From the NCBI RefSeq assembly GCF_058153355.1, contig NZ_CM177019.1: DNA of 64,000 nt; one strand, written 5' to 3'. This document shows, piece after piece, positions 1-64,000 of this stretch. The notes beneath the pieces were generated by a model that did not search any database, had not been told where the DNA came from, and was given only the letters and a program-made list of their open reading frames with translations. A program made the translations under genes and the position numbers. The number at the start of each line of letters is the position of its first letter. Positions within the stretch are counted from its first letter, which is position 1.

Positions 1-670
1 CGATTTTATGTTTATGCTCAACCACCATTTGCATAAAGCGGCCCAGTTGTTCACGCTCCTGACGCAAGTCGGTATTTAACAGCGTTTCGTAACCTTCACG
101 ACCGCCCCACAGGACATAGTTTTCACCGCCCAATTTATGGGTTGCTTCCATCGCTGTAACAACTTGAGTTGCCGCCCAACTAAAGACTTCTGGATCTGGG
201 TTCGTCGCCGCACCCGCACCGTAGCGAGGGTTTGTAAAGCAGTTAGCGGTTCCCCACAGCAGCTTCACGCCGCTCTCTTCTTGCTTGCCTGCCAGGACAT
301 CAACCATTTGCGCAAAATTATTGATGTACTCTTTTAACGACGCGCCCTCAGGGGAAACATCCACATCGTGGAAGCAATAAAATGGCACATGTAATTTGTG
401 GAAAAACTCAAATGCGACATCTGCTTTACGCTTCGCCAACGACAGTGCCTCACCAGGCTGCTGCCACGGACGATTAAACGCCCCCACACCAAACATGTCC
501 GCCCCGTTCCAGCAGAAGGTGTGCCAGTAGCAGGCGGCAAAACGCAAGTGCTCTTCCATACGCTTGCCCAACACCAGTTCGTCGGGATTGTAGTGACGGA
601 ATGCTAACGGGTTAGTGGATTTTGAGCCTTCATAACGAACGCGATCGAGCTGGTCAAAATAGGCTTGCAT
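1..670 (-). CDS. xylA: Xylose isomerase XylA, 5' portion only (N-terminal ~223 aa; gene continues past the window start)
   Basis: Reverse-strand translation from the ATG at 670-668 gives [50 protein letters not shown]..., the XylA N-terminus; divergent from xylF as in the E. coli xyl locus. Confidence 0.9.
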
Positions 671-1035
671 ATTGAACTCCATAATCAGGTAATGCCGCGG
701 GTGATGGATGATGTCGTAATATTGGGCACTCCCTTTCAGTTGCTCAATTATGTTATTTCACACTGCTATTGAGATAATTCACAAGTGTGCGCTCGCTCGC
801 AAAATAAAATGGAATGATGAAACTGGGTAATTCCTCGAAGAGAAAAATGCAATAAGTACAATTGCGCAACAAAAGTAAGATCTCTGTCATAAATCAAGAA
901 ATAAACCAAAAATCGTAATCGAAAGATAAAAATCTGTAATTGTTTTCCCCTGTTTAGTTGCTAAAAATTGGTTACGTTTATCGCGGTGATTGTTACTTAT
1001 TAAAGCTGTCCTCTAACTACAGAAGGCCCTACACC
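671..1035. promoter_or_regulatory. Divergent xylA/xylF promoter region (expected XylR and CRP control)
   Basis: 365-bp AT-rich intergenic region between divergent xylA and xylF; individual operator sites were not resolved. Confidence 0.45.
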
Positions 1036-2028
1036 ATGAAAATAAAGAACATTCTACTCACCCTTTGCACCTCACTTCTGCTTACCAACGTTGCGGCGCA
1101 CGCCAAAGAAGTCAAAATAGGTATGGCGATTGATGATCTCCGTCTTGAACGCTGGCAAAAAGATCGAGATATCTTTGTGAAAAAGGCAGAATCTCTCGGC
1201 GCGAAAGTATTTGTACAGTCTGCAAATGGCAATGAAGAAACACAAATGTCGCAGATTGAAAACATGATTAACCGGGGTGTCGATGTTCTTGTCATTATTC
1301 CGTATAACGGTCAGGTATTAAGTAACGTTGTAAAAGAAGCCAAACAAGAAGGTATTAAAGTATTAGCTTACGACCGTATGATTAACGATGCGGATATCGA
1401 TTTTTATATTTCTTTCGATAATGAAAAAGTCGGTGAACTGCAGGCAAAAGCCCTGGTCGATATTGTTCCGCAAGGTAATTACTTCCTGATGGGCGGTTCG
1501 CCGGTAGATAACAACGCTAAGCTGTTCCGCGCCGGACAAATGAAAGTGTTAAAACCTTACGTTGATTCCGGAAAAATTAAAGTCGTTGGTGACCAATGGG
1601 TTGATGGCTGGTTACCGGAAAACGCACTGAAAATTATGGAAAACGCGCTGACCGCCAATAATAACAAAATTGATGCCGTGGTTGCCTCAAACGATGCCAC
1701 CGCCGGCGGGGCAATTCAGGCATTAAGCGCGCAAGGTTTATCAGGGAAAGTAGCAATATCCGGCCAGGATGCGGATCTCGCAGGTATTAAACGTATTGCT
1801 GCCGGTACGCAAACTATGACGGTGTATAAACCTATTACATTGTTGGCAAATACTGCCGCAGAAATTGCCGTTGAGTTGGGCAATGGTCAGGAACCAAAAG
1901 CAGATACCACACTGAATAATGGTCTGAAAGATGTTCCCTCCCGCCTGCTGACACCGATCGATGTGAATAAAAACAACATCAAAGATACGGTAGTTAAAGA
2001 CGGATTCCACAAAGAGAGCGAGCTGTAA
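1036..2028 (+). CDS. xylF: D-xylose ABC transporter periplasmic binding protein
   Basis: 330-aa ORF beginning MKIKNILLTLCTSLLLTNVAAHA (signal peptide) with periplasmic sugar-binding fold; the listed ORF start at 958 is an upstream extension, true ATG at 1036. Confidence 0.95.
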   Translation: MKIKNILLTLCTSLLLTNVAAHAKEVKIGMAIDDLRLERWQKDRDIFVKKAESLGAKVFVQSANGNEETQMSQIENMINRGVDVLVIIPYNGQVLSNVVKEAKQEGIKVLAYDRMINDADIDFYISFDNEKVGELQAKALVDIVPQGNYFLMGGSPVDNNAKLFRAGQMKVLKPYVDSGKIKVVGDQWVDGWLPENALKIMENALTANNNKIDAVVASNDATAGGAIQALSAQGLSGKVAISGQDADLAGIKRIAAGTQTMTVYKPITLLANTAAEIAVELGNGQEPKADTTLNNGLKDVPSRLLTPIDVNKNNIKDTVVKDGFHKESEL

Positions 2029-2105
2029 GCGTTACGCCCCGGCACAGAGCGGGGGCGTGATTTCTCTCCATGCCGTGTAAATTAATTGGCTTAGGTGGAG
2101 TCGTT

Positions 2106-3647
2106 ATGCCTTATCTACTTGAAATGAAGAACATTACCAAAACCTTCGGCAGTGTGAAGGCAATTGATAACGTTAGCTTGCGGTTGAATGCCGGCGAAAT
2201 CGTCTCACTCTGCGGGGAAAATGGGTCTGGTAAATCAACGCTGATGAAAGTGCTGTGTGGTATTTATCCCCATGGCTCCTACGAAGGCGAAATTATTTTT
2301 GCGGGAGAAGAGATTCAGGCGAGTCACATCCGCGATACCGAACGCAAAGGTATCGCCATCATTCACCAGGAATTGGCCCTGGTGAAAGAATTGACCGTGC
2401 TGGAAAATATCTTCCTGGGTAACGAAATAACCCATAATGGCATTATGGATTATGATCTGATGACGCTACGCTGTCAGAAGCTGCTCGCACAGGTCAGTTT
2501 ATCCATTTCACCAGATACCCGCGTTGGCGATTTAGGGCTTGGGCAACAACAACTGGTTGAAATTGCCAAGGCACTTAATAAACAGGTGCGTTTGTTAATT
2601 CTCGATGAGCCGACAGCCTCATTAACTGAGCAGGAAACGTCGGTTTTACTGGATATTATTCGCGATCTACAACAGCACGGTATCGCCTGTATTTATATTT
2701 CGCACAAACTCAACGAAGTCAAAGCGATTTCCGATACGATTTGCGTTATTCGCGACGGTCAGCACATTGGTACGCGTGATGCTGCCGGAATGAGTGAAGA
2801 CGATATTATCACCATGATGGTCGGGCGAGAGTTAACCGCGCTTTACCCTAATGAACCACATACCACCGGAGATGAAATATTACGTATTGAACATCTGACG
2901 GCATGGCATCCGGTTAATCGTCATATTAAACGAGTTAATGATGTCTCGTTTTCCCTGAAACGTGGCGAAATACTGGGTATTGCCGGACTCGTTGGTGCCG
3001 GACGTACCGAGACCATTCAGTGCCTGTTTGGCGTGTGGCCCGGACAATGGGAAGGAAAAATTTATATTGATGGCAAACAGGTAGATATTCGTAACTGTCA
3101 GCAAGCCATCGCCCAGGGGATTGCGATGGTACCCGAAGACAGAAAGCGCGACGGCATCGTTCCGGTAATGGCGGTTGGTAAAAATATTACCCTCGCCGCA
3201 CTCAATAAATTTACCGGCGGTATTAGCCAGCTTGATGACGCGGCAGAGCAAAAATGTATTCTGGAATCAATCCAGCAACTCAAAGTTAAAACGTCGTCCC
3301 CCGACCTTGCTATTGGACGTTTGAGCGGCGGCAATCAGCAAAAAGCGATCCTCGCTCGCTGTCTGTTACTCAACCCGCGCATTCTCATTCTTGATGAACC
3401 TACCAGGGGTATCGATATTGGCGCGAAATACGAGATCTACAAATTAATTAACCAACTCGTCCAGCAGGGTATTGCCGTTATTGTCATCTCTTCCGAATTA
3501 CCTGAAGTGCTCGGCCTTAGCGATCGTGTACTGGTGATGCATGAAGGGAAACTAAAAGCCAACCTGATAAATCATAACCTGACTCAGGAGCAGGTGATGG
3601 AAGCCGCATTGAGGAGCGAACATCATGTCGAAAAGCAATCCGTCTGA
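2106..3647 (+). CDS. xylG: D-xylose ABC transporter ATP-binding protein (duplicated ABC domains)
   Basis: 513 aa from [14 protein letters not shown]; two Walker A motifs ([18 protein letters not shown]) and two LSGG signatures. Confidence 0.95.
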
Positions 3648-4806
3648 AGTGAAATTGGCCGTACCGACATCCGGTGGCTTTTCCGGGCTGAAGTCACTGA
3701 ATTTGCAGGTCTTCGTGATGATTGCAGCTATCATCGCAATCATGCTGTTCTTTACCTGGACCACCGATGGTGCCTACTTAAGCGCCCGTAACGTCTCCAA
3801 CCTGTTACGCCAGACCGCGATTACCGGCATCCTCGCGGTAGGAATGGTGTTCGTCATAATTTCTGCTGAAATCGACCTTTCCGTCGGCTCAATGATGGGG
3901 CTATTAGGTGGCGTCGCGGCGATTTGTGACGTCTGGCTAGGCTGGCCTTTGCCACTTACCATCATTGTGACGTTGGTTCTGGGACTGCTTCTCGGTGCCT
4001 GGAACGGATGGTGGGTTGCATACCGCAAAGTCCCTTCATTTATTGTCACCCTCGCGGGCATGTTGGCATTTCGCGGCATACTCATTGGCATCACCAACGG
4101 CACGACTGTATCCCCCACCAGCGCCGCGATGTCACAAATCGGGCAAAGCTATCTACCCGCCAGCACCGGCTTCATCATTGGCGCGCTTGGCTTAATGGCT
4201 TTTGTTGGCTGGCAATGGCGCGGAAGAATGCGCCGTCAGGCTTTGGGTTTGCAGTCTCCGGCCTCTACCGCAGTTGTCGGTCGCCAGGCATTAACGGCGA
4301 TTATCGTCTTAGGCGCAATCTGGCTGTTGAACGATTACCGTGGCGTTCCCACTCCTGTTCTGCTGCTGACGTTGCTGTTACTCGGCGGAATGTTTATGGC
4401 AACGCGGACGGCATTTGGAAGACGCATTTATGCCATCGGCGGCAATCTGGAAGCAGCACGGCTCTCCGGGATTAACGTTGAACGCACCAAACTTGCCGTG
4501 TTCGCTATTAACGGATTAATGGTAGCCATCGCCGGATTAATCCTCAGTTCTCGACTTGGCGCAGGTTCACCTTCTGCGGGAAATATCGCCGAACTGGACG
4601 CAATTGCCGCATGTGTGATTGGCGGCACCAGTCTGGCAGGCGGAGTCGGGAGCGTGGCCGGAGCAGTAATGGGGGCATTCATCATGGCTTCACTGGATAA
4701 CGGCATGAGTATGATGGATGTACCGACCTTCTGGCAGTATATCGTTAAAGGTGCGATTCTGTTGCTGGCAGTATGGATGGACTCCGCAACCAAACGCCGT
4801 TCTTGA
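3625..4806 (+). CDS. xylH: D-xylose ABC transporter permease
   Basis: 393-aa polytopic membrane ORF overlapping the xylG 3' end; operon position. Confidence 0.95.
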
Positions 4807-4825
4807 TTTTGATAAAAATTTTCTC

Positions 4826-4859
4826 AAAACCGGTAACGTATTACCGGTTTTGAGTTTTT
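4826..4859 (+). terminator. Putative rho-independent terminator after xylH
   Basis: Hairpin aaaaccggtaa-cgta-ttaccggtttt followed by a T-rich run. Confidence 0.5.
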
Positions 4860-4883
4860 GCATGATTCAGCAGGAAAAGAACC

Positions 4884-6062
4884 ATGTTTACTAAACGTCA
4901 CCGCATCACATTGCTGTTCAATGCTAATAAAGCCTATGACCGTCAGGTAGTAGAAGGCGTAGGGGAATATTTACAGGCGTCACAATCGGAATGGGATATT
5001 TTCATTGAAGAAGATTTCCGCGCCCGCATTGATAAAATCAAGGACTGGTTAGGAGATGGCGTCATTGCCGACTTCGATGACAAACAAATCGAGCAAGCAC
5101 TGGCTAACGTCGACGTCCCCATTGTTGGGGTTGGTGGTTCGTATCACCTTGCCGAAAGTTACCCACCCGTTCATTACATTGCCACCGATAACTATGCACT
5201 GGTTGAAAGCGCATTTTTGCATTTAAAAGAGAAAGGCGTTAACCGCTTTGCTTTTTATGGTCTTCCGGAATCCAGCGGCAAACGTTGGGCCACTGAACGC
5301 GAATATGCATTCCGTCAGCTTGTCGCCGAAGAAAAGTATCGCGGAGTGGTTTATCAGGGGTTAGAAACAGCGCCAGAGAACTGGCAACACGCGCAAAATC
5401 GGCTGGCAGACTGGCTACAAACGCTGCCGCCGCAAACCGGGATCATTGCCGTTACTGACGCCCGGGCGCGGCACATTCTGCAAGTATGCGAACATCTGCA
5501 TATTCCTGTGCCGGAAAAATTATGTGTGATTGGCATCGATAACGAAGAACTTACCCGCTATCTGTCGCGTGTCGCTCTTTCTTCGGTCGCTCAGGGCGCG
5601 CGGCAAATGGGATATCAGGCGGCAAAACTGTTGCATCGATTATTAGATAAAGAAGAAATGCCGCTACAGCGGATTTTGGTCCCACCAGTTCGCGTCATTG
5701 AACGGCGCTCAACAGATTACCGTTCGCTGACCGATCCCGCCGTTATTCAGGCCATGCATTACATTCGTAATCACGCCTGTAAAGGGATTAAAGTGGATCA
5801 GGTACTCGATGCCGTCGGGATCTCTCGCTCCAATCTTGAGAAGCGTTTTAAAGAAGAGGTGGGTGAAACCATCCATGCCATGATTCATGCCGAGAAGCTG
5901 GAAAAAGCGCGCAGTCTGCTGATTTCAACCACCTTATCGATCAATGAGATATCGCAAATGTGCGGTTATCCATCGCTGCAATATTTCTACTCTGTTTTTA
6001 AAAAAGCATATGACACGACGCCAAAAGAGTATCGCGATGTAAATAGCGAGGTCATGTTGTAG
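4884..6062 (+). CDS. xylR: Xylose operon transcriptional activator (AraC family with periplasmic-binding-like N-domain)
   Basis: 392-aa ORF; C-terminal AraC-type HTH region (...INEISQMCGYPSLQYFYSVFKKAYDTTPKEYR). Confidence 0.95.
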   Translation: MFTKRHRITLLFNANKAYDRQVVEGVGEYLQASQSEWDIFIEEDFRARIDKIKDWLGDGVIADFDDKQIEQALANVDVPIVGVGGSYHLAESYPPVHYIATDNYALVESAFLHLKEKGVNRFAFYGLPESSGKRWATEREYAFRQLVAEEKYRGVVYQGLETAPENWQHAQNRLADWLQTLPPQTGIIAVTDARARHILQVCEHLHIPVPEKLCVIGIDNEELTRYLSRVALSSVAQGARQMGYQAAKLLHRLLDKEEMPLQRILVPPVRVIERRSTDYRSLTDPAVIQAMHYIRNHACKGIKVDQVLDAVGISRSNLEKRFKEEVGETIHAMIHAEKLEKARSLLISTTLSINEISQMCGYPSLQYFYSVFKKAYDTTPKEYRDVNSEVML

Positions 6063-6074
6063 CGATGATGAGAA

Positions 6075-6157
6075 TTGTCGGCGTCGCATCAGGCAACGCT
6101 GCGTGGTTGTCGCATGCGACGTGAACGCCTTATCCGACCAACAAGTCGGATAAGGCT
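6075..6157. repeat. REP-type palindromic unit(s)
   Basis: gtcggcgtcgcatcaggc ... cgccttatccgac / gtcggataaggc inverted-repeat motifs typical of enterobacterial REP elements. Confidence 0.45.
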
Positions 6158-6170
6158 TCAGGGAATACAA

Positions 6171-6995
6171 TTACATATGCGCCGCGATTAACCGTTGGTT
6201 ATCCTGGTACATTGCGAACAGGTAGTTGTTATAACTCTTCCCTTTGGTCGAGTAGCCCTTCAGCTTGTGAATCATCGCTGTGGCAGTCACTTCCTGATCC
6301 GCTTTACGCAGTTGTGCACGCGATTTACGGAACGAAGAGTAAGCCGGGTGAGTATTCAGGTTAGTGACATAGGCGCTCACCGATTCTTTGACAGAACTAA
6401 ACTGTGAGTACCCCTTCACTTTACCCGGCGCATTGGTACAACGTCCTTTCATGCACTTCATGCCGAATAGGTTGTTGTTGCTACGCGCCAGCTTCGACGT
6501 TCCCCAACCGCTTTCTGCTGCAGCCATCGTCGCCACCATACTGGTAGGAATAATGTCTACGCGTTCCAGCAAGGTATTCCACGGGATTTTTCGCGTATTA
6601 CCAGACCACTTCACCTTGTAGCGTTTGGCGATGTCTTTCAGACGCGCACGCTCAGCAGGTGACCATTGGCCCTGATACTGTTTTGAAATGAGCCAGTTAC
6701 GTTCCTCAGTAATGGCCGCATTTTGGCTGGTAATGTAAGGCATTACGGTCCGGAGAAACGCTTTTTTCCTTGGTGTTCCGGAAGGGTATTTTCGCAAATC
6801 AGGAAGTGAACTACTCTTTGCACTATTGCGAGAATACTCTTGTTTACTGCTTACCTGTTTATTACTAGCTTTAATTAAGTGGGACTTTTGACTCGCTGTT
6901 GTTGTGTGCGTCTTCGCTAACACCTCACTCGAAAACACCAGAGTGAGTAACATAAGAATCATCGCCCCATATCGTCGTATGGGAGTCAAAATCAT
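6171..6995 (-). CDS. bax: Bax protein (glucosaminidase-like, signal peptide)
   Basis: 274-aa ORF with N-terminal signal sequence MILTPIRRYGAMILMLLTLVFSSEVLA; position between xylR and malS. Confidence 0.85.
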   Translation of the reverse strand: MILTPIRRYGAMILMLLTLVFSSEVLAKTHTTTASQKSHLIKASNKQVSSKQEYSRNSAKSSSLPDLRKYPSGTPRKKAFLRTVMPYITSQNAAITEERNWLISKQYQGQWSPAERARLKDIAKRYKVKWSGNTRKIPWNTLLERVDIIPTSMVATMAAAESGWGTSKLARSNNNLFGMKCMKGRCTNAPGKVKGYSQFSSVKESVSAYVTNLNTHPAYSSFRKSRAQLRKADQEVTATAMIHKLKGYSTKGKSYNNYLFAMYQDNQRLIAAHM

Positions 6996-7219
6996 CAGGT
7001 CTCCTGGTCGGATTTAATCATTCCAACACCTTATATTTTTCACAAATTTGAGAGTTGAATCTCAAATCATATCAAAAATAGCCGTCAAGAGCACCCCAAG
7101 GAATAGTCCAAATCTGAAACTATGTCACGTGTTAACGATTCAGATTGGCGCTAAATCGCAGAAAATGTGGGGTTTATCGCAAAATTCAGCCGTTTTTTGC
7201 GCGCGATCGCTCACCCTTG

Positions 7220-7260
7220 CTTCTCATCCTGTGGACTTACCGCTCAGGGATGAGTTTTGT
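7220..7260 (+). promoter_or_regulatory. Possible MalT-box-like motifs upstream of malS
   Basis: GGATGAG-like motifs (ctcatcctgtgg reverse; gggatgagtt forward) about 60-90 bp upstream of the malS start; weak match. Confidence 0.3.
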
Positions 7261-7314
7261 CTAGCTTATCGCTGGCAAACTGTCTGAAATCGCAGCAATA
7301 AGGACTCATCCGCC

Positions 7315-9345
7315 ATGAAACTCGCCGCCTGTTTTCTGACACTCCTTCCTGGCTTCGCCGTTGCCGCCAGCTGGACTTCTCCGGGGTTCCCTGCCTTTAG
7401 CGAACAGGGAACGGGAACATTTGTCAGCCACGCGCAGTTGCCCAAAGGTACGCGTCCACTAACGCTAAATTTTGACCAACAGTGCTGGCAGCCTGCGGAT
7501 GCGATAAAACTCAATCAGATGCTTTCCCTGCAACCTTGTAGCAACACGCCACCTCAATGGCGATTGTTCAGGGACGGCGAATATACGCTGCAACTAGACA
7601 CCCGCTCCGGTACACCAACATTGATGATTTCCATCCAGAACGCCGTCGAACCGGTAGCAAGCCTGGTCCGTGAATGCCCGAAATGGGATGGATTACCGCT
7701 CACACTGGATGTCAGCGCCACTTTTCCGGAGGGAGCCGCAGTCCGGGATTATTACAGCCAGCAAATTGCGATAGTGAAGAACGGTCAAATAACGTTACAA
7801 CCCGCTGCCACCAGCAACGGTTTACTCCTGCTGGAACGGGCAGAAACTGACACATCCGCCCCTTTCGACTGGCATAACGCCACGGTTTACTTTGTGCTGA
7901 CAGATCGTTTCGAAAACGGCGATCCCAGTAATGACCAGAGTTACGGACGCCATAAAGACGGTATGGCAGAAATTGGAACTTTTCACGGCGGCGATTTACG
8001 CGGCCTGACCAACAAACTGGATTACCTCCAGCAGCTGGGCGTCAATGCTTTATGGATAAGTGCCCCATTTGAGCAAATTCACGGCTGGGTCGGCGGCGGT
8101 ACAAAAGGCGATTTCCCGCATTATGCCTACCACGGTTATTACACACAGGACTGGACGAATCTTGATGCCAATATGGGCAGCGAAGCCGATCTCCGGACGC
8201 TGGTTGATAGCGCGCATCAGCGCGGTATTCGTATTCTCTTTGATGTCGTGATGAACCACACCGGCTATGCCACACTGGCGGATATGCAGGAGTATCAGTT
8301 TGGCGCGTTATACCTTTCTGGTGATGAGCTGAAAAAAACGTTAGGTGACCGCTGGAGCGACTGGAAGCCCGCCGCCGGGCAAACCTGGCATAGCTTTAAC
8401 GATTACATTAATTTCAGCGACAAAACAGGCTGGGATAAATGGTGGGGAAAAAACTGGATCAGAACGGATATCGGCGACTACGACAATCCTGGATTTGACG
8501 ATCTCACCATGTCGCTGGCCTTTTTACCGGATATCAAAACCGAATCAACTACCGCTTCTGGCCTGCCAGTGTTCTATAACAACAAAACGGATACCCACGC
8601 TAAAGCCATTGACGGCTTTACCCCTCGAGATTACTTAACCCATTGGTTAAGCCAGTGGGTCCGTGACTACGGAATTGATGGTTTTCGGGTCGATACCGCC
8701 AAGCATGTTGAGTTGCCCGCCTGGCAGCAACTGAAAACCGAAGCCAGCGCCGCACTTCGCGAATGGAAAAAAGCGAATCCCGATAAAGCGTTAGATGACA
8801 CACCGTTCTGGATGACCGGTGAAGCCTGGGGCCACGGCGTGATGCAAAGTGACTACTATCGCCACGGCTTCGATGCGATGATCAATTTCGATTATCAGGA
8901 GCAGGCGGCTAAAGCAGTCGATTGTCTGGCGCAGATGGATACGACCTGGCAGCAAATGGCAGAGAAATTGCAGGATTTCAACGTGTTGAGCTATCTTTCG
9001 TCGCATGATACCCGCCTGTTTCGTGAAGGGGGCGACAAAGCAGCAGAGTTATTGTTATTAGCGCCAGGCGCAGTACAAATCTTTTATGGTGATGAATCCT
9101 CTCGTCCGTTCGGTCCTACCGGTTCTGATCCGCTGCAAGGCACGCGTTCGGATATGAACTGGCAGGATGTTAACGGTAAATCTGCCGCTAGCGTCGCGCA
9201 CTGGCAGAAAATCAGCCAGTTCCGCGCCCGCCATCCCGCAATTGGCGCGGGCAAACAAACGACACTTTCGCTGAAGCAGGGCTACGGCTTTGTTCGTGAG
9301 CATGGCGACGATAAAGTGCTGGTCATCTGGGCTGGGCAACAGTGA
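7315..9345 (+). CDS. malS: Periplasmic alpha-amylase
   Basis: 676-aa ORF with signal peptide MKLAACFLTLLPGFAVAASW and GH13 motifs (GFRVDTAKH, EAWGHG, FYGDE). Confidence 0.95.
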   Translation: MKLAACFLTLLPGFAVAASWTSPGFPAFSEQGTGTFVSHAQLPKGTRPLTLNFDQQCWQPADAIKLNQMLSLQPCSNTPPQWRLFRDGEYTLQLDTRSGTPTLMISIQNAVEPVASLVRECPKWDGLPLTLDVSATFPEGAAVRDYYSQQIAIVKNGQITLQPAATSNGLLLLERAETDTSAPFDWHNATVYFVLTDRFENGDPSNDQSYGRHKDGMAEIGTFHGGDLRGLTNKLDYLQQLGVNALWISAPFEQIHGWVGGGTKGDFPHYAYHGYYTQDWTNLDANMGSEADLRTLVDSAHQRGIRILFDVVMNHTGYATLADMQEYQFGALYLSGDELKKTLGDRWSDWKPAAGQTWHSFNDYINFSDKTGWDKWWGKNWIRTDIGDYDNPGFDDLTMSLAFLPDIKTESTTASGLPVFYNNKTDTHAKAIDGFTPRDYLTHWLSQWVRDYGIDGFRVDTAKHVELPAWQQLKTEASAALREWKKANPDKALDDTPFWMTGEAWGHGVMQSDYYRHGFDAMINFDYQEQAAKAVDCLAQMDTTWQQMAEKLQDFNVLSYLSSHDTRLFREGGDKAAELLLLAPGAVQIFYGDESSRPFGPTGSDPLQGTRSDMNWQDVNGKSAASVAHWQKISQFRARHPAIGAGKQTTLSLKQGYGFVREHGDDKVLVIWAGQQ

Positions 9346-9521
9346 CTTTCCGGCTTCCCGTTCGTCAGTACCTCGGGAAGCCGCCAACCAGGATAAAATG
9401 TCAGCCCTAATCAGAGTTGCAGGATAAAGCACCGCTCCCTCTTCAACAGAGCGATTTGCACCCCAGCAAATGTAGCGTTATTGTTACCTTCCTTGCTACA
9501 GAGTTCGACAGATATCCCGCT

Positions 9522-10775
9522 ATGACATTCTCCCTTTTTGGTGACAAATTTACCCGCCACTCCGGCATTACGCTGCTGATGGAAGATCTGAACGACGGTT
9601 TACGCACGCCTGGCGCGATTATGCTCGGCGGCGGTAATCCAGCGCAGATCCCGGAAATGCAGGACTACTTCCAGACGCTACTGACCGACATGCTGGAAAG
9701 TGGCAAAGCGACTGATGCACTGTGCAATTACGACGGTCCACAGGGGAAAACGGAGCTACTCACACTGCTTGCCGGAATGCTACGCGAGAAGTTGGGTTGG
9801 GATATCGAACCACAGAATATTGCACTAACAAACGGCAGCCAGAGCGCGTTTTTCTACTTATTTAATCTGTTCGCCGGACGCCGTGCCGATGGTCGGATCA
9901 AAAAAGTGCTGTTTCCGCTGGCACCGGAATACATTGGCTACGCTGACGCCGGACTGGAAGAAGATCTGTTTGTCTCTGCGCGTCCGAATATTGAACTGCT
10001 GCCGGAAGGCCAGTTTAAATACCACGTTGATTTTGAGCATCTGCATATTGGCGAAGAAACCGGGATGATTTGCGTCTCCCGGCCGACGAATCCAACAGGC
10101 AATGTGATTACTGACGAAGAGTTGCTGAAGCTTGACGCGCTGGCGAATCAACACGGCATTCCGCTGGTGATTGATAACGCTTATGGCGTCCCGTTCCCGG
10201 GTATCATCTTCAGCGAAGCGCGCCCGCTGTGGAATCCGAATATCGTACTGTGCATGAGTCTTTCCAAGCTGGGTCTACCAGGCTCCCGCTGCGGCATTAT
10301 CATCGCCAATGAAAAAATCATCACCGCCATCACCAATATGAACGGCATTATCAGCCTTGCACCTGGCGGTATTGGTCCAGCGATGATGTGTGAAATGATT
10401 AAGCGTAACGATCTGCTGCGCCTGTCTGAAACAGTCATCAAACCGTTTTACTACCAGCGTGTTCAGGAAACTATCGCCATCATTCGCCGCTATTTACCAG
10501 AAGATCGCTGCCTGATTCATAAACCCGAAGGGGCCATTTTTCTCTGGCTATGGTTTAAGGATTTGCCAATTACGACCGAGCAGCTTTACCAGCACCTGAA
10601 ATCGCGCGGCGTGCTAATGGTACCGGGGCACAACTTCTTCCCAGGGCTGGATAAACCGTGGCCACATACACATCAATGTATGCGCATGAACTACGTGCCG
10701 GAGCCGGAGAAAATTGAGGCGGGTGTGAAGATTCTGGCAGAAGAGATAGAAAGAGCCTGGGCTGAAAGTCATTAA
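9522..10775 (+). CDS. avtA: Valine-pyruvate aminotransferase
   Basis: 417-aa ORF from MTFSLFGDKFTRHSGITLLMEDLNDG; PLP aminotransferase fold (SLSKLGLPGSRCG lysine region); the listed ORF start at 9417 is an upstream extension. Confidence 0.95.
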   Translation: MTFSLFGDKFTRHSGITLLMEDLNDGLRTPGAIMLGGGNPAQIPEMQDYFQTLLTDMLESGKATDALCNYDGPQGKTELLTLLAGMLREKLGWDIEPQNIALTNGSQSAFFYLFNLFAGRRADGRIKKVLFPLAPEYIGYADAGLEEDLFVSARPNIELLPEGQFKYHVDFEHLHIGEETGMICVSRPTNPTGNVITDEELLKLDALANQHGIPLVIDNAYGVPFPGIIFSEARPLWNPNIVLCMSLSKLGLPGSRCGIIIANEKIITAITNMNGIISLAPGGIGPAMMCEMIKRNDLLRLSETVIKPFYYQRVQETIAIIRRYLPEDRCLIHKPEGAIFLWLWFKDLPITTEQLYQHLKSRGVLMVPGHNFFPGLDKPWPHTHQCMRMNYVPEPEKIEAGVKILAEEIERAWAESH

Positions 10776-10802
10776 AAATTGCCTGATGCACTACGCTTAT
10801 CA

Positions 10803-12029
<1,227 letters not shown>

Positions 12030-12059
12030 CATGCCTGCAATCTGGGAAACCGGGGTAGA

Positions 12060-12090
<31 letters not shown>

Positions 12091-12206
12091 TCATTTCTGC
12101 AATATATTGAATTTGGAATAATTTGTAGGCCGGATAAGGCGTTTAAGCCGCATCCGGCATAAACAAAGCGCACTATTCCTGCGTTAAAAAACGCCGGAAA
12201 AACGTT

Positions 12207-12680
12207 TCAAACAGACTGCTGCCGTAGCCGATGCCGCTGCACTTTCTCGACATCCATGCATTGCAACGCTTGTGTTGGGCAAGCTTCAACACAAGCCGGT
12301 CCCGTCGCCCGATGCCAGCACAGATCGCACTTAATCGCCCTCGCCTTTGTGCGTGAAGAAACGACCTCCATCGCACCAAACGGGCAAGCCAGCATACAGC
12401 TTTTACAGCCAATACAACGTGATTGTTCAACGAAAATATGCCCATGTTCGCGACTTATCGCGTCAACAGGGCACACATTTGCGCTCGGTGCATCTTCACA
12501 CTGATGACAGGCTACTGCCGTGGTGTAAGTATGATCTTTAATGACACGAATACGCGAAATAAACTCACCGGGTGACAACGCAGCGCAATCCTGATTCTCC
12601 TGATGCGACACTGCGCAAGCCACTTCACAGGTACGGCAACCGATACATTTCGTCGCATCCGCAATAATAAACCGGTTCAT
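12207..12680 (-). CDS. ysaA: 4Fe-4S ferredoxin-like protein
   Basis: 157 aa with multiple CxxCxxC(x)nCP clusters (CIGCRTCEVAC, CHQCEDAPSANVCP, CIGCKSCMLACP, CDLC...CVEACP). Confidence 0.85.
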   Translation of the reverse strand: MNRFIIADATKCIGCRTCEVACAVSHQENQDCAALSPGEFISRIRVIKDHTYTTAVACHQCEDAPSANVCPVDAISREHGHIFVEQSRCIGCKSCMLACPFGAMEVVSSRTKARAIKCDLCWHRATGPACVEACPTQALQCMDVEKVQRHRLRQQSV

Positions 12681-12781
12681 GATCACTCCTTTGCACTAAA
12701 ACAGCAGAGTGCCAGAGAGCGCGTCTCTACTGCTTTGATCCAACGAAGGAAATGTTAAAGTTTTGGCACTTGTCCAGAGCG

Positions 12782-13630
12782 TTATGTGATCGCGCCCTGG
12801 TCGTCCCTGACAGTAAATCCCAGTTCATTAGAAATAGCCTGCGCGGTTTCACGCAGTGGTTTCAGGAGATTTTTCTCCCCCACCTGTTTCAGACGTGATG
12901 TCGAAAGCGAAATCGACACGGCGTACGGCACCCGCCCATGAATATCAAACACCGGAACAGCAATACAGGAGACGCCGAGTTCGTTTTCTTCTCTGTCCAT
13001 CGCCGCTCCGCTTTCACGAATGTGCGCCAGTTCGTCGAACATCGCGGGCAGCTCGGTAATGGTATTGCGGGTTAACGGCTGGATCTCATGCTGATGGCTT
13101 TCCCAGTATGACTTCACGTAGTCCGGGTGACCAAACGCCATGTAGATCTTGCCCATTGCGGAACAGTAGAGCGGCATATGCTGGCCTATATAAGCTCGGG
13201 TTCGCAGCATCCCGGTCGTGGGTTCCAGCTTATAAATCAAAATAGCGTGATCGTCTTCGCGGCTGGAGAAGTTAATGGTTTCACCAGTGTCGATGTTCAG
13301 TGCCTCAAGATGCGGAGCGGCGATATGAATGATATTCAGCGAAGACAGCGCCTTCTGCCCGACGGCAATAAATTTGGTAGTCAGGCGGTAACTCCCTGCG
13401 GCGGGCGCGGTGGTCACATAGCCGCAGGATTGTAATCCCTGCAATAAGCGATGGACGGTACTCTTATTTAAACCAGCCAGCTCCGAAAGATGCGCCAACG
13501 GACAACCGTTTGGATAGTTGCTCAAAATCTCAATCAGCATCAACCCGCGAAACAGACTCTGGCTTCCGGCTGGACGCTCTTTTTCCTGCGCCATCTCGTT
13601 CTCTTTTTTTCCCATCACTTCTTTCCCCAT
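12782..13630 (-). CDS. yiaJ: IclR-family transcriptional repressor of the yiaK-sgbE operon
   Basis: 282 aa; IclR HTH (LSELAGLNKSTVHRLL) and effector domain; divergent from yiaK. Confidence 0.9.
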   Translation of the reverse strand: MGKEVMGKKENEMAQEKERPAGSQSLFRGLMLIEILSNYPNGCPLAHLSELAGLNKSTVHRLLQGLQSCGYVTTAPAAGSYRLTTKFIAVGQKALSSLNIIHIAAPHLEALNIDTGETINFSSREDDHAILIYKLEPTTGMLRTRAYIGQHMPLYCSAMGKIYMAFGHPDYVKSYWESHQHEIQPLTRNTITELPAMFDELAHIRESGAAMDREENELGVSCIAVPVFDIHGRVPYAVSISLSTSRLKQVGEKNLLKPLRETAQAISNELGFTVRDDQGAIT

Positions 13631-13831
13631 TTTGTCGCGTCCTGATGGTAGCGCAAAGTGTGTCGTAGTTCACGATCTCGACAGATAATTTATAACCACT
13701 TGATTTTTAAGTTTTTTGAAATTCATCAATCAGATTGCTTTGTTAAAAAGCGATCGATATATTTGAAATCAGATTTCACATATTGAAATTTTAAGCCAAA
13801 AAAAGCGTTCAAAAAAATAAGGAAGCCAGGG
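13631..13831. promoter_or_regulatory. yiaJ/yiaK divergent promoter region
   Basis: AT-rich 200-bp intergenic region with a CRP-like half-site pair (gtgtgtcgtagttcacg). Confidence 0.4.
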
Positions 13832-14830
13832 ATGAAAGTCACATTTGAGCAGTTAAAAGCAGCCTTTAATCGGGTCTTAATTTCACGCGGTGTTGACAGC
13901 GAAACGGCTGATGCCTGTGCAGAGATGTTCGCCCGCACCACCGAATCCGGTGTTTATTCTCACGGTGTTAACCGCTTCCCACGCTTCATCCAACAATTGG
14001 ATAATGGCGATATCATTCCTGACGCCCAAGCCAAACGTATAACCAGCCTCGGCGCAATTGAACAGTGGGACGCCCAGCGTTCGATCGGTAACCTGACAGC
14101 GAAAAAGATGATGGATCGCGCCATTGAACTGGCTGCCGATCACGGTATTGGTCTGGTGGCGTTGCGTAATGCCAACCACTGGATGCGCGGCGGCAGCTAC
14201 GGCTGGCAGGCGGCGGAAAAAGGCTATATTGGCATTTGCTGGACCAACTCCATCGCCGTAATGCCGCCGTGGGGCGCAAAAGAGTGTCGCATCGGCACTA
14301 ACCCGCTGATCGTCGCCATTCCTTCTACCCCAATCACCATGGTCGATATGTCGATGTCGATGTTTTCCTACGGCATGTTAGAAGTTAACCGCCTTGCAGG
14401 TCGTCAGCTCCCGGTCGATGGCGGCTTTGACGATGAAGGCAATCTCACCAAAGAACCTGGTGTAATCGAGAAAAATCGCCGTATTTTGCCAATGGGTTAC
14501 TGGAAAGGTTCCGGTATGTCGATCGTATTGGATATGATCGCTACTCTTCTTTCTGACGGCGCGTCAGTTGCTGAAGTCACCCAGGATAACAGCGACGAAT
14601 ACGGTGTTTCGCAAATCTTTATCGCCATTGAAGTGGACAAGCTTATCGACGGCCCCACCCGCGATGCCAAGCTGCAACGCATCATGGATTATGTTACTAC
14701 CGCTGAACGCGCCGATGAAAACCAGGCCATTCGCTTACCCGGCCACGAATTTACCACCCTGCTGGCAGAAAACCGCCGTAACGGTATTACCGTTGATGAC
14801 AGCGTATGGGCAAAAATCCAGGCGTTATAA
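13832..14830 (+). CDS. yiaK: 2,3-diketo-L-gulonate reductase
   Basis: 332-aa ORF, first gene of the yia-sgb operon. Confidence 0.9.
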
Positions 14831-14838
14831 GGAGATAA

Positions 14839-15309
<471 letters not shown>

Positions 15310-15426
15310 TCGAATAATCGTCTACGCCAGAACGCCTGGGTAATGTTATTGCTCTAACTATATTAATAATTCAGGTTGCTGCACATGCAACTTGAATTAT
15401 GACAAACATAGCCTCAAGGAATAGCT

Positions 15427-15901
15427 ATGAAAAAAAATACTTGAAGCAATACTGGCGATTAATCTCGCCGTACTTTCCTGTATTGTGTTTATAAACATTA
15501 TTTTAAGATATGGTTTTCAGACAAGTATTTTATCTGTAGATGAATTGTCGCGTTATTTATTTGTCTGGTTAACCTTTATTGGCGCGATTGTGGCTTTTAT
15601 GGATAACGCCCACGTTCAGGTTACCTTTCTGGTGGAGAAACTCTCCCCCGCGTGGCAGCGACGAGTCGCTCTGGTTACCCACGCCTTAATATTATTTATT
15701 TGTGGCGCACTGGCCTGGGGCGCAACGCTAAAAACAATTCAGGACTGGAGCGATTATTCACCGATCCTCGGCTTGCCCATCGGCCTGATGTATGCCGCTT
15801 GTCTGCCCACCAGCCTCGTTATCGCATTCTTTGAGCTGCGCCTTTTATATCAACTCATCACGCGTAGCAATTCTCTAACGCCGCCACCGCAAGGAGCTTA
15901 A
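15427..15901 (+). pseudogene. yiaM: TRAP transporter small permease YiaM with +1 frameshift in an A8 homopolymer at codons 2-4
   Basis: ATG at 15427 is followed by 8 A's; the reading frame hits TGA after 4 codons. The conserved frame resumes as the 138-aa ORF from GTG 15485 ([12 protein letters not shown]...); total length matches a 157-aa YiaM if one A is removed. Confidence 0.7.
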
Positions 15902-15903
15902 TC

Positions 15904-17181
15904 ATGGCTGTGCTGATTTTTCTGGGCTGCCTGTTGGGTGGCATTGCCATCGGTTTGCCTATTGCCTGGTCGCTACTGTTGTGCGGGGCGGCGCTTATGT
16001 TCTGGCTGGATATGTTTGATGTCCAGATCATGGCGCAAACGCTGGTAAACGGTGCTGACAGCTTCTCCCTGCTGGCGATTCCGTTCTTTGTACTGGCGGG
16101 TGAAATCATGAATGCGGGCGGCTTATCAAAACGCATTGTTGACCTGCCGATGAAACTGGTCGGGCATAAACCAGGCGGGTTGGGCTACGTAGGCGTGCTG
16201 GCGGCAATGATTATGGCGAGCCTTTCCGGTTCTGCTGTTGCGGATACCGCCGCCGTTGCCGCGCTACTGGTGCCGATGATGCGCAGCGCTAACTACCCGG
16301 TCAACCGTGCTGCGGGGCTGATTGCCTCTGGCGGGATTATCGCGCCAATTATTCCCCCTTCCATTCCGTTTATTATCTTCGGTGTTTCCAGCGGATTATC
16401 CATCAGTAAGTTGTTTATGGCGGGAATTGCCCCAGGCATTATGATGGGCGCAACGCTGATGCTCACATGGTGGTGGCAGGCCAGTCGTCTTAATTTACCC
16501 CGTCAGCAAAAAGCAACGAAACGAGAAATCTGGCACTCTTTTGTTTCCGGTATCTGGGCGCTATTTCTTCCGGTCATTATTATTGGCGGCTTTCGCTCCG
16601 GTCTGTTTACCCCTACCGAAGCCGGGGCCGTTGCTGCTTTCTATGCGTTATTTGTCGCCACGGTTATTTACCGTGAAATGACCTTCGCCACACTTTGGCA
16701 TGTACTTATTGGCGCGGCGAAAACCACCTCAGTGGTAATGTTTCTGGTAGCTTCGGCACAAGTTTCCGCCTGGCTAATTACCATTGCTGAACTGCCAATG
16801 ATGGTTTCTGATTTACTGCAACCGTTAGTGGAATCACCGCGTCTGCTGTTTATCGTTATTATGCTGGCGATTTTGATAGTCGGTATGGTAATGGATTTAA
16901 CGCCGACGGTGTTAATTCTTACCCCGGTATTAATGCCTTTAGTTAAAGAGGCAGGAATCGATCCGATTTACTTCGGAGTCATGTTTATCATCAACTGCTC
17001 AATCGGCTTAATTACACCGCCTATCGGTAATGTGCTTAACGTTATTTCAGGGGTGGCTAAACTCAAATTCGATGATGCAGTCAGAGGCGTTTTCCCTTAC
17101 GTCCTGGTTTTATATTCCTTATTAGCCTTATTTGTTTTTATTCCCGATCTCATCATCCTCCCGTTGAAATGGATTAATTAA
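15904..17181 (+). CDS. yiaN: TRAP transporter large permease (DctM family)
   Basis: 425-aa polytopic membrane protein. Confidence 0.9.
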   Translation: MAVLIFLGCLLGGIAIGLPIAWSLLLCGAALMFWLDMFDVQIMAQTLVNGADSFSLLAIPFFVLAGEIMNAGGLSKRIVDLPMKLVGHKPGGLGYVGVLAAMIMASLSGSAVADTAAVAALLVPMMRSANYPVNRAAGLIASGGIIAPIIPPSIPFIIFGVSSGLSISKLFMAGIAPGIMMGATLMLTWWWQASRLNLPRQQKATKREIWHSFVSGIWALFLPVIIIGGFRSGLFTPTEAGAVAAFYALFVATVIYREMTFATLWHVLIGAAKTTSVVMFLVASAQVSAWLITIAELPMMVSDLLQPLVESPRLLFIVIMLAILIVGMVMDLTPTVLILTPVLMPLVKEAGIDPIYFGVMFIINCSIGLITPPIGNVLNVISGVAKLKFDDAVRGVFPYVLVLYSLLALFVFIPDLIILPLKWIN

Positions 17182-17193
17182 AAGGAAAATATA

Positions 17194-18180
17194 ATGAAAT
17201 TACGCTCTGTAACCTACGCATTATTCATTGCTGGCCTCGCTGCATTCAGTACGTCTTCGCTGGCGGCACAATCATTACGTTTCGGTTATGAAACCTCACA
17301 AACCGACTCACAACATATTGCAGCGAAAAAATTTAATGAATTATTACAGGAGAGAACCAAAGGCGAGCTGAAATTAAAACTGTTCCCGGACAGTACTCTC
17401 GGCAACGCACAAGCGATGATCAGCGGCGTGCGTGGCGGCACTATTGATATGGAGATGTCTGGCTCGAATAACTTTGCCGGATTATCACCTGTGATGAACC
17501 TGCTGGATGTTCCTTTCCTGTTCCGCGATACCGCCCACGCGCATAAAACACTCGACGGCAAAGTCGGCGATGAACTGAAGGCCTCCCTTGAAGGTAAGGG
17601 ACTGAAAGTACTGGCCTACTGGGAAAACGGCTGGCGCGATGTCACCAACTCACGCCAACCGGTTAAAACGCCTGGCGACCTGAAAGGGCTGAAAATCCGC
17701 ACCAACAACAGCCCGATGAATATCGCCGCATTTAAAGTATTTGGCGCTAACCCTATCCCGATGCCGTTTGCCGAAGTCTATACCGGACTGGAAACACGCA
17801 CTATCGACGCTCAGGAACATCCCATCAACGTCGTCTGGTCGGCAAAATTTTATGAAGTGCAGAAGTACCTATCTCTGACTCACCATGCCTATTCCCCGCT
17901 TCTGGTAGTGATCAACAAAGCGAAATTTGATGGCTTAAGCCCGGAGTTCCAGCAAGCGCTAATTTCATCTGCGCAAGAAGCGGGTAATTACCAGCGCAAA
18001 TTGGTCGCCGAAAATCAGCAAAAAATCATCGACGGCATGAAAGACGCTGGCGTGGAAGTCATCACCGAACTTGATCGCAAAGCCTTTAGCGACGTACTGG
18101 GTACTCAGGTCCGCGACATGTTTGTAAAAGATGTTCCGCAGGGCGATGAACTGCTGAAAGCCGTGGATGAGGTGCAATAA
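17194..18180 (+). CDS. yiaO: TRAP transporter periplasmic solute-binding protein (DctP family)
   Basis: 328 aa with signal peptide MKLRSVTYALFIAGLAAFSTSSLA. Confidence 0.9.
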   Translation: MKLRSVTYALFIAGLAAFSTSSLAAQSLRFGYETSQTDSQHIAAKKFNELLQERTKGELKLKLFPDSTLGNAQAMISGVRGGTIDMEMSGSNNFAGLSPVMNLLDVPFLFRDTAHAHKTLDGKVGDELKASLEGKGLKVLAYWENGWRDVTNSRQPVKTPGDLKGLKIRTNNSPMNIAAFKVFGANPIPMPFAEVYTGLETRTIDAQEHPINVVWSAKFYEVQKYLSLTHHAYSPLLVVINKAKFDGLSPEFQQALISSAQEAGNYQRKLVAENQQKIIDGMKDAGVEVITELDRKAFSDVLGTQVRDMFVKDVPQGDELLKAVDEVQ

Positions 18181-18183
18181 GCC

Positions 18184-19680
18184 ATGACGCAATACTGGCT
18201 GGGGTTAGATTGTGGCGGAAGCTGGCTAAAAGCCGGACTGTATGACCGCGAAGGCCGGGAGGCAGGCGTGCAGCGCCTGCCGCTGTGCGCATTAAGCCCG
18301 CAGCCAGGCTGGGCAGAGCGCGATATGGAAGAACTGTGGCAATGCTGCATGGCTGTCATTCGCGCCCTGCTTACCCATTCCAGCGTTAGCGGGGAGCAAA
18401 TTGTCGGCATCGGTATCTCCGCACAGGGAAAGGGCTTGTTTTTGCTGGATAAAAACGACAAGCCGCTCGGTAACGCCATTTTGTCCTCGGATCGCCGGGC
18501 GATGGAAATCGTTCGTCGCTGGCAGGAAGATAGCATCCCGGAAAAACTCTACCCGCTGACCCGACAAACCTTGTGGACCGGGCATCCGGTGTCGCTGTTA
18601 CGCTGGCTGAAAGTGCACGAACCAGAACGCTACGCGCAAATTGGCTGCGTGATGATGACGCACGACTACCTGCGTTGGTGTTTAACCGGCGTCAAAGGCT
18701 GTGAAGAGAGCAATATTTCCGAATCCAATCTCTACAACATGAGTCGCGGGGAATATGACCCGTGCCTCACCGACTGGCTGGGGATCAGTGAAATCAATCA
18801 CGCCCTGCCGCCTGTTGTTGGATCTGCCGAAATCTGCGGGGAAATCACCGCTCAGACAGCCGCACTGACCGGTCTGCAAGCGGGTACGCCCGTTGTCGGC
18901 GGCCTGTTTGATGTGGTTTCTACCGCACTCTGCGCCGGAATCGAAGACGAATTTACCCTCAATGCGGTGATGGGGACCTGGGCGGTGACCAGCGGCATAA
19001 CCTGCGGTTTACGTGACGGTGAAGCGCATCCGTATGTCTATGGTCGCTACGTTAACGATGGTGAATTTATCGTTCACGAAGCCAGCCCTACCTCTTCCGG
19101 CAATCTCGAATGGTTTACCGCGCAGTGGGGAGAAATCTCGTTTGCAGAGATCAACCAGGCTGTTGCCAGCTTACCGAAAGCCGGTGGCGATCTCTTTTTC
19201 CTGCCGTTCCTGTACGGCAGCAACGCCGGACTCGAGATGACCAGCGGTTTCTACGGGATGCAGGCCATTCACACCCGCGCACACCTGTTGCAGGCCATTT
19301 ATGAAGGCGTGGTGTTCAGCCATATGACCCACCTCAACCGGATGCGCGAACGTTTTACTGATGTGCACACCCTGCGCGTCACTGGCGGCCCGGCGCACTC
19401 CGATGTCTGGATGCAAATGCTGGCGGACGTTAGCGGACTGCGTATCGAACTGCCGCAGGTGCAAGAAACGGGCTGTTTTGGCGCGGCGCTTGCCGCCCGC
19501 GTCGGCACCGGAGTTTATCGCGATTTCAGCGAAGCCCAGCGCGATCAACAGCACCCGGTGCGTACCCTGTTACCGGATATGACCGCCCATCAGCTTTACC
19601 AACAAAAATACCAACGCTATCAGCACCTCATTGCCGCACTACAGGGCTTTCATGCCCGCGTTAAGGAGAACACATTATGA
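18184..19680 (+). CDS. lyxK: L-xylulose/3-keto-L-gulonate kinase (FGGY family)
   Basis: 498-aa ORF, FGGY carbohydrate kinase fold (WLGLDCGGSWLKAGLYD...). Confidence 0.9.
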   Translation: MTQYWLGLDCGGSWLKAGLYDREGREAGVQRLPLCALSPQPGWAERDMEELWQCCMAVIRALLTHSSVSGEQIVGIGISAQGKGLFLLDKNDKPLGNAILSSDRRAMEIVRRWQEDSIPEKLYPLTRQTLWTGHPVSLLRWLKVHEPERYAQIGCVMMTHDYLRWCLTGVKGCEESNISESNLYNMSRGEYDPCLTDWLGISEINHALPPVVGSAEICGEITAQTAALTGLQAGTPVVGGLFDVVSTALCAGIEDEFTLNAVMGTWAVTSGITCGLRDGEAHPYVYGRYVNDGEFIVHEASPTSSGNLEWFTAQWGEISFAEINQAVASLPKAGGDLFFLPFLYGSNAGLEMTSGFYGMQAIHTRAHLLQAIYEGVVFSHMTHLNRMRERFTDVHTLRVTGGPAHSDVWMQMLADVSGLRIELPQVQETGCFGAALAARVGTGVYRDFSEAQRDQQHPVRTLLPDMTAHQLYQQKYQRYQHLIAALQGFHARVKENTL

Positions 19681-20339
19681 GCAGACCACTTCTGCAACTG
19701 GCCCTCGACCACTCATCACTTGAAGCCGCACAGCGCGACGTTACGCTGTTAAAAGACAGCGTCGATATCGTCGAAGCAGGCACTATTCTCTGTTTAAACG
19801 AAGGGCTTGGCGCGGTGAAAGCCTTGCGCGAACAGTGCCCGGACAAAATCATCGTTGCTGACTGGAAGGTCGCCGATGCTGGTGAAACGCTCGCGCAACA
19901 GGCGTTTGGCGCAGGCGCTAACTGGATGACCATCATCTGCGCCGCACCGCTCGCGACGGTGGAAAAAGGCCACGCGATGGCGCAACGCTGCGGTGGTGAA
20001 ATCCAGATAGAGCTTTTTGGTAACTGGACGCTGGACGACGCCCGCGACTGGCATCGTATTGGCGTGCGGCAGGCGATTTATCATCGTGGTCGTGACGCGC
20101 AGGCCAGCGGGCAACAGTGGGGCGAAGCCGATCTGGCACGCATGAAGGCGCTTTCCGATATCGGCCTTGAGCTTTCCATTACCGGCGGGATTACGCCTGC
20201 TGACCTGCCGCTGTTTAAAGATATCCGCGTGAAAGCGTTTATTGCCGGGCGGGCGCTGGCAGGCGCAGCAAATCCGGCACAGGTAGCTGCCGACTTCCAT
20301 GCGCAAATCGACGCTATCTGGGGAGGCGCGCGTGCGTAA
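19677..20339 (+). CDS. sgbH: 3-keto-L-gulonate-6-phosphate decarboxylase
   Basis: 220 aa, OMP-decarboxylase-like; overlaps lyxK stop. Confidence 0.9.
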
Positions 20340-21192
20340 TCATCCGTTAGGGATTTATGAAAAAGCGCTGGCGAAAGATCTCTCCTGGCCGGAGCGGCTG
20401 GTGCTGGCAAAAAGCTGCGGTTTTGATTTTGTCGAAATGTCGGTGGATGAAACCGACGAGCGTCTGTCGCGCCTTGACTGGAGCGCCGCACAAAGGACTT
20501 CGCTGGTTGCCGCGATGATCGAAACGGGTGTTGGGATCCCGTCGATGTGCCTGTCCGCACATCGTCGTTTTCCCTTTGGTAGCCGTGACGACGCGGCACG
20601 CCAGCGAGCACGGGAGATCATGAGTAAAGCAATTCGTCTGGCGCGCGATCTCGGTATTCGCACCATTCAACTGGCGGGCTACGACGTCTATTACGAAGCC
20701 CATGACGAAGGCACGCAGCAACGTTTTGCCGAAGGGCTGGCGTGGGCGGTTGAACAGGCAGCCGCCGCGCAGGTGATGCTGGCGGTGGAGATTATGGATA
20801 CTGCGTTTATGAACTCCATCAGCAAATGGAAAAAATGGGACGAGATACTCGCTTCGCCGTGGTTCACCGTCTACCCGGACGTCGGCAACCTTAGCGCCTG
20901 GGGCAATGATGTTCCCGCTGAACTGAAACTGGGCATTGACCGTATCGCCGCCATCCACCTGAAAGATACCCAGCCAGTGACCGAGCATAGCCCCGGACAG
21001 TTCCGCGACGTGCCGTTTGGCGAAGGCTGCGTCGATTTCGTTGGTATCTTCAAAACGCTGCATGAACTGAACTATCGCGGATCATTTCTGATTGAGATGT
21101 GGACCGAAAAAGCCAAAGAGCCGGTGCTGGAGATTATTCAGGCGCGGCGCTGGATTGAAGCGCGTATGCAGGAGGCCGGATTTATATGTTAG
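20332..21192 (+). CDS. sgbU: L-xylulose-5-phosphate 3-epimerase
   Basis: 286 aa from GTG ([15 protein letters not shown]...), TIM-barrel sugar-phosphate epimerase; the ORF-track start at 20299 is an extension. Confidence 0.85.
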
Positions 21193-21680
21193 AGCGATTG
21201 AAAGCCGACGTGCTGGCGGCGAATCTGGCGCTTTATCGTCGCTATGCAGAAATTGGCGGTATTGTGCATACCCACTCGCGCCACGCCACCATCTGGTCAC
21301 AGGCCGGGCTGGATCTCCCCGCCTGGGGCACCACGCACGCCGATTATTTCTATGGTGCCATCCCCTGCACGCGACAGATGACCGCAGAGGAGATTAACGG
21401 CGAATATGAATATCAGACCGGCGAAGTGATCATTGAAACTTTCGAAGAACGCGGCAGGAGTCCGGCACAAATCCCGGCGGTATTGGTGCATTCTCACGGT
21501 CCGTTCGCCTGGGGCAATAACGCCGCCGATGCGGTGCATAATGCCGTGGTACTCGAAGAGTGCGCCTATATGGGCCTGTTCTCGCGCCAGCTTGCGCCGC
21601 AGCTTCCTGCGATGCAAAACGAACTTCTGGATAAGCATTACCTGCGTAAGCATGGGGCCAATGCCTATTACGGGCAGTAA
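21186..21680 (+). CDS. sgbE: L-ribulose-5-phosphate 4-epimerase with an in-frame internal deletion of ~67 codons (164 aa instead of ~231); probably non-functional
   Basis: N-terminus [16 protein letters not shown] joins directly to [21 protein letters not shown]..., omitting the block present in AraD-family epimerases (AraD: ...[21 protein letters not shown]...PTHRLLYQAF...); C-terminal two-thirds is intact. Confidence 0.75.
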
Positions 21681-21688
21681 TCTATCAC

Positions 21689-21710
21689 GCCGGGGCTTCA
21701 TTGCCCCGGC
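21689..21710. terminator. Putative bidirectional terminator hairpin between convergent sgbE and the AraC-family gene
   Basis: gccggggc-ttcatt-gccccggc stem-loop located between two convergent stop codons. Confidence 0.45.
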
Positions 21711-21711
21711 A

Positions 21712-22527
21712 CTACGAATTGATATGTTCCTTGCTGTAACGTCGCTTCCACGCAGCTGGCGTTAAACCGGTGTGTTTGCGAAAAATCTGTCGGAAATAGC
21801 CAACGTCATTAAACCCGCACAACGCCGCCACTTCCGTGAGCGATCGCGCTTCGCTAATTAACAGCTTTTCGGCTTCGCGCACTCGCTGGCGGTGGATTGC
21901 TTCTGTTAACGTCAGATGAAACACCCGCCGATAGACACGCCCAAGATAATCGGCATTGCAGTACAGCTCGCGGGCTAAAAGCGCCGTAGAAAGCGGGCGA
22001 TGATATTGCGTGCGGATCAGTTTCTGCGCTTTCCAGGCAAGCGTGGTACCTGCGGCATCGGCCTGTTCATCAAGACGCGCGTCACGGGTGAGTTGCTGCA
22101 AAATCAGCAGCACAATAAACTCCAGCGCCGGAGTGCGTTGATGCTTTTCCTGTTCGCTTAAGAACTGGCGAAACAGGGCCACCAGCGCCTGCGGATCGGC
22201 AACCTTCGTTTGTTGCGGCACGCTAAGATGAGTGAGCCAGCGCGGGTCGCTATCCGGCGCTTTAACCTCAAAATGCAGCCAGTAAAATTTGAGATCGGCG
22301 GGAAAATCCTCTACCCCAACATGCTGTCGGTTCGGCCAGAGTAATAAACTCTCTCCCGCATCGACCAGAAATATCCGCTCTTCTTCCTGAATCGTTAATC
22401 GACCTTTTTCGACAAAGATAATTTCCCATGACTCCAGCCGCCTTGCCGGATGCCTCCCTACGCCACGGGAAATAAATAATCCACCATTTTGCACTTTAAT
22501 CGGTAACGTCATGGATAATTCGAGCAT
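21712..22527 (-). CDS. AraC/XylS-family transcriptional regulator (cupin N-domain + HTH)
   Basis: 271 aa; C-terminal AraC HTH signature (...LTEVAALCGFNDVGYFRQIFRKHTGLTPAAWKRR); divergent from the MFS transporter gene. Confidence 0.8.
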   Translation of the reverse strand: MLELSMTLPIKVQNGGLFISRGVGRHPARRLESWEIIFVEKGRLTIQEEERIFLVDAGESLLLWPNRQHVGVEDFPADLKFYWLHFEVKAPDSDPRWLTHLSVPQQTKVADPQALVALFRQFLSEQEKHQRTPALEFIVLLILQQLTRDARLDEQADAAGTTLAWKAQKLIRTQYHRPLSTALLARELYCNADYLGRVYRRVFHLTLTEAIHRQRVREAEKLLISEARSLTEVAALCGFNDVGYFRQIFRKHTGLTPAAWKRRYSKEHINS

Positions 22528-22752
22528 TGATATGTAATTTCCCGCTTATTCATTAATGATTAAACACATTACCTTTTGATTATTAATCAAAAACATTAAT
22601 TTCACCTGATCCAATTCACACTTTTAAATTCAGGTCGGAATCGTCACCTTTTTTTACTCTTTTCTCGCCTTGTTGATATTCCCGTTCACGGCAGAATTAA
22701 TCATGTCATTTCAATAAAACTAAAAATTGCTCCCTATGCACGAGGAATATCT

Positions 22753-24153
22753 ATGACCTCTACACCGATTACTACCGCTGATATCGCTAAAGGTAAAATT
22801 GACGATGCGTTATCTGTACGGGAAAAAATAGGCTACGGCCTGGGTGACGCAGGCGGCACCGTAATAACTTGCCTGATCATGAACTTTCTCACCTTTTTCT
22901 ACACCGACGTTTTTGGCTTAACTCCGGCGCTGGTCGGCACGCTGTTTATTGCACTGCGCGTGTTTGATGCCATCTCCGACCCGGTGATGGGCGTCATTGC
23001 CGACCGGACGCAAAGCCGCTGGGGGCGTTTTCGTCCGTGGCAGCTATGGATTGCCGTCCCTATTGGCATTATCGGCATCCTGACGTTCACCGTACCGGAC
23101 GCCAGTATGGGGGTGAAGATCGCCTGGGCGTTCGGCACCTATCTGCTGCTTTCCGTCGGTTATACCGCCATCAACGTGCCGTACTGCGCGCTGATCAACA
23201 CCATGACGACCCGCCACAATGAGGTAATTTCGTGCCAGTCCTGGCGATTCGTTCTCTGCGGCGTAGCGGGATTTCTGGTTTCGGTTGGCCTGCCGTGGAT
23301 GGTAGATCTCTTCGGTCAGGGTAATGCCGCGCGCGGCTATCAACTGGGCGTCGGCGTGCTGTGCGCCATCGCTGTGGTGATGTTCCTGTGCTGTTTCTTC
23401 TGGGTTCGTGAACGGGTGCCACTCTCCACAATGGGGAAATTTACCCTGCGCGAACATCTTGCCGGGCTGCGAAACAACGACCAACTGCTGCTGATGCTGG
23501 TCATGTCTTTCCTGCTGATTAACGTCTTTAATATTCGCGGCGGTGGGTATATGTACTTCATTACCTACGTCTTACAAGGCAGTACGGGCTACACGTCGCT
23601 GTTCTTCACTATGGTCACCTTCGCCTCCATTATCGGCTCGGTGATTGTCAGCCCGTTAACGCGACGTTTCGATACCGTCAAAATTTACTACTACACCAAC
23701 CTGCTCCTCGCCGCGCTGGCGGTGTTGATGTGGTTCCTGCCTTCTGGCCCGGCTTATCAAACGCTGTGGCTGGCGGTGATCCTTGGTAATGGCGTGATTC
23801 TTGGCTTCACATTGCCATTGCACTTCTCATTGATGGCCTTTGCCGATGACTACGGCGAGTGGAAAACCCGCGTACGTTCTTCCGGCATGAACTTCGCCTT
23901 CAATCTGTTTTTCATCAAGCTGGCCTGGGCCTCCAGCGCCGGGATCATCAGCCTGCTGTTTATTTTTGTCGCCTACCAGCCTGGCGTGGAAAACCAGACC
24001 GCCAGTTCGCTTGGCGGGATCGCGGCGATGGAAACATTGCTGCCTGCGCTGTTCCACCTGCTGCTGGCGATGGCGATCCGCTTTTGCAAACTCAATAACC
24101 CTATGATGTCACGCATTGCTAGCGACCTGCGTCAGCGTCATGTACAGCCTTAA
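22753..24153 (+). CDS. MFS transporter, glycoside-pentoside-hexuronide:cation symporter family
   Basis: 466 aa, ~12 predicted TM segments; GPH-family N-terminal region ([30 protein letters not shown], ...[13 protein letters not shown]). Confidence 0.8.
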
Positions 24154-24163
24154 GGAGCACAAG

Positions 24164-26134
24164 ATGAACATTTCGGAAGTCGATCTGCATAAACTGACGG
24201 TCAGCGATCCGTTCCTCGGTCAGTACCAACAACTGGTCCGCGACGTGGTGATTCCTTATCAGTGGGATGCCTTGAACGATCGTATCCCAGAAGCGGAACC
24301 CAGCCATGCGATTGAAAACTTTCGCATTGCCGCAGGACTGCAAGACGGTGAATTTTACGGGATGGTGTTTCAGGACAGCGACGTCGCCAAATGGCTGGAA
24401 GCGGTAGCCTGGTCGCTGTGCCAGAAGCCGGATGCCGAACTGGAAAAAACTGCTGACGAGGTAATCGAACTGGTCGCTTCCGCCCAGTGCGAAGATGGCT
24501 ATCTCAATACTTACTTTACGGTAAAAGCGCCCGAAGAACGCTGGAGCAATCTGGCGGAGTGTCATGAACTTTACTGCGCCGGTCATCTGATTGAAGCCGG
24601 AGTCGCCTTCTTCCAGGCCACGGGCAAGCGGCGCTTGCTGGAAGTGGTTTGCCGTCTGGCCGATCATATCGACAGCGTATTTGGTCCAGGTGAAAGTAAG
24701 TTACACGGTTATCCTGGTCATCCGGAAATTGAACTGGCACTGATGCGCCTGTATGAAGTGACCGAAGAGCCGCGCTACCTGGCGCTGACGAACTATTTTG
24801 TCGAACAGCGTGGTGCGCAACCGCACTATTACGACTAGGAATATGAAAAGCGCGGGCAGACCTCGCACTGGCACACCTACGGCCCGGCGTGGATGGTGAA
24901 AGACAAAGCCTACAGCCAGGCACATTTGCCCATCGCACAGCAGCAAACCGCCATTGGTCACGCGGTACGTTTTGTCTACCTGATGACCGGCGTCGCGCAT
25001 CTCGCGCGTTTAAGTCACGATGAAAGCAAGCGTCAGGACTGCCTGCGGCTGTGGAACAATATGGCCCAGCGTCAGTTATATATTACCGGCGGCATTGGCT
25101 CACAAAGCAGCGGCGAAGCGTTCAGCAGCGATTACGATCTGCCGAATGACACGGTATACGCCGAAAGCTGTGCTTCCATCGGCCTGATGATGTTCGCCCG
25201 GCGAATGCTGGAAATGGAAGGCGACAGTCACTATGCCGATGTGATGGAGCGCGCACTGTACAACACCGTGCTCGGCGGCATGGCGCTGGATGGCAAACAT
25301 TTCTTCTATGTGAATCCGCTGGAAGTACATCCAAAATCGCTGAAATTCAACCATATCTACGATCACGTTAAGCCGATCCGCCAGCGTTGGTTTGGTTGCG
25401 CTTGTTGTCCGCCAAATATCGCCCGCGTGCTAACCTCGATTGGTCATTATCTCTACACGCCGCGTGAAGATGCGTTGTATATCAACATCTACGCAGGAAA
25501 CAGCATGGAAGTGCCGGTAGAAAATGGCACGCTGCGTCTGCGGGTTAGCGGAAACTATCCGTGGCAGGAACAGGTGACAATTGCGGTTGAATCGCCCCAG
25601 CCGGTGCGTCATACGCTGGCTTTACGTCTGCCGGACTGGTGCACACAGCCGCAGATTACATTGAATGGGGAAGAGGTCGAGCAGGATATTCGTAAAGGGT
25701 ATTTGCACATTACCCGCGAATGGCAGGAGGGCGACACGCTGAATCTGACTTTGCCAATGCCGGTACGTCGCGTTTACGGTAACCCGCTGGTGCGTCACGT
25801 CGCCGGAAAAGTGGCGATTCAGCGCGGCCCGCTGGTGTATTGCCTGGAACAGGCCGACAACGGCGAGTCACTGCATAACCTGTGGCTGCCCGCCGATGCG
25901 CCATTTACGACATTTGAAGGTAATGGATTGTTCCGCCATAAGATCTTAATCCAGGCACCGGGTTACCGGTATGAACAGAGCAATCCAGAGCAGCAACCGC
26001 TGTGGCATTACGACAGCGCGCCAGCCAAACGCCAGCCGCAAACTCTGACATTTATCCCGTGGTTTAGCTGGGCTAACCGGGGTGAAGGCGAAATGCGGAT
26101 CTGGGTGAATGAGGAAAACCAGTGCCATCCGTAG
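24164..26134 (+). pseudogene. Glycoside hydrolase family 127-like (beta-L-arabinofuranosidase / DUF1680) gene interrupted by one in-frame TAG at 24836-24838
   Basis: The ORFs 24116-24838 and 24893-26134 are in the same frame and separated only by an amber codon (…AQPHYYD*EYEKRGQTSHWHTYGPAWMVKDKA…); combined length ~656 aa is typical of GH127; RBS AAGGAG 7 nt before the ATG at 24164. Confidence 0.65.
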
Positions 26135-26136
26135 GT

Positions 26137-26215
26137 AGGATAAGGCGCTCGCGCCGCATCCAACCTAGGGTGCACATTGCCTGATGCGACGCTTAACGCG
26201 TCTTATCAAGCCTGA
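26137..26215. repeat. REP-like palindromic sequence
   Basis: ggataaggcgctcgcgccgcatcc and gcctgatgcgacgc motifs. Confidence 0.4.
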
Positions 26216-26263
26216 AGGTCAGTGCGAGAGCGTAGGCCAGCCGCACCGACATCCACCGGTAAA

Positions 26264-27004
26264 TTAAAAACGCCAGCTCACGCCGGTGACAAAGGTAAAA
26301 CTCTCATTACGATCAATCATCGGGCTGTCGGTAATCTCTTCCGGCAGCTCGCTGTATCCGGCACTCGCCATCAATACGATGTGCTCTCCTATCGGGTATT
26401 TTGCCGTCAGGCTGACATAGGGCACCCAGGCATCCTGCGCGGAATAACTTGCCAGACCGCTACGACGGGACTCACTCTCTGAAATGCCATAGTAATAGTC
26501 ACTGAAATTCTCGTCATAATAGAGAACGCCCAGTGCAGGTGTCAGCGACAGGCGACCTATCTGCATTTTGTGAAATACCGATAGCTCCCCCACCCAGCCG
26601 TTGCTGTTATCCAGAACGTCCGCAGCCGCAGAGGCTTTCACGGTTCCCCAACGCTCGTGGTGATACCAGGCAACCCCCGCCATAGCCGTACTATCACGCT
26701 TATCAAGCTGTTGCATGGCATGATCGTCATTATCTGCAGGGTCAAATTCCAGCGGCATCCAGGATGCGGTCAGGCTAAGTTCATTTTTTTCACTTTGCGA
26801 CAGAATAAAACCTAACGTGGTCTGACGAACATAAAAAGAATCACCTTCATAACTAATCAGCGGAATTGCCTTTGTATTTTCATTATAACCACGATAAGGC
26901 GATTCATTATAAGCTGCACCAGCACCAATGGATAATTCAGAAGCAGTAGCGCTTGCCATAAAAGGCAACGTAAATAACGCCACAATATTGCGGTTAATTA
27001 ACAT
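26264..27004 (-). CDS. yiaT: MipA/OmpV-family outer membrane protein
   Basis: 246 aa with signal peptide MLINRNIVALFTLPFMASATA, beta-barrel-like composition, C-terminal aromatic residue (…VSWRF). Confidence 0.85.
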   Translation of the reverse strand: MLINRNIVALFTLPFMASATASELSIGAGAAYNESPYRGYNENTKAIPLISYEGDSFYVRQTTLGFILSQSEKNELSLTASWMPLEFDPADNDDHAMQQLDKRDSTAMAGVAWYHHERWGTVKASAAADVLDNSNGWVGELSVFHKMQIGRLSLTPALGVLYYDENFSDYYYGISESESRRSGLASYSAQDAWVPYVSLTAKYPIGEHIVLMASAGYSELPEEITDSPMIDRNESFTFVTGVSWRF

Positions 27005-27127
27005 GTCCGGTATTCCATTTTAAAATAAGATAAAAAAGAGTCGGCATAATAATGCTTACAATTTCTCCGGTGCAAGATTCATATTTATATAGTAATATAT
27101 AAAATTATATATAATTGGGCTGTTGCG

Positions 27128-28102
27128 ATGACAAAATTACAACTTAAGTACCGGGAGTTAAAAATTATCTCGGTAATCGCTGCCAGTGAAAATATCAGCC
27201 ATGCCGCGACTGTACTTGGATTCGCACAGGCCAACGTCAGCAAATATCTTGCTGATTTTGAATCAAAAGTAGGTTTAAAAGTCTTTGACCGAACCACCCG
27301 GCAGTTGATGCTCACACCTTTTGGTACCGCGCTGTTACCGTACATCAACGACATGCTGGACAGAAACGAGCAACTTAATAATTTTATTGCAGATTATAAG
27401 CATGAGAAACGTGGTCGGGTCACCATCTACGCCCCAACCGGCATAATTACCTATTTATCCAAACATGTTATCGATAAAATTAAAGATATCGGTGATATCA
27501 CCTTATCGCTAAAAACCTGCAATCTTGAGCGTAATGCCTTTTATGAAGGTGTCGAATTTCCCGATGATTGTGATGTTTTAATCAGCTATGCTCCACCAAA
27601 AGATGAATCGCTGGTTGCCAGTTTTATTACGCAATATGCCGTAACCGCTTATGCCAGTCAGCGCTATCTTGAGAAACATCCCATTAGCCGTCCTGACGAA
27701 CTCGAACATCACTCCTGTATTTTGATCGACTCGATGATGATCGACGACGCGAATATCTGGCGCTTCAACGTCGCCGGGAGTAAAGAGGTGCGGGATTATC
27801 GCGTGAAGGGAAATTACGTTTGCGACAACACGCAATCGGCGCTGGAGCTGGCACGAAATCACCTGGGGATTGTGTTTGCGCCAGACAAAAGTGTGCAGAG
27901 CGACCTGCAAGACGGCACGCTGGTGCCCTGCTTTCAGCAACCGTATGAATGGTGGCTGGATCTGGTGGCTATCTTCCGTAAACGGGAATACCAGCCCTGG
28001 CGGGTCCAGTATGTGCTGGATGAAATGCTGCGTGAAATTCGCCACCAGCTTGCTCAGTCGCAGCAACTGCGGCCTGAACAAGCGGCGGAAAGCGAAGATT
28101 AA
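27128..28102 (+). CDS. yiaU: LysR-family transcriptional regulator
   Basis: 324 aa; N-terminal LysR HTH ([46 protein letters not shown]). Confidence 0.9.
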
Positions 28103-29235
28103 TGATCGAGATAAAGGTAATGCACCCAACTGGTCATGCGTAACAGCACTTTGCGCATCACCGAGACATGGCTGAAATGATCAGAGTAAACCGCCACCTG
28201 GGCGTAAATACCGTCTGGTAAAGCGCTCAACTCAGTGTGCTCATCCAGTTCAATGGTCGCGATAACGCCATCTGAACCCGGTGCTGTGTTTAACGTCTGT
28301 AAGGTGCCGGTCGACTGATAAGCTCCGCCGGGAACAGCTGGGCTAATGGCTGCCAGCTTACCGCTGAATACCTTACCTGGCAGAGCATTAAACACCACTT
28401 CCGCATCATCGCCGGGAGCCAGTCGCAGCAAGGAGTTCTGACGGAACTGCGCCACAATTTGTCGTTTCTGATCGGGTATAAACACCATCACAGGACGTAG
28501 CGGCAGCGATGCGGCATAGGTACCCGGACGAATCAGCACTTGCGTCACATAACCATCGCTCGGCGCACGCACTATCGTCTGCTCAAGGTTATATTTTGCT
28601 TCCGCGAGCTGCGCTTTCAGGCTGGCGATTTGAGAATGTTCACCCAACACCAGGCTATCCAGCTGGCTCTGGATCTGTTTTTGTTCCGCCGCCGATGACT
28701 TTACGGAGGCTTCCTGCGCCAGATAATTTTGCCGCGCCACATCAATATCGCGTTCTGAAAACGGGTTTACTTTCGCCTGGCTGCCGCGTGCGTAACGCTG
28801 GTACTCTTTAGCGAATTTATCCCGCGTGGCCTTTGCCTGCTGAGTATTCGCCGCCATCTCATCTAACTCTGCGCCCAACGCCCGCTGTTTATGTTCTGCG
28901 GTAACGATATCCGCCATCAGCCGATCCACCCGCGCCTGATAACGCGTCGGGTCCAGTCGAAATAGCACCTCACCTTTTTTAATCAGCGTATTTTTCTTGT
29001 CCGTCACTTCGATCACCACGCCTGTCACCTGCGGGACAACAGGAATAGAAATAACTGCTTTTTGCGCTTTAAAGGTATACGGATGGTTATAGTTCATTAA
29101 CAGAATTAGACCGCTGACAATAAATATGCCACCCAGGGCCGCGGTGGGAATGGTCCATTTATTTACAGGAATTTTGAAGATCTTAAACATTGCCCATGCG
29201 AAAGCCACATAGGTCAAAATAATCAGTAAATCCAT
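28099..29235 (-). CDS. yiaV: HlyD-family membrane fusion (periplasmic adaptor) protein
   Basis: 378 aa; N-terminal TM anchor, coiled-coil, beta-barrel domain. Confidence 0.9.
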
Positions 29236-29240
29236 AAGTA

Positions 29241-29564
29241 TTACTCGGCAGAAGAGGATTTGATGTCGGCGAGCTGTTTCTCCAGCCCGGCAATACGCTG
29301 TTGTAGTTGCACAACGGAGGAGTCATGGTTTTGCATTCCCCATCCCCGCTCCGGGCGATAAAGCGTGGCCCAAATCCACAAAAATGGCCAGATAACATGC
29401 AGCGTAAAAAGACTCACCCAACCAGCAACATGAATGGCGTCGGCATGAGGATGATTACGTTTTTTAGCAATCAGGTAGGGAATATCATGTAAAATAATAA
29501 TCCCATAGAATATCACCAGAAATACAAAAATAAGCACTCCCAGTGCAAAATAGTCCAGGAACAT
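29241..29564 (-). CDS. yiaW: DUF3302 small inner-membrane protein
   Basis: 107 aa from [30 protein letters not shown]; immediately upstream of yiaV on the same strand. Confidence 0.85.
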
Positions 29565-29725
29565 ATTTCCCTCAGAGAATATAAAAAAGAACAATTAACG
29601 CATATTATGAAATGCCATGATGCAGTGCAATTTCCTTATTTATATAACGACATATTGTTTTTTATATACTTTCCGAAGTGTGCTACCTGGCTTTTCAACA
29701 GGTCGAGGTTTATCATATTGAAATA

Positions 29726-30061
29726 ATGGAACTATTGACCAAACTAATGAATAACCCCAGTAAAACATCCACAGTACAGATAAAGCGTATTAAACCTTCA
29801 ATTATCTACCGTTTATTGCTGATTGGCCTCGGAACACCAATGGTGATTTACGGTCTGGTTTGCGGCGTTTTAGGCATATTTGGCTACGATCAGGTGAGAT
29901 GGAACGACACCGTGATCCACGGCCTGCTGGCCCTGCCTGCGGGATTGCTTGCAGGCCTGTCAGTCAGTGTGTTCCTCACCGTGGTGATTGGCACCATCGC
30001 TTGTTTTGGTCTGTGGCTGTACAGCCTGGTCCGCCCGCTCACCATCGAAACGCGAGATTAA
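29726..30061 (+). CDS. Hypothetical small membrane protein (start uncertain; 29678 is an alternative)
   Basis: ORF with hydrophobic helices (LLLIGLGTPMVIYGLVCGVLGIFGY; LLALPAGLLAGLSVSVFLTVVIGTIACFGLWLY); convergent with hicB; no family recognised. Confidence 0.4.
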   Translation: MELLTKLMNNPSKTSTVQIKRIKPSIIYRLLLIGLGTPMVIYGLVCGVLGIFGYDQVRWNDTVIHGLLALPAGLLAGLSVSVFLTVVIGTIACFGLWLYSLVRPLTIETRD

Positions 30062-30468
30062 ACGCCCGGCAATACACGCCGGGCGGCTTCCGCCAGAAAC
30101 GCACTTCTGTTGGCGTAGTCTGGGTTATTGCGCACGTAGGTATCAATCTTGTTCAGTAATCTTTTCGGCATCGTAATATTGATACGTTCAGCCCGACCTT
30201 CGAACTGATTCATATTGATATCCACCAGCAACCATTGCCCGCCAATAAAGTCCTGCGCACGCTGGACCAGATGTGTTTCCACAGAGCCTGGAAGCGGCAA
30301 CTCTTCATTCATCTCGCATAAGGTTTCGAAGTGCGCGACCAGTGCACTTCGCGCATCCTGGAAAGCGTTGTCCAGCGTATCACCAGCAAAATAACAGCCT
30401 GGAACATCAGGGAAAAAACCGCTGGCGCTGCCGTCAGGATCACTGTGGATATAGGCGGGATAAAACAT
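30058..30468 (-). CDS. hicB: HicB-family antitoxin (RNase H-like fold N-domain + C-terminal RHH DNA-binding motif)
   Basis: 136 aa; …NITMPKRLLNKIDTYVRNNPDYANRSAFLAEAARRVL is a ribbon-helix-helix tail typical of HicB; located 16 bp downstream of the hicA-like ORF. Confidence 0.75.
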   Translation of the reverse strand: MFYPAYIHSDPDGSASGFFPDVPGCYFAGDTLDNAFQDARSALVAHFETLCEMNEELPLPGSVETHLVQRAQDFIGGQWLLVDINMNQFEGRAERINITMPKRLLNKIDTYVRNNPDYANRSAFLAEAARRVLPGV

Positions 30469-30484
30469 ATTGCCTCCTGAAATT

Positions 30485-30670
30485 TTAAAATGTTAAACCA
30501 GCCTGACGCCCAATTTGCGCCAGCGTACCGGGCTTAATATCTTTTTTAGGGTGCGGAACCGTCACCAGACCCGGATGAACAGGGTGGCGGAACTGATGAT
30601 GACTACCACGGGTTCGAATATGTTCCCAGCCATGCTGCTTCAGGATGGCGATCACGTCTGCACTTTTCAC
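30485..30670 (-). CDS. hicA: HicA-family mRNA interferase toxin
   Basis: 61 aa: …TRGSHHQFRHPVHPGLVTVPHPKKDIKPGTLAQIGRQAGLTF matches the HicA signature (GSHH…P…K-D-I/L…G-T-L…I…Q-A-G-L). Confidence 0.75.
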   Translation of the reverse strand: MKSADVIAILKQHGWEHIRTRGSHHQFRHPVHPGLVTVPHPKKDIKPGTLAQIGRQAGLTF

Positions 30671-30947
30671 ATCCCTGCCCTTCCATGATTATACACACGA
30701 TACACACACATTTAGCAATAACAATCACGATAGCGCGATTTATATGGGCCGTCAGGGGGATAAAGTTGACTCAGGAATGCCGTTCGGAAGAAGAATAACG
30801 GTGTGCAGTAACTTGTTGAAAAGATGTGAGGAGACTCGTAATTAAGTTCAATCAATATTCAGTCATTCAAGACGTAGACATTTGAATTGGTAAAACGCGA
30901 AAGCGTCGCATCAGGCAATGAATACCCGATGCGACCAGCTTCTTACA

Positions 30948-32485
30948 TCAGAACAGCCCCAACGGTTTATCTGAGTAGCTCACCAGCAGGCACTTGGTTT
31001 GCTGATAATGCTCAAGCATCATCTTATGGGTTTCGCGCCCAATACCCGACTGCTTATAGCCACCAAACGCCGCATGTGTCGGGTAAGCGTGATAACAGTT
31101 GGTCCACACTCGCCCGGCCTGAATGCCGCGCCCCATCTTATAGGCCAGATTACCGTTGCGGCTCCAGACACCAGCCCCCAGACCATATTGCGTGTCGTTC
31201 GCCAGCTCCAGCGCTTCTTCCATCGTTTTGAAGGTGGTTACCGCCAGCACCGGACCAAAAATTTCTTCCTGGAACACGCGCATATTATTCTGACCAAACA
31301 GAATCGTCGGTTCGAGGTAGTAGCCGTCTTTCAGTTCGCCTTCCAGCAGCTTGCGCCGCCCACCGGTGAGCACGTCTGCGCCCTCTTTTTTACCGATATC
31401 AATGTAGTTGAGGATGGTTTCCAGTTGCCCGTGCGAAACTTGCGCCCCCATTTGCGTCACGCTATCGAGCGGGTTACCGCTGCGAATGCTTTCGACACGG
31501 CGGATGGCGCGTTCCATAAAGCGTTCGTAGATAGACTCCTGCACTAAAGCACGGCTTGGACAGGTGCAAACTTCGCCCTGGTTAAAGGCAAACAGTGCAA
31601 AGCCTTCCAGCGCTTTATCGAAAAAGGCATCTTCTTCATCCATCACATCAGCAAAGAAGATATTGGCGACTTGCCGCCCAGCTCCAGGGTTACCGGAATA
31701 ATATTTTGCGTGGCGTACTGCATAATTTGTTGGCCCACTTCCGTTGAGCCGGTAAACGCCACTTTAGCGATGCGTTTCGAGGTCGCCAGATATTCGCCAA
31801 TTTCCCCACCAGCACCGTTGACCACGTTCACCACGCCCGGCGGCAGTAAATCACCGACGATTTCCATTAGCAGCAGTACAGAAAGCGGGGTAAGACGTGC
31901 GGGTTTCAGCACCACACAGTTGCCCGCCGCCAGCGCGGGAGCCATTTTCCAGCTCGCCATCAGCAGCGGGAAGTTCCACGGAATAATCTGCCCCACCACG
32001 CCTAACGGTTCGTGGAAGTGATAAGCCACAGTTTCGCTATCAACTTCACTGATCCCACCTTCCTGCGCCCGAATACACGAGGCGAAATAGCGGAAGTGGT
32101 CAATCGCCAGCGGTACATCAGCAGCACTGGTTTCGCGAATGGGTTTGCCGTTATCCCAGGTTTCAGCCGTCGCTAAAAGTTCGAGGTTTTGCTCCATTCG
32201 ATCGGCAATCTTAAACAGAATCGCCGCGCGATCCTGCACCGAAGTATGCGCCCATTTATCTTTCACTTTATGCGCAGCATCCAGCGCCAGATCGATATCT
32301 CGTTTACCCGAAGACGCCACTTCGCACAGTAGCTGCCCGGTCACCGGCGTCAGGTTCTGGTAATACTCGCCGTCGGCGGGCGCGACCCATTCGCCGCCAA
32401 TAAAGTTGTCATAGCGGGCTTTTAACTTGAGGGGGAAGCCATACTCGCCGGGCTTAATCTGTGCTGAAGGGGGATTGTTGGTCAT
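30948..32485 (-). pseudogene. aldB: Aldehyde dehydrogenase B with a 1-bp deletion (frameshift) near codon ~279
   Basis: N-fragment ([20 protein letters not shown]… to …LELGGKSP) and C-fragment (…[16 protein letters not shown]… to …DKPLGLF) are both ALDH sequence in different frames; junction reads ggcaagtcgccaatatcttc, where a further A (ccaaatatc) would restore …[16 protein letters not shown]…. Confidence 0.8.
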
Positions 32486-32685
32486 GATCGTCTCCTTGCG
32501 GTGTGAGGTATAACAAGGGTAGACGTGACTGGCGAAATCTTCGCCAGCTGGTGATAGCTTTACGACGGCTATCACGAATTTACGGGCAAGGATTACAGAG
32601 ATAACTAAAACTCTCTCAAAAATCGCAAATTTTGAGAGAGTTGAAAAAATGGCTGACAATTAGCCAGCCATTGTGGGAATGATGA

Positions 32686-33837
32686 TTACATCGCCGCGCG
32701 ATAAATCGCCACAATTTCTTCGTGAGTTGCCTGAATCGGGTTAGTAAAGCCGCAGGCATCTTTCAGGGCATTGGTCGCCAGTACCGCGAAATCTTCTTCT
32801 TTCACGTTCAGGTCACGCAAGCCTGCCGGGATATTCACTTTCTTCGCCAGTTCACGGATGGCATTGATGCAGGCTTCTGCACCTTCCGCGTCGTTTTTAC
32901 CTGTCACGTTAACACCCATCGCGGCAGCGCAGTCACGCAAACGTGCAGCAGCGACTTTACTGTTGAATACCTGAACGTGCGGCAGCAGAACGGCGTTACA
33001 TACACCGTGCGGCAGATTGTAGAAACCACCTAACTGGTGCGCCATCGCATGAACATAACCCAGAGACGCATTGTTGAACGCCATACCCGCGAGGAACTGA
33101 GCGTAAGCCATTGCTTCGCGCGCTTTCTCATTGCTGCCATCTTCAACGGCTAAGGGCAGGTTTTCGGCAATCATAGTCACCGCTTTCAGTGCGCAAGCGT
33201 CGGTGATCGGCGTGGCGGCAATAGACACATACGCCTCGATAGCGTGCGTTAAGGCATCCATACCCGTTGCAGCGGTCAGTGACTTCGGCATACCGATCAT
33301 CAGAGAGGAGTCATTGACAGAAAGCAGCGGAGTCACGTGCTTATCCACAATCGCCATTTTGATGTGACGTGCTTCGTCGGTGATGATGCAGAAACGGGTC
33401 ATTTCTGATGCCGTACCCGCCGTGGTGTTGATGGCGATCATCGGCAACTGCGGTTTTGCAGAGCGGTCAACGCCTTCATAATCGCGGATGTCACCGCCGT
33501 TGGCTGCAACCAGCGCAATACCTTTTGCGCAGTCGTGTGGAGAACCACCGCCTAAGGAAATCACGCTATCGCAATTATTTTCTTTAAGTAATTTCAAACC
33601 TGCAGCGACGTTTTCCGTGGTGGGGTTAGGTTGGGTGCCATCATAAATAACGCTAAAAATATTGCGTTCTTCCAGTGCTTTTTGCACATCACCCGCCATA
33701 CCCAATTTCGTTAACATATTGTCAGTGACAATTAAGGTACGGGTAAATCCATAATCTGCCATCATATTCATTGCATCATTCAATGAATCAGCGCCGATAA
33801 CATTCACGGAAGGAATAAAAAAGGTTGAAGCTGCCAT
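32686..33837 (-). CDS. yiaY: Iron-containing (group III) alcohol dehydrogenase
   Basis: 383 aa; Fe-ADH signatures ([11 protein letters not shown], metal-binding His motifs). Confidence 0.9.
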
Positions 33838-34026
33838 AATACACTCCTGAAAGAGTAAAAAAGGGCCGGCAGCTTACTGAGGATTTTCATTTGAAAATAT
33901 GATCAACATTACCGTTTATTAAAATATTTTTAATAAAAAGCACGTTACATTCATCAAATAACGTGCTTCCTTAACATTAATAAGAACTTTGTATTAATTC
34001 ATATTTATTATGAATTAATCGCTCCC

Positions 34027-35871
34027 TTATTTTTCGGGAAATAATAATGCGTCGCGCAATAAATGATCATTTCCACGGCGACGCGTAAAGCCAATGCGGT
34101 CAAAATATTCCAGGATTTGAATTGCCAGCTTTCGGCCTACGCCTAAGCGATCGCGGAAATCCGCCGCGCAGGTTGAACCACATTCCTGATCGAGATCGCG
34201 GATCATATTGGCAAACTCGACAATCCGATCGTTACGGTAATAACGATCTTTAACGATCGCGGTAATTATCCCCTGTTGGGCCGCCTGGCGTAGCGTCAAA
34301 CGCATTGCCTGCTCGTCGGTTCCCGTCTCTTTTGCCAGGTCACGCACCCACCACGGCTCGTCACCAAACAGCGGCTCCGCTTTTTGCCAGATGGCCTGCT
34401 GCTCTTCGCTGAATCCCGCTTTATGATCCGGCAGATGCAGCCAACCGTGATGACTGAGGATGTCGCCGCTTTCGCGCATCTTTTCAATCAGCAACAGCAC
34501 CAGCGCTTCATCTTCCATTGGCAACGCCATGCGCCGCAGACGCTCGCGCCCAGGACCTGGTTCATCGCGATGTTGCTCATGATAAGTCGCTAATGTGTCG
34601 AGAATTTTCCGCTGCCAGCGAGCGGCAACCGGCGCATTCAACAAGCTATAACCAGCCTGAATATAGCCAGGCTGTTGCAGCAGTTCGCGCATCCCTTCGC
34701 CGTTGAGCTGGCGCGCCCAGGCGAAATCAGCAAGGTTAACCGCTCCGCGTTCCAGATGAATAGCTAACGCATCGGCATCGCTCTGCGCCTGTGCAAGAGA
34801 CGCCAGCCATTGCAGATATTCCGGCTTACGTTTACCGCGACGCGGCGGGTTAAGCATCACCACGCGCGCCCCCGCCAGCGTGTTGCGGGCCGAGATATCG
34901 CGTAGCACTAAGCGATCGTTATCTGCCAGCCACAGCGGCGTGTCGAACACCAACTCGGCAAGGTTATCTTCCAGCAGCGAAACGCGTCCCGTAACGTGGC
35001 TGGCGGCGTGGTGAATATGCAGCGGCTGCCACTGGGTCAACGGTGTATGAGTTTGAAGCTCGACTATCACCCGCGTAAACGGCTCCGGCGGCGCATCGGC
35101 AAGCAACCAGTCCCCACGGTTAATCTGTTCTTTTTCCGCATCACCCGCGATATTAAGCGCAATACGCTGCCCGGCATGAGCTGCATTTGTTGGCTGATTT
35201 TGCGCATGCAGCGCACGCACGCGCATCGGTTTATTTACACCAGTCAGCCAGAGTGAATCGCCTACCTTCACTTCCCCACTTAACGCCGTACCGGTGACGA
35301 CCAGCCCGGCACCTTTTACGGTAAAAGCACGGTCGATAGCGAGGCGGAAGCTATGTTGGCTGGCGTGTTCACGTTCTGGTAACTGAAGCAGATGCTCGCG
35401 CAGGGCATCAATTCCCCGGCCTTCGGTTGCTGCGGTGATAAACAGTTTTGCCTCAGCAAAACCGTATTCCCGCAGCACCTCCTTTACCTGGCGTTCAACC
35501 TCATCAACACGCGCTTCGTCCACGCGATCGGCTTTGGTCAGCGCCACTGTCAGCATCGGGTTACCGGTCAGCTGCAAAATCGCCAGATGCTCACGAGTCT
35601 GTGCCATCACGCCGTCATCGCACGCCACCACCAACAGCGCGTGATCGATACCCCCGACGCCCGCCAGCATGTTGGAAAGAAACTTTTCATGGCCGGGAAC
35701 GTCGATAAAACCCGGAACACGACCATCCGGCTGCGGCCAGTAGGCATAGCCGAGATCGATGGTCATGCCGCGCTTTTTTTCTTCCGGCAGACGGTCGGCA
35801 TTTACGCCAGTAATCGCCTGCAATAAGGTTGTTTTGCCGTGGTCAACGTGTCCGGCAGTCGCAATAATCAT
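34027..35871 (-). CDS. selB: Selenocysteine-specific translation elongation factor
   Basis: 614 aa; N-terminal GTPase ([22 protein letters not shown]…) plus C-terminal winged-helix extension; overlaps selA. Confidence 0.95.
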
Positions 35872-37259
35872 TTCAACAACATCTCCAAAAACCGTTGCTC
35901 ATCTTCAAGGCAGCGTAAATCCAGCCACAATCGTCCGTCATAAATACGACCAATCACCGGCACTGGCAATTCACGCCAGCGGGCGGCTAATGACTCAAGG
36001 TGGCTACCGCGTCCATCATGGGGTGTAAACGTTAATGCCGCGCTCGGCAGGCGATCAACCGGCAGCGAACCACTGCCAATCTGCGAAAGACATGGCATAA
36101 CCTGTACCGCGAACTCCGCGCCGTAATGTGCGGCAAGGGGGGCCTGTAAACGTTGTGCCTGGATTTGAATGACCTCTGCGCTGCGGGTAAGCAGACGCAG
36201 GGTCGGTAATTTTTCACTCAGCGCCTCAGGGTGTAAATAAAGACGCAACGTGGCTTCCAGCGCCGCGAGGGTCATTTTATCCGCGCGTAATGCACGCTTC
36301 AGTGGATGGCTTTGCAGGCGGGCGATCATCTCTTTTTTACCAACAATAATTCCTGCCTGCGGCCCGCCTAACAGCTTGTCGCCGGAGAAGCTCACCAGAC
36401 TGACGCCCGCCGCAATCAACTCCTGCGGCATTGGCTCTTTCGGCAAACCGTACTGGCTAAGATCAACCAGCGAGCCACTGCCTAAATCAGTTACTACGGG
36501 AACATCCAGCTCTTTGCCGAGCGCCACCAGTTCCGCTTCATCTATCGCTTTGGTGAATCCCTGAATGCTGTAGTTACTGGTATGTACTTTCATCAACAGC
36601 GCGGTATTTTCATTCACCGCCTGGCGATAATCATTAGCGTGCGTGCGATTGGTGGTCCCCACTTCGTGTAGGGTGCAGCCTGCCTGACGCATGACATCAG
36701 GAATACGAAACGCACCGCCAATCTCCACCAGTTCGCCGCGAGAAACCACAACCTCTTTCCCGCTGGCAGTGGCCGCCAACATCAACAAGACCGCCGCCGC
36801 ATTGTTATTAACGATACAGGCATCTTCCGCCCCCGTAATACGGCACAGCAGCTGCGCCAGCGCCCGATCGCGATGTCCGCGTCCGGCGTCATCCAGATCG
36901 TATTCGAGGGTTACTGGCGAACGCATAGCCTGCGCAACGGCTTCCACCGCGGCTTCCGCCTGTAAAGCTCGCCCAAGGTTGGTATGCAGCACGGTTCCCG
37001 TCAGGTTGATCACCGGACGCAGCGCGCTTTGCGCCTCTTTCGTCAACCGGGCATCAACTTCTTGCGCCCAGTTTTCACACCACGCGGGTAGCGTCTGGCT
37101 GTCACGAATCACTTCTCGCGCTTCGTCAAGCATCTGACGCAGCAACTCCACCACGCGGGTGTGACCATAGGTATCACGCAAAGAAAGGAAAGAGCTATCG
37201 CGCAATAAGCGATCAATAGCCGGAAGTTGACTATAGAGGGAACGCGTTTCGGTTGTCAT
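35868..37259 (-). CDS. selA: L-seryl-tRNA(Sec) selenium transferase
   Basis: 463 aa; PLP-dependent SelA fold (…[15 protein letters not shown]…). Confidence 0.95.
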
Positions 37260-37356
37260 AGGAAACCTGGCTGATCAAGGCCCTCTCACACGGAGAAGGG
37301 CGTTTAACATAACCACGGATTGTAACGTGAGATGGGTCAGGAGGACATATCGCGCA

Positions 37357-37965
37357 TCAAGCCTTTGGCGGTTCGGTGCGGGCAAAACTTTCGCGGCTAA
37401 ACAGGTTTTCGACCAGTTTGACTAAGTGTGGGCGGTCGACACACCAGCCTGGCGCAACGCGGCGGAAATTGAGATATCCGACGGCACAGGCAATGGCGAT
37501 AGTCGCCAGATTGACCGTATCGGTTTTGAGCGTGCCATCGACCAGATATCCTTCCAGCACATCCAGACTGCGGTTGATTTTCTCCCGCTGGCGTAATAAT
37601 TCATCTTCAGACTGCTGCGGCGCCGGACGTGCCTGTTCACGCACCGACACCAGCCCGGCATCCATAATGCCATCCGCCAGCGCCTCAATTTTGCGCACCC
37701 GCAACGACTCCAGCGGATCGCGCGGCAACATCGCCGGAGCGACATTCATTAATTCAATATATTCAGCGATGATCGGCGAATCAAACCAACATTCGCCCTC
37801 TTCGGTCACCAGCACCGGCACTTTCCCTAACGGGTTAAATTGCGCCACGCCGTTGTCTGCGTTATAGGGCAGTTCATTAATAAATTCGAAAGTTATGCCC
37901 TTTTCTAACAACAGAATAGAAAGTTTGCGTACAAACGGGCTGGTGTAGCTACCGACGAGTTTCAT
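37357..37965 (-). CDS. yibF: Glutathione S-transferase-like protein
   Basis: 202 aa, GST N-terminal thioredoxin-like region and C-terminal domain. Confidence 0.85.
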
Positions 37966-38180
37966 GCCGAGTCCTTTGTGCGAGGAAAAATATCAGTATG
38001 GCCTGGTGATGGGAAAAAGGGCAGAAAATGTTGATGGTTTGTTACTTCCCAATAAATCACATATTTATCATGGTGATATAAATATTTTCCTAATTGTTCT
38101 TATCTGACAGATATCTCACTTAAGGCTTTCTTATAAATCTGTAGGGTTTGCACCATGAGTGCGGTAGCTATGAGGTTTAT

Positions 38181-40493
38181 ATGTCCTCAGAAGGATTACG
38201 TTTCACGCTGTCGGTGGCCGGTATCGTGGAGATGGCGACGGCGGTGGTGAGCTTCCGTCTGTACCAGCACCACTGCACGCCGTTCATCCTGGATGTGGAT
38301 ATCGCCAGCGGGCTGCCCGACCTGACGGCGGAGGATTTTCTGGAGAAGAGCGCGGTGCTGACGGTCTGGCAGGGTGATATCCCGCAGCGTTACGTCAGCG
38401 GTATCGTGACGGAGGTGCAGCTCGGTGAGAACAACGACTGGCAGATGCGTTATTCCCTGAGCATCAGCCCGCCGCTGTGGCGGGCAGGGTTACGGCAGAA
38501 CTTCCGTATCTTCCAGCAGCAGGACATTCAGACGATATCAGCACAGCTTCTGAGAGAGAACGGGGTGACGGCGTGGATGCCGCTGTTCTATGAGGCGCAC
38601 CCGGCGCGGGAGTTCTGCGTGCAGTACGGGGAGAGCGACCTGGCATTCCTGACCCGGCTGTGGGCGGAGGAAGGTATCTTCTTTTATGAGCGCTGCGGTC
38701 AGGAAGGGCCGGAGCAGAAGCTGGCGGTGTGTGATGACGTGGCGGGGCTGACGGGAATGGGGGCGCTGGCGTTTAACCCGAATACCACGACCGGGGGAAC
38801 GACGGAGTACATCAGTGAGTTTCGTTACCGTGCGCAGATAAGCGTGGCGTCGGTGGAGACGCAGGATTATACGTTCAAAACGCCGGGGTGGCCGGGGTAC
38901 TACAGCCATGACGGGGAGAGCCTGAACGGGCAGGGAACGCAGTACGAGATATTTGATTATCCGGGGCGTTTCAAGGATGAGCAGCATGGCCAGGATTTTG
39001 CGCGTTACCAGACGGAAGGGTGGCGGAACGGGGCGGAGACGGCGAGCGGGGTGTGTAACACGGCGCGGCTGTGGCCGGGAACGCGGTTCCGGCTGACGGG
39101 CCATCCCTCAGAGACGCTGAACCGGGAATGGCAGGTTGTGGGAAGCACACTGCGGGGAGAACAGCCGCAGGCGCTGCACGGGAGTCACGGTGAAGGGACG
39201 ACACTGAGCAATCAGTTTGAGGTGATACCGGCAGACAGGACGTGGCGTCACGCGCCGCTGCCGAAGCCGAAGGTGGACGGCCCGCAGAGTGCCATCGTGA
39301 CCGGGCCGAAGGGTGAGGAGATATTCTGCGACGAGCATGGCCGGGTACGGGTGAAGTTTCACTGGGACCGTTATCACGGGATGACGGAGGAGAGTTCGTG
39401 CTGGATACGGGTGTCGCAGGCATGGGCGGGACCGGGGTTCGGCAATCTGGCGATACCGCGTGTGGGTCAGGAAGTGATAGTGGACTTTCTGAACGGCGAC
39501 CCGGACCAGCCCATTGTGACGGGGCGGACCTACCATGAAGATAACCGTTCACCGGGGGATTTACCGGGCACGCGGACGCAGATGACCATCCGCTCGAAGA
39601 CCTATAAAGGAAGCGGCTTTAATGAACTGCGTTTCGAGGATGCGACGGACAGTGAGCAGGTGTATATCCACGCGCAGAAGAACATGGACACGGAGGTGCT
39701 TAACGACCGGACGACGGACGTGAAGCATGACCATACGGAGACCATCGGTAACGACCAGAAGATAAGGGTGGTGAAGGGGCAGACGGTTGAGGTCGGCACC
39801 AGAAAAGAAGGGGGTCACGACCAGAGTATCACGGTGGCGAACGACCGGCGCATAACGGTACGTAATGACCAGACGCTGAAGGTGACGAATGACCGGACGG
39901 TGAGCGTGAGTCACGATGACGGCCTGTATGTCAGAAACGACCGTAAAGTGACGGTGGAAGGGAAGCAGGAGCATAAGACGACGGGGAACCATATCAGCCT
40001 GGTGGAGGGAAAGCACAGTCTGGAGGTGAAGGGCGACCTGGCGGAGAAGGTGAGTGGCGCGCTGGGGATCAAGGTGGACGGGGATATCGTGCTGGAGAGC
40101 AGCAGCCGGATAAGCCTGAAAGTGGGCGGCTCGTTCGTGGTGATACACTCTGGCGGTGTGGATATTGCGGGGCCGAAGATAAACCTCAACGGGGGAGGCA
40201 GTCCGGGGACGCCAGTACAGACGTTACAACCGGTGGTACTGGAGGCGCTGGAGGATGAGAATGATGATGAGAACCCTGAAAAATATACTCTCCAGTTCCA
40301 TTTTACAGACGATGACGGGATACCGTATTCAGAGACACGCTACATTGCCTTCTTTGAGGACGGCACGCAGACGCGAGGGGAGACGGATGAAAATGGGTAT
40401 ACGGAAACATTCTCCACTGACAGCGAGCAGACAATCGAAGTCAGATTGTTGCATTTGAATATCGATATGATATGGGGAGGGATTAATGAATAG
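38181..40493 (+). CDS. vgrG: Type VI secretion spike protein VgrG (copy 1) with ~80-aa C-terminal extension (possible transthyretin-like adaptor domain)
   Basis: 770 aa from MSSEGLRFTLSVAGIVE…; gp27-like N-domain, gp5-like OB/beta-helix region with repeated VxVxV-type strands (…ITVANDRRITVRNDQTLKVTNDRTVSVSHDD…), then …VVIHSGGVDIAGPKINLNGGGSPG and an extension …YTLQFHFTDDDGIPYSETRYIAFFEDGTQTRGETDENGYTETF…. No YD repeats, so not Rhs. Confidence 0.9.
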   Translation: MSSEGLRFTLSVAGIVEMATAVVSFRLYQHHCTPFILDVDIASGLPDLTAEDFLEKSAVLTVWQGDIPQRYVSGIVTEVQLGENNDWQMRYSLSISPPLWRAGLRQNFRIFQQQDIQTISAQLLRENGVTAWMPLFYEAHPAREFCVQYGESDLAFLTRLWAEEGIFFYERCGQEGPEQKLAVCDDVAGLTGMGALAFNPNTTTGGTTEYISEFRYRAQISVASVETQDYTFKTPGWPGYYSHDGESLNGQGTQYEIFDYPGRFKDEQHGQDFARYQTEGWRNGAETASGVCNTARLWPGTRFRLTGHPSETLNREWQVVGSTLRGEQPQALHGSHGEGTTLSNQFEVIPADRTWRHAPLPKPKVDGPQSAIVTGPKGEEIFCDEHGRVRVKFHWDRYHGMTEESSCWIRVSQAWAGPGFGNLAIPRVGQEVIVDFLNGDPDQPIVTGRTYHEDNRSPGDLPGTRTQMTIRSKTYKGSGFNELRFEDATDSEQVYIHAQKNMDTEVLNDRTTDVKHDHTETIGNDQKIRVVKGQTVEVGTRKEGGHDQSITVANDRRITVRNDQTLKVTNDRTVSVSHDDGLYVRNDRKVTVEGKQEHKTTGNHISLVEGKHSLEVKGDLAEKVSGALGIKVDGDIVLESSSRISLKVGGSFVVIHSGGVDIAGPKINLNGGGSPGTPVQTLQPVVLEALEDENDDENPEKYTLQFHFTDDDGIPYSETRYIAFFEDGTQTRGETDENGYTETFSTDSEQTIEVRLLHLNIDMIWGGINE
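39163..40040. repeat. Near-identical ~0.9-kb vgrG 3'-core repeat, copy 1 of 3
   Basis: Sequence and six-frame antisense ORFs are identical to 43497-44374 and 49075-49900 (e.g. ORF 39602-39799 = 43935-44132 = 49459-49656). Confidence 0.85.
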
Positions 40494-40576
40494 AGAGTGA
40501 CCGCCTGTAATTGGCGTGTTTTTGCATAAATGGAACAGGGTTTTGTAGTGAAAACATATTGCTAAGGAGGATTTAT

Positions 40577-41422
40577 ATGGGAGATGGAAAGGGTAGTACG
40601 AGCGGAAAAAGCCAGAGCGGTGAACAGTGTGTAGTTTTAAAGGAGGGAAAAATTACTAATGATTTTAAAATAATGATGAGAGAGGCTCTGAAGGCGCTGA
40701 TGGCTGTATTGAAGAAAAGAGTAGAAGATCTTGGTGATAAATGGGGAGAGGAACAAAATCAGGAGTTTATAAATATATTTGGTATTGATGGAAATACTTA
40801 TATTAAATTAGAGTTCCCTTTCGGGGGGCGTAAGGTTATGTTTCCAGAGAATATAAAGGCAAGGGATTATATGAGAAATGGCGTTACTCGCCTGTATGAG
40901 ATATGTGGGGAATTATCTGTGGAAGGTGATTGTGTAGACGTTACTATTCATGACCATTTCCTCAAACGTGATGCCAATTGTAATCTTGTTCTTAATGACA
41001 AAGGGGGTAATGAATATGTTGACAAAGACGTAATCAGGCCCAAAACCGGTAACTTTGTGAATTGTACAGATAATGACGCTTATGCTGCCAATGTAACTTA
41101 CGATCAGATTTTGGGTGTAAAACCTGGAGGCTTTAAAAGTTTGGTAAGTATAACTATAGGACAAAGATTTATAGATAGGCCACCCACTGGGAAAAACTCT
41201 AAGGCATCGACACTCTGCCATGAACTATCTCACTTTATAAGGTACGGGGATTCATTTAAGTTTGGAGGCATGTGGACGGAAGATATGCCGGTAGATATAG
41301 AGTATAATACAGGTGACGAATATATTGTTCATGCCACTAAATTAAAAAATGATAAAAAATCAGAACTATTTCAGAATGCATATAATATCGAACGTTATTT
41401 CGAGATTCATGTACCATATTGA
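40577..41422 (+). CDS. Putative T6SS effector, HExxH zincin-like metallopeptidase candidate
   Basis: 281 aa from ATG 40577 (RBS aaggagg upstream); AT-rich; HELSH motif at 41219-41233 followed by …GGMWTEDMPVDIEYNTGDEY…; no signal peptide; directly downstream of vgrG-1. Confidence 0.55.
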   Translation: MGDGKGSTSGKSQSGEQCVVLKEGKITNDFKIMMREALKALMAVLKKRVEDLGDKWGEEQNQEFINIFGIDGNTYIKLEFPFGGRKVMFPENIKARDYMRNGVTRLYEICGELSVEGDCVDVTIHDHFLKRDANCNLVLNDKGGNEYVDKDVIRPKTGNFVNCTDNDAYAANVTYDQILGVKPGGFKSLVSITIGQRFIDRPPTGKNSKASTLCHELSHFIRYGDSFKFGGMWTEDMPVDIEYNTGDEYIVHATKLKNDKKSELFQNAYNIERYFEIHVPY

Positions 41423-41446
41423 TGCTTTTATTTGACGGGGGAGTAT

Positions 41447-42355
41447 ATGCTTGCTAGATGGATTGTTTTTATTGTTTTTTTTGCGCATCCAATATTTGCT
41501 TATGATATCTCTGGCGATTATGCTGTTCATTACAGATATGGGAAGTTATATTGGAATGGAGTAATGGACAAACTTGGTGTCTATCCTCGTGTAGAGCCGA
41601 CAAGGCTTAATTATTATGATTATTATGATGATCTTTCAGCCTATGCTGTTTTTCAATATTATACTATCAGTAAAAATGAGAGTCAGTATAATCAAGATAA
41701 AAATAAAATATATCTTCATCTTTCCGTGCATCAGAAAGAAAATATTGTAGCAGCTGCAGTGGTTTTATCGAATAAAAGCCAGGGATCTTATTTTGTTCAT
41801 CGACTAACTCTTCCTCTTGACGTTAACGGCGGGCCTTACTCTTCCTTGTGTAGTGGTGTGTTTATACCGATAATGGATAACATTCAGTTGGATTTTTTAA
41901 AAAAAACAAAATGTAGCTTTGGTGAATGGAAAAATAAATCCGTTTGGCACGAGATATTAACAGGGAAAGAGCTATCCTTTGATGTCATATTGAACGATTA
42001 TTATGCCTTTTTACCGGGCATTCATCGTTATAATATAGGAACGGTAGAATTTACAATAGTTAATCAAGAGTGGTTTACAGAACAATGTATATATGAGTAT
42101 TTTCTTTCTATTATGAACTGGCGGGCAGAAAGTGAGTGTACTAATCCTATAGATAAAATAAGATATGGTATAGAGGAGTGGCGGGTTTGGAGAATTTGTG
42201 GACCTTATCGTGGGTCAGGTCTATTTCAGGATTTTTTAGCACGCTTTGGCTATCATGGCGGTAATGATAATATATTCAAAATAAGATCAAATCAGGTTGT
42301 GGTTACTATTGATGGGGATAGGGCATCTCCTCCTTATTCGTTGAGGAATTATTAA
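41447..42355 (+). CDS. Putative cognate immunity protein (secreted/periplasmic) for the HExxH effector
   Basis: ~303 aa with N-terminal signal peptide MLARWIVFIVFFAHPIFA; AT-rich; starts 24 bp after the effector stop; no recognisable family. Confidence 0.45.
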   Translation: MLARWIVFIVFFAHPIFAYDISGDYAVHYRYGKLYWNGVMDKLGVYPRVEPTRLNYYDYYDDLSAYAVFQYYTISKNESQYNQDKNKIYLHLSVHQKENIVAAAVVLSNKSQGSYFVHRLTLPLDVNGGPYSSLCSGVFIPIMDNIQLDFLKKTKCSFGEWKNKSVWHEILTGKELSFDVILNDYYAFLPGIHRYNIGTVEFTIVNQEWFTEQCIYEYFLSIMNWRAESECTNPIDKIRYGIEEWRVWRICGPYRGSGLFQDFLARFGYHGGNDNIFKIRSNQVVVTIDGDRASPPYSLRNY

Positions 42356-42510
42356 TGTTAACTTATTGTCATGGCTACAATTCGTTGGTTTTCCTGTTGA
42401 GATGATAATATATATGAGAAAAACAGGCAATGAACCAGTGAGAGAATATCAGAAGATACGGTCAACATCGGTTAATTACTTTTTCCTGTAGCGATACCAG
42501 GGAGGTCATC

Positions 42511-44712
42511 ATGTCATTAAAAGGGCTGCGCTTTACGCTGACGGTGGACGGACTGGTGCCGGAGACGTTTGCGGTGGTGGATTTCCGCCTCACGCAGGCA
42601 TACTCATCGCCGTTCGTCCTGGATGTGGACGTTGCCAGCGACTCGTTCCGCCAGACGGCGGAGAAGCTGCTGGAGAAGGGGGCCGTACTGACCATCTGGC
42701 AGGGTGGCACGGCGCTGCGTTATGTGAGCGGTGTGGTGTCGGGGTTCGGCATGAAGGAGCACAACGGCTGGCAGATGCAGTACCACCTTCAGATACGTCC
42801 GCCCCTGTGGCGCAGCGGGCTGCGCCAGAACTACCGAATCTTCCAGCAGCAGGACATTCAGGCCATCTCCGCCACGCTGTTAAACGAGGACGGAGTGACG
42901 CAGTGGACGCCGCGCTTTTATGAGAGCCACCCGGCACGGGAGTTCTGCGTCCAGTACGGTGAAAGCGACATGGCGTTTCTGACCCGGCTGTGGGCGGGGG
43001 AAGGCATCTTCTTTTATGACAGATACGCTGACGACAGCCCGGAGCAGACGCTCACGCTGTGCGATGATGTGGCGGGCCTGCCGGTGTACGGGGAGATACC
43101 GTTTAACCCGAACACCCGTGAGGTGACGACGGCGTGCATCAGCCTGTTCCGCTACCAGGCGCAGGTGCGGCCCTCGCAGGTGCGTTCAAAAGACCACACG
43201 TTTAAGGTGCCGGACTGGCCGGGTATTTACATTGAGGATGCTGAAAACCTCAACGGGCAACTGAAGCAGTACAAAATCCTGGACTGGCCGGGGCGCTACA
43301 AGGACGAGCAGCATGGTCAGGACTTTACCCGCTACCGGCTGGAAGGGCTGCGTAACAGTGCTGAAACCGCCACAGGTATCAGTAACTCCCCGGCGCTGTG
43401 GCCGGGACGGCGGTTCACCTTGACGGGGCATCCGGTACAGGGAGCGAACCCGAACCGTGAGTGGCAGGTGGTGAGCAGCACGCTGACGGGGAGCCAGCCG
43501 CAGGCGCTGCACGGGAGTCACGGTGAAGGGACGACACTGAGCAATCAGTTTGAGGTGATACCGGCAGACAGGACGTGGCGTCACGCGCCGCTGCCGAAGC
43601 CGAAGGTGGACGGCCCGCAGAGTGCCATCGTGACCGGGCCGAAGGGTGAGGAGATATTCTGCGACGAGCATGGCCGGGTACGGGTGAAGTTTCACTGGGA
43701 CCGTTATCACGGGATGACGGAGGAGAGTTCGTGCTGGATACGGGTGTCGCAGGCATGGGCGGGACCGGGGTTCGGCAATCTGGCGATACCGCGTGTGGGT
43801 CAGGAAGTGATAGTGGACTTTCTGAACGGCGACCCGGACCAGCCCATTGTGACGGGGCGGACCTACCATGAAGATAACCGTTCACCGGGGGATTTACCGG
43901 GCACGCGGACGCAGATGACCATCCGCTCGAAGACCTATAAAGGAAGCGGCTTTAATGAACTGCGTTTCGAGGATGCGACGGACAGTGAGCAGGTGTATAT
44001 CCACGCGCAGAAGAACATGGACACGGAGGTGCTTAACGACCGGACGACGGACGTGAAGCATGACCATACGGAGACCATCGGTAACGACCAGAAGATAAGG
44101 GTGGTGAAGGGGCAGACGGTTGAGGTCGGCACCAGAAAAGAAGGGGGTCACGACCAGAGTATCACGGTGGCGAACGACCGGCGCATAACGGTACGTAATG
44201 ACCAGACGCTGAAGGTGACGAATGACCGGACGGTGAGCGTGAGTCACGATGACGGCCTGTATGTCAGAAACGACCGTAAAGTGACGGTGGAAGGGAAGCA
44301 GGAGCATAAGACGACGGGGAACCATATCAGCCTGGTGGAGGGAAAGCACAGTCTGGAGGTGAAGGGCGACCTGGCGAGGAAGATTACCGGTGCGCTGGGA
44401 ATGAAGGTCCGGAATGAAATCGTACTGGAGAGTGGCGGTAAAATCACCCTAAAGGTGGGTGGTTCGTTTGTGGTCATCCATTCAGGGGGCGTGGACATCG
44501 TCGGGCCGAAAATCAATCTCAATAGCGGCGGTAGTCCGGGAACGCCGGTGCCGACGCTACGACCGGCGGTTTTGAAAGCGCTGGCAGATTATGACAATGG
44601 CGGACCTGGAACTGAAGGGGCGGAGCCACCACGGAAAAGTGTACAGGAAGCCTTTGATCCTCCCCAGCAGGATAAGGTACCGCCACAACGGCCGGGAAGA
44701 TTCTCACGATAA
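42511..44712 (+). CDS. vgrG: Type VI secretion spike protein VgrG (copy 2)
   Basis: 733 aa from MSLKGLRFTLTVDGLVPETFAVVDF…; same architecture as copy 1; short Pro/Gln-rich C-terminal tail. Confidence 0.9.
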   Translation: MSLKGLRFTLTVDGLVPETFAVVDFRLTQAYSSPFVLDVDVASDSFRQTAEKLLEKGAVLTIWQGGTALRYVSGVVSGFGMKEHNGWQMQYHLQIRPPLWRSGLRQNYRIFQQQDIQAISATLLNEDGVTQWTPRFYESHPAREFCVQYGESDMAFLTRLWAGEGIFFYDRYADDSPEQTLTLCDDVAGLPVYGEIPFNPNTREVTTACISLFRYQAQVRPSQVRSKDHTFKVPDWPGIYIEDAENLNGQLKQYKILDWPGRYKDEQHGQDFTRYRLEGLRNSAETATGISNSPALWPGRRFTLTGHPVQGANPNREWQVVSSTLTGSQPQALHGSHGEGTTLSNQFEVIPADRTWRHAPLPKPKVDGPQSAIVTGPKGEEIFCDEHGRVRVKFHWDRYHGMTEESSCWIRVSQAWAGPGFGNLAIPRVGQEVIVDFLNGDPDQPIVTGRTYHEDNRSPGDLPGTRTQMTIRSKTYKGSGFNELRFEDATDSEQVYIHAQKNMDTEVLNDRTTDVKHDHTETIGNDQKIRVVKGQTVEVGTRKEGGHDQSITVANDRRITVRNDQTLKVTNDRTVSVSHDDGLYVRNDRKVTVEGKQEHKTTGNHISLVEGKHSLEVKGDLARKITGALGMKVRNEIVLESGGKITLKVGGSFVVIHSGGVDIVGPKINLNSGGSPGTPVPTLRPAVLKALADYDNGGPGTEGAEPPRKSVQEAFDPPQQDKVPPQRPGRFSR
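43497..44374. repeat. Near-identical ~0.9-kb vgrG 3'-core repeat, copy 2 of 3
   Basis: See copy 1. Confidence 0.85.
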
Positions 44713-44721
44713 GGACTGAAC

Positions 44722-47211
44722 ATGAAAATCAGCCATCCCATCAGGGATAAAGAAGGCAAAGAGTTTCGCTCACTGGATGAGATAATGCGGCTTATTGACA
44801 AAGAAGCGCACGGAACCTGGCTGCTGGGTGGAAACGGGCTGTGGCACGGCGGGATACATATCAGTGACGTGTCTAATCCGTTATCAGCCCTGAAACCGGA
44901 TACCGCCGCTACCGGAGAACCGGTTCCTCTTCAGTTTATGGCCGATGGCACCATTGCGGCGTACCGGATAAATAATGATTACCTGAAAGGCCCCTACAAA
45001 GGGCAGCAACTCCGTTACAGCAGCACATTTGTTCTGGTGAAATCGCAGTGCCAGCCAGACCCGCAAAAAAAAGAAAGCTGGCTGGAATTTTACTGTCTCT
45101 ATATGCATCTGGCCCCGGTGAACGATTATCCCGGCTCCCCCTGCTATAAAGTTAAAACCGGGCATGGTGGCATATTGCTGCACCGATACATCCCGGGAAA
45201 GAACGGCCTTCCCGAGGGGCAGGAAAGCGGAGATCATGCCACGTACTGGATACCCCCGAAAATCAGCGGAAACAGGACACTTAATGCGGGAGATCGGTTT
45301 GTGTCATCCCGGACCGGACGTTTTTACGTGACCAATAACGGCCAGCCGGTCCTGACGACATTCGGACTGGTTCGCCTGCTGGAAGGCAATAAACCGGGGA
45401 ATGAGCAGTACTGGGTGACCCTGGATCCGGATCTGATGGAGTCAGATGGCGAAATACAGATGCTGATGCCTGAGTGGATGCAGAAGGCGAAGGCAAAAGG
45501 CATTTTTGACTCGGTACAGACGGTCGACGAAACGGAAGAGTGGAAAGTCAGTGCCGGAACACCGGTCGGATTTATGGGATGCGAGGATTATCCTGGCGAG
45601 GGAAGCGGTGAGATTGAGCGCGAGTGGTTCGTCCATCTGGAGGTTCTGAGTACAGACCCGAATATGCCAAAGTTCTTATCCAACCCGGCAGGCGTTAAGG
45701 GAGAAAAACGGACTGTTCTGGCACCAAAAGGGATAATTTTATACACCCGGCAGGCCGTTCCGGGACAGGAGGTATTTACCGCAACCGCAGCCACGCTGGG
45801 TGCTCAGCGCGTTCTTCCGCGGGAAGCCACGACACCAGTCACGGATGAATCGCAGCAGTGGTGGTTTAATATCACCGGAACCGGCTGGCTGCCACAAAAG
45901 GATGTTGAAGAGGCCGGACAGTATGATTTACTGAAGCTGGGTTTTCAACCGCTGGAGGAGAACAGCAGCGGTGACATGACGTACAGCCCGTACGAAGGAT
46001 GGGTGCCGGAAGCGTTTGACTCAATAAGCCGTGCCGCAGAACAGGGAGATGAGTGGCTGTATGAGCAGGTACCGCCCTTTTATCGTGAGCTGATGGCGGG
46101 TATGGATCAGGACGGTGATGGAAAAGTGACGGAGGAAGAGATCAGACAGGCGCTGATCGTGCGTGAACCACTGGTGAGAAATGTGGTGAATCATCTGATA
46201 GTTAAACACCACAGCGAATGGTACGGAGGGCGCTCGACAGGGCGGTGGGAAGGATTTTATAAAGATCTGGATACAGAGGAAGTGGCATACTGTGAGAAGT
46301 GGCAGCTGGATCTGGAGTGGATGAGCGGGGTATCTCCGTTTAATAGTGATGATGCTGTGTGGCATTTTCATCCGGTTGTGTTTTTGGACGCTATTAATTC
46401 CAAATCTGTGTGTGCTTGCAACAGAGATATAACATTAGATGAATTAAAAAAAGTTGCTCCTGCAGTAAGTGAAGGTCTTCTCAAAAGGTACCTCTACGAT
46501 ATAAATGCAGGGTTTATTCGGTTTGGTATGACCACTTGTAGAGAAAAAGCCCATTTTCTTGCTCAAATTATTCACGAGAGCGGTTATTTTAGATATACCA
46601 AAGAAATTAATGGTGAATCAGCTTCATATAGTCCGTGGTATGGCCGAGGCTTAATACAAGTTACAGGCGAAAGTAATTACACCGCCTATGGGGAATATAT
46701 CAATGAGGACGTAACATCTTCAGATTCCGCAAGAGATAAACTCATATCCTCCCCACATTGCGTATTATCTGCGTTTTGGTATTTCAATATATTCAAAAGA
46801 ATAAATGAAGATGCTAAAAATGATGATTTTAATAAAATTACAGTAGTGATTAATGGAGGGTATAATCATTATGATGAACGGTTGTCGATATTTAATAAAT
46901 TGGTTACCTCACTTGCTGCCGAGCATTTAAATCAGAAAGAAATGAACGACGATTTCTTGTTTGATGATAGTGACGTATATGATAATAAAGTATATGCTTT
47001 GGGATGGGGGATATGGCATGATCCTGATAGCTCCCGAAGAGGGACGATCAAGAGTAACGAAGAAGCATTAAAAGGTTATAGAAGGGCGAAAGAATTAATT
47101 GACCTGCATCCGTTTCCTCAGGAAGGGCGTGAGGGTGATAGAAAAGTATATGGAATAGAAAAAAGGAATATATCCACATTTGTAGAGAGACGAATAACTG
47201 AACTGGAGTAA
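44722..47211 (+). CDS. Large T6SS effector: possible M23/LytM-like N-region, EF-hand calcium-binding motif, C-terminal GH19/lysozyme-like peptidoglycan hydrolase domain
   Basis: 829 aa; EF-hand loop DQDGDGKVTEEE (~46102); C-terminal …REKAHFLAQIIHESGYFRYTKEINGESASYSPWYGRGLIQVTGESNYTAYG… (from ~46537) matches the GH19 / 'predicted chitinase' catalytic signature; N-region WHGGIHISDV…ADGTIAAY…YMHL resembles a divergent M23 peptidase (tentative). Confidence 0.7.
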   Translation: MKISHPIRDKEGKEFRSLDEIMRLIDKEAHGTWLLGGNGLWHGGIHISDVSNPLSALKPDTAATGEPVPLQFMADGTIAAYRINNDYLKGPYKGQQLRYSSTFVLVKSQCQPDPQKKESWLEFYCLYMHLAPVNDYPGSPCYKVKTGHGGILLHRYIPGKNGLPEGQESGDHATYWIPPKISGNRTLNAGDRFVSSRTGRFYVTNNGQPVLTTFGLVRLLEGNKPGNEQYWVTLDPDLMESDGEIQMLMPEWMQKAKAKGIFDSVQTVDETEEWKVSAGTPVGFMGCEDYPGEGSGEIEREWFVHLEVLSTDPNMPKFLSNPAGVKGEKRTVLAPKGIILYTRQAVPGQEVFTATAATLGAQRVLPREATTPVTDESQQWWFNITGTGWLPQKDVEEAGQYDLLKLGFQPLEENSSGDMTYSPYEGWVPEAFDSISRAAEQGDEWLYEQVPPFYRELMAGMDQDGDGKVTEEEIRQALIVREPLVRNVVNHLIVKHHSEWYGGRSTGRWEGFYKDLDTEEVAYCEKWQLDLEWMSGVSPFNSDDAVWHFHPVVFLDAINSKSVCACNRDITLDELKKVAPAVSEGLLKRYLYDINAGFIRFGMTTCREKAHFLAQIIHESGYFRYTKEINGESASYSPWYGRGLIQVTGESNYTAYGEYINEDVTSSDSARDKLISSPHCVLSAFWYFNIFKRINEDAKNDDFNKITVVINGGYNHYDERLSIFNKLVTSLAAEHLNQKEMNDDFLFDDSDVYDNKVYALGWGIWHDPDSSRRGTIKSNEEALKGYRRAKELIDLHPFPQEGREGDRKVYGIEKRNISTFVERRITELE

Positions 47212-47216
47212 TTGAT

Positions 47217-47627
47217 ATGAAAGTTAATTTATTGGTTTTACTGTTTTGTTTGGTGCCTTGTTGTTTATTGGCTAAACAACAAACAACGGTAGGCTGTTTT
47301 AGCGCTGGGAAAACAAATTTAAAGTTTGTTGAAATATCGTCTGGCGATATTTTTTTAGGTTATGTGATTTATGAGAAATCCTCAAAATTTATACCTCTTG
47401 CGTTTATAAATAAATTAGAAGTGACTTTCGATGACAGGCCTTCTGAATTTTCTTATGCATGGAGCGAGGTTGTAAATGGAAAAATTAATGGGTTGTATGT
47501 TGTTTCCACACAAGGTGCAAGATTTAATTTGTTTCATTATAAATCAATAAGTGGGAAAACAACTGAGTTTGAAGAAAATATTGAGGCATATAATGATGAT
47601 GGTACTGATTGCAAATGGACTGGATGA
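47217..47627 (+). CDS. Putative periplasmic immunity protein for the lysozyme-like effector
   Basis: 136 aa with N-terminal signal sequence MKVNLLVLLFCLVPCCLLA; begins 5 bp after the effector stop; AT-rich. Confidence 0.45.
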   Translation: MKVNLLVLLFCLVPCCLLAKQQTTVGCFSAGKTNLKFVEISSGDIFLGYVIYEKSSKFIPLAFINKLEVTFDDRPSEFSYAWSEVVNGKINGLYVVSTQGARFNLFHYKSISGKTTEFEENIEAYNDDGTDCKWTG

Positions 47628-47775
47628 CCATTGTGCAGTTTTTTATGAAATCGATGCTGTGTTATTAAAATAATAATGCGACTAGGTTGAATTTGTTTAT
47701 TATTAATTTAAATGTTTTATGATTTTAAGTTAGACATGAATAACTGACTGGAAAATTATTTTTGAGGGATATCGT

Positions 47776-49070
47776 ACAGGCAGGCAGGGAAAGATCACGT
47801 AACGCTGCTTTTTTGTACTATACAATTCGCATTTTATGTTTGAAAATTGAGATATTCCTCATTACCTGAAGCTGTTTTTTATTGCTTATACATGATCAAA
47901 TACTCCTTACATAATTAAGGAGAACAAAATGGTACTTAAAAAATTGATGGAACATATTTCTATTATCCCCGATTACAGACAAGCCTGGAAAGTGGAACAT
48001 AAATTATCGGATATTCTACTGTTGACTATTTGCGCCGTTATTTCGGGTGCAGAAGGCTGGGAAGATATAGAGGATTTTGGGGAAACACATCTCGATTTTT
48101 TGAAGCAATATGGTGATTTTGAAAATGGTATTCCTGTTCACGATACCATTGTCAGAGTTGTATCCTGTATCAGTCCTGCAAAATTTCACGAGTGCTTTAT
48201 TAACTGGATGCGTGACTGCCATTCTTCAGATGATAAAGGCGTCATTGCAATTGATGGAAAAACGCTCCGGCACTCTTATGACAAGAGTCGCCGCAGGGGA
48301 GCGATTCATGTCATTAGTGCGTTCTCAACAATGCACAGTCTGGTCATCGGACAGATCAAGACGGATGAGAAATCCAATGAGATTACAGCTATCCCAGAAC
48401 TTCTTAACATGCTGGATATTAAAGGAAAAATCATCACAACTGATGCGATGGGTTGCCAGAAAGATATTGCAGAGAAGATACAAAAACAGGGAGGTGATTA
48501 TTTATTCGCGGTAAAAGGAAACCAGGGGCGGCTAAATAAAGCCTTTGAGGAAAAATTTCCGCTGAAAGAATTAAATAATCCAGATCATGACAGTTAAGCG
48601 ATTAGTGAAAAGAGTCACGGCAGAGAAAAAATCCGTCTTCATATTGTTTGCGATGTCCCTGATGAACTTATTGATTTCACGTTTGAATGGAAAGGTCTGA
48701 AGAAATTATGCGTGGCAGTCTCCTTTCGGTTAATAATAGCAGAACAAAAGAAAGAGCCAGAAATGACGGTCAGATATTATATCAGTTCTGCTGATTTAAC
48801 CGCAGAGAAGTTCGCCACAGCAATCCGAAACCACTGGCACGTGGAGAATAAGCTGCACTGGCGTCTGGACGTGGTAATGAATGAAGACGACTGCAAAATA
48901 AGAAGAGGAAACGCCGCAGAATTATTTTCAGGGATACGGCACATCGCTATTAATATTTTAACGAATGATAAGGTATTCAAGGCAGGGTTAAGACGTAAGA
49001 TGCGAAAAGCAGCCATGGACAGAAACTATCTCGCGTCAGTCCTTGCGGGGAGCGGGCTTTCGTAATCTTG
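47776..49070 (+). mobile_element. ISAs1-family (H-repeat / ISEc1-like) element inserted into vgrG copy 3
   Basis: ~1.3 kb; contains the H-repeat transposase gene; left-end sequence (gtacaggcagggaaagatcac…) recurs at 51856 and ~53976; right end abuts vgrG sequence beginning mid-gene (…FEVIPADRTW…). Confidence 0.7.
47929..49065 (+). pseudogene. ISAs1-family transposase (H-repeat protein, YhhI-like) with an in-frame TAA at 48595-48597
   Basis: ORFs 47929-48597 and 48712-49065 are in the same frame and both match the H-repeat protein ([58 protein letters not shown]… and …[41 protein letters not shown]…); full span would encode 378 aa. Confidence 0.8.
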
Positions 49071-49074
49071 CCCT

Positions 49075-49900
49075 GGAGGTGATACCGGCGGACAGGACGT
49101 GGCGTCACGCGCCCCTGCCGAAGCCGAAGGTGGACGGCCCGCAGAGTGCCATCGTGACCGGGCCGAAGGGCGAGGAGATATTCTGCGACGAGCATGGCCG
49201 GGTACGGGTGAAGTTTCACTGGGACCGTTATCACGGGATGACGGAGGAGAGTTCATGCTGGATACGGGCGTCGCAGGCATGGGCGGGACCGGGGTTCGGC
49301 AATCTGGCGATACCGCGTGTGGGTCAGGAAGTGATAGTGGACTTTCTGAACGGCGACCCGGACCAGCCCATTGTGACGGGGCGGACATACCATGAGGACA
49401 ACCGTTCACCGGGGGATTTACCGGGCACGCGGACGCAGATGACCATCCGCTCGAAGACCTATAAAGGAAGCGGCTTTAATGAACTGCGTTTCGAGGATGC
49501 GACGGACAGTGAGCAGGTGTATATCCACGCGCAGAAGAACATGGACACGGAGGTGCTTAACGACCGGACGACGGACGTGAAGCATGACCATACGGAGACC
49601 ATCGGTAACGACCAGAAGATAAGGGTGGTGAAGGGGCAGACGGTTGAGGTCGGCACCAGAAAAGAAGGGGGTCACGACCAGAGTATCACGGTGGCGAACG
49701 ACCGGCGCATAACGGTACGTAATGACCAGACGCTGAAGGTGACGAATGACCGGACGGTGAGCGTGAGTCACGATGACGGCCTGTATGTCAGAAACGACCG
49801 TAAAGTGACGGTGGAAGGGAAGCAGGAGCATAAGACGACGGGGAACCATATCAGTCTGGTGGAGGGAACGCACAGTCTGGAGGTGAAGGGCGACCTGGCG
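49075..49900. repeat. Near-identical vgrG 3'-core repeat, copy 3 of 3
   Basis: See copy 1. Confidence 0.8.
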
Positions 49901-51492
49901 AGGAAGATTACCGGTGCGCTGGGAATGAAGGTCCGGGATGAAATCGTACTGGAGAGTGGTGGTAAAATCACCCTGAAGTGGGTGGCTCGTTTGTGGTCGT
50001 TCATTCTGGTGGTGTGGATATTGTCGGACCGAAAATAAATCTGAATTGCGGGCGCAGTCCGGGGACGCCGATAAATACACTACAACCGGCAGTTATGGAC
50101 GCTCTGGCTGACGAGCAGTATGACAGAGGGAATGCTGGCGGCGGGAATGACGGAGAGCCTAGTGATGAGGATGAATCAGAAGGTGGAGAAGAAGACAAGG
50201 ACGATTCAGATGAACTGGTAATTCCTGTATACGCAAAATCTTGTCTGAAGGAGAAAGGCTGCACTGATGCTGGTACGACCATGGAGCCATCGAAACATTT
50301 TGGTGATATGGCTCTATTTGCCCAGCCAGTGGAGGATGACTGTTGCGGCTATGGTACACACTATCATGACGATGAAGTGGAGCAACTTGCGCAGTCAGCA
50401 AAAAAAACCTCAGGAGCGAACTCACTGACGGGGGAAATGACAGTTGCGTCAGCGGGTGTTGCGGTTCCACTAGCGGCGGAACAGTCTGCGGGAGTTTTAA
50501 CTCGCGTATGGGGAACATTAGGGGCATGGGGTGGAGAAGGTTTTTTAAGTGTATCAAAAACGGTGCCAGCCCTTGGTGTCCTAGTATCAGCACTATATCC
50601 AATACCTGCCGGTGAAGGTAGTGATAAAGTTCCTGGACGGGATGAACAGTGGCTCGAAAATGAGCTACGTCGTAAAGCGCAATCTGGAGAGACGGCAGCT
50701 ACGCGGGCGCGCTTTCTCTTTCAGCGGAATACTGCTGGTGAATTGAGGACATACGGATACCACACACCCGCAGGTTCGGAACTTGAAGGTGTTCGGGTAG
50801 CATTGATGGAGTGGAATAAGGAATTTTCCCGTTATGAATTTTCACCTGTGTCTGATTCGGGACCAAAAATATTTTGGACGCCTGCAAAGCCAGAAGGTTC
50901 AGAGCAGCCCATACACACCGGAACTCCTGTCGAACCAGTTGATCTACCTGATATTTATGTTAATCCGATACCCGATGAAAAAACAGATATCACCACGCCG
51001 CCTTCTCCAATGCCGGAGGAGCGAAATTTTAATGACTGGATACTTGTCTTTCCTGACGGTGCGGAATTAACACCAATATATGTGTATCTGAAAACTGCAA
51101 GGGATGTAGCGGGAACAGTAACAGGTAAGGGGGAGGTGTTAGCAGGTACAGGAAGATGGCTGTCGCAGGCGGGGAAAAGCTTAGGAGTGCCAATTCCACA
51201 ACAGGTCGCAAATAAACTTCGGAGTAAGTCATTTAACAATTTTGATGAATTCATGGCAGCTTTCTGGACTGCTGTAGGTGAATGTCCAGAACTATTGAGC
51301 CAATTTAATAAAGCTAACCAAACGTTGATAAAGCGTGGACGCGCACCTTATACTATATCAAGACAAAGAGTTGGGGGGCGAGGTACATTTGAAATTCATC
51401 ATATTGACGAAATCCAATATGGGGGAGAAGTCTATGATATTGATAATCTTAGAGTAAACACACCTAAAAACCACATACGATTGCATAAATAA
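49075..51492 (+). pseudogene. vgrG: vgrG copy 3, 'evolved' VgrG with C-terminal colicin E9/pyocin-type HNH DNase domain; 5'-truncated by ISAs1 and carrying a -1 frameshift near 49976
   Basis: Starts mid-gene at the ISAs1 right end; vgrG frame runs to ~49976 where ctgaagtgggtgg has lost one G relative to copies 1/2 (ctgaaggtgggtgg); downstream frame continues through a linker to …GVPIPQQVANKLRSKSFNNFDEFMAAFWTAVGECPELLSQ…RQRVGGRGTFEIHHIDEIQYGGEVYDIDNLRVNTPKNHIRLHK (~51169-51489), which aligns closely with the colicin E9 DNase domain. Confidence 0.8.
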
Positions 51493-51505
51493 AAAGGAGG
51501 TAGTA

Positions 51506-51778
51506 ATGGAGTTTAAAAATAATCTAGAAGATTATACGGAAGATGAATTTATCGAACTTCTAAATAATTTTTTTGAACCACCTGAGGAATTGCATGGCGA
51601 TAAGTTGTCGAAGTTTATTGATGATCTTGTAAGTCATTTTATTAGAATCACTCAGCACCCAGATGGTAGTGATTTGATATTCTATCCATCTGAAGATAGA
51701 GAAGATAGTCCCCAAGGGATTGTTGATGAGTTAAAACGATGGCGAGCATCGCAGGGGCTAGGATGCTTTAAAATATAA
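51506..51778 (+). CDS. Colicin E9-type DNase immunity protein (Im9-like)
   Basis: 90 aa: MEFKNNLEDYTEDEFIELLNNFF…HFIRITQHPDGSDLIFYPSEDREDSPQGIVDELKRWRASQG aligns along its length with Im9 (MELKHSISDYTEAEFLQLV…[35 protein letters not shown]); strong RBS aaggagg; 13 bp after the DNase stop. Confidence 0.85.
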   Translation: MEFKNNLEDYTEDEFIELLNNFFEPPEELHGDKLSKFIDDLVSHFIRITQHPDGSDLIFYPSEDREDSPQGIVDELKRWRASQGLGCFKI

Positions 51779-51855
51779 TGAAAATAAATACTCATCATAT
51801 TTTATTAAAATGATTGGTGTTTTTGTTATTAACCTTAAACCACTTCCTGAGAAGG

Positions 51856-52301
51856 TGGTACAGGGAAAGATCACCAGAAGTACACTTTTTGTACTAAATA
51901 ATTCGCATTTTATGTTCAATAATTGAGATATTCCTCATTACCTGAGGCTGTTTTTTATTGCTTATACATGATCAAATACTCCTTACATAATTAAGGAGAA
52001 CAAAATGGAACTTAAAAAATTGATGGAACATATTTCTGTTATTCCTGATTACAGACAAGCCTGGAAAGTGGAACATAAATTGTCGGATATTCTACTTTTG
52101 ACTATTTGCTCCGTCATTTCTGGTACAGAAGGCTGGCAAGATATAGAGAATTTTGGGGAAACACATCTCGATTTTTTGAAGCGACATGGTGATTTTTGAA
52201 ATGGTATTCCTGTTCACATACCATTGCCAGAGTTGTATCCTGTATCAGCCCTGCAAAATTTCATGAGTGCTTTATTAAAAGGAAACCAGGGGCGGCTTAA
52301 T
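51856..52301 (+). mobile_element. Degraded ISAs1/H-repeat remnant (left end plus internally deleted transposase fragment) fused to effector sequence
   Basis: Left-end sequence and transposase N-terminus ([58 protein letters not shown]…) present, then a deletion to the internal …KGNQGRLN segment, which joins directly to effector-2-like sequence at ~52302. Confidence 0.6.
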
Positions 52302-53465
52302 ATCACCGGAACCGGCTGGCTGCCACAAAAGGATGTTGAAGAGGCCGGACAGTATGATTTACTGAAGCTGGGTTTTCAACCGCTGGAGGAGAACAGCAGC
52401 GGTGACATGACGTACAGCCCGTACGAAGGATGGGTGCCGGAAGCGTTTGACTCAATAAGCCGTGCCGCAGAACAGGGAGATGAGTGGCTGTATGAGCAGG
52501 TACCGCCCTTTTATCGTGAGCTGATGGCGGGTATGGATCAGGACGGTGATGGAAAAGTGACGGAGGAAGAGATCAGACAGGCGCTGACCGTGCGTGAACC
52601 ACTGGTGAGAAATGTGGTGAATCGTCTGACAGTCAGACACCACAGCGAGTGGTACGGCGGTCGCTCGACGGGACGCTGGGAAGGGTTTTATAAAGATCTG
52701 GACACCGAGGAAGTGGCATACTGTGAAAAGTGGCAGCTGGATCTGGAGTGGATGAGCGGGGTGTCTCCGTTTAATAGTGATGATGCTGTGTGGCATTTTC
52801 ATCCGGTTGTGTTTTTGAATGCTATTAATAATAGCAATTACCCAAAAACTCCTGTGAATAATGAACTTATTCCATTGGAATTTTTACGATTTTATAACGG
52901 AGATACCATTGATGATGCAGACTATGAAAATGCTGCAAGGACACTACAATGCGAAGTGGCTGCAATTAAAGCTGTTGCAAAAACTGAAACTGGTAGTTCC
53001 GGTAGCTATTTTAAATTTGAACAAGAAGATGATTACGTCCCCTCAATTCTTTTTGAAAGACATCATTTCCATCGATATACGAATGGTGTGTATGATTCTC
53101 AACCTGATATTTCCAACAGCCGTTCTGGCGGTTATGGAACACGATCGGAGCAATATCAAAAATTACTTCGTGCATATGTTTTAGATAAGCAAGCTGCGCT
53201 TAAATCGGCATCGTGGGGTAAATTTCAGATATTGGCTTCAAATTACCAAGCTACCGGGTACTCTTCGCCCGAAGAGTTTATAATATCGATTTCAGAGTTA
53301 GAGAAAAACCATCTGGCGGCATTCATTAACTTCATAAAATCTAATCCTGTATTATTGCGTGCTATTAGAGATAAAGATTGGCTTAACTTTGCTCTATGTT
53401 ATAATGGGCAAAGTCAGCGAGGATATGATGACAGAATAAGGGCTAATTATGAGCAATATAGATAG
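52302..53465 (+). CDS. Orphan effector 3' module: conserved effector mid-region fused to a muramidase-like (PF11860/DUF3380-type) C-terminal domain; 5' end replaced by the H-repeat remnant
   Basis: 52302-52817 is ~97% identical to effector-2 45871-46386 (NITGTGWLPQKDVEEAGQYDLLK…EF-hand…VWHFHPVVFL), after which the sequence diverges into …AAIKAVAKTETGSSGSYFKFEQEDDYVPSILFERHHFHRYT…SASWGKFQILASNYQATGYSSPEEFI…NGQSQRGYDDRIRANYEQY, resembling the N-acetylmuramidase family (recalled motif pattern, not searched). Confidence 0.55.
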   Translation: MTGTGWLPQKDVEEAGQYDLLKLGFQPLEENSSGDMTYSPYEGWVPEAFDSISRAAEQGDEWLYEQVPPFYRELMAGMDQDGDGKVTEEEIRQALTVREPLVRNVVNRLTVRHHSEWYGGRSTGRWEGFYKDLDTEEVAYCEKWQLDLEWMSGVSPFNSDDAVWHFHPVVFLNAINNSNYPKTPVNNELIPLEFLRFYNGDTIDDADYENAARTLQCEVAAIKAVAKTETGSSGSYFKFEQEDDYVPSILFERHHFHRYTNGVYDSQPDISNSRSGGYGTRSEQYQKLLRAYVLDKQAALKSASWGKFQILASNYQATGYSSPEEFIISISELEKNHLAAFINFIKSNPVLLRAIRDKDWLNFALCYNGQSQRGYDDRIRANYEQYR

Positions 53466-53898
53466 AGCATTAATTTTTATTTTTTTATCTGGAATTCCCT
53501 GGACTCTACACGCAGGAAATAATTATTTTTTATGTAATACATCCAAAGGAACTTTGTCATTAACAAGTTTTGGTGAAACGTTGATTTATGAAATGAATAG
53601 TCAGCATGGGAATAAATTTCAATTCATTTCAGATGGACCAATGTATTCAGGATTTTTTTATAATCATTACTCCAGATTTCAAACGGATTACTTTAGCGTT
53701 AGTTTTATTCAAAGTGGATATAAGTACTCCGTGTTTAGCAATTACGACAACGGTAGTAACATGCGAGGGGTTAGTGTCATTGATATGAAAACAAAAAAAG
53801 AATACGTTTATAATTGCAAAGATTATAAAGTGGACAGGCTTTATAATCTGAAAAAAAAGCTTAAATGTGATATTAATAATGTACTAAGTTGTCAGTAA
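53449..53898 (+). CDS. Putative periplasmic immunity protein for the muramidase-like toxin module
   Basis: 149 aa, hydrophobic N-terminus MSNIDRALIFIFLSGIPWTLHA; overlaps the effector stop by 17 nt; very AT-rich. Confidence 0.4.
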   Translation: MSNIDRALIFIFLSGIPWTLHAGNNYFLCNTSKGTLSLTSFGETLIYEMNSQHGNKFQFISDGPMYSGFFYNHYSRFQTDYFSVSFIQSGYKYSVFSNYDNGSNMRGVSVIDMKTKKEYVYNCKDYKVDRLYNLKKKLKCDINNVLSCQ

Positions 53899-53975
53899 AT
53901 TGTATCTTACAACGTTCGGGCGGTACGATTTACTGAAGCTGGCTTTTCATAGGCTGGAGGAAAACAGCAAGGGTA

Positions 53976-54645
53976 ATAAAGGTAAAGACCATATAACGCC
54001 GATTTTTTGCACTAAACAATTAGCACTAAATGTCCAATAATCAAGATATCCCTTATTATTTAATAAGTGTTTTCATAGCTTATATATATTCAGACACTCC
54101 TTACATAAACAAGGAGAAAAAATGGAACTTAAAAAATTAATGGAGCATATTTCTACTGTCCCGATTACAGACAAGTCTGGAAAGTAGAGTATAAATTATC
54201 AGATATCCTAGTGCTGATTATTTTCGCCATCCTTTCCGGAGCTGAAGGATGGGAAGATATAGAGGATTCTGGTGAGACTCATCTCGATTTGTTGAAGCAA
54301 TATGGTGATTTTTAATATGGTATTCCTATTCACGATATCATTGCCAGAGTTGTGTCCTGTATCAGTCCTGGAAAATTTCACGAGTTCTTTATTAGCTGGA
54401 TGTGTGACTGTCATTCTTCAGATAATAAAACCATCATCGCAATAGATGGAAAAGCACTCCAGCACTTTTTTGATTAGCATCGTCGCAGAGGAACAATTCA
54501 TAATCATTGCGATCTCGACGATGTATAGTCTGATCCTGCGGCAGAACAAGACGGATAAAAAATCTAATGAGAGCACACTCATCAAGAACTTCTCAACCTA
54601 ATGAATATTAAAGAAAAATCATCGCAGCCAATGAAGTAATATGCA
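53976..54645 (+). mobile_element. Heavily degraded ISAs1/H-repeat remnant (multiple stops/frameshifts, 3' truncated)
   Basis: Recognisable but broken transposase N-terminus ([11 protein letters not shown]…[28 protein letters not shown]…); preceded at 53921-53975 by another fragment of the effector mid-region (…YDLLKL…LEEN…). Confidence 0.55.
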
Positions 54646-54697
54646 AAAATAATTAGTCCTTACAAGGAGCAAAGTTCCATAATCTCCCCCGCCCCCC

Positions 54698-55834
54698 TCA
54701 ATGATCCAAATAAAGATAATGCATCCAACTGGTCATTCTTAGCAGCACTTTCCGCATCACCGAAACATGGCTGAAATGGTCGGAGTAAACCGCCACCTGG
54801 GCGTAGATACCGTCGGGTAAGGCATCAATATCAGCGTTAGGGTCCAGTTCGATGGTTCCCAGCACACCGTCCGTGCCGGGCACGACGGTTAATGATTGCA
54901 GTACCCCTTGCGCCTGATACGAACCACCAGGCACCACCGGCAAGATGCTGGTCAGTTTGCCGTGGAATACCTGCCCAGGTAGCGCGTTAAACACCACTTC
55001 CGCATCATCGCCGGGTTTCAGACGTAACAGCGAGTTCTGCCGAAATTGGGCGACAATTTGCCGTTTTTGCTCGGGGATGAAAACCATCACCGGACGTAGC
55101 GGCAAGGCAGCTGCGTATGTACCTGGGCGGATCAGTACCTGAGTAACGTAGCCATTGCTTGGTGCGCGAATGACAGTCTGCTCAAGGTTATATTTTGCTT
55201 CGGTAAGTTGCGCTCTTAAGCTCACAATCTGCGATTGCTCGCCGTTAACCATACTGTCGAGCTGACTCTGGATCTGCGCCTGCTCCGCCACCGAGCCTTT
55301 CACCAGCGCGTCCTGCGCGAGGAAGTTTTGCCGCGCATCGTCGATGTCACGTTCCGAGAACGGATTCACTGCCGCCTGGCTGCCTTTCAGGTAACGTTGA
55401 TAATTTTTAAACAAGCGGTCACGCTCCGCTGAAACCTGGGTGGTGTTGGCCTGCGCTTCAGTGAGCTGCGCGCGCAGCGTCTTTATATTATGCGTCGCCG
55501 TCATCAGGTCAGCCTGAAGCCTGTCAACTCGCACCTGGTAACGAACCGGGTCGAGTTTAAAAAGCACCTCGCCCTTTTGAATAAGCTGATTATTCTTGTC
55601 AGTGACTTCAGTAACAATTCCCGTCACCTGTGGCGTGATGGGGATCGCTATCACTGCCTTTTGCGCGGTAAAAGTGTAAGGGTGGTTGTAGTTCATCAAC
55701 AAAATCAAACCACTCACCAGAAACACGCCTCCCAGCGCCGCCGTCGCCAGCGTCCACTGATTTACCGGAATGCGGAAGATTTTAAAGACCGCCCACGCCA
55801 GCGCCACGTAAGTTAAAACAATCAATAGATCCAT
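54698..55834 (-). CDS. yibH: HlyD-family membrane fusion protein (yiaV paralogue)
   Basis: 378 aa, ~75% identical in sequence pattern to the yiaV product at 28099-29235; position upstream of mtlA. Confidence 0.9.
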
Positions 55835-55836
55835 AT

Positions 55837-56199
55837 TTAGATCTCCGGGAACGTGGAATAGTCAGTCTTTTTCTCGGCGGCGAGTTGATGCTCCAGCCGG
55901 GAAATTCGGTCAGAAAGTGCGGCGATTTCCGGGTCAGTCGCTTTCTCCTGCGACGCAACATGTGACTGCATACCCCAGCCACGCTCCGGTTGATAGAGCG
56001 TCGCCCAGATCCACAGGAACGGCCAGATAACATGCAGAGTAAACAGGCTCACCCAGCCCGCCGTATGAATAGCGTCGGCATGGGGGTGATTGCGCTTTTT
56101 GGCAATCAGATAAGGGATGTCATGTATCGCGATGATTCCATAAAAAATCACCAGAAAGACGAAGATCAGCACTCCCAACGCGAAATAGTTTAGAAACAT
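55837..56199 (-). CDS. yibI: DUF3302 small inner-membrane protein (yiaW paralogue)
   Basis: 120 aa: [45 protein letters not shown]…. Confidence 0.85.
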
Positions 56200-56415
56200 A
56201 TCTGCCTCGGATTCACGTTTATCGGTGTTGTTTTTTGGCTGGCAGCCAGAAGGGAGTCAGGCTGATATTTTGACAATAATTCGGGTTCGCGATTCTCGCC
56301 ATAACACCAAAGAATAATTTTTAGAGGTGATGAGTTGCTTAGTTACATAACGATTTTATGACGAAGGCATAACATGCTGCAGATCACATCAGGTGAACGC
56401 CGTAAGAAAATATCT

Positions 56416-56592
56416 TGTGATTCAGATCACAAAGATTCAACAAACTAACAAAACAAAAATGTGACATTACTCACATTTAAATGCCATTTTTAGCGAAAAT
56501 CGCCGTCTTGTTGCTTTTTTACACAAGTATTTTGTGATGCACATCACGTCAATTACCTCTCTACCCCCTATATTTATGTGATCTATATCACA
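56416..56592 (+). promoter_or_regulatory. mtlA promoter region with at least three CRP-consensus sites
   Basis: TGTGATTCAGATCACA (56416-56431, perfect consensus), TGTGATGCACATCACG (56533-56548), TGTGATCTATATCACA (56577-56592); all within 320 bp upstream of mtlA. Confidence 0.55.
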
Positions 56593-56735
56593 CAAAAAGC
56601 CGTCGACTGGACAGTTAACCGATTCAGTGCCAGATTTCGCACTATCAACAAGGTCCGGCTACCTCTGCCGCCACATTAACAAAAAACCTCGGGCTTCCAG
56701 CCTGCGCGACAGCAAACATAAGAAGGGGTGTTTTT

Positions 56736-58649
56736 ATGTCATCCGATATTAAGATCAAAGTGCAAAGCTTTGGTCGTTTCCTCAGCAACATGGTGATGCC
56801 AAATATCGGCGCGTTTATCGCGTGGGGTATCATCACCGCGTTATTTATTCCAACAGGGTGGTTACCGAACGAAACGCTGGCGAAGCTGGTCGGGCCGATG
56901 ATCACTTATCTCCTGCCGCTGCTGATCGGTTATACCGGTGGTAAGCTGGTAGGCGGCGAACGTGGCGGCGTAGTCGGTGCCATCACCACCATGGGCGTTA
57001 TCGTCGGCGCAGATATGCCGATGTTCCTCGGTTCTATGATTGCAGGTCCGCTGGGCGGCTGGTGCATTAAGCACTTCGACCGCTGGGTAGACGGTAAGAT
57101 CAAATCCGGTTTTGAGATGCTGGTGAATAACTTCTCCGCTGGCATCATCGGGATGATCCTCGCTATTCTGGCGTTCCTCGGCATTGGCCCAATTGTTGAA
57201 GCCCTGTCCAAAATGCTGGCTGCGGGCGTTAACTTCATGGTTGTCCATGACATGCTGCCGCTGGCGTCTATCTTTGTTGAACCGGCGAAAATCCTGTTCC
57301 TCAACAACGCCATTAACCACGGTATCTTCTCGCCGCTGGGTATTCAGCAGTCCCATGAACTGGGTAAATCCATCTTCTTCCTGATTGAAGCTAACCCAGG
57401 TCCGGGTATGGGTGTTCTGCTGGCGTACATGTTCTTTGGCCGTGGTAGCGCTAAACAGTCTGCGGGCGGTGCGGCAATCATTCACTTCCTGGGGGGTATC
57501 CACGAAATCTACTTCCCGTATGTGCTGATGAATCCGCGTCTGATCCTGGCCGTTATCCTCGGTGGTATGACTGGCGTATTCACGCTGACTATCCTGGGCG
57601 GTGGTCTGGTTTCACCGGCATCTCCGGGTTCTATCCTTGCTGTACTGGCAATGACACCAAAAGGTGCTTACTTCGCTAACATCGCGGGTGTGTGTGCGGC
57701 GATGGCAGTCTCCTTCGTTGTCTCTGCTATTTTGCTGAAAACCAGCAAAGTGAAAGAAGAAGATGACATTGAAGCAGCAACGCGTCGTATGCAGGACATG
57801 AAAGCTGAATCTAAAGGTGCATCTCCGCTGTCTGCTGGCGATGTGACTAACGACCTGAGCCACGTCCGTAAAATCATCGTTGCCTGTGATGCCGGTATGG
57901 GTTCCAGTGCGATGGGCGCAGGTGTGCTGCGTAAGAAAATTCAGGATGCAGGTCTGTCGCAGATTTCTGTTACTAACAGCGCGATCAACAACCTGCCGCC
58001 AGATGTGGACCTGGTCATCACTCACCGTGACCTGACCGAACGCGCTATGCGCCAGGTTCCGCAGGCACAGCATATTTCGCTGACCAACTTCCTCGACAGC
58101 GGCCTGTACACCAGCCTGACCGAACGTCTGGTTGCTGCCCAGCGCCATACTGAAAACGAAGTAAAAGTGAAAGACAGTCTGAAAGACAGCTTTGACGATT
58201 CCAGTGCTAACCTGTTCAAACTGGGCGCGGAGAACATCTTCCTTGGTCGCAAAGCGGCAACCAAAGAAGAAGCGATTCGTTTTGCTGGCGAGCAGCTGGT
58301 GAAAGGCGGTTACGTTGAGCCGGAATACGTTCAGGCGATGCTGGATCGTGAAAAACTGACCCCGACCTATCTGGGTGAGTCTATCGCGGTGCCGCACGGT
58401 ACGGTTGAAGCGAAAGACCGCGTACTGAAAACGGGCGTGGTGTTCTGCCAGTACCCGGAAGGCGTGCGCTTCGGTGAAGAAGAAGATGACATTGCCCGCC
58501 TGGTGATTGGTATTGCTGCCCGTAACAACGAGCACATTCAGGTGATCACCAGCCTGACCAATGCACTGGATGATGAGTCCGTCATCGAGCGTCTGGCGCA
58601 CACCACCAGCGTGGATGAAGTGCTGGAACTGCTGGCAGGTCGTAAGTAA
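56736..58649 (+). CDS. mtlA: Mannitol-specific PTS enzyme IICBA
   Basis: 637 aa from MSSDIKIKVQSFGRFLSNMVMPNIGAFIAWGIITALF…; IIC membrane domain, IIB cysteine region (CDAGMGSSAMG), IIA His domain. Confidence 0.95.
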   Translation: MSSDIKIKVQSFGRFLSNMVMPNIGAFIAWGIITALFIPTGWLPNETLAKLVGPMITYLLPLLIGYTGGKLVGGERGGVVGAITTMGVIVGADMPMFLGSMIAGPLGGWCIKHFDRWVDGKIKSGFEMLVNNFSAGIIGMILAILAFLGIGPIVEALSKMLAAGVNFMVVHDMLPLASIFVEPAKILFLNNAINHGIFSPLGIQQSHELGKSIFFLIEANPGPGMGVLLAYMFFGRGSAKQSAGGAAIIHFLGGIHEIYFPYVLMNPRLILAVILGGMTGVFTLTILGGGLVSPASPGSILAVLAMTPKGAYFANIAGVCAAMAVSFVVSAILLKTSKVKEEDDIEAATRRMQDMKAESKGASPLSAGDVTNDLSHVRKIIVACDAGMGSSAMGAGVLRKKIQDAGLSQISVTNSAINNLPPDVDLVITHRDLTERAMRQVPQAQHISLTNFLDSGLYTSLTERLVAAQRHTENEVKVKDSLKDSFDDSSANLFKLGAENIFLGRKAATKEEAIRFAGEQLVKGGYVEPEYVQAMLDREKLTPTYLGESIAVPHGTVEAKDRVLKTGVVFCQYPEGVRFGEEEDDIARLVIGIAARNNEHIQVITSLTNALDDESVIERLAHTTSVDEVLELLAGRK

Positions 58650-58659
58650 TCCAATCCCA

Positions 58660-58990
<331 letters not shown>

Positions 58991-59012
58991 AACATTGATG
59001 AAGGTTAATACT

Positions 59013-60161
59013 ATGAAAGCATTACATTTTGGCGCAGGTAATATCGGTCGTGGCTTTATCGGTAAACTGCTGGCAGACGCAGGTATCCAACTGACGTTTG
59101 CCGATGTCAATCAGGTGGTACTTGATGCCCTGAATGCCCGTCATAGCTATCAGGTTCATGTGGTCGGTGAAACCGAGCAGGTAGATACCGTTTCTGGCGT
59201 CAATGCTGTCAGCAGCATTGGTGATGATGTCGTTGAGCTGATTGCTCAGGTTGATTTAGTCACTACCGCCGTGGGCCCGGTTGTGCTGGAACGTATTGCT
59301 CCGGCAATCGCCAAAGGGCTGGTGAAACGTAAAGAACAAGGTAATGAATCCCCGCTGAACATTATCGCCTGTGAAAACATGGTACGCGGCACCACGCAGC
59401 TGAAAGGCCATGTGATGAACGCCCTGCCAGAAGACGCCAAAGCGTGGGTAGAAGAACACGTTGGCTTTGTGGACTCTGCCGTTGACCGCATCGTACCGCC
59501 TTCCGCTTCGGCAACGAACGATCCGCTGGAAGTGACAGTCGAAACCTTCAGCGAATGGATTGTCGATAAAACTCAGTTCAAAGGTGCACTGCCGAACATC
59601 CCAGGCATGGAGTTAACCGACAACCTGATGGCATTTGTTGAGCGTAAACTCTTCACCCTGAATACAGGTCATGCTATAACCGCGTACCTCGGAAAACTGG
59701 CGGGTCATCAGACCATTCGTGACGCGATTCTCGACGCGAAAATCCGCGCGGTGGTAAAAGGTGCGATGGAAGAAAGCGGCGCTGTACTGATTAAGCGTTA
59801 CGGTTTTGACGCGGACAAACATGCGGCGTACATCCAGAAAATCCTTGGTCGTTTTGAAAACCCGTATCTGAAAGACGATGTAGAGCGCGTAGGCCGTCAG
59901 CCGCTGCGTAAACTGAGTGCTGGCGACCGTCTGATCAAGCCACTGCTCGGAACGCTGGAATATGGTCTGCCACATAAAAACCTGATTGAAGGTATTGCCG
60001 CTGCAATGCACTTCCGCAGTGAAGATGATCCGCAGGCTCAGGAACTGGCAGCACTGATTGCCGACAAAGGCCCGCAAGCCGCACTGGCGCAGATTTCTGG
60101 CCTTGATGCTAACAGCGAGGTTGTATCCGAGGCGGTAACCGCTTATAAAGCAATGCAATAA
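59013..60161 (+). CDS. mtlD: Mannitol-1-phosphate 5-dehydrogenase
   Basis: 382 aa from [20 protein letters not shown] (Rossmann GxGxxG); the ORF-track start at 58869 runs through the REP cluster and is an extension. Confidence 0.95.
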
Positions 60162-60748
60162 TGGTGGACCAGGCGCAGGACTCCCTGCGCCCGAATAACA
60201 GATTGTCAGATATGCAGGCAACAATGGAACAAACCCAGGCCTTTGAAAACCGTGTGCTTGAGCGTCTGAATGCTGGCAAAACCGTGCGAAGCTTTCTGAT
60301 TACCGCCGTCGAGCTTTTGACCGAGGCGGTAAATCTTCTGGTGCTTCAGGTATTCCGCAAAGACGATTACGCGGTGAAGTATGCTGTAGAACCGTTACTC
60401 GACGGCGATGGCCCGCTGGGCGATCTTTCTGTGCGTTTAAAACTCATTTACGGGTTGGGTGTCATTAACCGCCATGAATATGAAGATGCGGAACTGCTGA
60501 TGGCATTGCGTGAAGAACTAAATCACGACGGCAATGAGTACGCCTTTACCGACGATGAAATTCTTGGCCCCTTTGGTGAGCTGCACTGTGTGGCGGCGTT
60601 ACCACCGCCGCCACAGTTTGAACCCGCAGACTCCAGTTTGTATGCAATGCAAATTCAGCGTTACCAACAGGCTGTGCGATCAACAATGGTCCTTTCACTG
60701 ACAGAGCTGATTTCCAAAATCAGCTTAAAAAAAGCCTTTCAAAAGTAA
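60161..60748 (+). CDS. mtlR: Mannitol operon repressor
   Basis: 195-aa ORF overlapping the mtlD stop (TAATG). Confidence 0.85.
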   Translation: MVDQAQDSLRPNNRLSDMQATMEQTQAFENRVLERLNAGKTVRSFLITAVELLTEAVNLLVLQVFRKDDYAVKYAVEPLLDGDGPLGDLSVRLKLIYGLGVINRHEYEDAELLMALREELNHDGNEYAFTDDEILGPFGELHCVAALPPPPQFEPADSSLYAMQIQRYQQAVRSTMVLSLTELISKISLKKAFQK

Positions 60749-60758
60749 GTACTTTCGC

Positions 60759-60968
60759 TTACTTCTCCTCTACCTGTTTCGGCCGATAAAGCCGACGATA
60801 ATACTCCAGACGTTGTAGATATAACGGCACGCTTTCATCAGGTATTCCGGACGGAATCGCATTGCGGGGAGGAAGTTTTTTCAGATACTCCCGGAACGCC
60901 TGGCTCGATGCCATGAAATCTACAGCTTTATCGATAAGAAGCGGAACGTTTTCACCTAATTTGCCCAT
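60759..60968 (-). CDS. yibT: Small conserved protein YibT
   Basis: 69-aa ORF, position between mtlR and yibL as in K-12. Confidence 0.6.
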
Positions 60969-61251
60969 GATGATATCTCCGTATTACCCCGCGCCGGGAA
61001 TGCGCGGCCGCCAATTTTAGTTTAGATCCCGGTATAAATGACATTAAGGAAAACGTGCTCAATCCTCAATAATGATCCTCTTCTGTTGTCTATCTTTTTT
61101 CTTTAAATTTCCTAACTAATCAATAGATTGGGTGATTTTCAAACACATTAATGGTTACAATCTGGAACTATTACAATGCCATCTGTTGTGAACAAAGCAC
61201 CTGGTCGCGCATACTAGAGGCTATAAATTTATCTCTATCAGAAGTCATCAC

Positions 61252-61614
61252 ATGAAAGAAGTCGAAAAAAACGAAATCAAACGTCTCAGCGATCGCCTGG
61301 ACGCTATCCGCCATCAGCAGGCTGACCTGTCACTTGTTGAAGCCGCAGATAAATATGCCGAACTGGAAAAAGAAAAAGCCACGCTGGAAGCCGAAATTGC
61401 TCGCCTGCGTGAAGTTCACAGTCAGAAACTCAGTAAAGAAGCGCAAAAACTGATGAAAATGCCCTTCCAGCGCGCGATTACCAAAAAAGAGCAGGCTGAT
61501 ATGGGCAAGCTGAAGAAAAGTGTTCGCGGACTGGTAGTTGTGCATCCGATGACCGCGCTGGGCCGCGAAATGGGCCTGCAAGAGATGACCGGATTCTCTA
61601 AGACCGCATTTTAA
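61252..61614 (+). CDS. yibL: DUF2810 ribosome-associated protein YibL
   Basis: 120 aa, coiled-coil-rich (…[33 protein letters not shown]…). Confidence 0.8.
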
Positions 61615-62187
61615 GTACCTGTCTCACCGCTGTAATCACAGCCTCTCACGATTTACTCGCTCCTGCTGGCACATGCAGGAGCCTGATACCAGATATCGGA
61701 TATCTTTAACATTCTTATCACTATTGCTTCCATCTCACCGGCTCTTTGAAGCGCATATTACAGGCTAAATTCTGAAATTATGGTATGGAATAAAAAAGTG
61801 ATATATAAGCGATAACAATGAATTAATGCACATTAATGCCTGTAACAGCCATTAATTATTTATATTTATCGCTCAGAATCACACACTTCCCAAGAAAACA
61901 TCACCATGCTGAATATTAATATTTCTCCTGGTCGGTGTTTTCATCCGGTGAAACATTTGACATTGATTGACATCGATCATTAAAATCCGCGCGATTAATA
62001 TTATTGGCTACAATCTGAAATTGTCTGACATTTAATGTCATATTCGCACTACCAATTAATACAACAATTAATAGAAAAAGTCTCTTATAAATTTATATAA
62101 CGTATATTTTCCACTCGAATCATTCATAAAAAGGATGATTACGCCGTAACAGTTAACGTATCGGGATCATGAAAAGGAATTCACCCT

Positions 62188-62871
62188 ATGAGCATCAAAA
62201 AAGCACTATTAAGCATGTTGATAACATTGCCACTCTGGGTATTGACTGGGTGTGACTATATTGAGAAAGCGAATCTGATCGACGATCTTGCCAAACAGCA
62301 AGAATTGCAAAAAAGTAAAATAGAGATTCTTGAAAAACAACAAGAACAATATAAAAGAAAAATAGAAATTATTGAAAATCAACAAATTAATATTGCAAAC
62401 ACCACTAAAGTGCTGGCGGGTGTAGTAAAGACGGTCAAAGACAAACAGAACGAATTTGTCTTCACCGAATTTAACCCAGCACAAACAAAATACTTCATTT
62501 TAAACAATGGCTCGGTTGGTTTGGCAGGCCGGGTGCTGTCTATTGATGCAGTTGAAAATGGTAGCGTTATTCGTATTTCGCTGGTCAACCTATTAAGCGT
62601 TCCCGTATCAAATATTGGCTTTCAAGCCACATGGGGCAGTGAAAGACCCACCGATACCAAAGCGCTGTCGAAGTGGCAACAATTACTTTTCAACACCACC
62701 ATGAACTCCACCCTGCAATTAATGCCTGGTCAATGGCAAGACATTAACCTGACATTAAAAGGCGTTTCACCTAATAACCTGAAGTATCTGAAATTGTCCA
62801 TCAATATGGCCAATCTCCAGTTCGACACTGTTCAACCTGCTGAAACTCAGCAGCGGAAAAACAAAAAATAA
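62188..62871 (+). CDS. Putative lipoprotein with N-terminal coiled-coil
   Basis: 227 aa; signal peptide with lipobox (…TLPLWVLTGC); AT-rich gene preceded by ~480 bp AT-rich non-coding DNA; not part of the K-12 yibL–lldP junction as recalled. Confidence 0.55.
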   Translation: MSIKKALLSMLITLPLWVLTGCDYIEKANLIDDLAKQQELQKSKIEILEKQQEQYKRKIEIIENQQINIANTTKVLAGVVKTVKDKQNEFVFTEFNPAQTKYFILNNGSVGLAGRVLSIDAVENGSVIRISLVNLLSVPVSNIGFQATWGSERPTDTKALSKWQQLLFNTTMNSTLQLMPGQWQDINLTLKGVSPNNLKYLKLSINMANLQFDTVQPAETQQRKNKK

Positions 62872-62915
62872 ATGCAGCTTCTGCGCTTATATCAAGGAAT
62901 AGAGAACATCAATAA

Positions 62916-64000: not shown

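Follow-up and report, generated by a model that had tools for sequence, protein, structure and literature searches.

A rare but conventional set of T6SS spike, toxin and immunity genes at the K-12 rhsA position of Escherichia coli

In the stretch of 64,000 nucleotides analysed here (hereafter, the window), the position taken up by rhsA in E. coli K-12 is occupied by a rare but conventional T6SS spike, toxin and immunity gene set. With high confidence, we regard this region as an auxiliary ('orphan') cargo island for an E. coli T6SS-1-type system, located in the slot that in nearly all other E. coli is taken up by the PAAR-Rhs toxin gene rhsA. Modules A and B of the island are complete, and C and D are delivery-dead remnants that retain intact immunity genes. 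The features of the locus are as follows:

37357-37965, minus strand: yibF, left flank
37966-38180, intergenic: yibF-vgrG-A region, common with the K-12 yibF-rhsA intergenic region up to 38149
38181-40493, plus strand: vgrG-A, intact spike protein of 770 aa with a C-terminal extension of approximately 75 aa
39162-40043, plus strand: tract of 882 nt in vgrG-A, 100% identical to 43495-44376 in vgrG-B
40577-41422, plus strand: effector A, predicted 281-aa M35/aspzincin-like zinc metalloprotease
41447-42355, plus strand: 302-aa immunity candidate A, hydrophobic and signal-like at the N-terminus; the gene has a GGAG ribosome-binding site of its own
42511-44712, plus strand: vgrG-B, intact spike protein of 733 aa with a proline-rich C-terminal tail
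44722-47211, plus strand: effector B, 829-aa cargo effector, predicted TseP-like cell-wall hydrolase
47217-47627, plus strand: 136-aa immunity candidate B, signal-like at its N-terminus
47785-49075, plus strand: full ISAs1 (H-repeat/ISEc1-like), 1,291 bp, with both inverted repeats
49076-51492, plus strand: 3' fragment of a vgrG::Pyocin_S::colicin-type DNase gene, codon 347 to end
51506-51778, plus strand: DNase immunity protein, 90 aa, intact, cytoplasmic type, colicin/pyocin family
51861-52302, plus strand: ISAs1 5' remnant (419 bp plus 27 bp internal) fused to mid-effector gene
52224-53465, plus strand: orphan toxin module D, from ISAs1 remnant sequence through effector codons from approximately 381 onward (EF-hand region) to an N-acetylmuramidase domain
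53449-53898, plus strand: 149-aa immunity candidate D, signal-like at its N-terminus (hydropathy 2.1)
53980-54626, plus strand: old ISAs1 5' remnant with 80% identity to the full copy; from 54403 it corresponds to the K-12 pseudogene yibU
54698-55834, minus strand: yibH, right flank

Borders and distribution of the island

By blastn, homology to K-12 MG1655 extends at 97.2% identity up to 38149, 44 nt ahead of the ATG of K-12 rhsA, and restarts at 54403 in the yibU ISAs1 remnant of K-12, which constitutes the right island border. A 16.25-kb insert (38150-54402) between yibF and yibH replaces K-12 rhsA-yibV, which bears out the location given in an earlier note on this DNA. The left homology to most of 5,426 genomes stops at the identical position, 38149, and outside the island the window holds collinear housekeeping genes (xyl, yia, selAB, mtl).

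The same note had reported no YD-repeat Rhs core between yibF and yibH and no tss core, hcp, PAAR or adaptor genes in the window. In line with this, tblastn searches of the whole window returned no match to K-12 RhsA, nor to any of 18 T6SS-1 core and accessory proteins of strain N96, including Hcp, PAAR and Tla1; PAAR, Rhs and DUF4123/DUF1795 adaptor genes were likewise not found in the island. The cassettes are AT-rich (31-38% GC vs. 53-65% for the vgrG genes), and a promoter scan yielded nothing above chance.

The comparison across E. coli genomes that the earlier note had recommended was performed: the yibF-vgrG junction and island occur in only 3 of 5,426 complete genomes, and the locus was seen in three states, described below. 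Two relatives with the same island, N96 and MFDS1022581, carry a T6SS-1 cluster at aspV/yafV.

Two complete modules

Profile searches assigned both spike proteins to the T6SS-specific VgrG model TIGR03361 (6.7e-177 for vgrG-A and 3.4e-176 for vgrG-B), so the gp27/gp5 homology previously claimed holds; vgrG-A additionally matched Phage_GPD, Phage_base_V and Gp5_trimer_C in Pfam and, in a PDB search, P. aeruginosa VgrG1 (4mtk, 9e-93). Over its full length, vgrG-A is 94.7% identical to a VgrG of the N96 T6SS-1 cluster, and vgrG-B, its C-terminus excepted, shows 93.9% identity to that cluster's second VgrG. The gp27/gp5 fold is common to VgrG proteins and phage baseplate hubs, and the Pfam names are phage-derived; nevertheless, we give practically no credence to an origin of these genes in an extracellular contractile injection system or a prophage tail, given TIGR03361 scores of three times the curated cut-off, 94-95% identity to VgrGs within a T6SS-1 cluster, the lack of phage or extracellular contractile injection system genes in or near the island, and neighbouring genes that form toxin/immunity pairs.

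The two vgrG genes are 62-81% identical outside the 882-nt tract. This perfect tract is a gene-conversion tract and shows a recent exchange of sequence between them, which is no proof that the genes are in use.

The C-terminal extension of vgrG-A, of which the one weak PDB match was the TTR domain of EAEC VgrG1 (E=0.035), is probably a TTR-like cargo-binding domain. Effector A, encoded next, had no counterpart among Pfam or NCBIfam models, and in the PDB its sequence reached only E=0.04 against M35 structures. However, the top Foldseek matches of its AF2 model (pLDDT 89.8) were M35 peptidases, namely 1ge6 (9.5e-5, probability 1.0), AsaP1 and deuterolysin, and the HExxH motif (H216-E217-H220) together with D237 provides catalytic residues that are invariant in the alignment. 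Its family is small, with 155 cluster representatives among 1.84 billion. It shares no more than 31-32% identity with the further E. coli M35 cassettes examined, among them the 'M35 family metalloendopeptidase' adjoining the N96 main-cluster vgrG (32%).

Immunity candidate A (N-terminal hydropathy 2.5) lies in frame with effector A, a single TGA (41420-41422) standing between them. No Pfam or PDB match was obtained for it; it is 33% identical to the gene after M35 in the T6SS-1 clusters of N96 and 23CRST031, and the aspV cluster of N96 has the same gene order as module A, that is, vgrG, M35 and a secreted protein of approximately 300 aa. The 302-, 136- and 149-aa proteins of modules A, B and D are candidate immunity proteins solely by position and signal-like N-termini.

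Effector B consists of an N-terminal region of approximately 560 aa that is conserved and contains an EF-hand (Pfam), followed by a GH19-type lysozyme domain with lower GC content, which matched GH19-type endolysins (2e-13) and the TseP C-domain (8XCL, 7e-8) in the PDB and an endolysin PHROG (5e-32). Homologues combine the common N-region with at least six different peptidoglycan-hydrolase C-termini. The model of the N-terminal region is mediocre (pLDDT 65) and gave no PDB fold match; we propose that this region may play a TseP-N-like role. Immunity candidate B starts 5 nt past effector B, with a hydropathy of 3.0 and no family match.

Delivery-dead remnants and history of the locus

The earlier note had counted three vgrG genes, each with its own AT-rich effector/immunity pair. 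The genes at 38181 and 42511 are indeed full genes and the cassettes AT-rich, but the ORF at 49075 is a doubly disrupted piece of a VgrG-DNase fusion. Specifically, it represents the 3' two-thirds of a 1,151-aa vgrG::Pyocin_S::Col-Pyo_DNase gene (Pfam: Pyocin_S 1e-31, Col-Pyo_DNase 5.5e-49; partial match to NF047924, the model for the T6SS DNase effector VPA1263), begins immediately next to the right inverted repeat of ISAs1, and is 98.3% identical to an intact 1,151-aa ORF at the rhsC site of N96. Its start at codon 347, the absence of the whole gp27 domain and a frameshift caused by a 1-nt deletion at 49977 rule it out as a third vgrG gene; only this 3' part is left in the window and therefore no functional spike. 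Since the ORF is a fragment of a fusion gene, its toxin is the C-terminal extension of the VgrG itself and not a separate effector gene.

The 90-aa protein encoded downstream matches Colicin_Pyocin over its full length (Pfam, 1.5e-30). An identical protein is encoded 3' of an intact vgrG::DNase gene at the kdp-ybfA...ybgA (rhsC) site in eight of the eight contigs listed, and this site thus appears to be the canonical home of the DNase cassette.

A fourth toxin/immunity module, devoid of a vgrG gene and not accounted for previously, occupies 52224-53465 and 53449-53898. It lacks the N-terminal region of approximately 380 aa and carries a Muramidase domain (Pfam, 1.1e-43). Its segment 52287-52829 is 96% identical to 45856-46398 of effector B, with differences at 21 of 543 positions. 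The intact 749-aa form of this effector is found at the same locus in another strain (P0013, contig L010), where immunity candidate D, which overlaps the end of module D, is conserved beside it.

Both dead modules have ISAs1 sequence at their upstream boundary. One near-complete and two degraded ISAs1 elements had been described, and this is what we found: the full copy, with a transposase ORF (47929-49065) that is broken by a single in-frame stop at codon 223, and the remnants at 51861-52302 and 53980-54626. Homologous stretches in relatives are annotated as 'ISAs1 family transposase'. The remnant at 51861-52302 resembles the one at the N96 rhsC site (98.3% identity) more closely than the one at the N96 rhsA site (91.4%).

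The simplest of the three locus states, seen in the read-set contig L010, has the N-domain::muramidase gene directly adjoining yibH. In the second (N96 and MFDS strains), the muramidase part has been pushed downstream by a GH19 C-terminus together with its immunity gene and ISAs1. The third is that of the window, where a patch of approximately 4 kb has been added that spans the 3' part of ISAs1, the fragment of vgrG::DNase together with its immunity gene, and a remnant of ISAs1. A SNP map places the left crossover in ISAs1 and the right one between 52265 and 52587. By comparison of the strains, the three states are nested, and the patch was copied from an rhsC-site island via ISAs1 and effector homology. 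The proposal of an actively recombining arsenal is therefore well supported by these natural states and the mapped patch.

The third module (48204-52300) might instead be an assembly error, with an ISAs1-disrupted vgrG::DNase gene really located at the rhsC site and misjoined via repeats. Both joins fall within repeats (the 419-bp ISAs1 5' part and 52265-52587 in the EF-hand segment common to both effectors), the arrangement was found in no other genome examined, and the DNase cassette lies at the rhsC site in N96 and all 8 other contigs listed. However, genuine homologous recombination would leave the same pattern, the repeats are only 91-96% identical and resolvable by most assemblers, and the ISAs1-vgrG junction at 49075/49076 is truly novel, so that an IS must really have acted at some place in the genome. 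We consider an assembly error improbable.

Predicted function and relation to known systems

As a cargo island, the region is inferred to rely on a distant T6SS, in view of the T6SS-1 clusters of relatives and the 94-95% identity of the N96 VgrGs. A T6SS-1 machine encoded at aspV/yafV would take up VgrG-A and VgrG-B into its spike, and each of the two would bear the effector encoded next to it, bound non-covalently to the C-terminal extension of that VgrG (TTR-like in A, a proline-rich tail in B). The protease and the cell-wall hydrolase would then act in the periplasm of the target cell, and sister cells would be protected by the neighbouring proteins bearing signal peptides. Remnants C and D would be undeliverable and supply immunity against relatives bearing the intact toxins; recombination of D onto effector B via the common 543-bp segment could switch the toxin domain, as in Rhs/CDI orphan modules.

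The T6SS of this strain may be absent or broken. Under such conditions, nothing would be fired and the island would be a silent relic, serving as an immunity-gene array and raw material for recombination. Delivery has already been lost from two of the four modules, the ISAs1 transposase is also inactivated, tssM of N96 has an internal stop (codon 1119 of 1175), and no promoter signal stands out. By contrast, there is no interruption in vgrG-A, vgrG-B, effectors A and B or any of the four immunity ORFs, MFDS1022581 has its 13 T6SS-1 core genes all annotated as intact, and the 882-nt tract attests to recent exchange, though it is no proof of use. We therefore regard a relic as rather unlikely. 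The decay suspected earlier concerns the two distal modules, dead for delivery but with intact immunity genes, and not the two yibF-proximal ones.

The cargo island is a further example of the already known type of auxiliary vgrG island. As in V. cholerae Aux clusters, P. aeruginosa and EHEC (vgrG1 and vgrG2), vgrG is followed by a cargo effector and an immunity gene away from the machinery, with an effector-specific C-terminus on each VgrG (PMC7216683, PMC8855297, PMC4067218). It differs from these in sitting in the rhsA slot, which in the EHEC study among them holds an 'orphan' rhs gene without vgrG, and in lacking PAAR, Rhs and DUF4123/DUF1795 adaptor genes.

Effector A resembles the VgrG2b C-terminal domain/PA0261 and E. 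coli PAR M35 as an HExxH zinc protease beside or fused to VgrG (PMC6899460, PMC10673891). Those M35 toxins act in the periplasm and are neutralised by the neighbouring, downstream-encoded immunity protein (P. aeruginosa VgrG2b, E. coli PAR; PMC10673891), and the predicted fold of effector A matches M35 peptidases. Its sequence, however, has no detectable match to the solved VgrG2b structure, and module A has no DUF2345 adaptor gene between vgrG and toxin.

Effector B is similar to Aeromonas dhakensis TseP, a chimeric amidase-lysozyme effector with an EF-hand that binds its VgrG directly (PMC11893102; PDB 8XCL). Both have approximately 830 aa (the length of TseP being estimated from the reported catalytic residue E663), an EF-hand, a C-terminal GH19-like lysozyme, a gene directly after vgrG and a C-domain with lower GC than the N-domain. 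Unlike TseP, the effector B family shows visible swaps of the C-terminal hydrolase at the EF-hand region, with an orphan module left behind.

Remnant C is comparable to evolved nuclease VgrGs, colicin E9/pyocin S2 DNase-Im pairs and VPA1263, with Pyocin_S and an HNH DNase on the VgrG C-terminus followed by Im-type immunity; in contrast to evolved nuclease VgrGs, only its 3' part survives in the window. S-type pyocin extensions are also carried by Salmonella VgrGs. In V. cholerae, sequential effector displacement takes place, similar to the accumulation of orphan modules here. Finally, as in Rhs/CDI orphan modules (PMC3150448), downstream modules preserve part of the conserved region alongside a different toxin tip and its immunity gene, the resulting direct repeats permit toxin switching, and immunity genes accumulate. 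Unlike in Rhs/CDI displacement, the displaced protein is a TseP-type VgrG cargo effector rather than Rhs or CdiA, and ISAs1 remnants lie at the joins.

Borders and gene content of the island

ORF listing, composition and translation revealed consecutive plus-strand genes flanked by yibF (37357-37965) and yibH (54698-55834), both of which lie on the minus strand. Homology to K-12 MG1655 stops at 38149, 44 nt before the K-12 rhsA start, and restarts at 54403, at yibU, which in K-12 is a pseudogene left by ISAs1. The 7.8-kb K-12 segment rhsA-yibA-yibJ-yibG-yibS-yibW-yibV is thus replaced by 16.25 kb of other sequence. In line with the earlier note, which had described a locus without a YD-repeat Rhs core and a window without tss core or PAAR genes, tblastn of the whole 64-kb window gave no match with K-12 RhsA at E ≤ 1e-3, nor with 18 T6SS-1 proteins (including Hcp, TssA-M, TagH, VasI, VasL, PAAR, Tla1 and Tle1) of N96, the closest complete genome. 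The island has the layout of an auxiliary (orphan) T6SS module, with vgrG and effector/immunity genes, no adjacent tss core and housekeeping flanks. The AT-richness ascribed to the cassettes was also confirmed, as their GC content is 31-38% vs. 53-65% for the vgrG genes. A promoter and terminator scan found 36 elements vs. a shuffled expectation of 27.6±5.4, and hence no excess.

Features of the island and its right border
38181-40493, plus strand: vgrG-A, full-length VgrG of 770 aa (TIGR03361, 6.7e-177)
40577-41422, plus strand: effector A, 281 aa, M35/aspzincin-like by predicted fold and motif
41447-42355, plus strand: immunity candidate A, 302 aa, preceded by a GGAG site of its own; N-terminus hydrophobic and signal-like
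42511-44712, plus strand: vgrG-B, full-length VgrG of 733 aa (TIGR03361, 3.4e-176)
44722-47211, plus strand: effector B, 829 aa, beginning 9 nt past vgrG-B
directly after effector B, plus strand: immunity candidate B, 136 aa, signal-like N-terminus
47785-49075, same orientation as both remnants: ISAs1-family element (H-repeat), 1,291 bp, with both inverted repeats
from 49076, plus strand: vgrG-C fragment, beginning within the conserved 882-nt tract, flush with the right inverted repeat of ISAs1
51861-52302, same orientation: ISAs1 5' remnant with an internal deletion
52224-53465, plus strand: module D ORF, with an ISAs1-derived start followed by effector codons from about 381 (EF-hand region)
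after the module D ORF, plus strand: immunity candidate D, 149 aa, signal-like N-terminus
53980-54626, same orientation: older ISAs1 5' remnant (80% identity to the full copy), corresponding to K-12 yibU from 54403 on

Outside the island, the window is housekeeping DNA in the same order as in N96 (xyl, yia, aldB, selAB, mtl), the exceptions being an IS110-type insertion and a yiaT-W-like block. The former, a 1.3-kb insertion between avtA and ysaA (10807-12086) that is not in N96, carries a 326-aa ORF resembling an IS110-family transposase. The latter (26125-30033), also not in N96, has genes for a small membrane protein, a 246-aa MipA-like outer-membrane protein, a 324-aa regulator of the LysR type and a 378-aa HlyD-like protein; the gene for the HlyD-like protein is 74% identical to yibH at the DNA level. 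The block resembles K-12 yiaT-yiaW and is paralogous to yibH-yibI.

Homology to gp27 and gp5, the lack of which had been named previously as refuting the proposal, was detected by profile searches in vgrG-A and vgrG-B. A gp27-like hub domain was recognized in vgrG-A by Phage_GPD (PF05954, 4.4e-75) and in both proteins by TIGR03361 over the full length. The gp5-like OB fold and beta-helix of vgrG-A matched PF04717 (Phage_base_V) and PF22178 (Gp5_trimer_C), and in vgrG-B the match to TIGR03361, being full length, takes in the corresponding part. Further, vgrG-A matched P. aeruginosa VgrG1 structures at 9e-93, and the only PDB match of its C-terminal 75 residues was a weak one, to the TTR cargo-binding domain of EAEC VgrG1 (E=0.035). 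A phage or eCIS origin of the VgrG-like genes was considered and rejected.

Three vgrG genes had been reported at this locus; two are full length, but the third is a fragment that begins at codon 347 of a vgrG::Pyocin_S::Col-Pyo_DNase gene of 1,151 aa, and one missing G at 49977 causes a frameshift in it. No gp27-like hub domain is present in the fragment, and it cannot form a spike. Of VgrG, only the gp5-like OB fold/beta-helix part survives; PF04717 and PF22178 were recognized in the intact orthologue of 1,151 aa.

Toxin and immunity cassettes

The sequence of effector A contains an HExxH motif and a downstream Asp, and H216, E217, H220 and D237 were invariant across 11 homologues. In a wider set of 37 sequences, the HExxH residues remained invariant and the Asp was at least 90% conserved. 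An AlphaFold (AF2) model (pLDDT 89.8) searched with Foldseek against solved structures pointed to an M35 fold, the matches being peptidyl-Lys metalloendopeptidase 1ge6 (9.5e-5, probability 1.0, TM-target 0.76), AsaP1 (1e-3) and deuterolysin (0.056). As Pfam-A, even at E ≤ 10, and NCBIfam returned no curated model for this protein, we refer to it as M35-like rather than as a curated M35 member. The family is small, with 155 cluster representatives among 1.84 billion at E ≤ 1e-3.

Examples of M35-type T6SS toxins neutralised by the product of an adjacent gene have been published (PMC10673891). Behind the main-cluster vgrG, two T6SS-1 clusters have a pair 31-34% identical to effector A and its 302-aa neighbour. 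The 302-aa candidate gave no match in a PDB sequence search, and neither it nor the 136- and 149-aa candidates matched Pfam or NCBIfam models; PHROGs added endolysin matches only.

A lone TGA (41420-41422) parts effector A from immunity candidate A in the same frame. In N96 (region L001, ~7119-7121), a point change puts TTA in its place, and RefSeq therefore calls a single toxin-immunity fusion, a 594-aa 'M35 family metalloendopeptidase'. Read-through or a split gene at the TGA was rejected in view of the homologues, which are stand-alone proteins of 250-280 aa, and of the downstream ORF, which opens with a signal-like segment behind a ribosome-binding site of its own. In the N96 T6SS-1 cluster (L008, 24899-25825), a 308-aa protein that has 33% identity to the 302-aa candidate and likewise a signal-like N-terminus is annotated as a 'transposase', a label that is probably wrong.

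In effector B, the C-terminal lysozyme domain matched the TseP C-domain as solved by crystallography (8XCL, 7.3e-8, over residues 630-729), GH19-type endolysins (2e-13) and endolysin PHROGs (5e-32). An EF-hand (Pfam EF-hand_1, residues 455-478, 8.7e-4) precedes this domain. In the N-region, the counterpart of which in TseP-type effectors is a Zn-dependent amidase domain, conserved H42, H46 and H129 are spaced like H19, H23 and H109 of TseP. Foldseek of the modelled N-region (pLDDT 64.7) against the PDB gave only meaningless cupin/vicilin matches (TM<0.1), and we assign it neither an amidase nor an M23 fold. Homologues across Enterobacterales have the first ~560 residues in common and differ in their C-terminal peptidoglycan hydrolases, which comprise GH19, PF11860 muramidase, GH108, M23 plus phage lysozyme, pesticin-like muramidase, CHAP and GH24 types. 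The module D ORF ends in an N-acetylmuramidase domain (1.1e-43).

The extension of vgrG-C matched Pyocin_S (1e-31) and the colicin/pyocin DNase family PF21431 (5.5e-49, positions 1-124 of 124) and is followed by an Im-type immunity protein (PF01320, 1.5e-30, full length, 1-82 of 82), an HNH DNase domain thus being paired with a cognate Im-family protein. Hence the earlier statement that a distinct effector/immunity pair follows each vgrG holds for modules A and B, but in module C the toxin is an extension of VgrG itself. Compared with N96, the window also lacks 1 nt at position 51490, a second such deletion, at the extreme end of the DNase ORF, at or beside its stop codon.

Sequence history of the locus

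One near-complete and two degraded ISAs1 elements had been described previously, and this inventory stands. The terminal inverted repeats (~20 nt) of the 1,291-bp element match each other with four mismatches, its transposase ORF has 378 codons with a single in-frame stop, and homologous DNA in RefSeq relatives is annotated as ISAs1 family.

Separately, vgrG-A and vgrG-B share an 882-nt direct repeat at 100% identity (39162-40043 and 43495-44376, 4.3 kb apart) and are 62-81% identical outside it, so that the repeat is a recent gene-conversion tract. Recombination between these repeats would remove module A and yield a hybrid vgrG.

Comparison with related loci provided further landmarks. L010, a read-set contig of another E. 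coli, matches the window on either side of a 6.4-kb gap and has an intact 749-aa N-domain::muramidase effector followed by the immunity gene, the old ISAs1 remnant and yibH. For N96 and the MFDS strains, the match to the window is broken only by 48204-51860. To the left of this segment, the 5' part of ISAs1 (47785-48203) shares 98.1% identity with the remnant at the N96 rhsA site; to its right, the remnant at 51861-52278 is closer to that of the N96 rhsC site (98.3%) than to that of the N96 rhsA site (91.4%). Judging from SNP positions, the change from rhsC-type to rhsA-type sequence on the right falls between 52265 and 52587.

The simplest reading of these sequence comparisons is a history in three steps. 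Firstly, a GH19 C-terminus with its immunity gene and an ISAs1 would have pushed the muramidase part downstream; secondly, a vgrG::DNase gene would have been broken by an ISAs1; and, thirdly, homologous recombination in ISAs1 and the shared effector segment would have copied the vgrG::DNase fragment into the rhsA-site island. Chimeric assembly through the ISAs1/effector repeats could also give rise to this pattern, although we consider it very unlikely that it did so here.

The intact 1,151-aa vgrG::DNase gene occupies the rhsC position (ybfA...ybgA) in N96 and in six of eight other assemblies among the matches listed. RefSeq splits the N96 gene (rhsC site, L005, 17938-21393) into a vgrG::pyocin::DNase pseudogene and a pyocin protein of 403 aa; in reality all 1,151 codons are open, and other assemblies call one gene. 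In both the N96 rhsC-site island and the N96 T6SS-1 cluster, a group II intron reverse transcriptase/maturase gene lies just upstream of the terminal ISAs1 remnant (L005, 25413-26735; L008, 15526-16848). It was also seen in several other assemblies, as at L013, 10858-12180.

Distribution, secretion machinery and significance

The best matches of the window were N96 and two MFDS strains (80% query coverage, 97.6-97.8% identity); a record of the exact VgrG-A protein was looked for and not found. The cross-genome comparison suggested earlier as a way of recognizing strain-specific cassettes was run: among 5,426 complete E. coli genomes, a vgrG adjoins yibF, and modules A, B and D occur, only in N96, MFDS1022581 and MFDS1019527 (~0.06%), and in most others homology ends at the same base, 38149. 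The DNase cassette was found in four complete genomes, at the rhsC position in the one examined (N96), and at that position in all eight draft or other assemblies among the matches listed. No mention of vgrG together with yibF was found in the literature searched.

A T6SS-1 cluster lies between yafV and aspV in both N96 and MFDS1022581, and the two VgrGs of the N96 cluster are 94.7% identical to vgrG-A and 93.9% to vgrG-B. Homology thus gives good support to the proposal that the island VgrGs would use a T6SS-1 machine, a use that is putative for this strain. All 13 T6SS-1 core genes are annotated as intact in MFDS1022581. The tssM of T6SS-1 is flagged with an 'internal stop' in two unrelated strains, N96 (L008, 44775-48302) and 23CRST031 (L006, 1-2312); in N96 the stop is codon 1119 of 1175, whereas tssM of MFDS1022581 is annotated as intact. 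Such stops could be recurrent inactivation or tolerated truncation.

Neither orphan vgrG islands nor the leaving behind of immunity arrays by toxin displacement is a new concept, and the present understanding of T6SS biology is unchanged by these findings. What is new here is the rhsA-slot position, the rarity of the island, the poorly characterised M35-like branch and a well-resolved recombination history. As a case of arsenal evolution, the locus offers three natural intermediates with crossovers mapped within a few hundred bases and one cassette traceable from the rhsC to the rhsA site. It also indicates that the rhsA slot can swap a PAAR-Rhs toxin for VgrG-cargo modules with the upstream region unchanged. 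Candidates for testing are the small M35-like T6SS protease branch with its ~300-aa putative periplasmic immunity partner, the enterobacterial TseP-like family, in which cell-wall hydrolase domains of at least six kinds are exchanged, and the orphan immunity genes, which may determine which relatives coexist.

The association of H-repeats with Rhs elements has long been noted. A broader proposal, which we put forward tentatively and regard as possible rather than likely, is that the rhsA and rhsC sites are general interchangeable slots for T6SS cargo, with ISAs1/H-repeat remnants and conserved effector segments as the portable homology that moves whole toxin/immunity cassettes from slot to slot; if so, the H-repeat/Rhs association would be functional and not incidental. 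Under the same proposal, VgrG-borne TseP-like effectors may switch toxins via orphan modules as Rhs and CdiA do.

Follow-up and report, generated by a model that had tools for sequence, protein, structure and literature searches.

To our knowledge, only a small number of T6SS peptidase effectors are understood; VgrG2b is the best-studied of them. VgrG2b of P. aeruginosa, a zinc HExxH peptidase delivered by the T6SS, shows toxicity in the periplasm alone, and its immunity protein PA0261, described as a small ORF, carries a signal peptide and cysteines and is DsbA-dependent (Wood et al. 2019, PMC6899460). Free-standing relatives of VgrG2b are known from E. coli PAR ('M35^PAR'; PMC10673891) and as SARI_02727 (PMC12992299). 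The 'M35' label given to VgrG2b in PMC10673891 is at odds with its gluzincin classification. Cargo loading has been described for EAEC VgrG1, which loads Tle1 via a C-terminal transthyretin-like (TTR) domain whose boundaries and binding mode are reported (PMC10715212; PDB 6SJL). The Aspzincin/MEROPS M35 family (PF14521, PF02102) has as named members the Grifola frondosa peptidyl-Lys metalloendopeptidase (GfMEP; 1G12), AsaP1 (2X3A) and deuterolysin (1EB6). A bioinformatic T6SS survey (Geller et al. 2024, PMC11148199) lists Aspzincin_M35 domains in fusions with VgrG, PAAR, Hcp and Rhs proteins, as clusters 122 and 172 of a supplement. In the literature searched, no experimental work on T6SS aspzincin toxins or on the cassette described here was found.

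The window, which is the whole stretch of 64,000 nucleotides, very likely holds an auxiliary T6SS module of three matched parts: a VgrG ending in a TTR domain, an aspzincin cargo effector with the periplasm as its site of action, and an exported immunity protein. All three are encoded on the plus strand. The preliminary description had begun this locus at 40248; the three-part locus is indeed present, but that coordinate falls within the VgrG tail. The peptidase and partner genes are both low in GC (0.374 and 0.349, respectively, whereas the vgrG genes are at 0.60 and selAB-yibF at 0.555) and have strong ribosome-binding sites. As their homologues keep the motifs, and the gene order is repeated in eight other modules, these ORFs are not a product of chance. 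The examined parts of the window (about 34-64 kb) yielded no T6SS core genes, and a working apparatus in this strain is therefore an assumption. The combination of VgrG-TTR, cargo and periplasmic immunity is a well-established logic, and the fold of the effector is already labelled in databases, which makes the discovery an incremental one.

The vgrG-1 ORF spans 38148-40493. The ATG at 38181 was chosen following the RefSeq annotation of relatives, and it agrees with the RefSeq tssI start in E. coli N96 and MFDS1022581. The resulting T6SS spike protein of 770 aa (38181..40493) matched TIGR03361 (E 7e-177) and the Pfam families Phage_GPD, Phage_base_V and Gp5_trimer_C. The tail noticed earlier beyond ...GPKINLNGGGSPG does exist, although it measures 94 aa rather than about 80 aa (40209..40490), and it consists of an acidic linker followed by a TTR-like module of about 70 aa (40278-40490), the presumed cargo docking site. 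Pfam gave no match for this 94-aa extension, but its profile matched the TTR domain of EAEC VgrG1 (6SJL residues 781-827, E 6.3e-5) and the TTR segment of VgrG2b (6H56, E 0.019), which supports the transthyretin-like nature that had been proposed for it. As in the EAEC VgrG1-Tle1 system, the TTR-like domain stands on a flexible linker and the cargo gene lies directly downstream; the EAEC cargo is a phospholipase, whereas the cargo here is a predicted peptidase.

The 281-aa AT-rich ORF was located directly 3' of vgrG-1, as had been described, at 40577-41422, behind a Shine-Dalgarno sequence AAGGAGG (40564..40570) recognised by inspection. Its product has the aspzincin (M35) fold and is a predicted zinc endopeptidase, a more specific form of the zincin-like metalloprotease suggested before. 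The profile and structure searches that the preliminary description had recommended returned this fold, with T6SS-fused Aspzincin_M35 domains as the relatives. The HELSH motif lies exactly at the nucleotides given earlier, 41219-41233 (aa 215-219), is invariant in 14/14 family members, and corresponds in alignments to HESSH in GfMEP and to HEMSH in the fused toxins; H215 and H219 are predicted to be two zinc ligands and E216 the catalytic base. The predicted third ligand is D236, invariant in the family, within T234-E235-D236 (41276..41284), the counterpart of GTxD in the canonical GTxDxxYG. The C-terminal motif NAYNIERYFE (41375..41404) was matched by hhalign to the canonical aspzincin NADNFEYY, and Y269, N270, E272 (the conserved C-terminal Glu), Y274 and F275 in it are invariant, as is the Thr-x-Asp ligand across the peptidase family. 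In GfMEP, the corresponding roles are assigned to His117, His121, Asp130 and Thr128, with Asp154 in the second shell (PMC3268031).

The comparison with M35 peptidases also revealed clear differences. The family consensus at GTxDxxYG is G-T-D-D-M-P, so that Tyr-Gly is replaced by Met-Pro, and the protein in the window has Trp for Gly. The second-shell Asp (Asp154 of GfMEP) corresponds to Tyr269, and the loop between HExxH and Asp is longer. Given these replacements of Tyr-Gly and of the second-shell Asp, activity and specificity may differ from those of the peptidyl-Lys enzymes. The substrate might, at a guess by analogy with those enzymes, be proteins cut before a basic residue, with a modified pocket. 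The effector is encoded as T6SS cargo and has neither a signal peptide nor a recognised propeptide; its residues 1-23 are predicted to be disordered. It carries an extra N-terminal helical segment, and the subfamily found in the window also has a beta-hairpin insertion. No family member reached E <= 0.001 against PF14521 or PF02102 (best i-E 0.014, 4/14 members), and the link to the Pfam families runs via Pfam-positive relatives.

These relatives are distant. They score as significant Aspzincin_M35 domains in Pfam and form the C-termini of VgrG, PAAR, Hcp and Rhs-core proteins, an arrangement by which T6SS polymorphic toxin domains are recognised. Both the domain and the preceding helical segment are homologous (hhalign 99.7%, E 2.7e-25, 173 columns). 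The fused toxins are covalent, retain the canonical GTxDxxYG and NADNFEYY, and are followed by downstream ORFs of 134-181 aa, whereas the cassette has a free-standing cargo with a VgrG TTR tail dedicated to it, and a partner of 280-315 aa. VgrG2b/PA0261 is the closest working analogy, and the VgrG2b peptidase is also preceded by a TTR domain. VgrG2b is, however, a thermolysin-like gluzincin with Glu983 as third ligand, and the cassette peptidase belongs to another family. The effector did not match the VgrG2b peptidase domain (6H56) in sequence or fold searches; the match to 6H56 was limited to its TTR segment and came from the VgrG tail. Assignment of the cassette peptidase to the VgrG2b gluzincin family was rejected for this lack of peptidase-domain similarity, and for Asp rather than Glu as the predicted third ligand.

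The partner gene (41447..42355, with an ATG start at 41447) follows a Shine-Dalgarno sequence GGGGGAG (41437..41443), also found by inspection. The signal-peptide ORF expected downstream is thus present, with a product of 302 aa; the 303 given before counts the stop codon. Its N-terminus, MLARWIVFIVFFAHPIFA/YD, is hydrophobic and Sec-like, with predicted cleavage before YD (41447..41500), in agreement with the earlier reading. Neither protein had been recognised as a characterised T6SS family. This holds for the partner, which had no Pfam, NCBIfam or PDB match, but not for the peptidase domain, which is already named in databases (UniProt auto-annotation labels relatives M35-like). Eleven partner homologues were found, in which the N-terminus is repeatedly hydrophobic and ends in small residues. 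Three cysteines are invariant (136, 157 and 252 in the first row of the alignment, residues 135, 156 and 251 of the 302-aa partner). The structure model had a pLDDT of 38.9, and in this low-confidence model the central domain outlined by the partner profile (about aa 88-200, 41708..42046) is beta-rich. At 302 aa, the partner exceeds the 281-aa toxin and is unusually large for an immunity protein.

Each of the fused Aspzincin_M35 toxins has a downstream ORF whose core resembles the central domain of the partner. On the ORFs directly 3' of a PAAR-M35 and a VgrG-M35 protein, the partner profile scored 19.1 and 13.0 bits, which 0/2000 shuffles reached in either case, and the same region was aligned with a common ...YAFLPGxHRY.... 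The central domain thus appears weakly but significantly similar to the immunity-position ORFs of the fused aspzincin toxins. One immunity-position ORF, adjacent to a PAAR-M35 toxin, has no signal peptide, which suggests that periplasmic action is not universal among aspzincin T6SS toxins. In Salmonella, an additional divergent partner paralogue was observed, a pattern as in immunity gene arrays.

The order VgrG tail, peptidase, partner was found in 9/9 modules from E. coli, Salmonella, Enterobacter, Buttiauxella and metagenomes. These modules occupy different places in the chromosome and involve two different VgrG backbones, and the tail module of about 70 aa is kept in all nine VgrGs upstream of this effector family. 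In every module, the cargo gene lies directly 3' of a vgrG that ends in this cargo-specific TTR-like domain. Three modules adjoin a PAAR gene, and one is located within a core T6SS cluster (DotU-TssL-Hcp-ClpV-VgrG). The divergence of the peptidase correlated with that of the partner (Mantel r 0.66) and of the tail (r 0.69), with 0/5000 permutations in each case, although shared inheritance of linked genes could give the same correlations. With its adjacency to the toxin gene in 9/9 modules, its co-inheritance and its predicted location in the compartment of the toxin, the partner is, from this context, most likely an exported immunity protein that protects the producer.

We propose that VgrG-1 would act as cargo carrier through its flexible acidic linker and TTR end domain. 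H215, H219 and D236 would bind zinc, and E216 would serve as the catalytic base. By analogy with Tle1 on EAEC VgrG1, the peptidase, devoid of an export signal, would most likely ride on the TTR domain, perhaps via its conserved disordered N-terminal 25 residues, with docking by N-terminal strand complementation. The T6SS would then inject the peptidase into neighbouring Gram-negative cells, where envelope or periplasmic proteins would be cleaved; peptidoglycan or lipoproteins, named earlier as examples of a target, are a guess. In the producer, Sec would export the partner to the periplasm, disulfides would probably stabilise it, and it would bind and neutralise the incoming toxin, hence its role as immunity protein.

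It is unlikely that the peptidase is instead a virulence protease that is directed at hosts or acts extracellularly, as the Aeromonas M35 toxin AsaP1 exemplifies, delivered by the T6SS to eukaryotic cells, with a partner that is not an antibacterial immunity protein. A signal-peptide partner that is strictly linked and co-diverging is a hallmark of antibacterial effector-immunity pairs, and the family is also present in environmental Buttiauxella and metagenomes; a dual activity on bacteria and hosts is possible. The size of the partner (302 aa), its conservation close to that of the effector (36% versus 41% mean pairwise identity) and its match to no recognised fold would suit a loading or stabilising accessory (chaperone, adaptor or co-effector), yet such a role seems very unlikely for a protein with a signal-peptide-like N-terminus and invariant cysteines, as T6SS loading is cytoplasmic. 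The known T6SS adaptor families (DUF4123, DUF1795 and DUF2169) reside in the cytoplasm, and their genes usually precede that of the effector. Furthermore, the core of the partner resembles ORFs that follow fused aspzincin toxins, which require no adaptor.

A non-proteolytic use of the M35-like fold, for instance as an RNA N-glycosidase acting in the cytoplasm, has a precedent in lyophyllin, a mushroom M35-superfamily protein for which RNA N-glycosidase activity is reported (PMC8584072), and would accord with the missing GTxDxxYG tyrosine and the replaced second-shell Asp. We regard it as highly improbable, since the family keeps HExxH, the Thr-x-Asp ligand and the C-terminal Glu without exception and the exported partner speaks against a cytoplasmic target. 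It is hardly credible that the two ORFs are halves of one gene of 594 aa cut by a nonsense mutation, and hence a pseudogene. A single 594-aa CDS in E. coli N96, named 'M35 family metalloendopeptidase', does cover both ORFs, and the stop codon differs by one base (TGA here, TTA in N96). However, the ORFs are separate genes in the two other E. coli genomes and in each of the eight other modules, with 11 to 166 nt between them, and the second ORF starts with its own strong ribosome-binding site and predicted signal peptide. The N96 allele is therefore the derived one, explained by loss of the stop codon or an error in sequencing.

The cassette is a compact, genetically tractable E. coli case of a second, unrelated class of T6SS peptidase, the aspzincins, which recurs as fusions to VgrG, PAAR, Hcp and Rhs, and it supplies a presumed matched VgrG docking tail together with an unclassified 300-aa partner. 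Braun's lipoprotein ties the outer membrane to peptidoglycan through its C-terminal Lys, and the AsaP1 propeptide plugs the active site. A speculative and rather doubtful extension of the proposed module is that a periplasmic T6SS toxin with aspzincin (Lys-N-type) chemistry and an altered S1'/second-shell pocket targets an envelope diamino-acid junction, for instance the C-terminal Lys of Braun's lipoprotein or a stem peptide containing mDAP, and that the conserved beta-rich core of the partner is a general aspzincin-inhibitor fold plugging the active site as that propeptide does. If true, it would be the first demonstrated case of a T6SS toxin relying on aspzincin chemistry in the periplasm. 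The substrate, once worked out, would reveal which envelope protein or link is the lethal target, and the tail-cargo pair could serve the engineering of T6SS cargo delivery. The second spike gene of the same window, vgrG-2, has a Pro-rich tail unrelated to that of vgrG-1 and a different cargo.

The window is E. coli-like, judging by its sequence: the selB-selA-yibF segment showed at most 98.5% identity to E. coli genomes and was found in 5425 of 5426. A vgrG island is located downstream of yibF, a site which we take to be the position occupied by rhsA in K-12. The vgrG-1 gene (38181-40493, + strand) encodes 770 aa, matched TIGR03361 (E 7e-177) as well as Pfam models, and continues for 94 aa past GPKINLNGGGSPG; the preliminary description had recognised this extension and put it at ∼80 aa. 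It is followed by the effector ORF (40577-41422, + strand; 281 aa), with the ribosome-binding site AAGGAGG and an HELSH motif at 41219-41233 (+ strand). The partner ORF (41447-42355, + strand) starts 24 nt past the effector TGA stop, carries the ribosome-binding site GGGGGAG and begins with MLARWIVFIVFFAHPIFA/YD; it encodes 302 aa, one less than the 303 first reported, while the HELSH position and the other coordinates and motifs had been read correctly from the sequence. GC content was 0.37 in the effector and 0.35 in the partner, compared with 0.60 in the flanking vgrG genes. Among 5426 complete E. coli genomes, only three contain the pair. All three have it at the yibF site, with 95.8% identity, and in two of them it is annotated as two hypothetical proteins. 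A promoter and terminator scan of this AT-rich DNA was uninformative, with matches near chance level.

Pfam and NCBIfam searches gave no significant match for the effector. When 5.8 billion proteins were searched by word index, 13 relatives turned up, from Salmonella, Buttiauxella, Enterobacter, Citrobacter and E. coli; their alignment revealed an invariant STLCHELSH, an invariant Asp within G-T-D-D-M-P (D236 in the window protein) and an invariant C-terminal NAYNIERYFE. The AF2 model built from this alignment was confident except for residues 1-23 (pLDDT 82.3, pTM 0.81). A zincin-like metalloprotease had been suggested for this ORF, with a profile and structure search as the check; the Foldseek search of the model against the PDB returned M35 entries only, and the family profile matched 1g12, the peptidyl-Lys metalloendopeptidase of Grifola frondosa (GfMEP), over the HExxH region (E 4e-5). 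In GfMEP, His117, His121 and Asp130 bind the zinc, and the second shell contains Thr128 and Asp154 (PMC3268031). As the effector counterparts of these residues are H215, H219, D236, T234 and Tyr269, respectively, the effector is predicted to be an aspzincin with a modified motif, which lacks the Tyr-Gly of GTxDxxYG and has Tyr in place of the second-shell Asp.

Repeated fusion to T6SS components that are themselves secreted classically marks a T6SS polymorphic toxin domain. The effector family profile, run with HMMER against all 1.84 billion representatives, gave 137 matches, and Pfam Aspzincin_M35 was significant in all 12 distant relatives sampled from them. Among the fused relatives this domain forms the C-terminal end of a VgrG (909 aa), three PAAR proteins and an Hcp, or follows an Rhs core. 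Profile-profile alignment (hhalign) of the effector family with the distant Aspzincin_M35 set gave 99.7% probability and E 2.7e-25 over 173 columns, pairing HELSH with HEMSH, GTDDMP with GTxDxxYG and NAYNIERYFE with NADNFEYYLE, together with a helical segment N-terminal to the catalytic domain. The NADN/NAYN equivalence is drawn from this alignment, as phmmer of the C-terminal 42 aa against the PDB gave no match for the comparison. The fused T6SS domains are the nearest homologues of the effector. In Geller et al. 2024 (PMC11148199) they appear only in a supplementary table. A literature search for aspzincin or M35 T6SS effectors returned that entry and an 'M35' label for VgrG2b-like proteins (PMC10673891), and no experimental study.

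Pseudomonas aeruginosa VgrG2b with its immunity protein PA0261 (Wood et al. 2019, PMC6899460) is the nearest working analogue: an HExxH peptidase that acts in the periplasm, with a transthyretin-like (TTR) domain upstream and an immunity protein dependent on its signal peptide and on DsbA. Unlike the M35-like effector, the VgrG2b peptidase is a thermolysin-like gluzincin, and the 'M35' label in PMC10673891 should not be confused with the effector family. Membership of the effector in the VgrG2b family was rejected, as the VgrG2b peptidase domain remained unmatched in both sequence and fold searches.

The last ∼70 residues of the VgrG-1 tail (...QFHFTDDDGIPY..TRYIAFF.DGTQ..G.TD.NG.TE.F....Q.IEVRLL..NIDM..GG.NE) form a module that was conserved in every VgrG preceding an effector-family member among the modules examined. 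Two of these VgrGs, encoded within a core T6SS cluster, carry DUF2345 and are built on another type of backbone. Pfam did not recognise the tail. Its profile matched residues 781-827 of EAEC VgrG1 (6SJL; E 6.3e-5). A second match (E 0.019) covered ∼60 residues at the start of 6H56, the crystal construct of the VgrG2b C-terminus. Since these are TTR regions, the matches argue, at the level of sequence, for the transthyretin-like adaptor proposed earlier. In EAEC VgrG1, the TTR domain, which begins after residue 778, holds the Tle1 cargo by its N-terminal strand through fold complementation (PMC10715212).

The partner likewise had no match in Pfam, NCBIfam or the PDB, where the only profile hit (7jid, E 0.4) was a chance match; an AF2 model from a 12-sequence alignment failed (pLDDT 38.9). 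Eleven homologues were found. The family displayed three invariant cysteines, the strongly conserved motifs FVHR and IRSNQV.V.IDGD, and N-termini that are hydrophobic, resemble signal peptides and end in small residues, a recurrence consistent with the signal peptide first read from the single ORF. The partner profile was also compared with ORFs chosen beforehand by their position behind fused aspzincin toxins. It scored 19.1 bits against a 134-aa ORF downstream of a PAAR-M35 protein and 13.0 bits against a 173-aa ORF, with a signal peptide, downstream of a VgrG-M35 protein; these similarities are weak in bits, and none of 2000 shuffles of either ORF reached the respective score. Both ORFs align to one central region of the partner and share YAFLPGxHRY. 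Because the profile matches ORFs behind fused toxins, the partner core domain appears to travel with the toxin domain regardless of how the toxin is delivered, as expected of an immunity determinant. The 134-aa ORF (L012 1024-1428), behind a PAAR-Aspzincin_M35 toxin, lacks a signal peptide and has an in-frame stop just before its ATG, so that neutralisation may be cytoplasmic for at least some aspzincin T6SS toxins.

A partner homologue lay directly behind the peptidase at every locus examined, which gives nine concordant modules: Buttiauxella (L003), Enterobacter (L005), E. coli (L006, with two tandem modules), Salmonella (L009), three metagenome contigs (L014, L016 and L017) and the window. 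Pairwise divergences of peptidase, partner and tail were correlated (r 0.66, 0.69 and 0.62; 0, 0 and 2 of 5000 Mantel permutations), which shows co-inheritance as one module. Such correlation alone is no proof that the products interact physically. The reading of effector and partner as one split gene was suggested by E. coli N96 (L001 8375-10159, NZ_CM169999.1), where a single base change turns the effector stop TGA into TTA and RefSeq joins both into a single 'M35 family metalloendopeptidase' of 594 aa. N96 still has the separate ribosome-binding site of the partner, and N96 is the derived allele because all other relatives have two genes; this comparison and the synteny of the relatives led us to reject a split gene. 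The 594-aa CDS may reflect either a sequencing error or an allele in which toxin and immunity protein are naturally fused.

A cargo effector-immunity module is the best-supported reading of the cassette, and the evidence from sequence, fold and synteny both supports and sharpens the interpretation initially offered. The peptidase, which has no signal peptide, would dock on the TTR tail of VgrG-1, with its conserved, disordered N-terminal 25 residues as the docking strand that we infer as a candidate. The T6SS would then carry it into the target-cell periplasm, where the predicted zinc site (H215/H219/D236), with E216 as base, would hydrolyse peptide bonds; this site of action is suggested by the predicted location of the partner. 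In sibling cells, the Sec-exported and probably disulfide-bonded partner would block the peptidase. By analogy with known members of the peptidase family, the expected substrates are proteins cut before a basic residue, and the altered motif leaves room for others. The cassette would represent a new, uncharacterised T6SS cargo peptidase with periplasmic immunity, of known logic, and not a new kind of system. What the effector cleaves and how the ∼300-aa partner is built are the useful questions.

Several of the compared loci presented additional features. In E. coli GCA_053725335.1 (L006 5498-14156), two complete VgrG-tail/peptidase/partner modules stand in tandem within a core T6SS cluster, with DotU, TssL/OmpA, Hcp and ClpV genes upstream. 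The first of the two partner genes has a short call (227 aa); its frame runs further upstream without an obvious ATG. In Salmonella enterica ACBBWK010000109.1 (L009 2532-3434), the cognate partner and a PAAR gene flank a second, divergent partner paralogue (300 aa, 29-30% identity to the cognate partner), which resembles an orphan immunity gene. On a metagenome contig (L016 2423-3686) the module is followed by a 255-aa PG_binding_1 and Peptidase_M23 protein and a 175-aa ORF, likely a neighbouring cell-wall-targeting effector-immunity pair.

In the window, vgrG-2 (42511-44712) shares 84% DNA identity with vgrG-1 (38181-40493) over 2.07 kb. The two proteins have an identical stretch of ∼300 aa and differ in their N-terminal thirds and tails, a pattern suggestive of gene conversion between the tandem spike genes; through recombination, this repeat could allow the M35 cassette to be lost or exchanged. 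Unlike vgrG-1, vgrG-2 ends in a Pro-rich tail of 56 aa and has its own cargo, an 829-aa protein followed by a 136-aa ORF (44722-47627), probably a second cargo effector-immunity pair. The 829-aa protein, whose gene falls in GC toward the 3' end, is annotated as 'chitinase' in E. coli N96 and 'hypothetical' in MFDS1022581, and had no NCBIfam match. An ISAs1 transposase remnant (47929-48597) lies upstream of a truncated third vgrG (49043-50038), which covers only TIGR03361 positions 337-513. The overlapping 504-aa ORF (49978-51492) matched the C-terminal part of NF047924, a VPA1263-type T6SS DNase effector, with E 5e-65, below the model cutoff. This region is probably a vgrG-DNase fusion that a frameshift or an IS element has disrupted, and E. 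coli MFDS1022581 carries a different annotation over the stretch corresponding to 47929-51492.

Follow-up and report, generated by a model that had tools for sequence, protein, structure and literature searches.

Organization of the island between yibF and yibH

The DNA analyzed here is a stretch of 64,000 nucleotides, called the window below, from contig NZ_CM177019.1 of assembly GCF_058153355.1. In this Escherichia genome, a 16.7-kb vgrG effector island is inserted between yibF and yibH (Table 1), the classical rhsA hotspot. In strain Z0117EC0005, the site is empty and yibF is directly followed by yibH, and in other strains RHS proteins occupy it. No ORF of the island matches an RHS/YD-repeat family in Pfam or NCBIfam, and the island is in this sense not an Rhs element. 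Along it, GC-rich vgrG bodies alternate with AT-rich cargo.

Table 1. Features of the vgrG island and of its chromosomal flanks (window coordinates).
Feature	Coordinates	Strand	Basis or remark
yibF, glutathione S-transferase, left chromosomal flank	37357..37965	-	GST Pfam domains; yibF in syntenic E. coli records
vgrG1, intact T6SS spike gene, 770 aa (head 1, shared core, tail 1)	38181..40493	+	Pfam, TIGR03361
Repeat copy 1, shared core, VgrG1 residues 328-620	39162..40043	+	882 bp, 100% identical to 43495-44376
Cassette-1 effector, M35-type metallopeptidase-like, HExxH-like CHELSH motif	40511..41422	+	Annotation of N96 orthologue
Putative cassette-1 immunity gene	41432..42355	+	Product starts signal-peptide-like (MLARWIVFIAFF...)
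vgrG2, intact T6SS spike gene, 733 aa (head 2, shared core, tail 2)	42511..44712	+	Pfam architecture like vgrG1
Repeat copy 2	43495..44376	+	Identical to copy 1
Cassette-2 effector, 829 aa	44722..47211	+	EF-hand match (Pfam)
136-aa ORF, putative immunity gene for the 829-aa effector	47217..47627	+	Position only
ISAs1-family copy A (H-rpt type), full length, 1291 bp, transposase frameshifted	47785..49075	+	Pfam, NF033564
Repeat copy 3, core of vgrG remnant	49076..49900	+	98.8% identical to copies 1/2
vgrG2-type patch in copy 3, ending at 1-nt deletion (frameshift)	49901..49977	+	Diagnostic sites
Tail 3 fused to S-type pyocin receptor/translocation region and colicin/pyocin DNase	49978..51492	+	Pfam
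Intact colicin/pyocin DNase immunity gene (orphan immunity)	51506..51778	+	PF01320, E = 1.5e-32
ISAs1 copy B, 5' fragment, 418 bp	51861..52278	+	91.6% identical to 47785-48203
Orphan 5'-truncated effector fragment, EF-hand region then N-acetylmuramidase tip	52287..53465	+	Muramidase PF11860, E = 3.7e-44
149-aa ORF, putative immunity gene for the muramidase tip	53449..53898	+	Position only
ISAs1 copy C, degenerate fragment	53980..54626	+	80% identical to 47786-48438; ISAs1 pseudogene in annotation of relatives
yibH, HlyD-family, right chromosomal flank	54698..55834	-	HlyD/CusB domains; yibH annotation in relatives

VgrG1 and VgrG2 are complete members of the VgrG/TssI family. Both possess the Phage_GPD, Phage_base_V and Gp5_trimer_C domains, found in VgrG1 at residues 33-328, 385-451 and 468-542, and VgrG1 scores 589 bits on TIGR03361 (cutoff 186). 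Each gene is followed by its own cassette. The cassette-1 effector has no family match in Pfam or NCBIfam; in strain N96, its orthologue bears the annotation M35 family metalloendopeptidase. The ORF downstream is the putative immunity gene of this cassette; it is separate from the effector in the window and in strain MFDS1022581, and in N96 alone one base change at 41421 fuses the two. In cassette 2, the N-terminal two thirds of the 829-aa effector are conserved, GC-rich and carry the EF-hand, and the C-terminal tip is AT-rich, with a GC drop from about 54% to 34% near 46400. The 136-aa ORF that follows it matches no family in Pfam or NCBIfam and is kept in relatives.

The right half of the island contains displaced material. 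Behind vgrG2 lie copy 3, tail 3, the pyocin-DNase region and an immunity gene, in the order of a displacement array. A second case is formed by the 829-aa effector and, downstream, the EF-hand/muramidase fragment with the 149-aa ORF, for which Pfam and NCBIfam give no family match. Indeed, the EF-hand part of this fragment (52287-52829) is 96% identical to segment 45856-46398 of the 829-aa effector.

Three vgrG genes were counted in the initial annotation. Two are intact, as described above; the third has been decapitated by ISAs1 and frameshifted. Its homology to the other copies begins abruptly at the right end of ISAs1 copy A, at 49076, and ORF 49043-50038 encodes only the OB-fold and Gp5_trimer_C, without the gp27-like head (Phage_GPD). 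Copy 3 is not a VgrG/TssI gene with head and neck in one frame: the head is missing and, around 49977, the frame is shifted by the loss of one G in AAGGTGGG. Beyond this point, the ORF at 49978-51492 matches Pyocin_S (residues 231-370) and Col-Pyo_DNase (379-504) and represents the 3' portion of an evolved VgrG that has been displaced. An intact homologue exists at the ybfA locus of MFDS1022581 (L008), where ORF 5930-9418 (1162 aa) joins a full vgrG continuously to tail 3 and the pyocin region, with the immunity gene downstream at 9433-9705. This homologue is an evolved VgrG, of which the window retains Pyocin_S, Col-Pyo_DNase and the PF01320 gene only as a remnant. RefSeq annotates the intact L008 ORF as a "partial VgrG" and a separate pyocin gene.

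ISAs1 copy A, which adjoins the remnant, has the features of its family: a DDE transposase, a length of about 1.3 kb and terminal inverted repeats (16 of 21 bases match, as read by eye). DDE_Tnp_1_assoc and DDE_Tnp_1 are found in ORF 47929-48597, and NF033564, the ISAs1 C-terminus, in ORF 48712-49065 (102.6 bits, cutoff 70). With its transposase split over these two ORFs, the element is probably inactive. Positions 47810-49075 are 95% identical to a full-length copy in ET350. No target-site duplication is found at copy A.

The repeated neck of the vgrG genes

Three near-identical direct repeats of about 0.9 kb had been proposed from the initial reading, and alignment bears them out, at a length closer to 0.85 kb. 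By self-BLAST and register-by-register comparison, copies 1 and 2 are identical over 882 bp, and copy 3 differs from both at 10 of 825 positions, its longest perfect run being 455 bp. The antisense ORFs at 39602-39799, 43935-44132 and 49459-49656, from which the similarity had been deduced, do have the same sequence. Start-to-start spacings are 4333 and 5524 bp, in agreement with the 4.3 and 5.5 kb first given. All three copies lie on the + strand and self-BLAST finds no inverted copy within the island; hence, inversion between the repeats, which had also been suggested, is impossible there.

The position of the repeat within the genes has to be corrected. It had been described as a 3', DUF2345-like core, but the tract is mid-gene. 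It encodes the gp5 OB-fold and beta-helix; Pfam places over it the end of Phage_GPD, the Phage_base_V OB-fold and Gp5_trimer_C, and finds no match to DUF2345. The true 3' tails are variable and linked to the cargo: vgrG1 and vgrG2 have different sequences over their last 450 and 336 bp, respectively. The divergence of the N-terminal halves stands. Both peptide strings quoted for them are present in VgrG1 and VgrG2, and the heads share about 60-80% of their nucleotides and 63.5% of their amino acids. The repeats are thus the shared mid part, or neck, of T6SS spike genes in an Escherichia toxin island.

On both sides of the neck, the sequences diverge by about 30% per base and the edges of identity are sharp. 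Between vgrG1 and vgrG2, the heads have a dS of 0.88, the helix end is saturated, and none of the 201 synonymous sites of the core differs. Chance is therefore ruled out as the origin of the identity. Strong purifying selection on the OB-fold/beta-helix trimer interface, acting without recombination, might be put forward, since no structural part of VgrG is more conserved than the one encoded here and cores of Enterobacteriaceae homologues are typically 70-98% identical in amino acids, above the heads (55-96%). However, this explanation is refuted by the synonymous sites, and selection on the protein cannot yield sharp edges, nor the mosaic patches and the private nucleotide described below; we consider it scarcely credible.

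Traces of recombination in the neck

Two relatives, MFDS1022581 (L001) and N96 (L003), have the same layout as the window, with vgrG1, the M35-type gene, vgrG2 and the 829-aa effector gene in this order. Their vgrG2 core has 21 mismatches and 4 gaps against that of the window, in a cluster at 39185-39257. In this segment, copy 2 of the relatives differs at about 25 of 70 bases, and copy 2 of the window is of copy-1 type. Moreover, position 39398 is a G in both window copies and an A in each of the five other sequences compared. A sharp tract without synonymous differences, a divergent copy 2 in relatives and a private nucleotide common to both paralogues are the marks of gene conversion, and copy 2 was probably the recipient of copy-1-type sequence in the lineage of the window. 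This direction is a matter of parsimony from effectively one relative lineage, L001 and L003 sharing the same base at all tabulated variable sites except 41421.

Copy 3 is a mosaic. Over the 77 bp at 49901-49977, about 30 diagnostic sites match vgrG2, and the intact homologue L008 is of vgrG1 type there; judged by these sites, the patch is copied from, or common to, the neighbouring vgrG2. Taken together, the homogenized copies 1 and 2, the private nucleotide and the mosaic copy 3 give good support to the view that recombination has acted in the neck.

The perfect identity could also have been produced during assembly or polishing, if copies that really differ by 2-3% had been homogenized by consensus collapse or multi-mapped reads. 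Perfect identity does span exactly the tract that is already near-identical between copies (99-100% over about 39300-39975) in two complete relative genomes, and the exact proteins of the window occur in no other public assembly. The near-identity in those two genomes nevertheless shows that the phenomenon itself is real. Such an error is quite improbable: copy 3, only about 1% different, stayed distinct, and segment 39185-39257 is divergent enough for unique placement of reads, yet copy 2 is cleanly of copy-1 type there. In addition, identity gives way to divergent flanks abruptly and in register at either end, and the contig crosses all three copies with unique flanks.

Comparison with other loci shows a re-assortment in nature of heads and of tail-plus-cargo units at the 3' edge of the core. 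Thus, P0001 (273 member sequences) is of head-1 type (96% in amino acids) through the core and of vgrG2 type from about 40044, in an hcp-vgrG-DUF4123-DUF3304-Tle1-like context. L008 likewise combines head 1 (94-100% in nucleotides) and the core with tail 3 and the pyocin region in its single ORF. Chimeras equivalent to the predicted ones are present at other loci.

The initial annotation had predicted frequent recombination that would exchange cassettes or delete those lying between the repeats. Being long, direct and identical or nearly so, the repeats are legitimate substrates for RecA, and exchange is in line with the traces described above; frequent deletion is unproven. No head 1-core-tail 2 junction occurs in 5,426 complete E. 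coli genomes, of which only three carry the parental arrangement. A synthetic query joining head 1, core, tail 2 and effector retrieved only the parental vgrG2, at 90.6% identity. Exact chimeric proteins are absent from a set of 15 billion proteins, from which the VgrGs of the window are absent too. Since the core variant is found at >=95% identity in only 5 of the 5,426 genomes, this population test has almost no power.

The sole structural difference from the closest relatives is a 4,076-bp unit, which they lack and which is bounded by ISAs1 copies A and B rather than by vgrG repeats. The array could accordingly be regarded as mainly the work of ISAs1 (H-rpt), with IS-bounded units made of a vgrG 3' end, a toxin and an immunity gene hopping between hotspots and the vgrG repeats remaining passive. 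A full-length element with terminal inverted repeats and no target-site duplication adjoins copy 3, the 4,076-bp unit is flanked by ISAs1 5' repeats, and the IS type switches within the last 30 bp or so of the homology. The pyocin module also adjoins ISAs1 copies at ybfA (L008) and at yncG (L002). This account is unlikely as a whole, because it leaves unexplained why copies 1 and 2, which have no IS at their flanks, are identical over 882 bp, why copy 3 contains a vgrG2-type patch, and why head/tail switches coincide exactly with the core boundary where no IS is present. Recombination in the vgrG core and ISAs1 activity are more likely complementary.

Probable exchange of toxin cassettes, and known systems

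We favor, with a probability of about 0.8, a reading in which the shared neck is kept alike by gene conversion and serves as a crossover point for swaps of toxin/immunity cassettes. Each functional unit consists of a divergent gp27-like head, the shared core and a unit-specific tail with its cargo toxin and immunity gene, and the core would be both product and substrate of RecA-type homologous recombination. Overwriting of copy 2 by copy-1-type sequence would have produced the perfect 882-bp tract, private nucleotide included. Incoming DNA, or a paralogue, may cross over in the core, so that tail-cargo-immunity cassettes are swapped or stacked ("C-terminal displacement"); toxin fragments would then be left as orphans downstream, where immunity genes are retained. 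In culture, unequal exchange among these direct repeats is also expected at low frequency, the predicted deletions being of 4,333 bp (an in-frame head 1-core-tail 2 fusion), 5,524 bp and 9,857 bp. Simple deletions should be counter-selected where siblings fire the matching toxin, because the immunity gene is lost.

Precedents exist for these steps. In Vibrio cholerae vgrG-3, a conserved 5' vgrG is tipped with varied 3' effector regions and immunity genes; a new module carrying a conserved vgrG part of variable length enters the resident gene, whose former effector and immunity genes move downstream; the former immunity genes are kept, and homologous recombination creates mosaics (Kirchberger et al., 2017; PMC5361080). 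C-terminal displacement of VgrG has a further precedent (PMC8125069). In contrast with vgrG-3, the vgrG genes of the present locus are orphans, in an island that lies at the rhsA site of E. coli and not in the main T6SS cluster; two of them are complete, follow each other in tandem and have divergent heads; the 5' end of the displaced fragment is an ISAs1 end and not an illegitimate junction; and the shared tract is a mid-gene neck, since the heads differ too.

The island also resembles Rhs main/orphan arrays, in which 5'-truncated fragments lie downstream of a full-length gene and share with it a conserved GC-rich region, with AT-rich toxin tips, immunity genes and H-rpt/ISAs1 elements alongside (Jackson et al., 2009; Koskiniemi et al., 2014; PMC3967940). 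For rhs, recombination between main and orphan genes across 522 bp at 95% identity was obtained experimentally in Salmonella LT2 and joins the main gene to the orphan tip; simple deletions are limited there because they also remove the immunity gene in between (Koskiniemi et al., 2014; PMC3967940). Here, by contrast, there is no RHS/YD-repeat protein, and what is conserved is the neck of VgrG and, as a separate case, the EF-hand region of the 829-aa effector. Moreover, the orphan pyocin fragment is frameshifted, so that a crossover at most positions of the homology would fail to re-arm the pyocin tip.

Similar in content are vgrG islands of E. coli that carry VT effector modules (Ma et al., 2018, via PMC6730261) and low-GC ones from Pantoea/Erwinia (PMC3235180). 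In the passages cited, an orphan vgrG is likewise followed by low-GC effector/immunity pairs, GC-rich vgrG bodies differ from low-GC C-terminal extensions and cargo, the toxins include lysozyme-like and peptidase types, and partial vgrG genes occur. These passages catalogue content and document no intragenomic gene conversion between stacked vgrG paralogues. Finally, the parent of copy 3 was like evolved VgrGs, a single ORF with VgrG followed by an S-type pyocin and an HNH-type DNase, and an immunity gene downstream, whereas the gene in the window is decapitated and frameshifted. The locus is an ordinary, well-preserved case of a known process, with no new mechanism.

The repeated neck of the vgrG genes

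In a self-comparison of the 34-58 kb region, one tract occurs three times in direct orientation, the starts being 4333 and 5524 bp apart. Copies 1 and 2, located in vgrG1 and vgrG2, are identical over 882 bp without a mismatch (39162-40043 and 43495-44376). In copy 3 (49076-49900), 10 of 825 positions are different from those of copies 1 and 2, the longest perfect run being 455 bp. These figures, confirmed register by register, bear out the three near-identical repeats of the initial annotation; its three antisense ORFs are indeed identical and both N-terminal peptides that it quoted are found. The repeats are real, and as an example this locus is clear and well preserved.

The tract encodes residues 328-620, from the last part of the gp27-like domain through the gp5 OB-fold and into the beginning of the beta-helix. 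Hence, it is a mid-gene "neck" and not the 3' core, as it had first been described. The DUF2345-like region then proposed is not recovered either, as no match to PF10106 at E ≤ 0.01 is found by Pfam in either VgrG. Beyond the tract, identity between vgrG1 and vgrG2 drops to ~60-80%. The two genes diverge 3' of 40043, the first ~175 bp of the helix end being ~70% identical, and past a GSPGTP motif their C-termini are unrelated. Nei-Gojobori counts give no synonymous difference over 201 sites within the tract, a dS of 0.88 in the heads (the gp27-like 5' parts), and saturation in the helix end. This difference between flanks and tract rules out chance as the source of the pattern, and the synonymous sites rule out purifying selection on the protein as the source of the identity.

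The tract belongs to an island (see table) in which Pfam and NCBIfam recognize two complete VgrG/TssI spike genes. Within it, a GC content of 54-65%, in the vgrG bodies and the conserved part of the effector, alternates with one of 31-38%, in the toxin tips and immunity genes.

Features of the vgrG island, in window coordinates
Feature	Coordinates	Domain source
vgrG1	38181-40493	Pfam, NCBIfam
M35-like effector, then probable signal-peptide immunity gene	40511-42355	
vgrG2	42511-44712	Pfam
829-aa EF-hand effector, then 136-aa ORF	44722-47627	Pfam
Full-length ISAs1 element (copy A)	47785-49075	
Copy 3, through frameshift into Pyocin_S and colicin/pyocin DNase domains	49076-51492	
Intact colicin/pyocin immunity gene	51506-51778	
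ISAs1 5' fragment, 418 bp (copy B)	51861-52278	
5'-truncated EF-hand/N-acetylmuramidase effector fragment, then 149-aa ORF	52287-53898	
Third ISAs1 fragment (copy C)	53980-54626	

Conversion and re-assortment around the neck

Two relatives, MFDS1022581 and N96, share the vgrG1-M35-vgrG2-829aa layout. Their vgrG1 core differs from the window core at 6 sites and their vgrG2 core at 21 sites plus 4 gaps, ~25 of these lying within 39185-39257. At every site where the vgrG2 core of the relatives differs, copy 2 of the window carries the copy-1-type base. In addition, base 39398 is a G in both window copies and an A in the five other sequences. The simplest reading of these alignments is that the private mutation arose first and that copy 1 then converted copy 2 in this lineage.

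Copy 3 is a mosaic. From 49901 to its frameshift, it has the vgrG2-type base at ~30 diagnostic sites, where its intact homologue has the vgrG1-type base. Outside this patch, it is close to the intact homologue on both sides, sharing its two diagnostic bases within the core and being 98-100% identical to it from ~50010 on.

On a wider scale, heads and tails re-assort among 120 homologues. One VgrG group of 273 member sequences, found in an hcp-vgrG-DUF4123-DUF3304-Tle1-like context, is vgrG1-like up to ~40043 (91-100% nucleotide identity) and vgrG2-like beyond it (93-100%). Further VgrGs with a type 1 head occur at ybfA with unrelated cargo, or beside DUF4123/Tle1-like genes, and tail-1-like VgrGs bearing other heads are found with M35 peptidases at yncG.

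The recombination anticipated by the initial annotation was thus right in kind, as judged from the apparently converted copy 2, the mosaic copy 3 and the re-assortment of heads and tails. Inversion, also anticipated, is ruled out, since all copies are direct and inverted repeats of at least 40 nt are absent from 34-56 kb. Stimulation by Chi is likewise ruled out. The whole window contains 9 Chi octamers (GCTGGTGG), all on the minus strand, vs. 1.85 expected, and all 9 lie outside the island (none in 38-55 kb). This distribution fits a horizontally acquired island within a Chi-oriented core genome.

The headless copy, its ISAs1 elements and the cargo genes

The vgrG homology of copy 3 starts abruptly at 49076, the first base past the right end of ISAs1 copy A, and no target-site duplication is present at the two flanks of this element. 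At the ybfA (rhsC) locus of MFDS1022581, the same module forms a single 1162-aa ORF made up of a head (94-100% nucleotide identity to window head 1), the core, tail 3 and a pyocin-DNase part, with the immunity gene downstream. Compared with this ORF, copy 3 has no head, and the loss of one G at ~49977 splits its reading frame. Copy 3, which had been counted as a third vgrG gene, is therefore a remnant and not a gene. RefSeq divides the continuous vgrG::pyocin-S/DNase ORF at ybfA (L008 5930-9418, NZ_CP169399.1) into a 'partial VgrG missing C-terminus' and a separate 'S-type pyocin domain-containing protein'; these two genes are probably a split of one evolved VgrG.

The island contains three H-rpt-type ISAs1 copies, one full length and two fragments. 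A 222-aa ORF (47929-48597), considered as an immunity gene, was dropped because Pfam identifies it as the N-terminal part of the ISAs1 transposase. Structurally, the island differs from its counterparts in the nearest relatives in one respect only: they lack a 4,076-bp unit that is bounded here by copies A and B. This unit comprises the 3' part of ISAs1, copy 3 with the pyocin and immunity segments, and the 5' part of ISAs1. The single IS fragment of the relatives is of copy-A type up to the last ~30 bp of homology. Copy B and this fragment are both cut off at one internal IS position, the equivalent of 48203, and the orphan effector fragment follows there. The pattern fits either a deletion between IS copies or the integration of an IS-bearing circle.

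A bolder proposal, which we regard as unlikely, is that ISAs1 shuttles decapitated vgrG-3'-toxin-immunity modules that the neck lets a resident vgrG re-arm. The 4,076-bp unit, with one ISAs1 and the headless vgrG::pyocin-immunity segment, would leave a different vgrG hotspot (ybfA or yncG, for example) as an IS-bounded circle and would enter the resident ISAs1 fragment at yibF via a single crossover. The shared vgrG neck would provide a built-in handle, so that a resident full-length vgrG could re-arm silent modules by recombining with them or by conversion. If true, IS movement and core recombination would constitute a two-step toxin-acquisition system.

The cargo genes offer further observations. 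The M35 region, once considered a pseudogene split in two, more likely consists of an effector gene and a signal-peptide immunity gene. The M35-like effector and the next ORF are separate in the window (41420-41432) and in MFDS1022581. Only in N96 does one base difference at 41421 fuse them, into a 594-aa 'M35 family metalloendopeptidase' (L003 6787-8571), and the signal-peptide-like start of the second half of this fusion suggests an immunity gene. Downstream, a second main/orphan repeat pair of 543 bp at 96% identity (45856-46398 and 52287-52829) links the 829-aa effector to the 5'-truncated fragment, whose toxin tip is of another type (N-acetylmuramidase); the homology stops where GC falls from ~54% to 34%. 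A crossover in this pair would join the N-terminal part of the effector to the muramidase tip, with the loss of 6,431 bp, copy 3 among them.

Genomic setting, exchange products and implications

Judging by its flanking genes and by three syntenic E. coli records, the island occupies the rhsA site, between yibF and yibH; in other strains, this site contains RHS genes or is empty. The name "vgr" itself derives from Rhs-associated genes of E. coli. As an RHS-repeat protein is absent from the island, the locus is not an Rhs element. In its yiaK-sgbU region, the source Escherichia strain shows only 90-95% identity to most E. coli, and 98.3% to a small group.

Genes of the GST family are found at or near vgrG islands at three chromosomal sites (yibF, window 37357-37965; yncG, L002 3504-4121; an unnamed GST, L010 4265-4933), which may reflect coincidence or a shared ancestral context. 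A yibH/yibI-like paralogous pair (HlyD-family and DUF3302) occurs at 28099-29594 and 54698-56199, on the same strand, 26.6 kb apart and ~70% identical over 1.5 kb. Two ~150-bp intergenic units 3' of mtlA (58660-58945), offset by 135 bp and 95% identical, have ~30-60-bp relatives at 12100-12158 and 10777-10807; they are possibly REP/BIME-type elements.

A crossover between copies 1 and 2 would create an in-frame head1-core-tail2 VgrG and remove tail 1, the M35-like effector, the presumed immunity gene and head 2. Between copies 2 and 3, it would eliminate the 829-aa effector and its neighbor, and the frameshift would usually be inherited. In the rhs system of Salmonella, loss of the immunity gene leaves recombinants open to attack by siblings; therefore, duplication followed by recombination, or conversion, would be favored over simple deletion, as argued for rhs (PMC3967940). 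A synthetic query for the head1-core-tail2-effector junction matched only the parental vgrG2, at 90.6%, the core variant (≥95% identity) being too rare for a meaningful test (5 of 5,426 complete E. coli genomes). No exact copy of the chimeric proteins (head2-core-tail1 as protein only) was present in the protein collection, but the window's own proteins are also absent from it. A 49-mer across the ISAs1/copy-3 junction was absent from both GTDB representative genomes and JGI metagenomes.

The locus reveals no new principle. Its pattern agrees with C-terminal displacement, as known from vgrG-3 of Vibrio cholerae (PMC5361080) and from VgrG and Rhs of bee-gut bacteria (PMC8125069). In content, it matches the vgrG islands of E. 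coli and Pantoea (PMC6730261; PMC3235180).

For annotation, copy 3 should not be read as a gene, and the intact 1162-aa vgrG::pyocin ORF of relatives is split by RefSeq; the locus is also relevant to assembly quality control of repeat-rich toxin islands. More generally, it shows how the T6SS arsenal diversifies in Escherichia, through a modular spike gene whose conserved neck serves as crossover handle. Tail, toxin and immunity genes move jointly; displaced toxins decay and immunity genes last, which helps forecast which strains kill or resist one another.

Follow-up and report, generated by a model that had tools for sequence, protein, structure and literature searches.

The compositional contrast between vgrG spike genes and the effector and immunity genes behind them is most probably the footprint of modular exchange, in an island built of conserved delivery parts and exchanged, AT-rich killing cassettes. 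This T6SS auxiliary vgrG island occupies the yibF-yibH hot spot of E. coli, a slot that holds rhsA in K-12 and alternative content in other strains, and it was analyzed within a 64-kb window (the whole stretch of DNA under study). Two intact vgrG-effector-immunity modules and two orphans truncated at the 5' end make up the island, with ISAs1 (H-repeat) remnants between the modules (Table 1). The cargo sits in tight operons 3' of vgrG, with gaps of 5 to 80 nt. None of the window's nine Chi sites falls in the island, and no strong sigma-70-like site was found in the intergenic region upstream of vgrG1. No T6SS core cluster lies within the 64-kb window, and the island proteins would be secreted via a T6SS encoded elsewhere. 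The effector and immunity functions given for the island are putative.

Table 1. Features of the vgrG island, with window coordinates.
Feature	Position (nt)	Strand	Composition	Basis and remarks
Intergenic region, yibF to vgrG1	37966..38180	.	AT-rich (37% GC)	Left island edge; presumed promoter region
vgrG1 core (gp27/gp5-like spike)	38181..40254	+	GC 60.7%, GC3 0.77	Pfam Phage_GPD, Phage_base_V, Gp5_trimer_C
vgrG1 C-terminal tail	40255..40493	+	GC3 0.53	No homology to vgrG2 or vgrG3
Effector 1, M35-like HExxH metallopeptidase	40577..41422	+	GC 37%, GC3 0.31	RefSeq 'M35 family metalloendopeptidase'/'peptidase M35' in relatives
Putative immunity 1, signal-peptide-like N-terminus	41447..42355	+	GC 35%, GC3 0.27	Position
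vgrG2 core	42511..44584	+	GC 60.1%	
vgrG2-specific Pro/Gly-rich C-terminal tail	44585..44712	+	GC3 down to 0.37	
829-aa effector, N-terminal carrier (aa 1-559), EF-hand	44722..46398	+	GC3 0.59	
829-aa effector, C-terminal toxin domain, GH19-type endolysin/chitinase-like	46399..47211	+	GC3 0.29	GC3 changepoint at nt 46329
Putative immunity 2, signal-peptide-like N-terminus	47217..47627	+	GC 32%, GC3 0.24	Position
ISAs1-family (H-repeat) element, frameshifted	47785..49065	+		RefSeq 'ISAs1 family transposase' for homologous stretch; repeats, ORFs
vgrG3 core fragment	49076..50123	+	GC 58%	About 1 kb missing at 5' end
vgrG3 C-terminal extension: linker, S-type pyocin domain, colicin/pyocin HNH DNase	50124..51492	+	GC3 0.38 down to 0.23	
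Im3, colicin/pyocin-type DNase immunity gene, intact	51506..51778	+	GC 35%	Pfam Colicin_Pyocin 1.5e-32
ISAs1 5' fragment	51861..52278	+		Direct repeat of 47785-48203, 92% identity
Orphan effector-carrier fragment	52287..52829	+	GC3 0.58	96% identical to 45856-46398
Orphan toxin domain, N-acetylmuramidase (PF11860)	52830..53465	+	GC3 0.26	Pfam Muramidase 3.7e-44
Putative immunity 4, signal-peptide-like N-terminus	53449..53898	+	GC 30%	Position
ISAs1 fragment, degenerate	53980..54626	+		80% identity to first copy; right island edge before yibH

The sharp GC contrast claimed by the initial annotation was confirmed. The vgrG cores pool to 59.9% GC (60.7, 60.1, and 58.0% for vgrG1, vgrG2, and vgrG3, respectively) and the four cargo intervals to 35.3% (36.1% for 40577-42355, 35.2% for 46400-47627, 35.2% for 51506-51778, and 33.9% for 52820-53898), while the E. 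coli backbone outside the island has 50.7%. In 200-bp windows, cargo ranged from 0.29 to 0.42 (n = 20) and spike from 0.535 to 0.68 (n = 25) with zero overlap, a significant difference (Mann-Whitney p = 1e-8), and each class also differed from 232 backbone windows (p ~2e-11). The contrast is mainly synonymous. GC3 was 0.74 to 0.80 in the vgrG cores and 0.24 to 0.31 in the cargo, against a mean of 0.559 (sd 0.065, range 0.417 to 0.69) for 36 backbone genes, every one of which lies below vgrG. Conformity of codon usage to the flanking native genes gave z values of −3.1 to −3.9 for most cargo, −2.3 for imm4, and −0.9 to −2.0 for vgrG. The bias toward Lys, Asn, Ile, and Tyr that had been noted in the cargo is real, FYMINK fractions being 0.30 to 0.44 for cargo as opposed to about 0.20 for vgrG, and GARP residues are scarcer in cargo proteins than in vgrG. 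A few AT-rich spots also occur in the backbone, for example at 61624-62572. The antisense ORFs that the annotation had attributed to the GC-rich spikes are present (127 to 227 aa) and spurious but are not diagnostic, since their length was reached by 23 to 50% of codon-order shuffles and the native gene mtlA has a longer antisense open run (345 codons).

The composition boundaries are not the gene boundaries; rather, the GC3 switch falls within ORFs. Total-GC changepoints were obtained at 40254, 42522, 46338, 49029, and 50801, falling within vgrG1, the 829-aa effector, and the vgrG3 extension. Paralogue homology stops at 40251/44584 in vgrG and at 46398/52829 in the effector, and the GC3 switch coincides with this end of homology (GC/GC3 changepoints at 40254, 46329-46338, and 52769), that is, with the core/tail junction of vgrG and the carrier/toxin-domain junction of the 829-aa effector. 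GC3 falls in all three vgrG tails; for the vgrG3 extension, the coincidence holds for GC3 alone, the total-GC changepoint (50801) being off the end of homology (about 50123). A rule that carriers are GC-rich does not apply uniformly, as the carrier region of the 829-aa effector is backbone-like and neither spike- nor cargo-like. The 3' 543 bp of this carrier is repeated in the orphan at 52287-52829, the conserved effector part ending ...AVWHFHPVVFL(D/N)AIN, and a third member of the carrier family, 97.8% aa identical over aa 382-559 and with another C terminus, is found in N96.

The vgrG1 gene matches TIGR03361 at 6.7e-177 and is annotated tssI in N96; vgrG2 also matched the VgrG domains and TIGR03361. 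The vgrG1 tail, a putative TTR-like effector adaptor, has counterparts of about 91% identity in 625 E. coli genomes; AT-rich homologues of it occur in EAEC 042, Citrobacter, and Phytobacter. In vgrG2, an 882-bp tract (43495-44376) is 100% identical to vgrG1 39162-40043 between flanks of about 70% identity, which shows active recombination (gene conversion) in the handle. GC3 was not elevated in this tract (0.752 compared with 0.78 to 0.80 in the unconverted 5' parts), and a local effect of GC-biased conversion is therefore unsupported. The vgrG3 core is broken in frame by a 1-bp deletion at 49977, and its extension matches Pfam Pyocin_S (4.6e-32) and Col-Pyo_DNase (2.4e-49); an intact homologue of the module, a 1151-aa vgrG-PyocinS-HNH ORF, lies at ybfA-ybgA in N96. 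The vgrG core family was found in 630 to 1,096 of 5,426 complete E. coli genomes (630 cover at least 80% of the query), the nearest vgrG outside the window's lineage being about 82% identical. In a set of 80 loci from about 20 genera, vgrG exceeded its upstream flank in GC at 55 of 66 loci in other genera, and it was elevated over the flanks in hosts of about 43% to 55% GC. High GC thus looks like a trait of the vgrG family and not a mark of age or donor. The 3 kb downstream of vgrG in the 80 loci were either AT-rich or held a GC-rich gene, which was Rhs in all seven cases tested.

Effector 1 had no match in Pfam or NCBIfam; in the PDB it weakly matched peptidyl-Lys metalloendopeptidase (E = 0.04), and it shares 33% aa identity with the M35 protein of the EAEC 042 island. 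The gene after it, which has its own Shine-Dalgarno sequence (GGGGGAG) and ATG, is 27% identical at the aa level to the gene after M35 in EAEC 042 and 29% to a Citrobacter werkmanii gene, and an immunity function is proposed for it. The C-terminal domain of the 829-aa effector matched the PDB endolysins 9ms7 (2e-13) and 4ok7 (8e-10) and is named 'chitinase' in RefSeq. Im3 is 100% aa identical to the N96 copy.

Horizontal acquisition of the cargo, as the annotation had proposed, is well supported as a cassette-wise process by cassette rarity, atypical composition, the breakpoints, the ISAs1 remnants, and a differing site in relatives. Each cassette occurs in only 3 to 4 of the 5,426 genomes at 96 to 99.6% identity (GH19-like toxin, 3; vgrG3 PyocinS-HNH extension, 4; muramidase, 3). 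ISAs1 remnants bound the orphan modules, the element at 47785..49065 adjoining the truncated vgrG3. An orphan module of 3.66 kb between 419-bp direct ISAs1 repeats is extra in the window relative to N96 and MFDS1022581, and the nearest relatives carry the PyocinS-HNH/Im module elsewhere on the chromosome. The accompanying claim, that the spikes are older or from a different source, held in part: the spikes are a separate compositional class and far commoner than the cassettes, but greater age is not supported, as vgrG is itself atypical, with its extreme GC3, the absence of Chi from the island, and high GC elsewhere too.

The gp27/gp5 cores of vgrG are GC-rich and the N-terminal carrier of the 829-aa effector is backbone-like; both are common to paralogues and strains. 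We propose that they are the conserved delivery parts and act as homology handles for recombination. The vgrG C-terminal tails, toxin domains, and immunity genes, which are AT-rich and rare, would be the variable killing parts and would be exchanged as cassettes. A new cassette would enter by recombination at a conserved handle or at flanking ISAs1 copies and push the older one in the downstream direction, where it would persist as an orphan lacking its 5' part but retaining the immunity gene. On this view, the contrast is a family-wide trait over many hosts, with GC-rich carriers and AT-rich toxin tips and immunity genes, and does not point to a single recent import into a long-resident gene.

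An origin of the contrast in protein composition or in ordinary regional heterogeneity is extremely improbable. The FYMINK-rich, GARP-poor cargo proteins and the AT-rich spots in the backbone would suit it, but the biggest gap is at synonymous third positions (0.75 compared with 0.27), the two classes never overlap in 200-bp windows, and both lie outside the GC3 range of the 36 backbone genes; it was refuted by the GC3 and window statistics. A possible but less than probable account is that the cargo was recently imported from AT-rich donors and is silenced by H-NS, with vgrG either an older resident or derived from a separate GC-rich donor. Cargo GC is about 0.45, 0.33, and 0.27 at the three codon positions, which by the Muto-Osawa and Lawrence-Ochman regressions resembles the unameliorated equilibrium of a genome of about 35% GC, and the cassettes are very rare in E. 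coli. However, divergent M35 and immunity homologues in EAEC 042 and Citrobacter (27 to 46% aa identity) are equally AT-rich, so that AT-richness appears long-standing in this family and not a mark of recent import. An older residence of vgrG is at odds with its GC3, the lack of Chi sites in the island, and the distance to the nearest other E. coli vgrG, and a donor signature is at odds with its elevation over the flanks in hosts of differing GC. As to H-NS, four of the window's five tracts of at least 600 bp with AT of at least 60% fall within the island, H-NS has a preference for AT-rich genes (PMC1550270), and H-NS repression has been reported for the EHEC T6SS (PMC13141884). From AT content and this literature, silencing of the cargo, which the annotation had thought likely, is a plausible prior. 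Nevertheless, not all AT-rich genes are bound by H-NS (PMC13141884), and in a K-12 genomic-SELEX table HNS is marked for the upstream regions of rhsD and rhsE, with no such mark for the AT-rich yibA, yibJ, and yibG of the yibF-yibH slot (PMC3946193). Silencing of the cargo only would also be mechanistically awkward, because it lies in tight operons behind vgrG.

It is also conceivable, although we consider it unlikely, that the contrast is kept in situ, AT-rich cassettes being favored for H-NS-type control or internal immunity promoters and the GC-rich carriers arising from GC-biased conversion or from selection for handles that recombine proficiently. This would account for the deviation having the same direction in many genera as well as in the Rhs element of the yibF-yibH slot. 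Of the five sigma-70-like sites that scored best, three are coding-strand sites in the 3' ends of toxin genes, 45 to 380 nt upstream of immunity genes, but the total of 36 promoter-like sites is not more than about 1.5 sd from the shuffle mean (27.5, sd 5.5). Near-matches to TCGATAAATT number 3.4 per kb in cargo, about 0.2 in vgrG cores, and 1.3 to 1.9 in the backbone; in two cargo stretches, 2 and 3, the density is above that of composition-matched shuffles, but it mostly follows AT content, and in stretches 1 and 4 it does not exceed expectation. Gene conversion does occur in the vgrG cores, yet the GC3 of the converted tract, no higher than that of the unconverted parts, speaks against GC-biased conversion.

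Modular exchange also agrees with known systems. The GC switch is a well-known signature of T6SS islands, and both the pattern and the inference drawn from it are already published for Rhs and for Vibrio cholerae modules. The orphans of the island resemble those of CDI (cdiA-CT/cdiI) and Rhs, which are tandem pairs of toxin tip and immunity gene downstream of the main gene that keep a short homology to the carrier. CDI differs in using T5SS two-partner secretion instead of a T6SS, and CdiA, CdiB, and the VENN motif are absent from the island. Orphan toxin-immunity modules of CDI and Rhs were reportedly treated by Poole et al. in 2011.

For Rhs, a G+C-rich core, an A+T-rich core-extension or tip, H-repeats, and a GC-poor downstream region with dissociated tips were described together with a C-terminal displacement model (Jackson et al., 2009; PMC2935791). 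The likeness to K-12 rhsA includes the yibF-yibH slot itself and the values, GC3 being 0.727 in the rhsA core and 0.291 in its tip (0.73/0.29, compared with 0.75/0.27 in the vgrG island), with yibA at 33.7% GC. In both, the composition switches where the conserved part of an ORF meets the variable part, the next gene is an AT-rich immunity gene, downstream orphans keep a piece of core homology, and ISAs1/H-repeat remnants are found. The island differs in having no Rhs/YD-repeat protein, its carriers being VgrG spikes and the EF-hand 829-aa effector family.

In V. cholerae, conserved T6SS genes likewise flank highly diverse effector-immunity regions, among them the C-terminal domain of VgrG-3, an evolved VgrG, and independent horizontal acquisition was inferred there too for modules of about 9% lower GC (Unterweger et al., 2014; PMC3988814). 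The step amounts to about 9 GC points in that species (about 51% compared with about 42%) but to about 25 points in the island, whose vgrG genes lie well above the genome mean. The V. cholerae clusters are fixed with one module each; the island has its modules arrayed in tandem, orphans and IS remnants included.

Further parallels are the vgrG islands of E. coli that carry VT effector modules (Ma et al., 2018, summarized in PMC6730261). The yncG island of EAEC 042 (PAAR-vgrG-M35-hyp-ISAs1) has the same order of vgrG, small effector, immunity gene, and ISAs1 remnant, and the same GC contrast (vgrG, 56.6%; M35, 32.4%; downstream gene, 28.2%). Peptidase and lysozyme-like effector types are shared with such islands, and the M35 protein and its partner are homologous at the identities given above. 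In comparison with EAEC 042, the cassettes of the present island are other alleles, confined to 3 to 4 complete genomes, and the island occupies the rhsA slot rather than the rhsE slot and carries three vgrG copies and a gene-converted tract.

The three vgrG cores (the spikes) and the cargo, i.e., the AT-rich effector, toxin, and immunity stretches of the island between yibF and yibH, were found to differ sharply in composition, as the initial annotation had described. Pooled GC was 59.9% for the vgrG cores and 35.3% for the four cargo intervals singled out there (40577-42355, 46400-47627, 51506-51778, and 52820-53898), and 50.7% for the backbone, the rest of the window. The 200-bp windows of cargo (0.29-0.42) and spikes (0.535-0.68) showed zero overlap, and each set differed from the 232 backbone windows (p ~2e-11). 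A GC profile without a significant difference between spikes and cargo, named at the outset as the refuting outcome, did not occur (Mann-Whitney p = 1e-8). GC at the third codon position (GC3) was 0.74-0.77 for vgrG and 0.24-0.31 for the cargo, the 36 backbone genes having a mean of 0.559 (sd, 0.065; range, 0.417-0.69). Since the gap between spikes and cargo was largest at synonymous sites, it was concluded to be no by-product of amino acid content. The suspected Lys/Asn/Ile/Tyr bias of the cargo was nevertheless real, F/Y/M/I/N/K residues being abundant in its proteins. A codon-conformity index built on the 36 backbone genes was used in place of the classical codon adaptation index, and by this measure the cargo was strongly atypical of the flanking native genes (most z = -3.1 to -3.9), with vgrG at z = -0.9 to -2.0. 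The carrier region of the 829-aa effector, its conserved N-terminal part, is backbone-like (GC3, 0.59), and at least three compositional classes are therefore present in the island. Long antisense ORFs are indeed present in vgrG and, as had been stated, are spurious, but they lack diagnostic value: codon-order shuffles of vgrG reached the observed length or more in a fraction of 0.23-0.50, and the antisense open run of native mtlA exceeds those of vgrG. That these ORFs are real genes was rejected, as codon composition fully accounts for their length.

The gene order in this part of the E. coli chromosome is yiaY-selB-selA-yibF, the island, and yibH-yibI-mtlA-mtlD; in K-12 the slot between yibF and yibH contains rhsA-yibA-yibJ-yibG-... 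instead. The island comprises 16.5 kb and four modules, which are listed in the table together with GC blocks obtained from the sliding profile and likelihood segmentation across 38-54.7 kb.

Features of the island and GC blocks (window coordinates)
Feature	Coordinates	Strand	Remarks
vgrG1	38181-40493	+	Module 1; distinct C-terminal tail starting at 40255
M35-like HExxH protein	40577-41422	+	Module 1, after vgrG1
ORF with signal-peptide-like start	41447-42355	+	Module 1, after M35-like ORF
vgrG2	42511-44712	+	Module 2
829-aa effector	44722-47211	+	Module 2; GH19-type-endolysin-like region within last ~270 aa (nt 46399 onward)
Small signal-peptide ORF	47217-47627	+	Module 2, after 829-aa effector
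ISAs1/H-repeat element, frameshifted	47785-49065	+	Orphan module 3; adjoins vgrG3 fragment
vgrG3 fragment, without first ~1 kb	to 51492	+	1-bp deletion at 49977; runs into Pyocin_S and colicin/pyocin HNH DNase
Colicin_Pyocin immunity gene (Im3), intact	51506-51778	+	Orphan module 3
ISAs1 fragment	51861-52278	+	Start of orphan module 4
Carrier-region piece, 543 bp	52287-52829	+	Orphan module 4; 96% identical to 45856-46398
N-acetylmuramidase domain	to 53465	+	Orphan module 4; fused to carrier piece
Small signal-peptide ORF	53449-53898	+	Orphan module 4, after muramidase
Degenerate ISAs1 fragment	53980-54626	+	Last element, closes island
GC block	38206-40254		60.9% GC
GC block	40255-42522		37.1% GC
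GC block	42523-46338		57.3% GC
GC block	46339-48031		34.0% GC
GC block	49030-50801		55.5% GC
GC block	50802-54683		38.6% GC

Both vgrG1 and vgrG2 matched Phage_GPD, Phage_base_V, Gp5_trimer_C, and TIGR03361 (E ~1e-176), vgrG3 being a fragment that is both truncated and frameshifted. The toxin domains downstream of or fused to VgrG were Pyocin_S plus Col-Pyo DNase, Muramidase PF11860, and a GH19-endolysin-like region, the last being the C-terminal region of the 829-aa effector, which matches PDB 9ms7 (E 2e-13). The label M35-like for the first effector is based only on RefSeq names and a weak PDB match. Im3 is a bona fide member of the colicin/pyocin immunity family (PF01320, 1.5e-32), and the other three putative immunity genes were so assigned solely from their location, their small size, and N termini resembling signal peptides. 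Pfam and NCBIfam gave no family for the M35-like effector or for three of the four immunity proteins, and the carrier region of the 829-aa effector matched nothing in them beyond an EF-hand. The M35-like ORF shares its reading frame with the following ORF, a single TGA (stop at 41420-41422) lying between them, and the counterpart of 40577-42355 is annotated as one 594-aa "M35 family metalloendopeptidase" in N96 and as two CDS in MFDS1022581, both E. coli relatives with a nearly collinear island. Two genes seem the more likely reading, since the second ORF comes with an SD (GGGGGAG) and an ATG of its own. The island contains three ISAs1 remnants; no integrase ORF was seen among its ORFs, no tRNA was found in 33000-58000, and no tss core genes were found within the 64-kb window.

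The composition changes at the ends of homology, not at the ends of genes. The homology between vgrG1 and vgrG2 ends at 40251 and 44584, respectively, and the GC changepoint in vgrG1 is at 40254. From core to tail, GC3 drops from 0.75 to 0.53 in vgrG1, from 0.75 to 0.37 in vgrG2, and from 0.74 to 0.38 in vgrG3. The same holds for the 829-aa effector, where the GC3 changepoint is at nt 46329 and homology to the orphan copy stops at 46398, and for the orphan copy itself (changepoint at nt 52769, end of homology at 52829). The conserved carrier part of this effector family ends in ...DDAVWHFHPVVFL(D/N)AIN (~46370-46398 and 52800-52829), right before the toxin domain; by analogy, this may be a junction motif like the Rhs DPxGL or CdiA VENN demarcations. 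Within the cores, vgrG1 (39162-40043) and vgrG2 (43495-44376) have a tract of 882 bp in common at 100% identity, compared to ~70% identity over the 5' kilobase and in both flanks of the tract. This was deduced to reflect recent intragenomic gene conversion in the conserved part. GC-biased gene conversion was considered as the source of the high vgrG GC and found to be without local support, as GC3 is 0.752 in the converted tract versus 0.78-0.80 in the unconverted 5' parts.

The islands of N96 and MFDS1022581 are collinear with that of the window except for 3,657 bp (48204-51860) that the window has in addition, consisting of the remainder of ISAs1, the truncated vgrG-PyocinS-HNH gene, and the Im gene. 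This segment is bounded by 419-bp direct ISAs1 repeats (47785-48203 and 51861-52278; 92% identity), and the difference points to insertion or deletion through recombination between IS copies. In N96, orphan module 3 corresponds to one unbroken 1151-aa vgrG-PyocinS-HNH ORF located between ybfA and ybgA (6914-10369 of L003, the N96 stretch at that slot), where K-12 carries rhsC. RefSeq splits this ORF into a pseudo tssI and an S-type pyocin CDS, though translation gives one ORF. The 829-aa effector family has a third representative in the same N96 stretch (11141-12796), preceded by a transposase fragment. Its N terminus has 97.8% amino acid identity to aa 382-559 of the window effector, its C terminus is again a different domain ("glycoside hydrolase family"), and it is a further orphan built on the same carrier handle.

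Prevalence was determined across 5,426 complete E. coli genomes. At least 80% of the island was covered in only three of these, N96 and two MFDS strains, and the four cargo cassettes were present in 3, 3, 4, and 3 genomes, respectively. The vgrG core family reached at least 80% query coverage in 630 genomes and had some match in 1,096, with an identity outside the N96 lineage of only ~82%; the vgrG1 tail alone was found in 625 genomes at ~91% identity. A related island of PAAR-vgrG-M35-hyp-ISAs1 occupies the yncG slot of EAEC 042, its GC being 56.6% and then 32.4% and 28.2%; relative to the window proteins, identity is 33% for the M35 and 27% for the protein encoded downstream of it. Further homologues from a Citrobacter werkmanii locus are AT-rich too (GC, 0.36 and 0.29). 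The acquisition of the cargo by horizontal transfer, as first proposed, is well supported by island-type traits, namely, atypical composition and codon usage, the rarity and sporadic distribution of the cassettes, and the different content of the slot in K-12.

The generality of the contrast was assessed in a vgrG scan with one genome per species, which covered 80 loci from ~20 genera. The GC of vgrG was above that of the upstream flank in 55/66 loci (mean, +3.9 points), and the excess spans hosts from Photorhabdus/Xenorhabdus (flanks, ~0.43-0.44) to Citrobacter/Trabulsiella (~0.52-0.54). The 3 kb downstream of vgrG was bimodal, either AT-rich (0.30-0.45) or GC-rich (0.53-0.65). The GC-rich neighbors were Rhs proteins in all seven cases tested, with GC declining again farther downstream. 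In K-12 rhsA, GC3 falls from 0.727 to 0.291 past codon 1227, and yibA has 33.7% GC. Across the sampled loci, there is a tendency for high GC in carriers (VgrG and Rhs) and for high AT in toxin tips and immunity genes.

The companion proposal, that the spikes are older than the cargo, was not supported. The GC3 of vgrG lies above that of every backbone gene, and the GC excess recurs across hosts. Nine Chi sites (GCTGGTGG) are present in the window (4115, 7808, 15807, 22179, 28042, 30222, 31806, 58603, and 63348), all on the minus strand versus 1.85 expected by chance, at backbone density. None of the nine falls in the 38-54.7-kb island, where ~3 would be expected at that density, and the idea that such sites make the vgrG handles hot spots of recombination was accordingly rejected. 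The plus-strand GC skew is also shifted: it is +0.11 to +0.37 in the island, whereas the backbone next to it on the upstream side (~26-37.5 kb) has values of about -0.12 to 0. The cumulative skew climbs steeply over the whole island (38000-54000), in GC-rich and AT-rich parts alike. Every island gene is on the plus strand, opposite the Chi-bearing strand.

Silencing of the cargo by H-NS, also proposed initially, would be a prior expectation from the base composition. The cargo is 61-66% AT, with four tracts of 675-1429 bp in which every 200-bp window has at least 60% AT, and the T6SS of EHEC is reported to be H-NS repressed (PMC13141884). For the rhsA slot or vgrG islands, a literature search for H-NS ChIP data found only a K-12 genomic-SELEX table, with an HNS flag upstream of rhsD and rhsE and none at the same-slot yibA/yibJ/yibG (PMC3946193); it found no H-NS data set for EAEC 042. 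Promoter-like sites showed no significant overall enrichment (36 versus 27.5; sd, 5.5) and the density of high-affinity H-NS motifs mostly tracks AT content; neither is evidence for silencing. The gaps from vgrG to cargo are only 5-80 nt, and silencing of the cargo alone is therefore unlikely. For the immunity genes at 47217, 51506, and 53449, three of the five best sigma-70-like sites (46837-46866, 51325-51354, and 53378-53405; +) were located 45-380 nt upstream, within the 3'-terminal parts of the toxin-coding sequences. These consensus matches were therefore taken as candidate autonomous immunity promoters. Downstream of the mtl genes lies 61624-62572, the only long tract of at least 60% AT outside the island; it covers a 227-aa lipoprotein-like ORF (62188-62871, +; MSIKKALLSMLITLPLWVLTGCDY...; GC, 39%) that is probably one more small accessory gene.

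Given the observed anatomy, breakpoints, cassette rarity, conversion tract, and alternative slot content, the best explanation for the island is modular cassette exchange. Carrier sequences and ISAs1 copies would supply homology for recombination, an incoming unit would combine an immunity gene either with a tail and an effector or with a toxin domain, and displaced units would stay downstream as 5'-truncated orphans with their immunity genes kept. We infer the exchange events themselves, as well as secretion by a T6SS encoded elsewhere. Toxin and immunity functions are likewise putative, those of the DNase/Im pair and the lysins being predicted from their domains. A rather doubtful reading is that the AT richness of T6SS/Rhs/VgrG cargo would be no donor fingerprint but an actively maintained property of a cross-genus cassette pool, selected for H-NS-type control and for in-toxin promoters that keep immunity genes, also orphan ones, expressed; the junctions of VgrG core with tail and of carrier with toxin, where composition breaks, would then mark the two nested exchange units. 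This reading would fit a deviation that runs the same way in hosts of ~43-55% GC, homologues of 27-46% identity that are equally AT-rich, and strong promoter-like sites just upstream of three immunity genes.

In annotation, a drop in GC3 can serve as an inexpensive and accurate marker for where a delivery scaffold ends and a swappable toxin-immunity cassette starts, even within ORFs. It delimits the four cassettes correctly here, two of which have no family-database match. Four very rare E. coli effector-immunity pairs are thereby flagged as candidate interbacterial weapons: those of the M35-like peptidase, the GH19-like lysin, the PF11860 muramidase, and the VgrG-fused HNH DNase.

GC-rich carriers with AT-rich, horizontally exchanged cargo have been known from Rhs elements for decades and from T6SS effector modules since 2014. 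The contrast between spike and cargo GC and its reading as horizontal transfer are already published: in Rhs elements, a G+C-rich core is followed by an A+T-rich core extension and GC-poor downstream sequence with dissociated tips, explained by C-terminal displacement (PMC2935791), GC is ~9% lower in the T6SS effector modules of V. cholerae (PMC3988814), and E. coli vgrG islands and VT modules have been catalogued (PMC6730261). As individual cassettes, those found here are new and rare representatives of known kinds. The island shares with Rhs elements a conserved core of high GC, a variable AT-rich tip with immunity gene, and downstream orphan tips that keep core homology, but no island protein matched an RHS_repeat/YD-repeat core protein in Pfam. 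Because it is without a YD-repeat protein, the island is not an Rhs element, although it resembles one in its working and occupies an Rhs slot.
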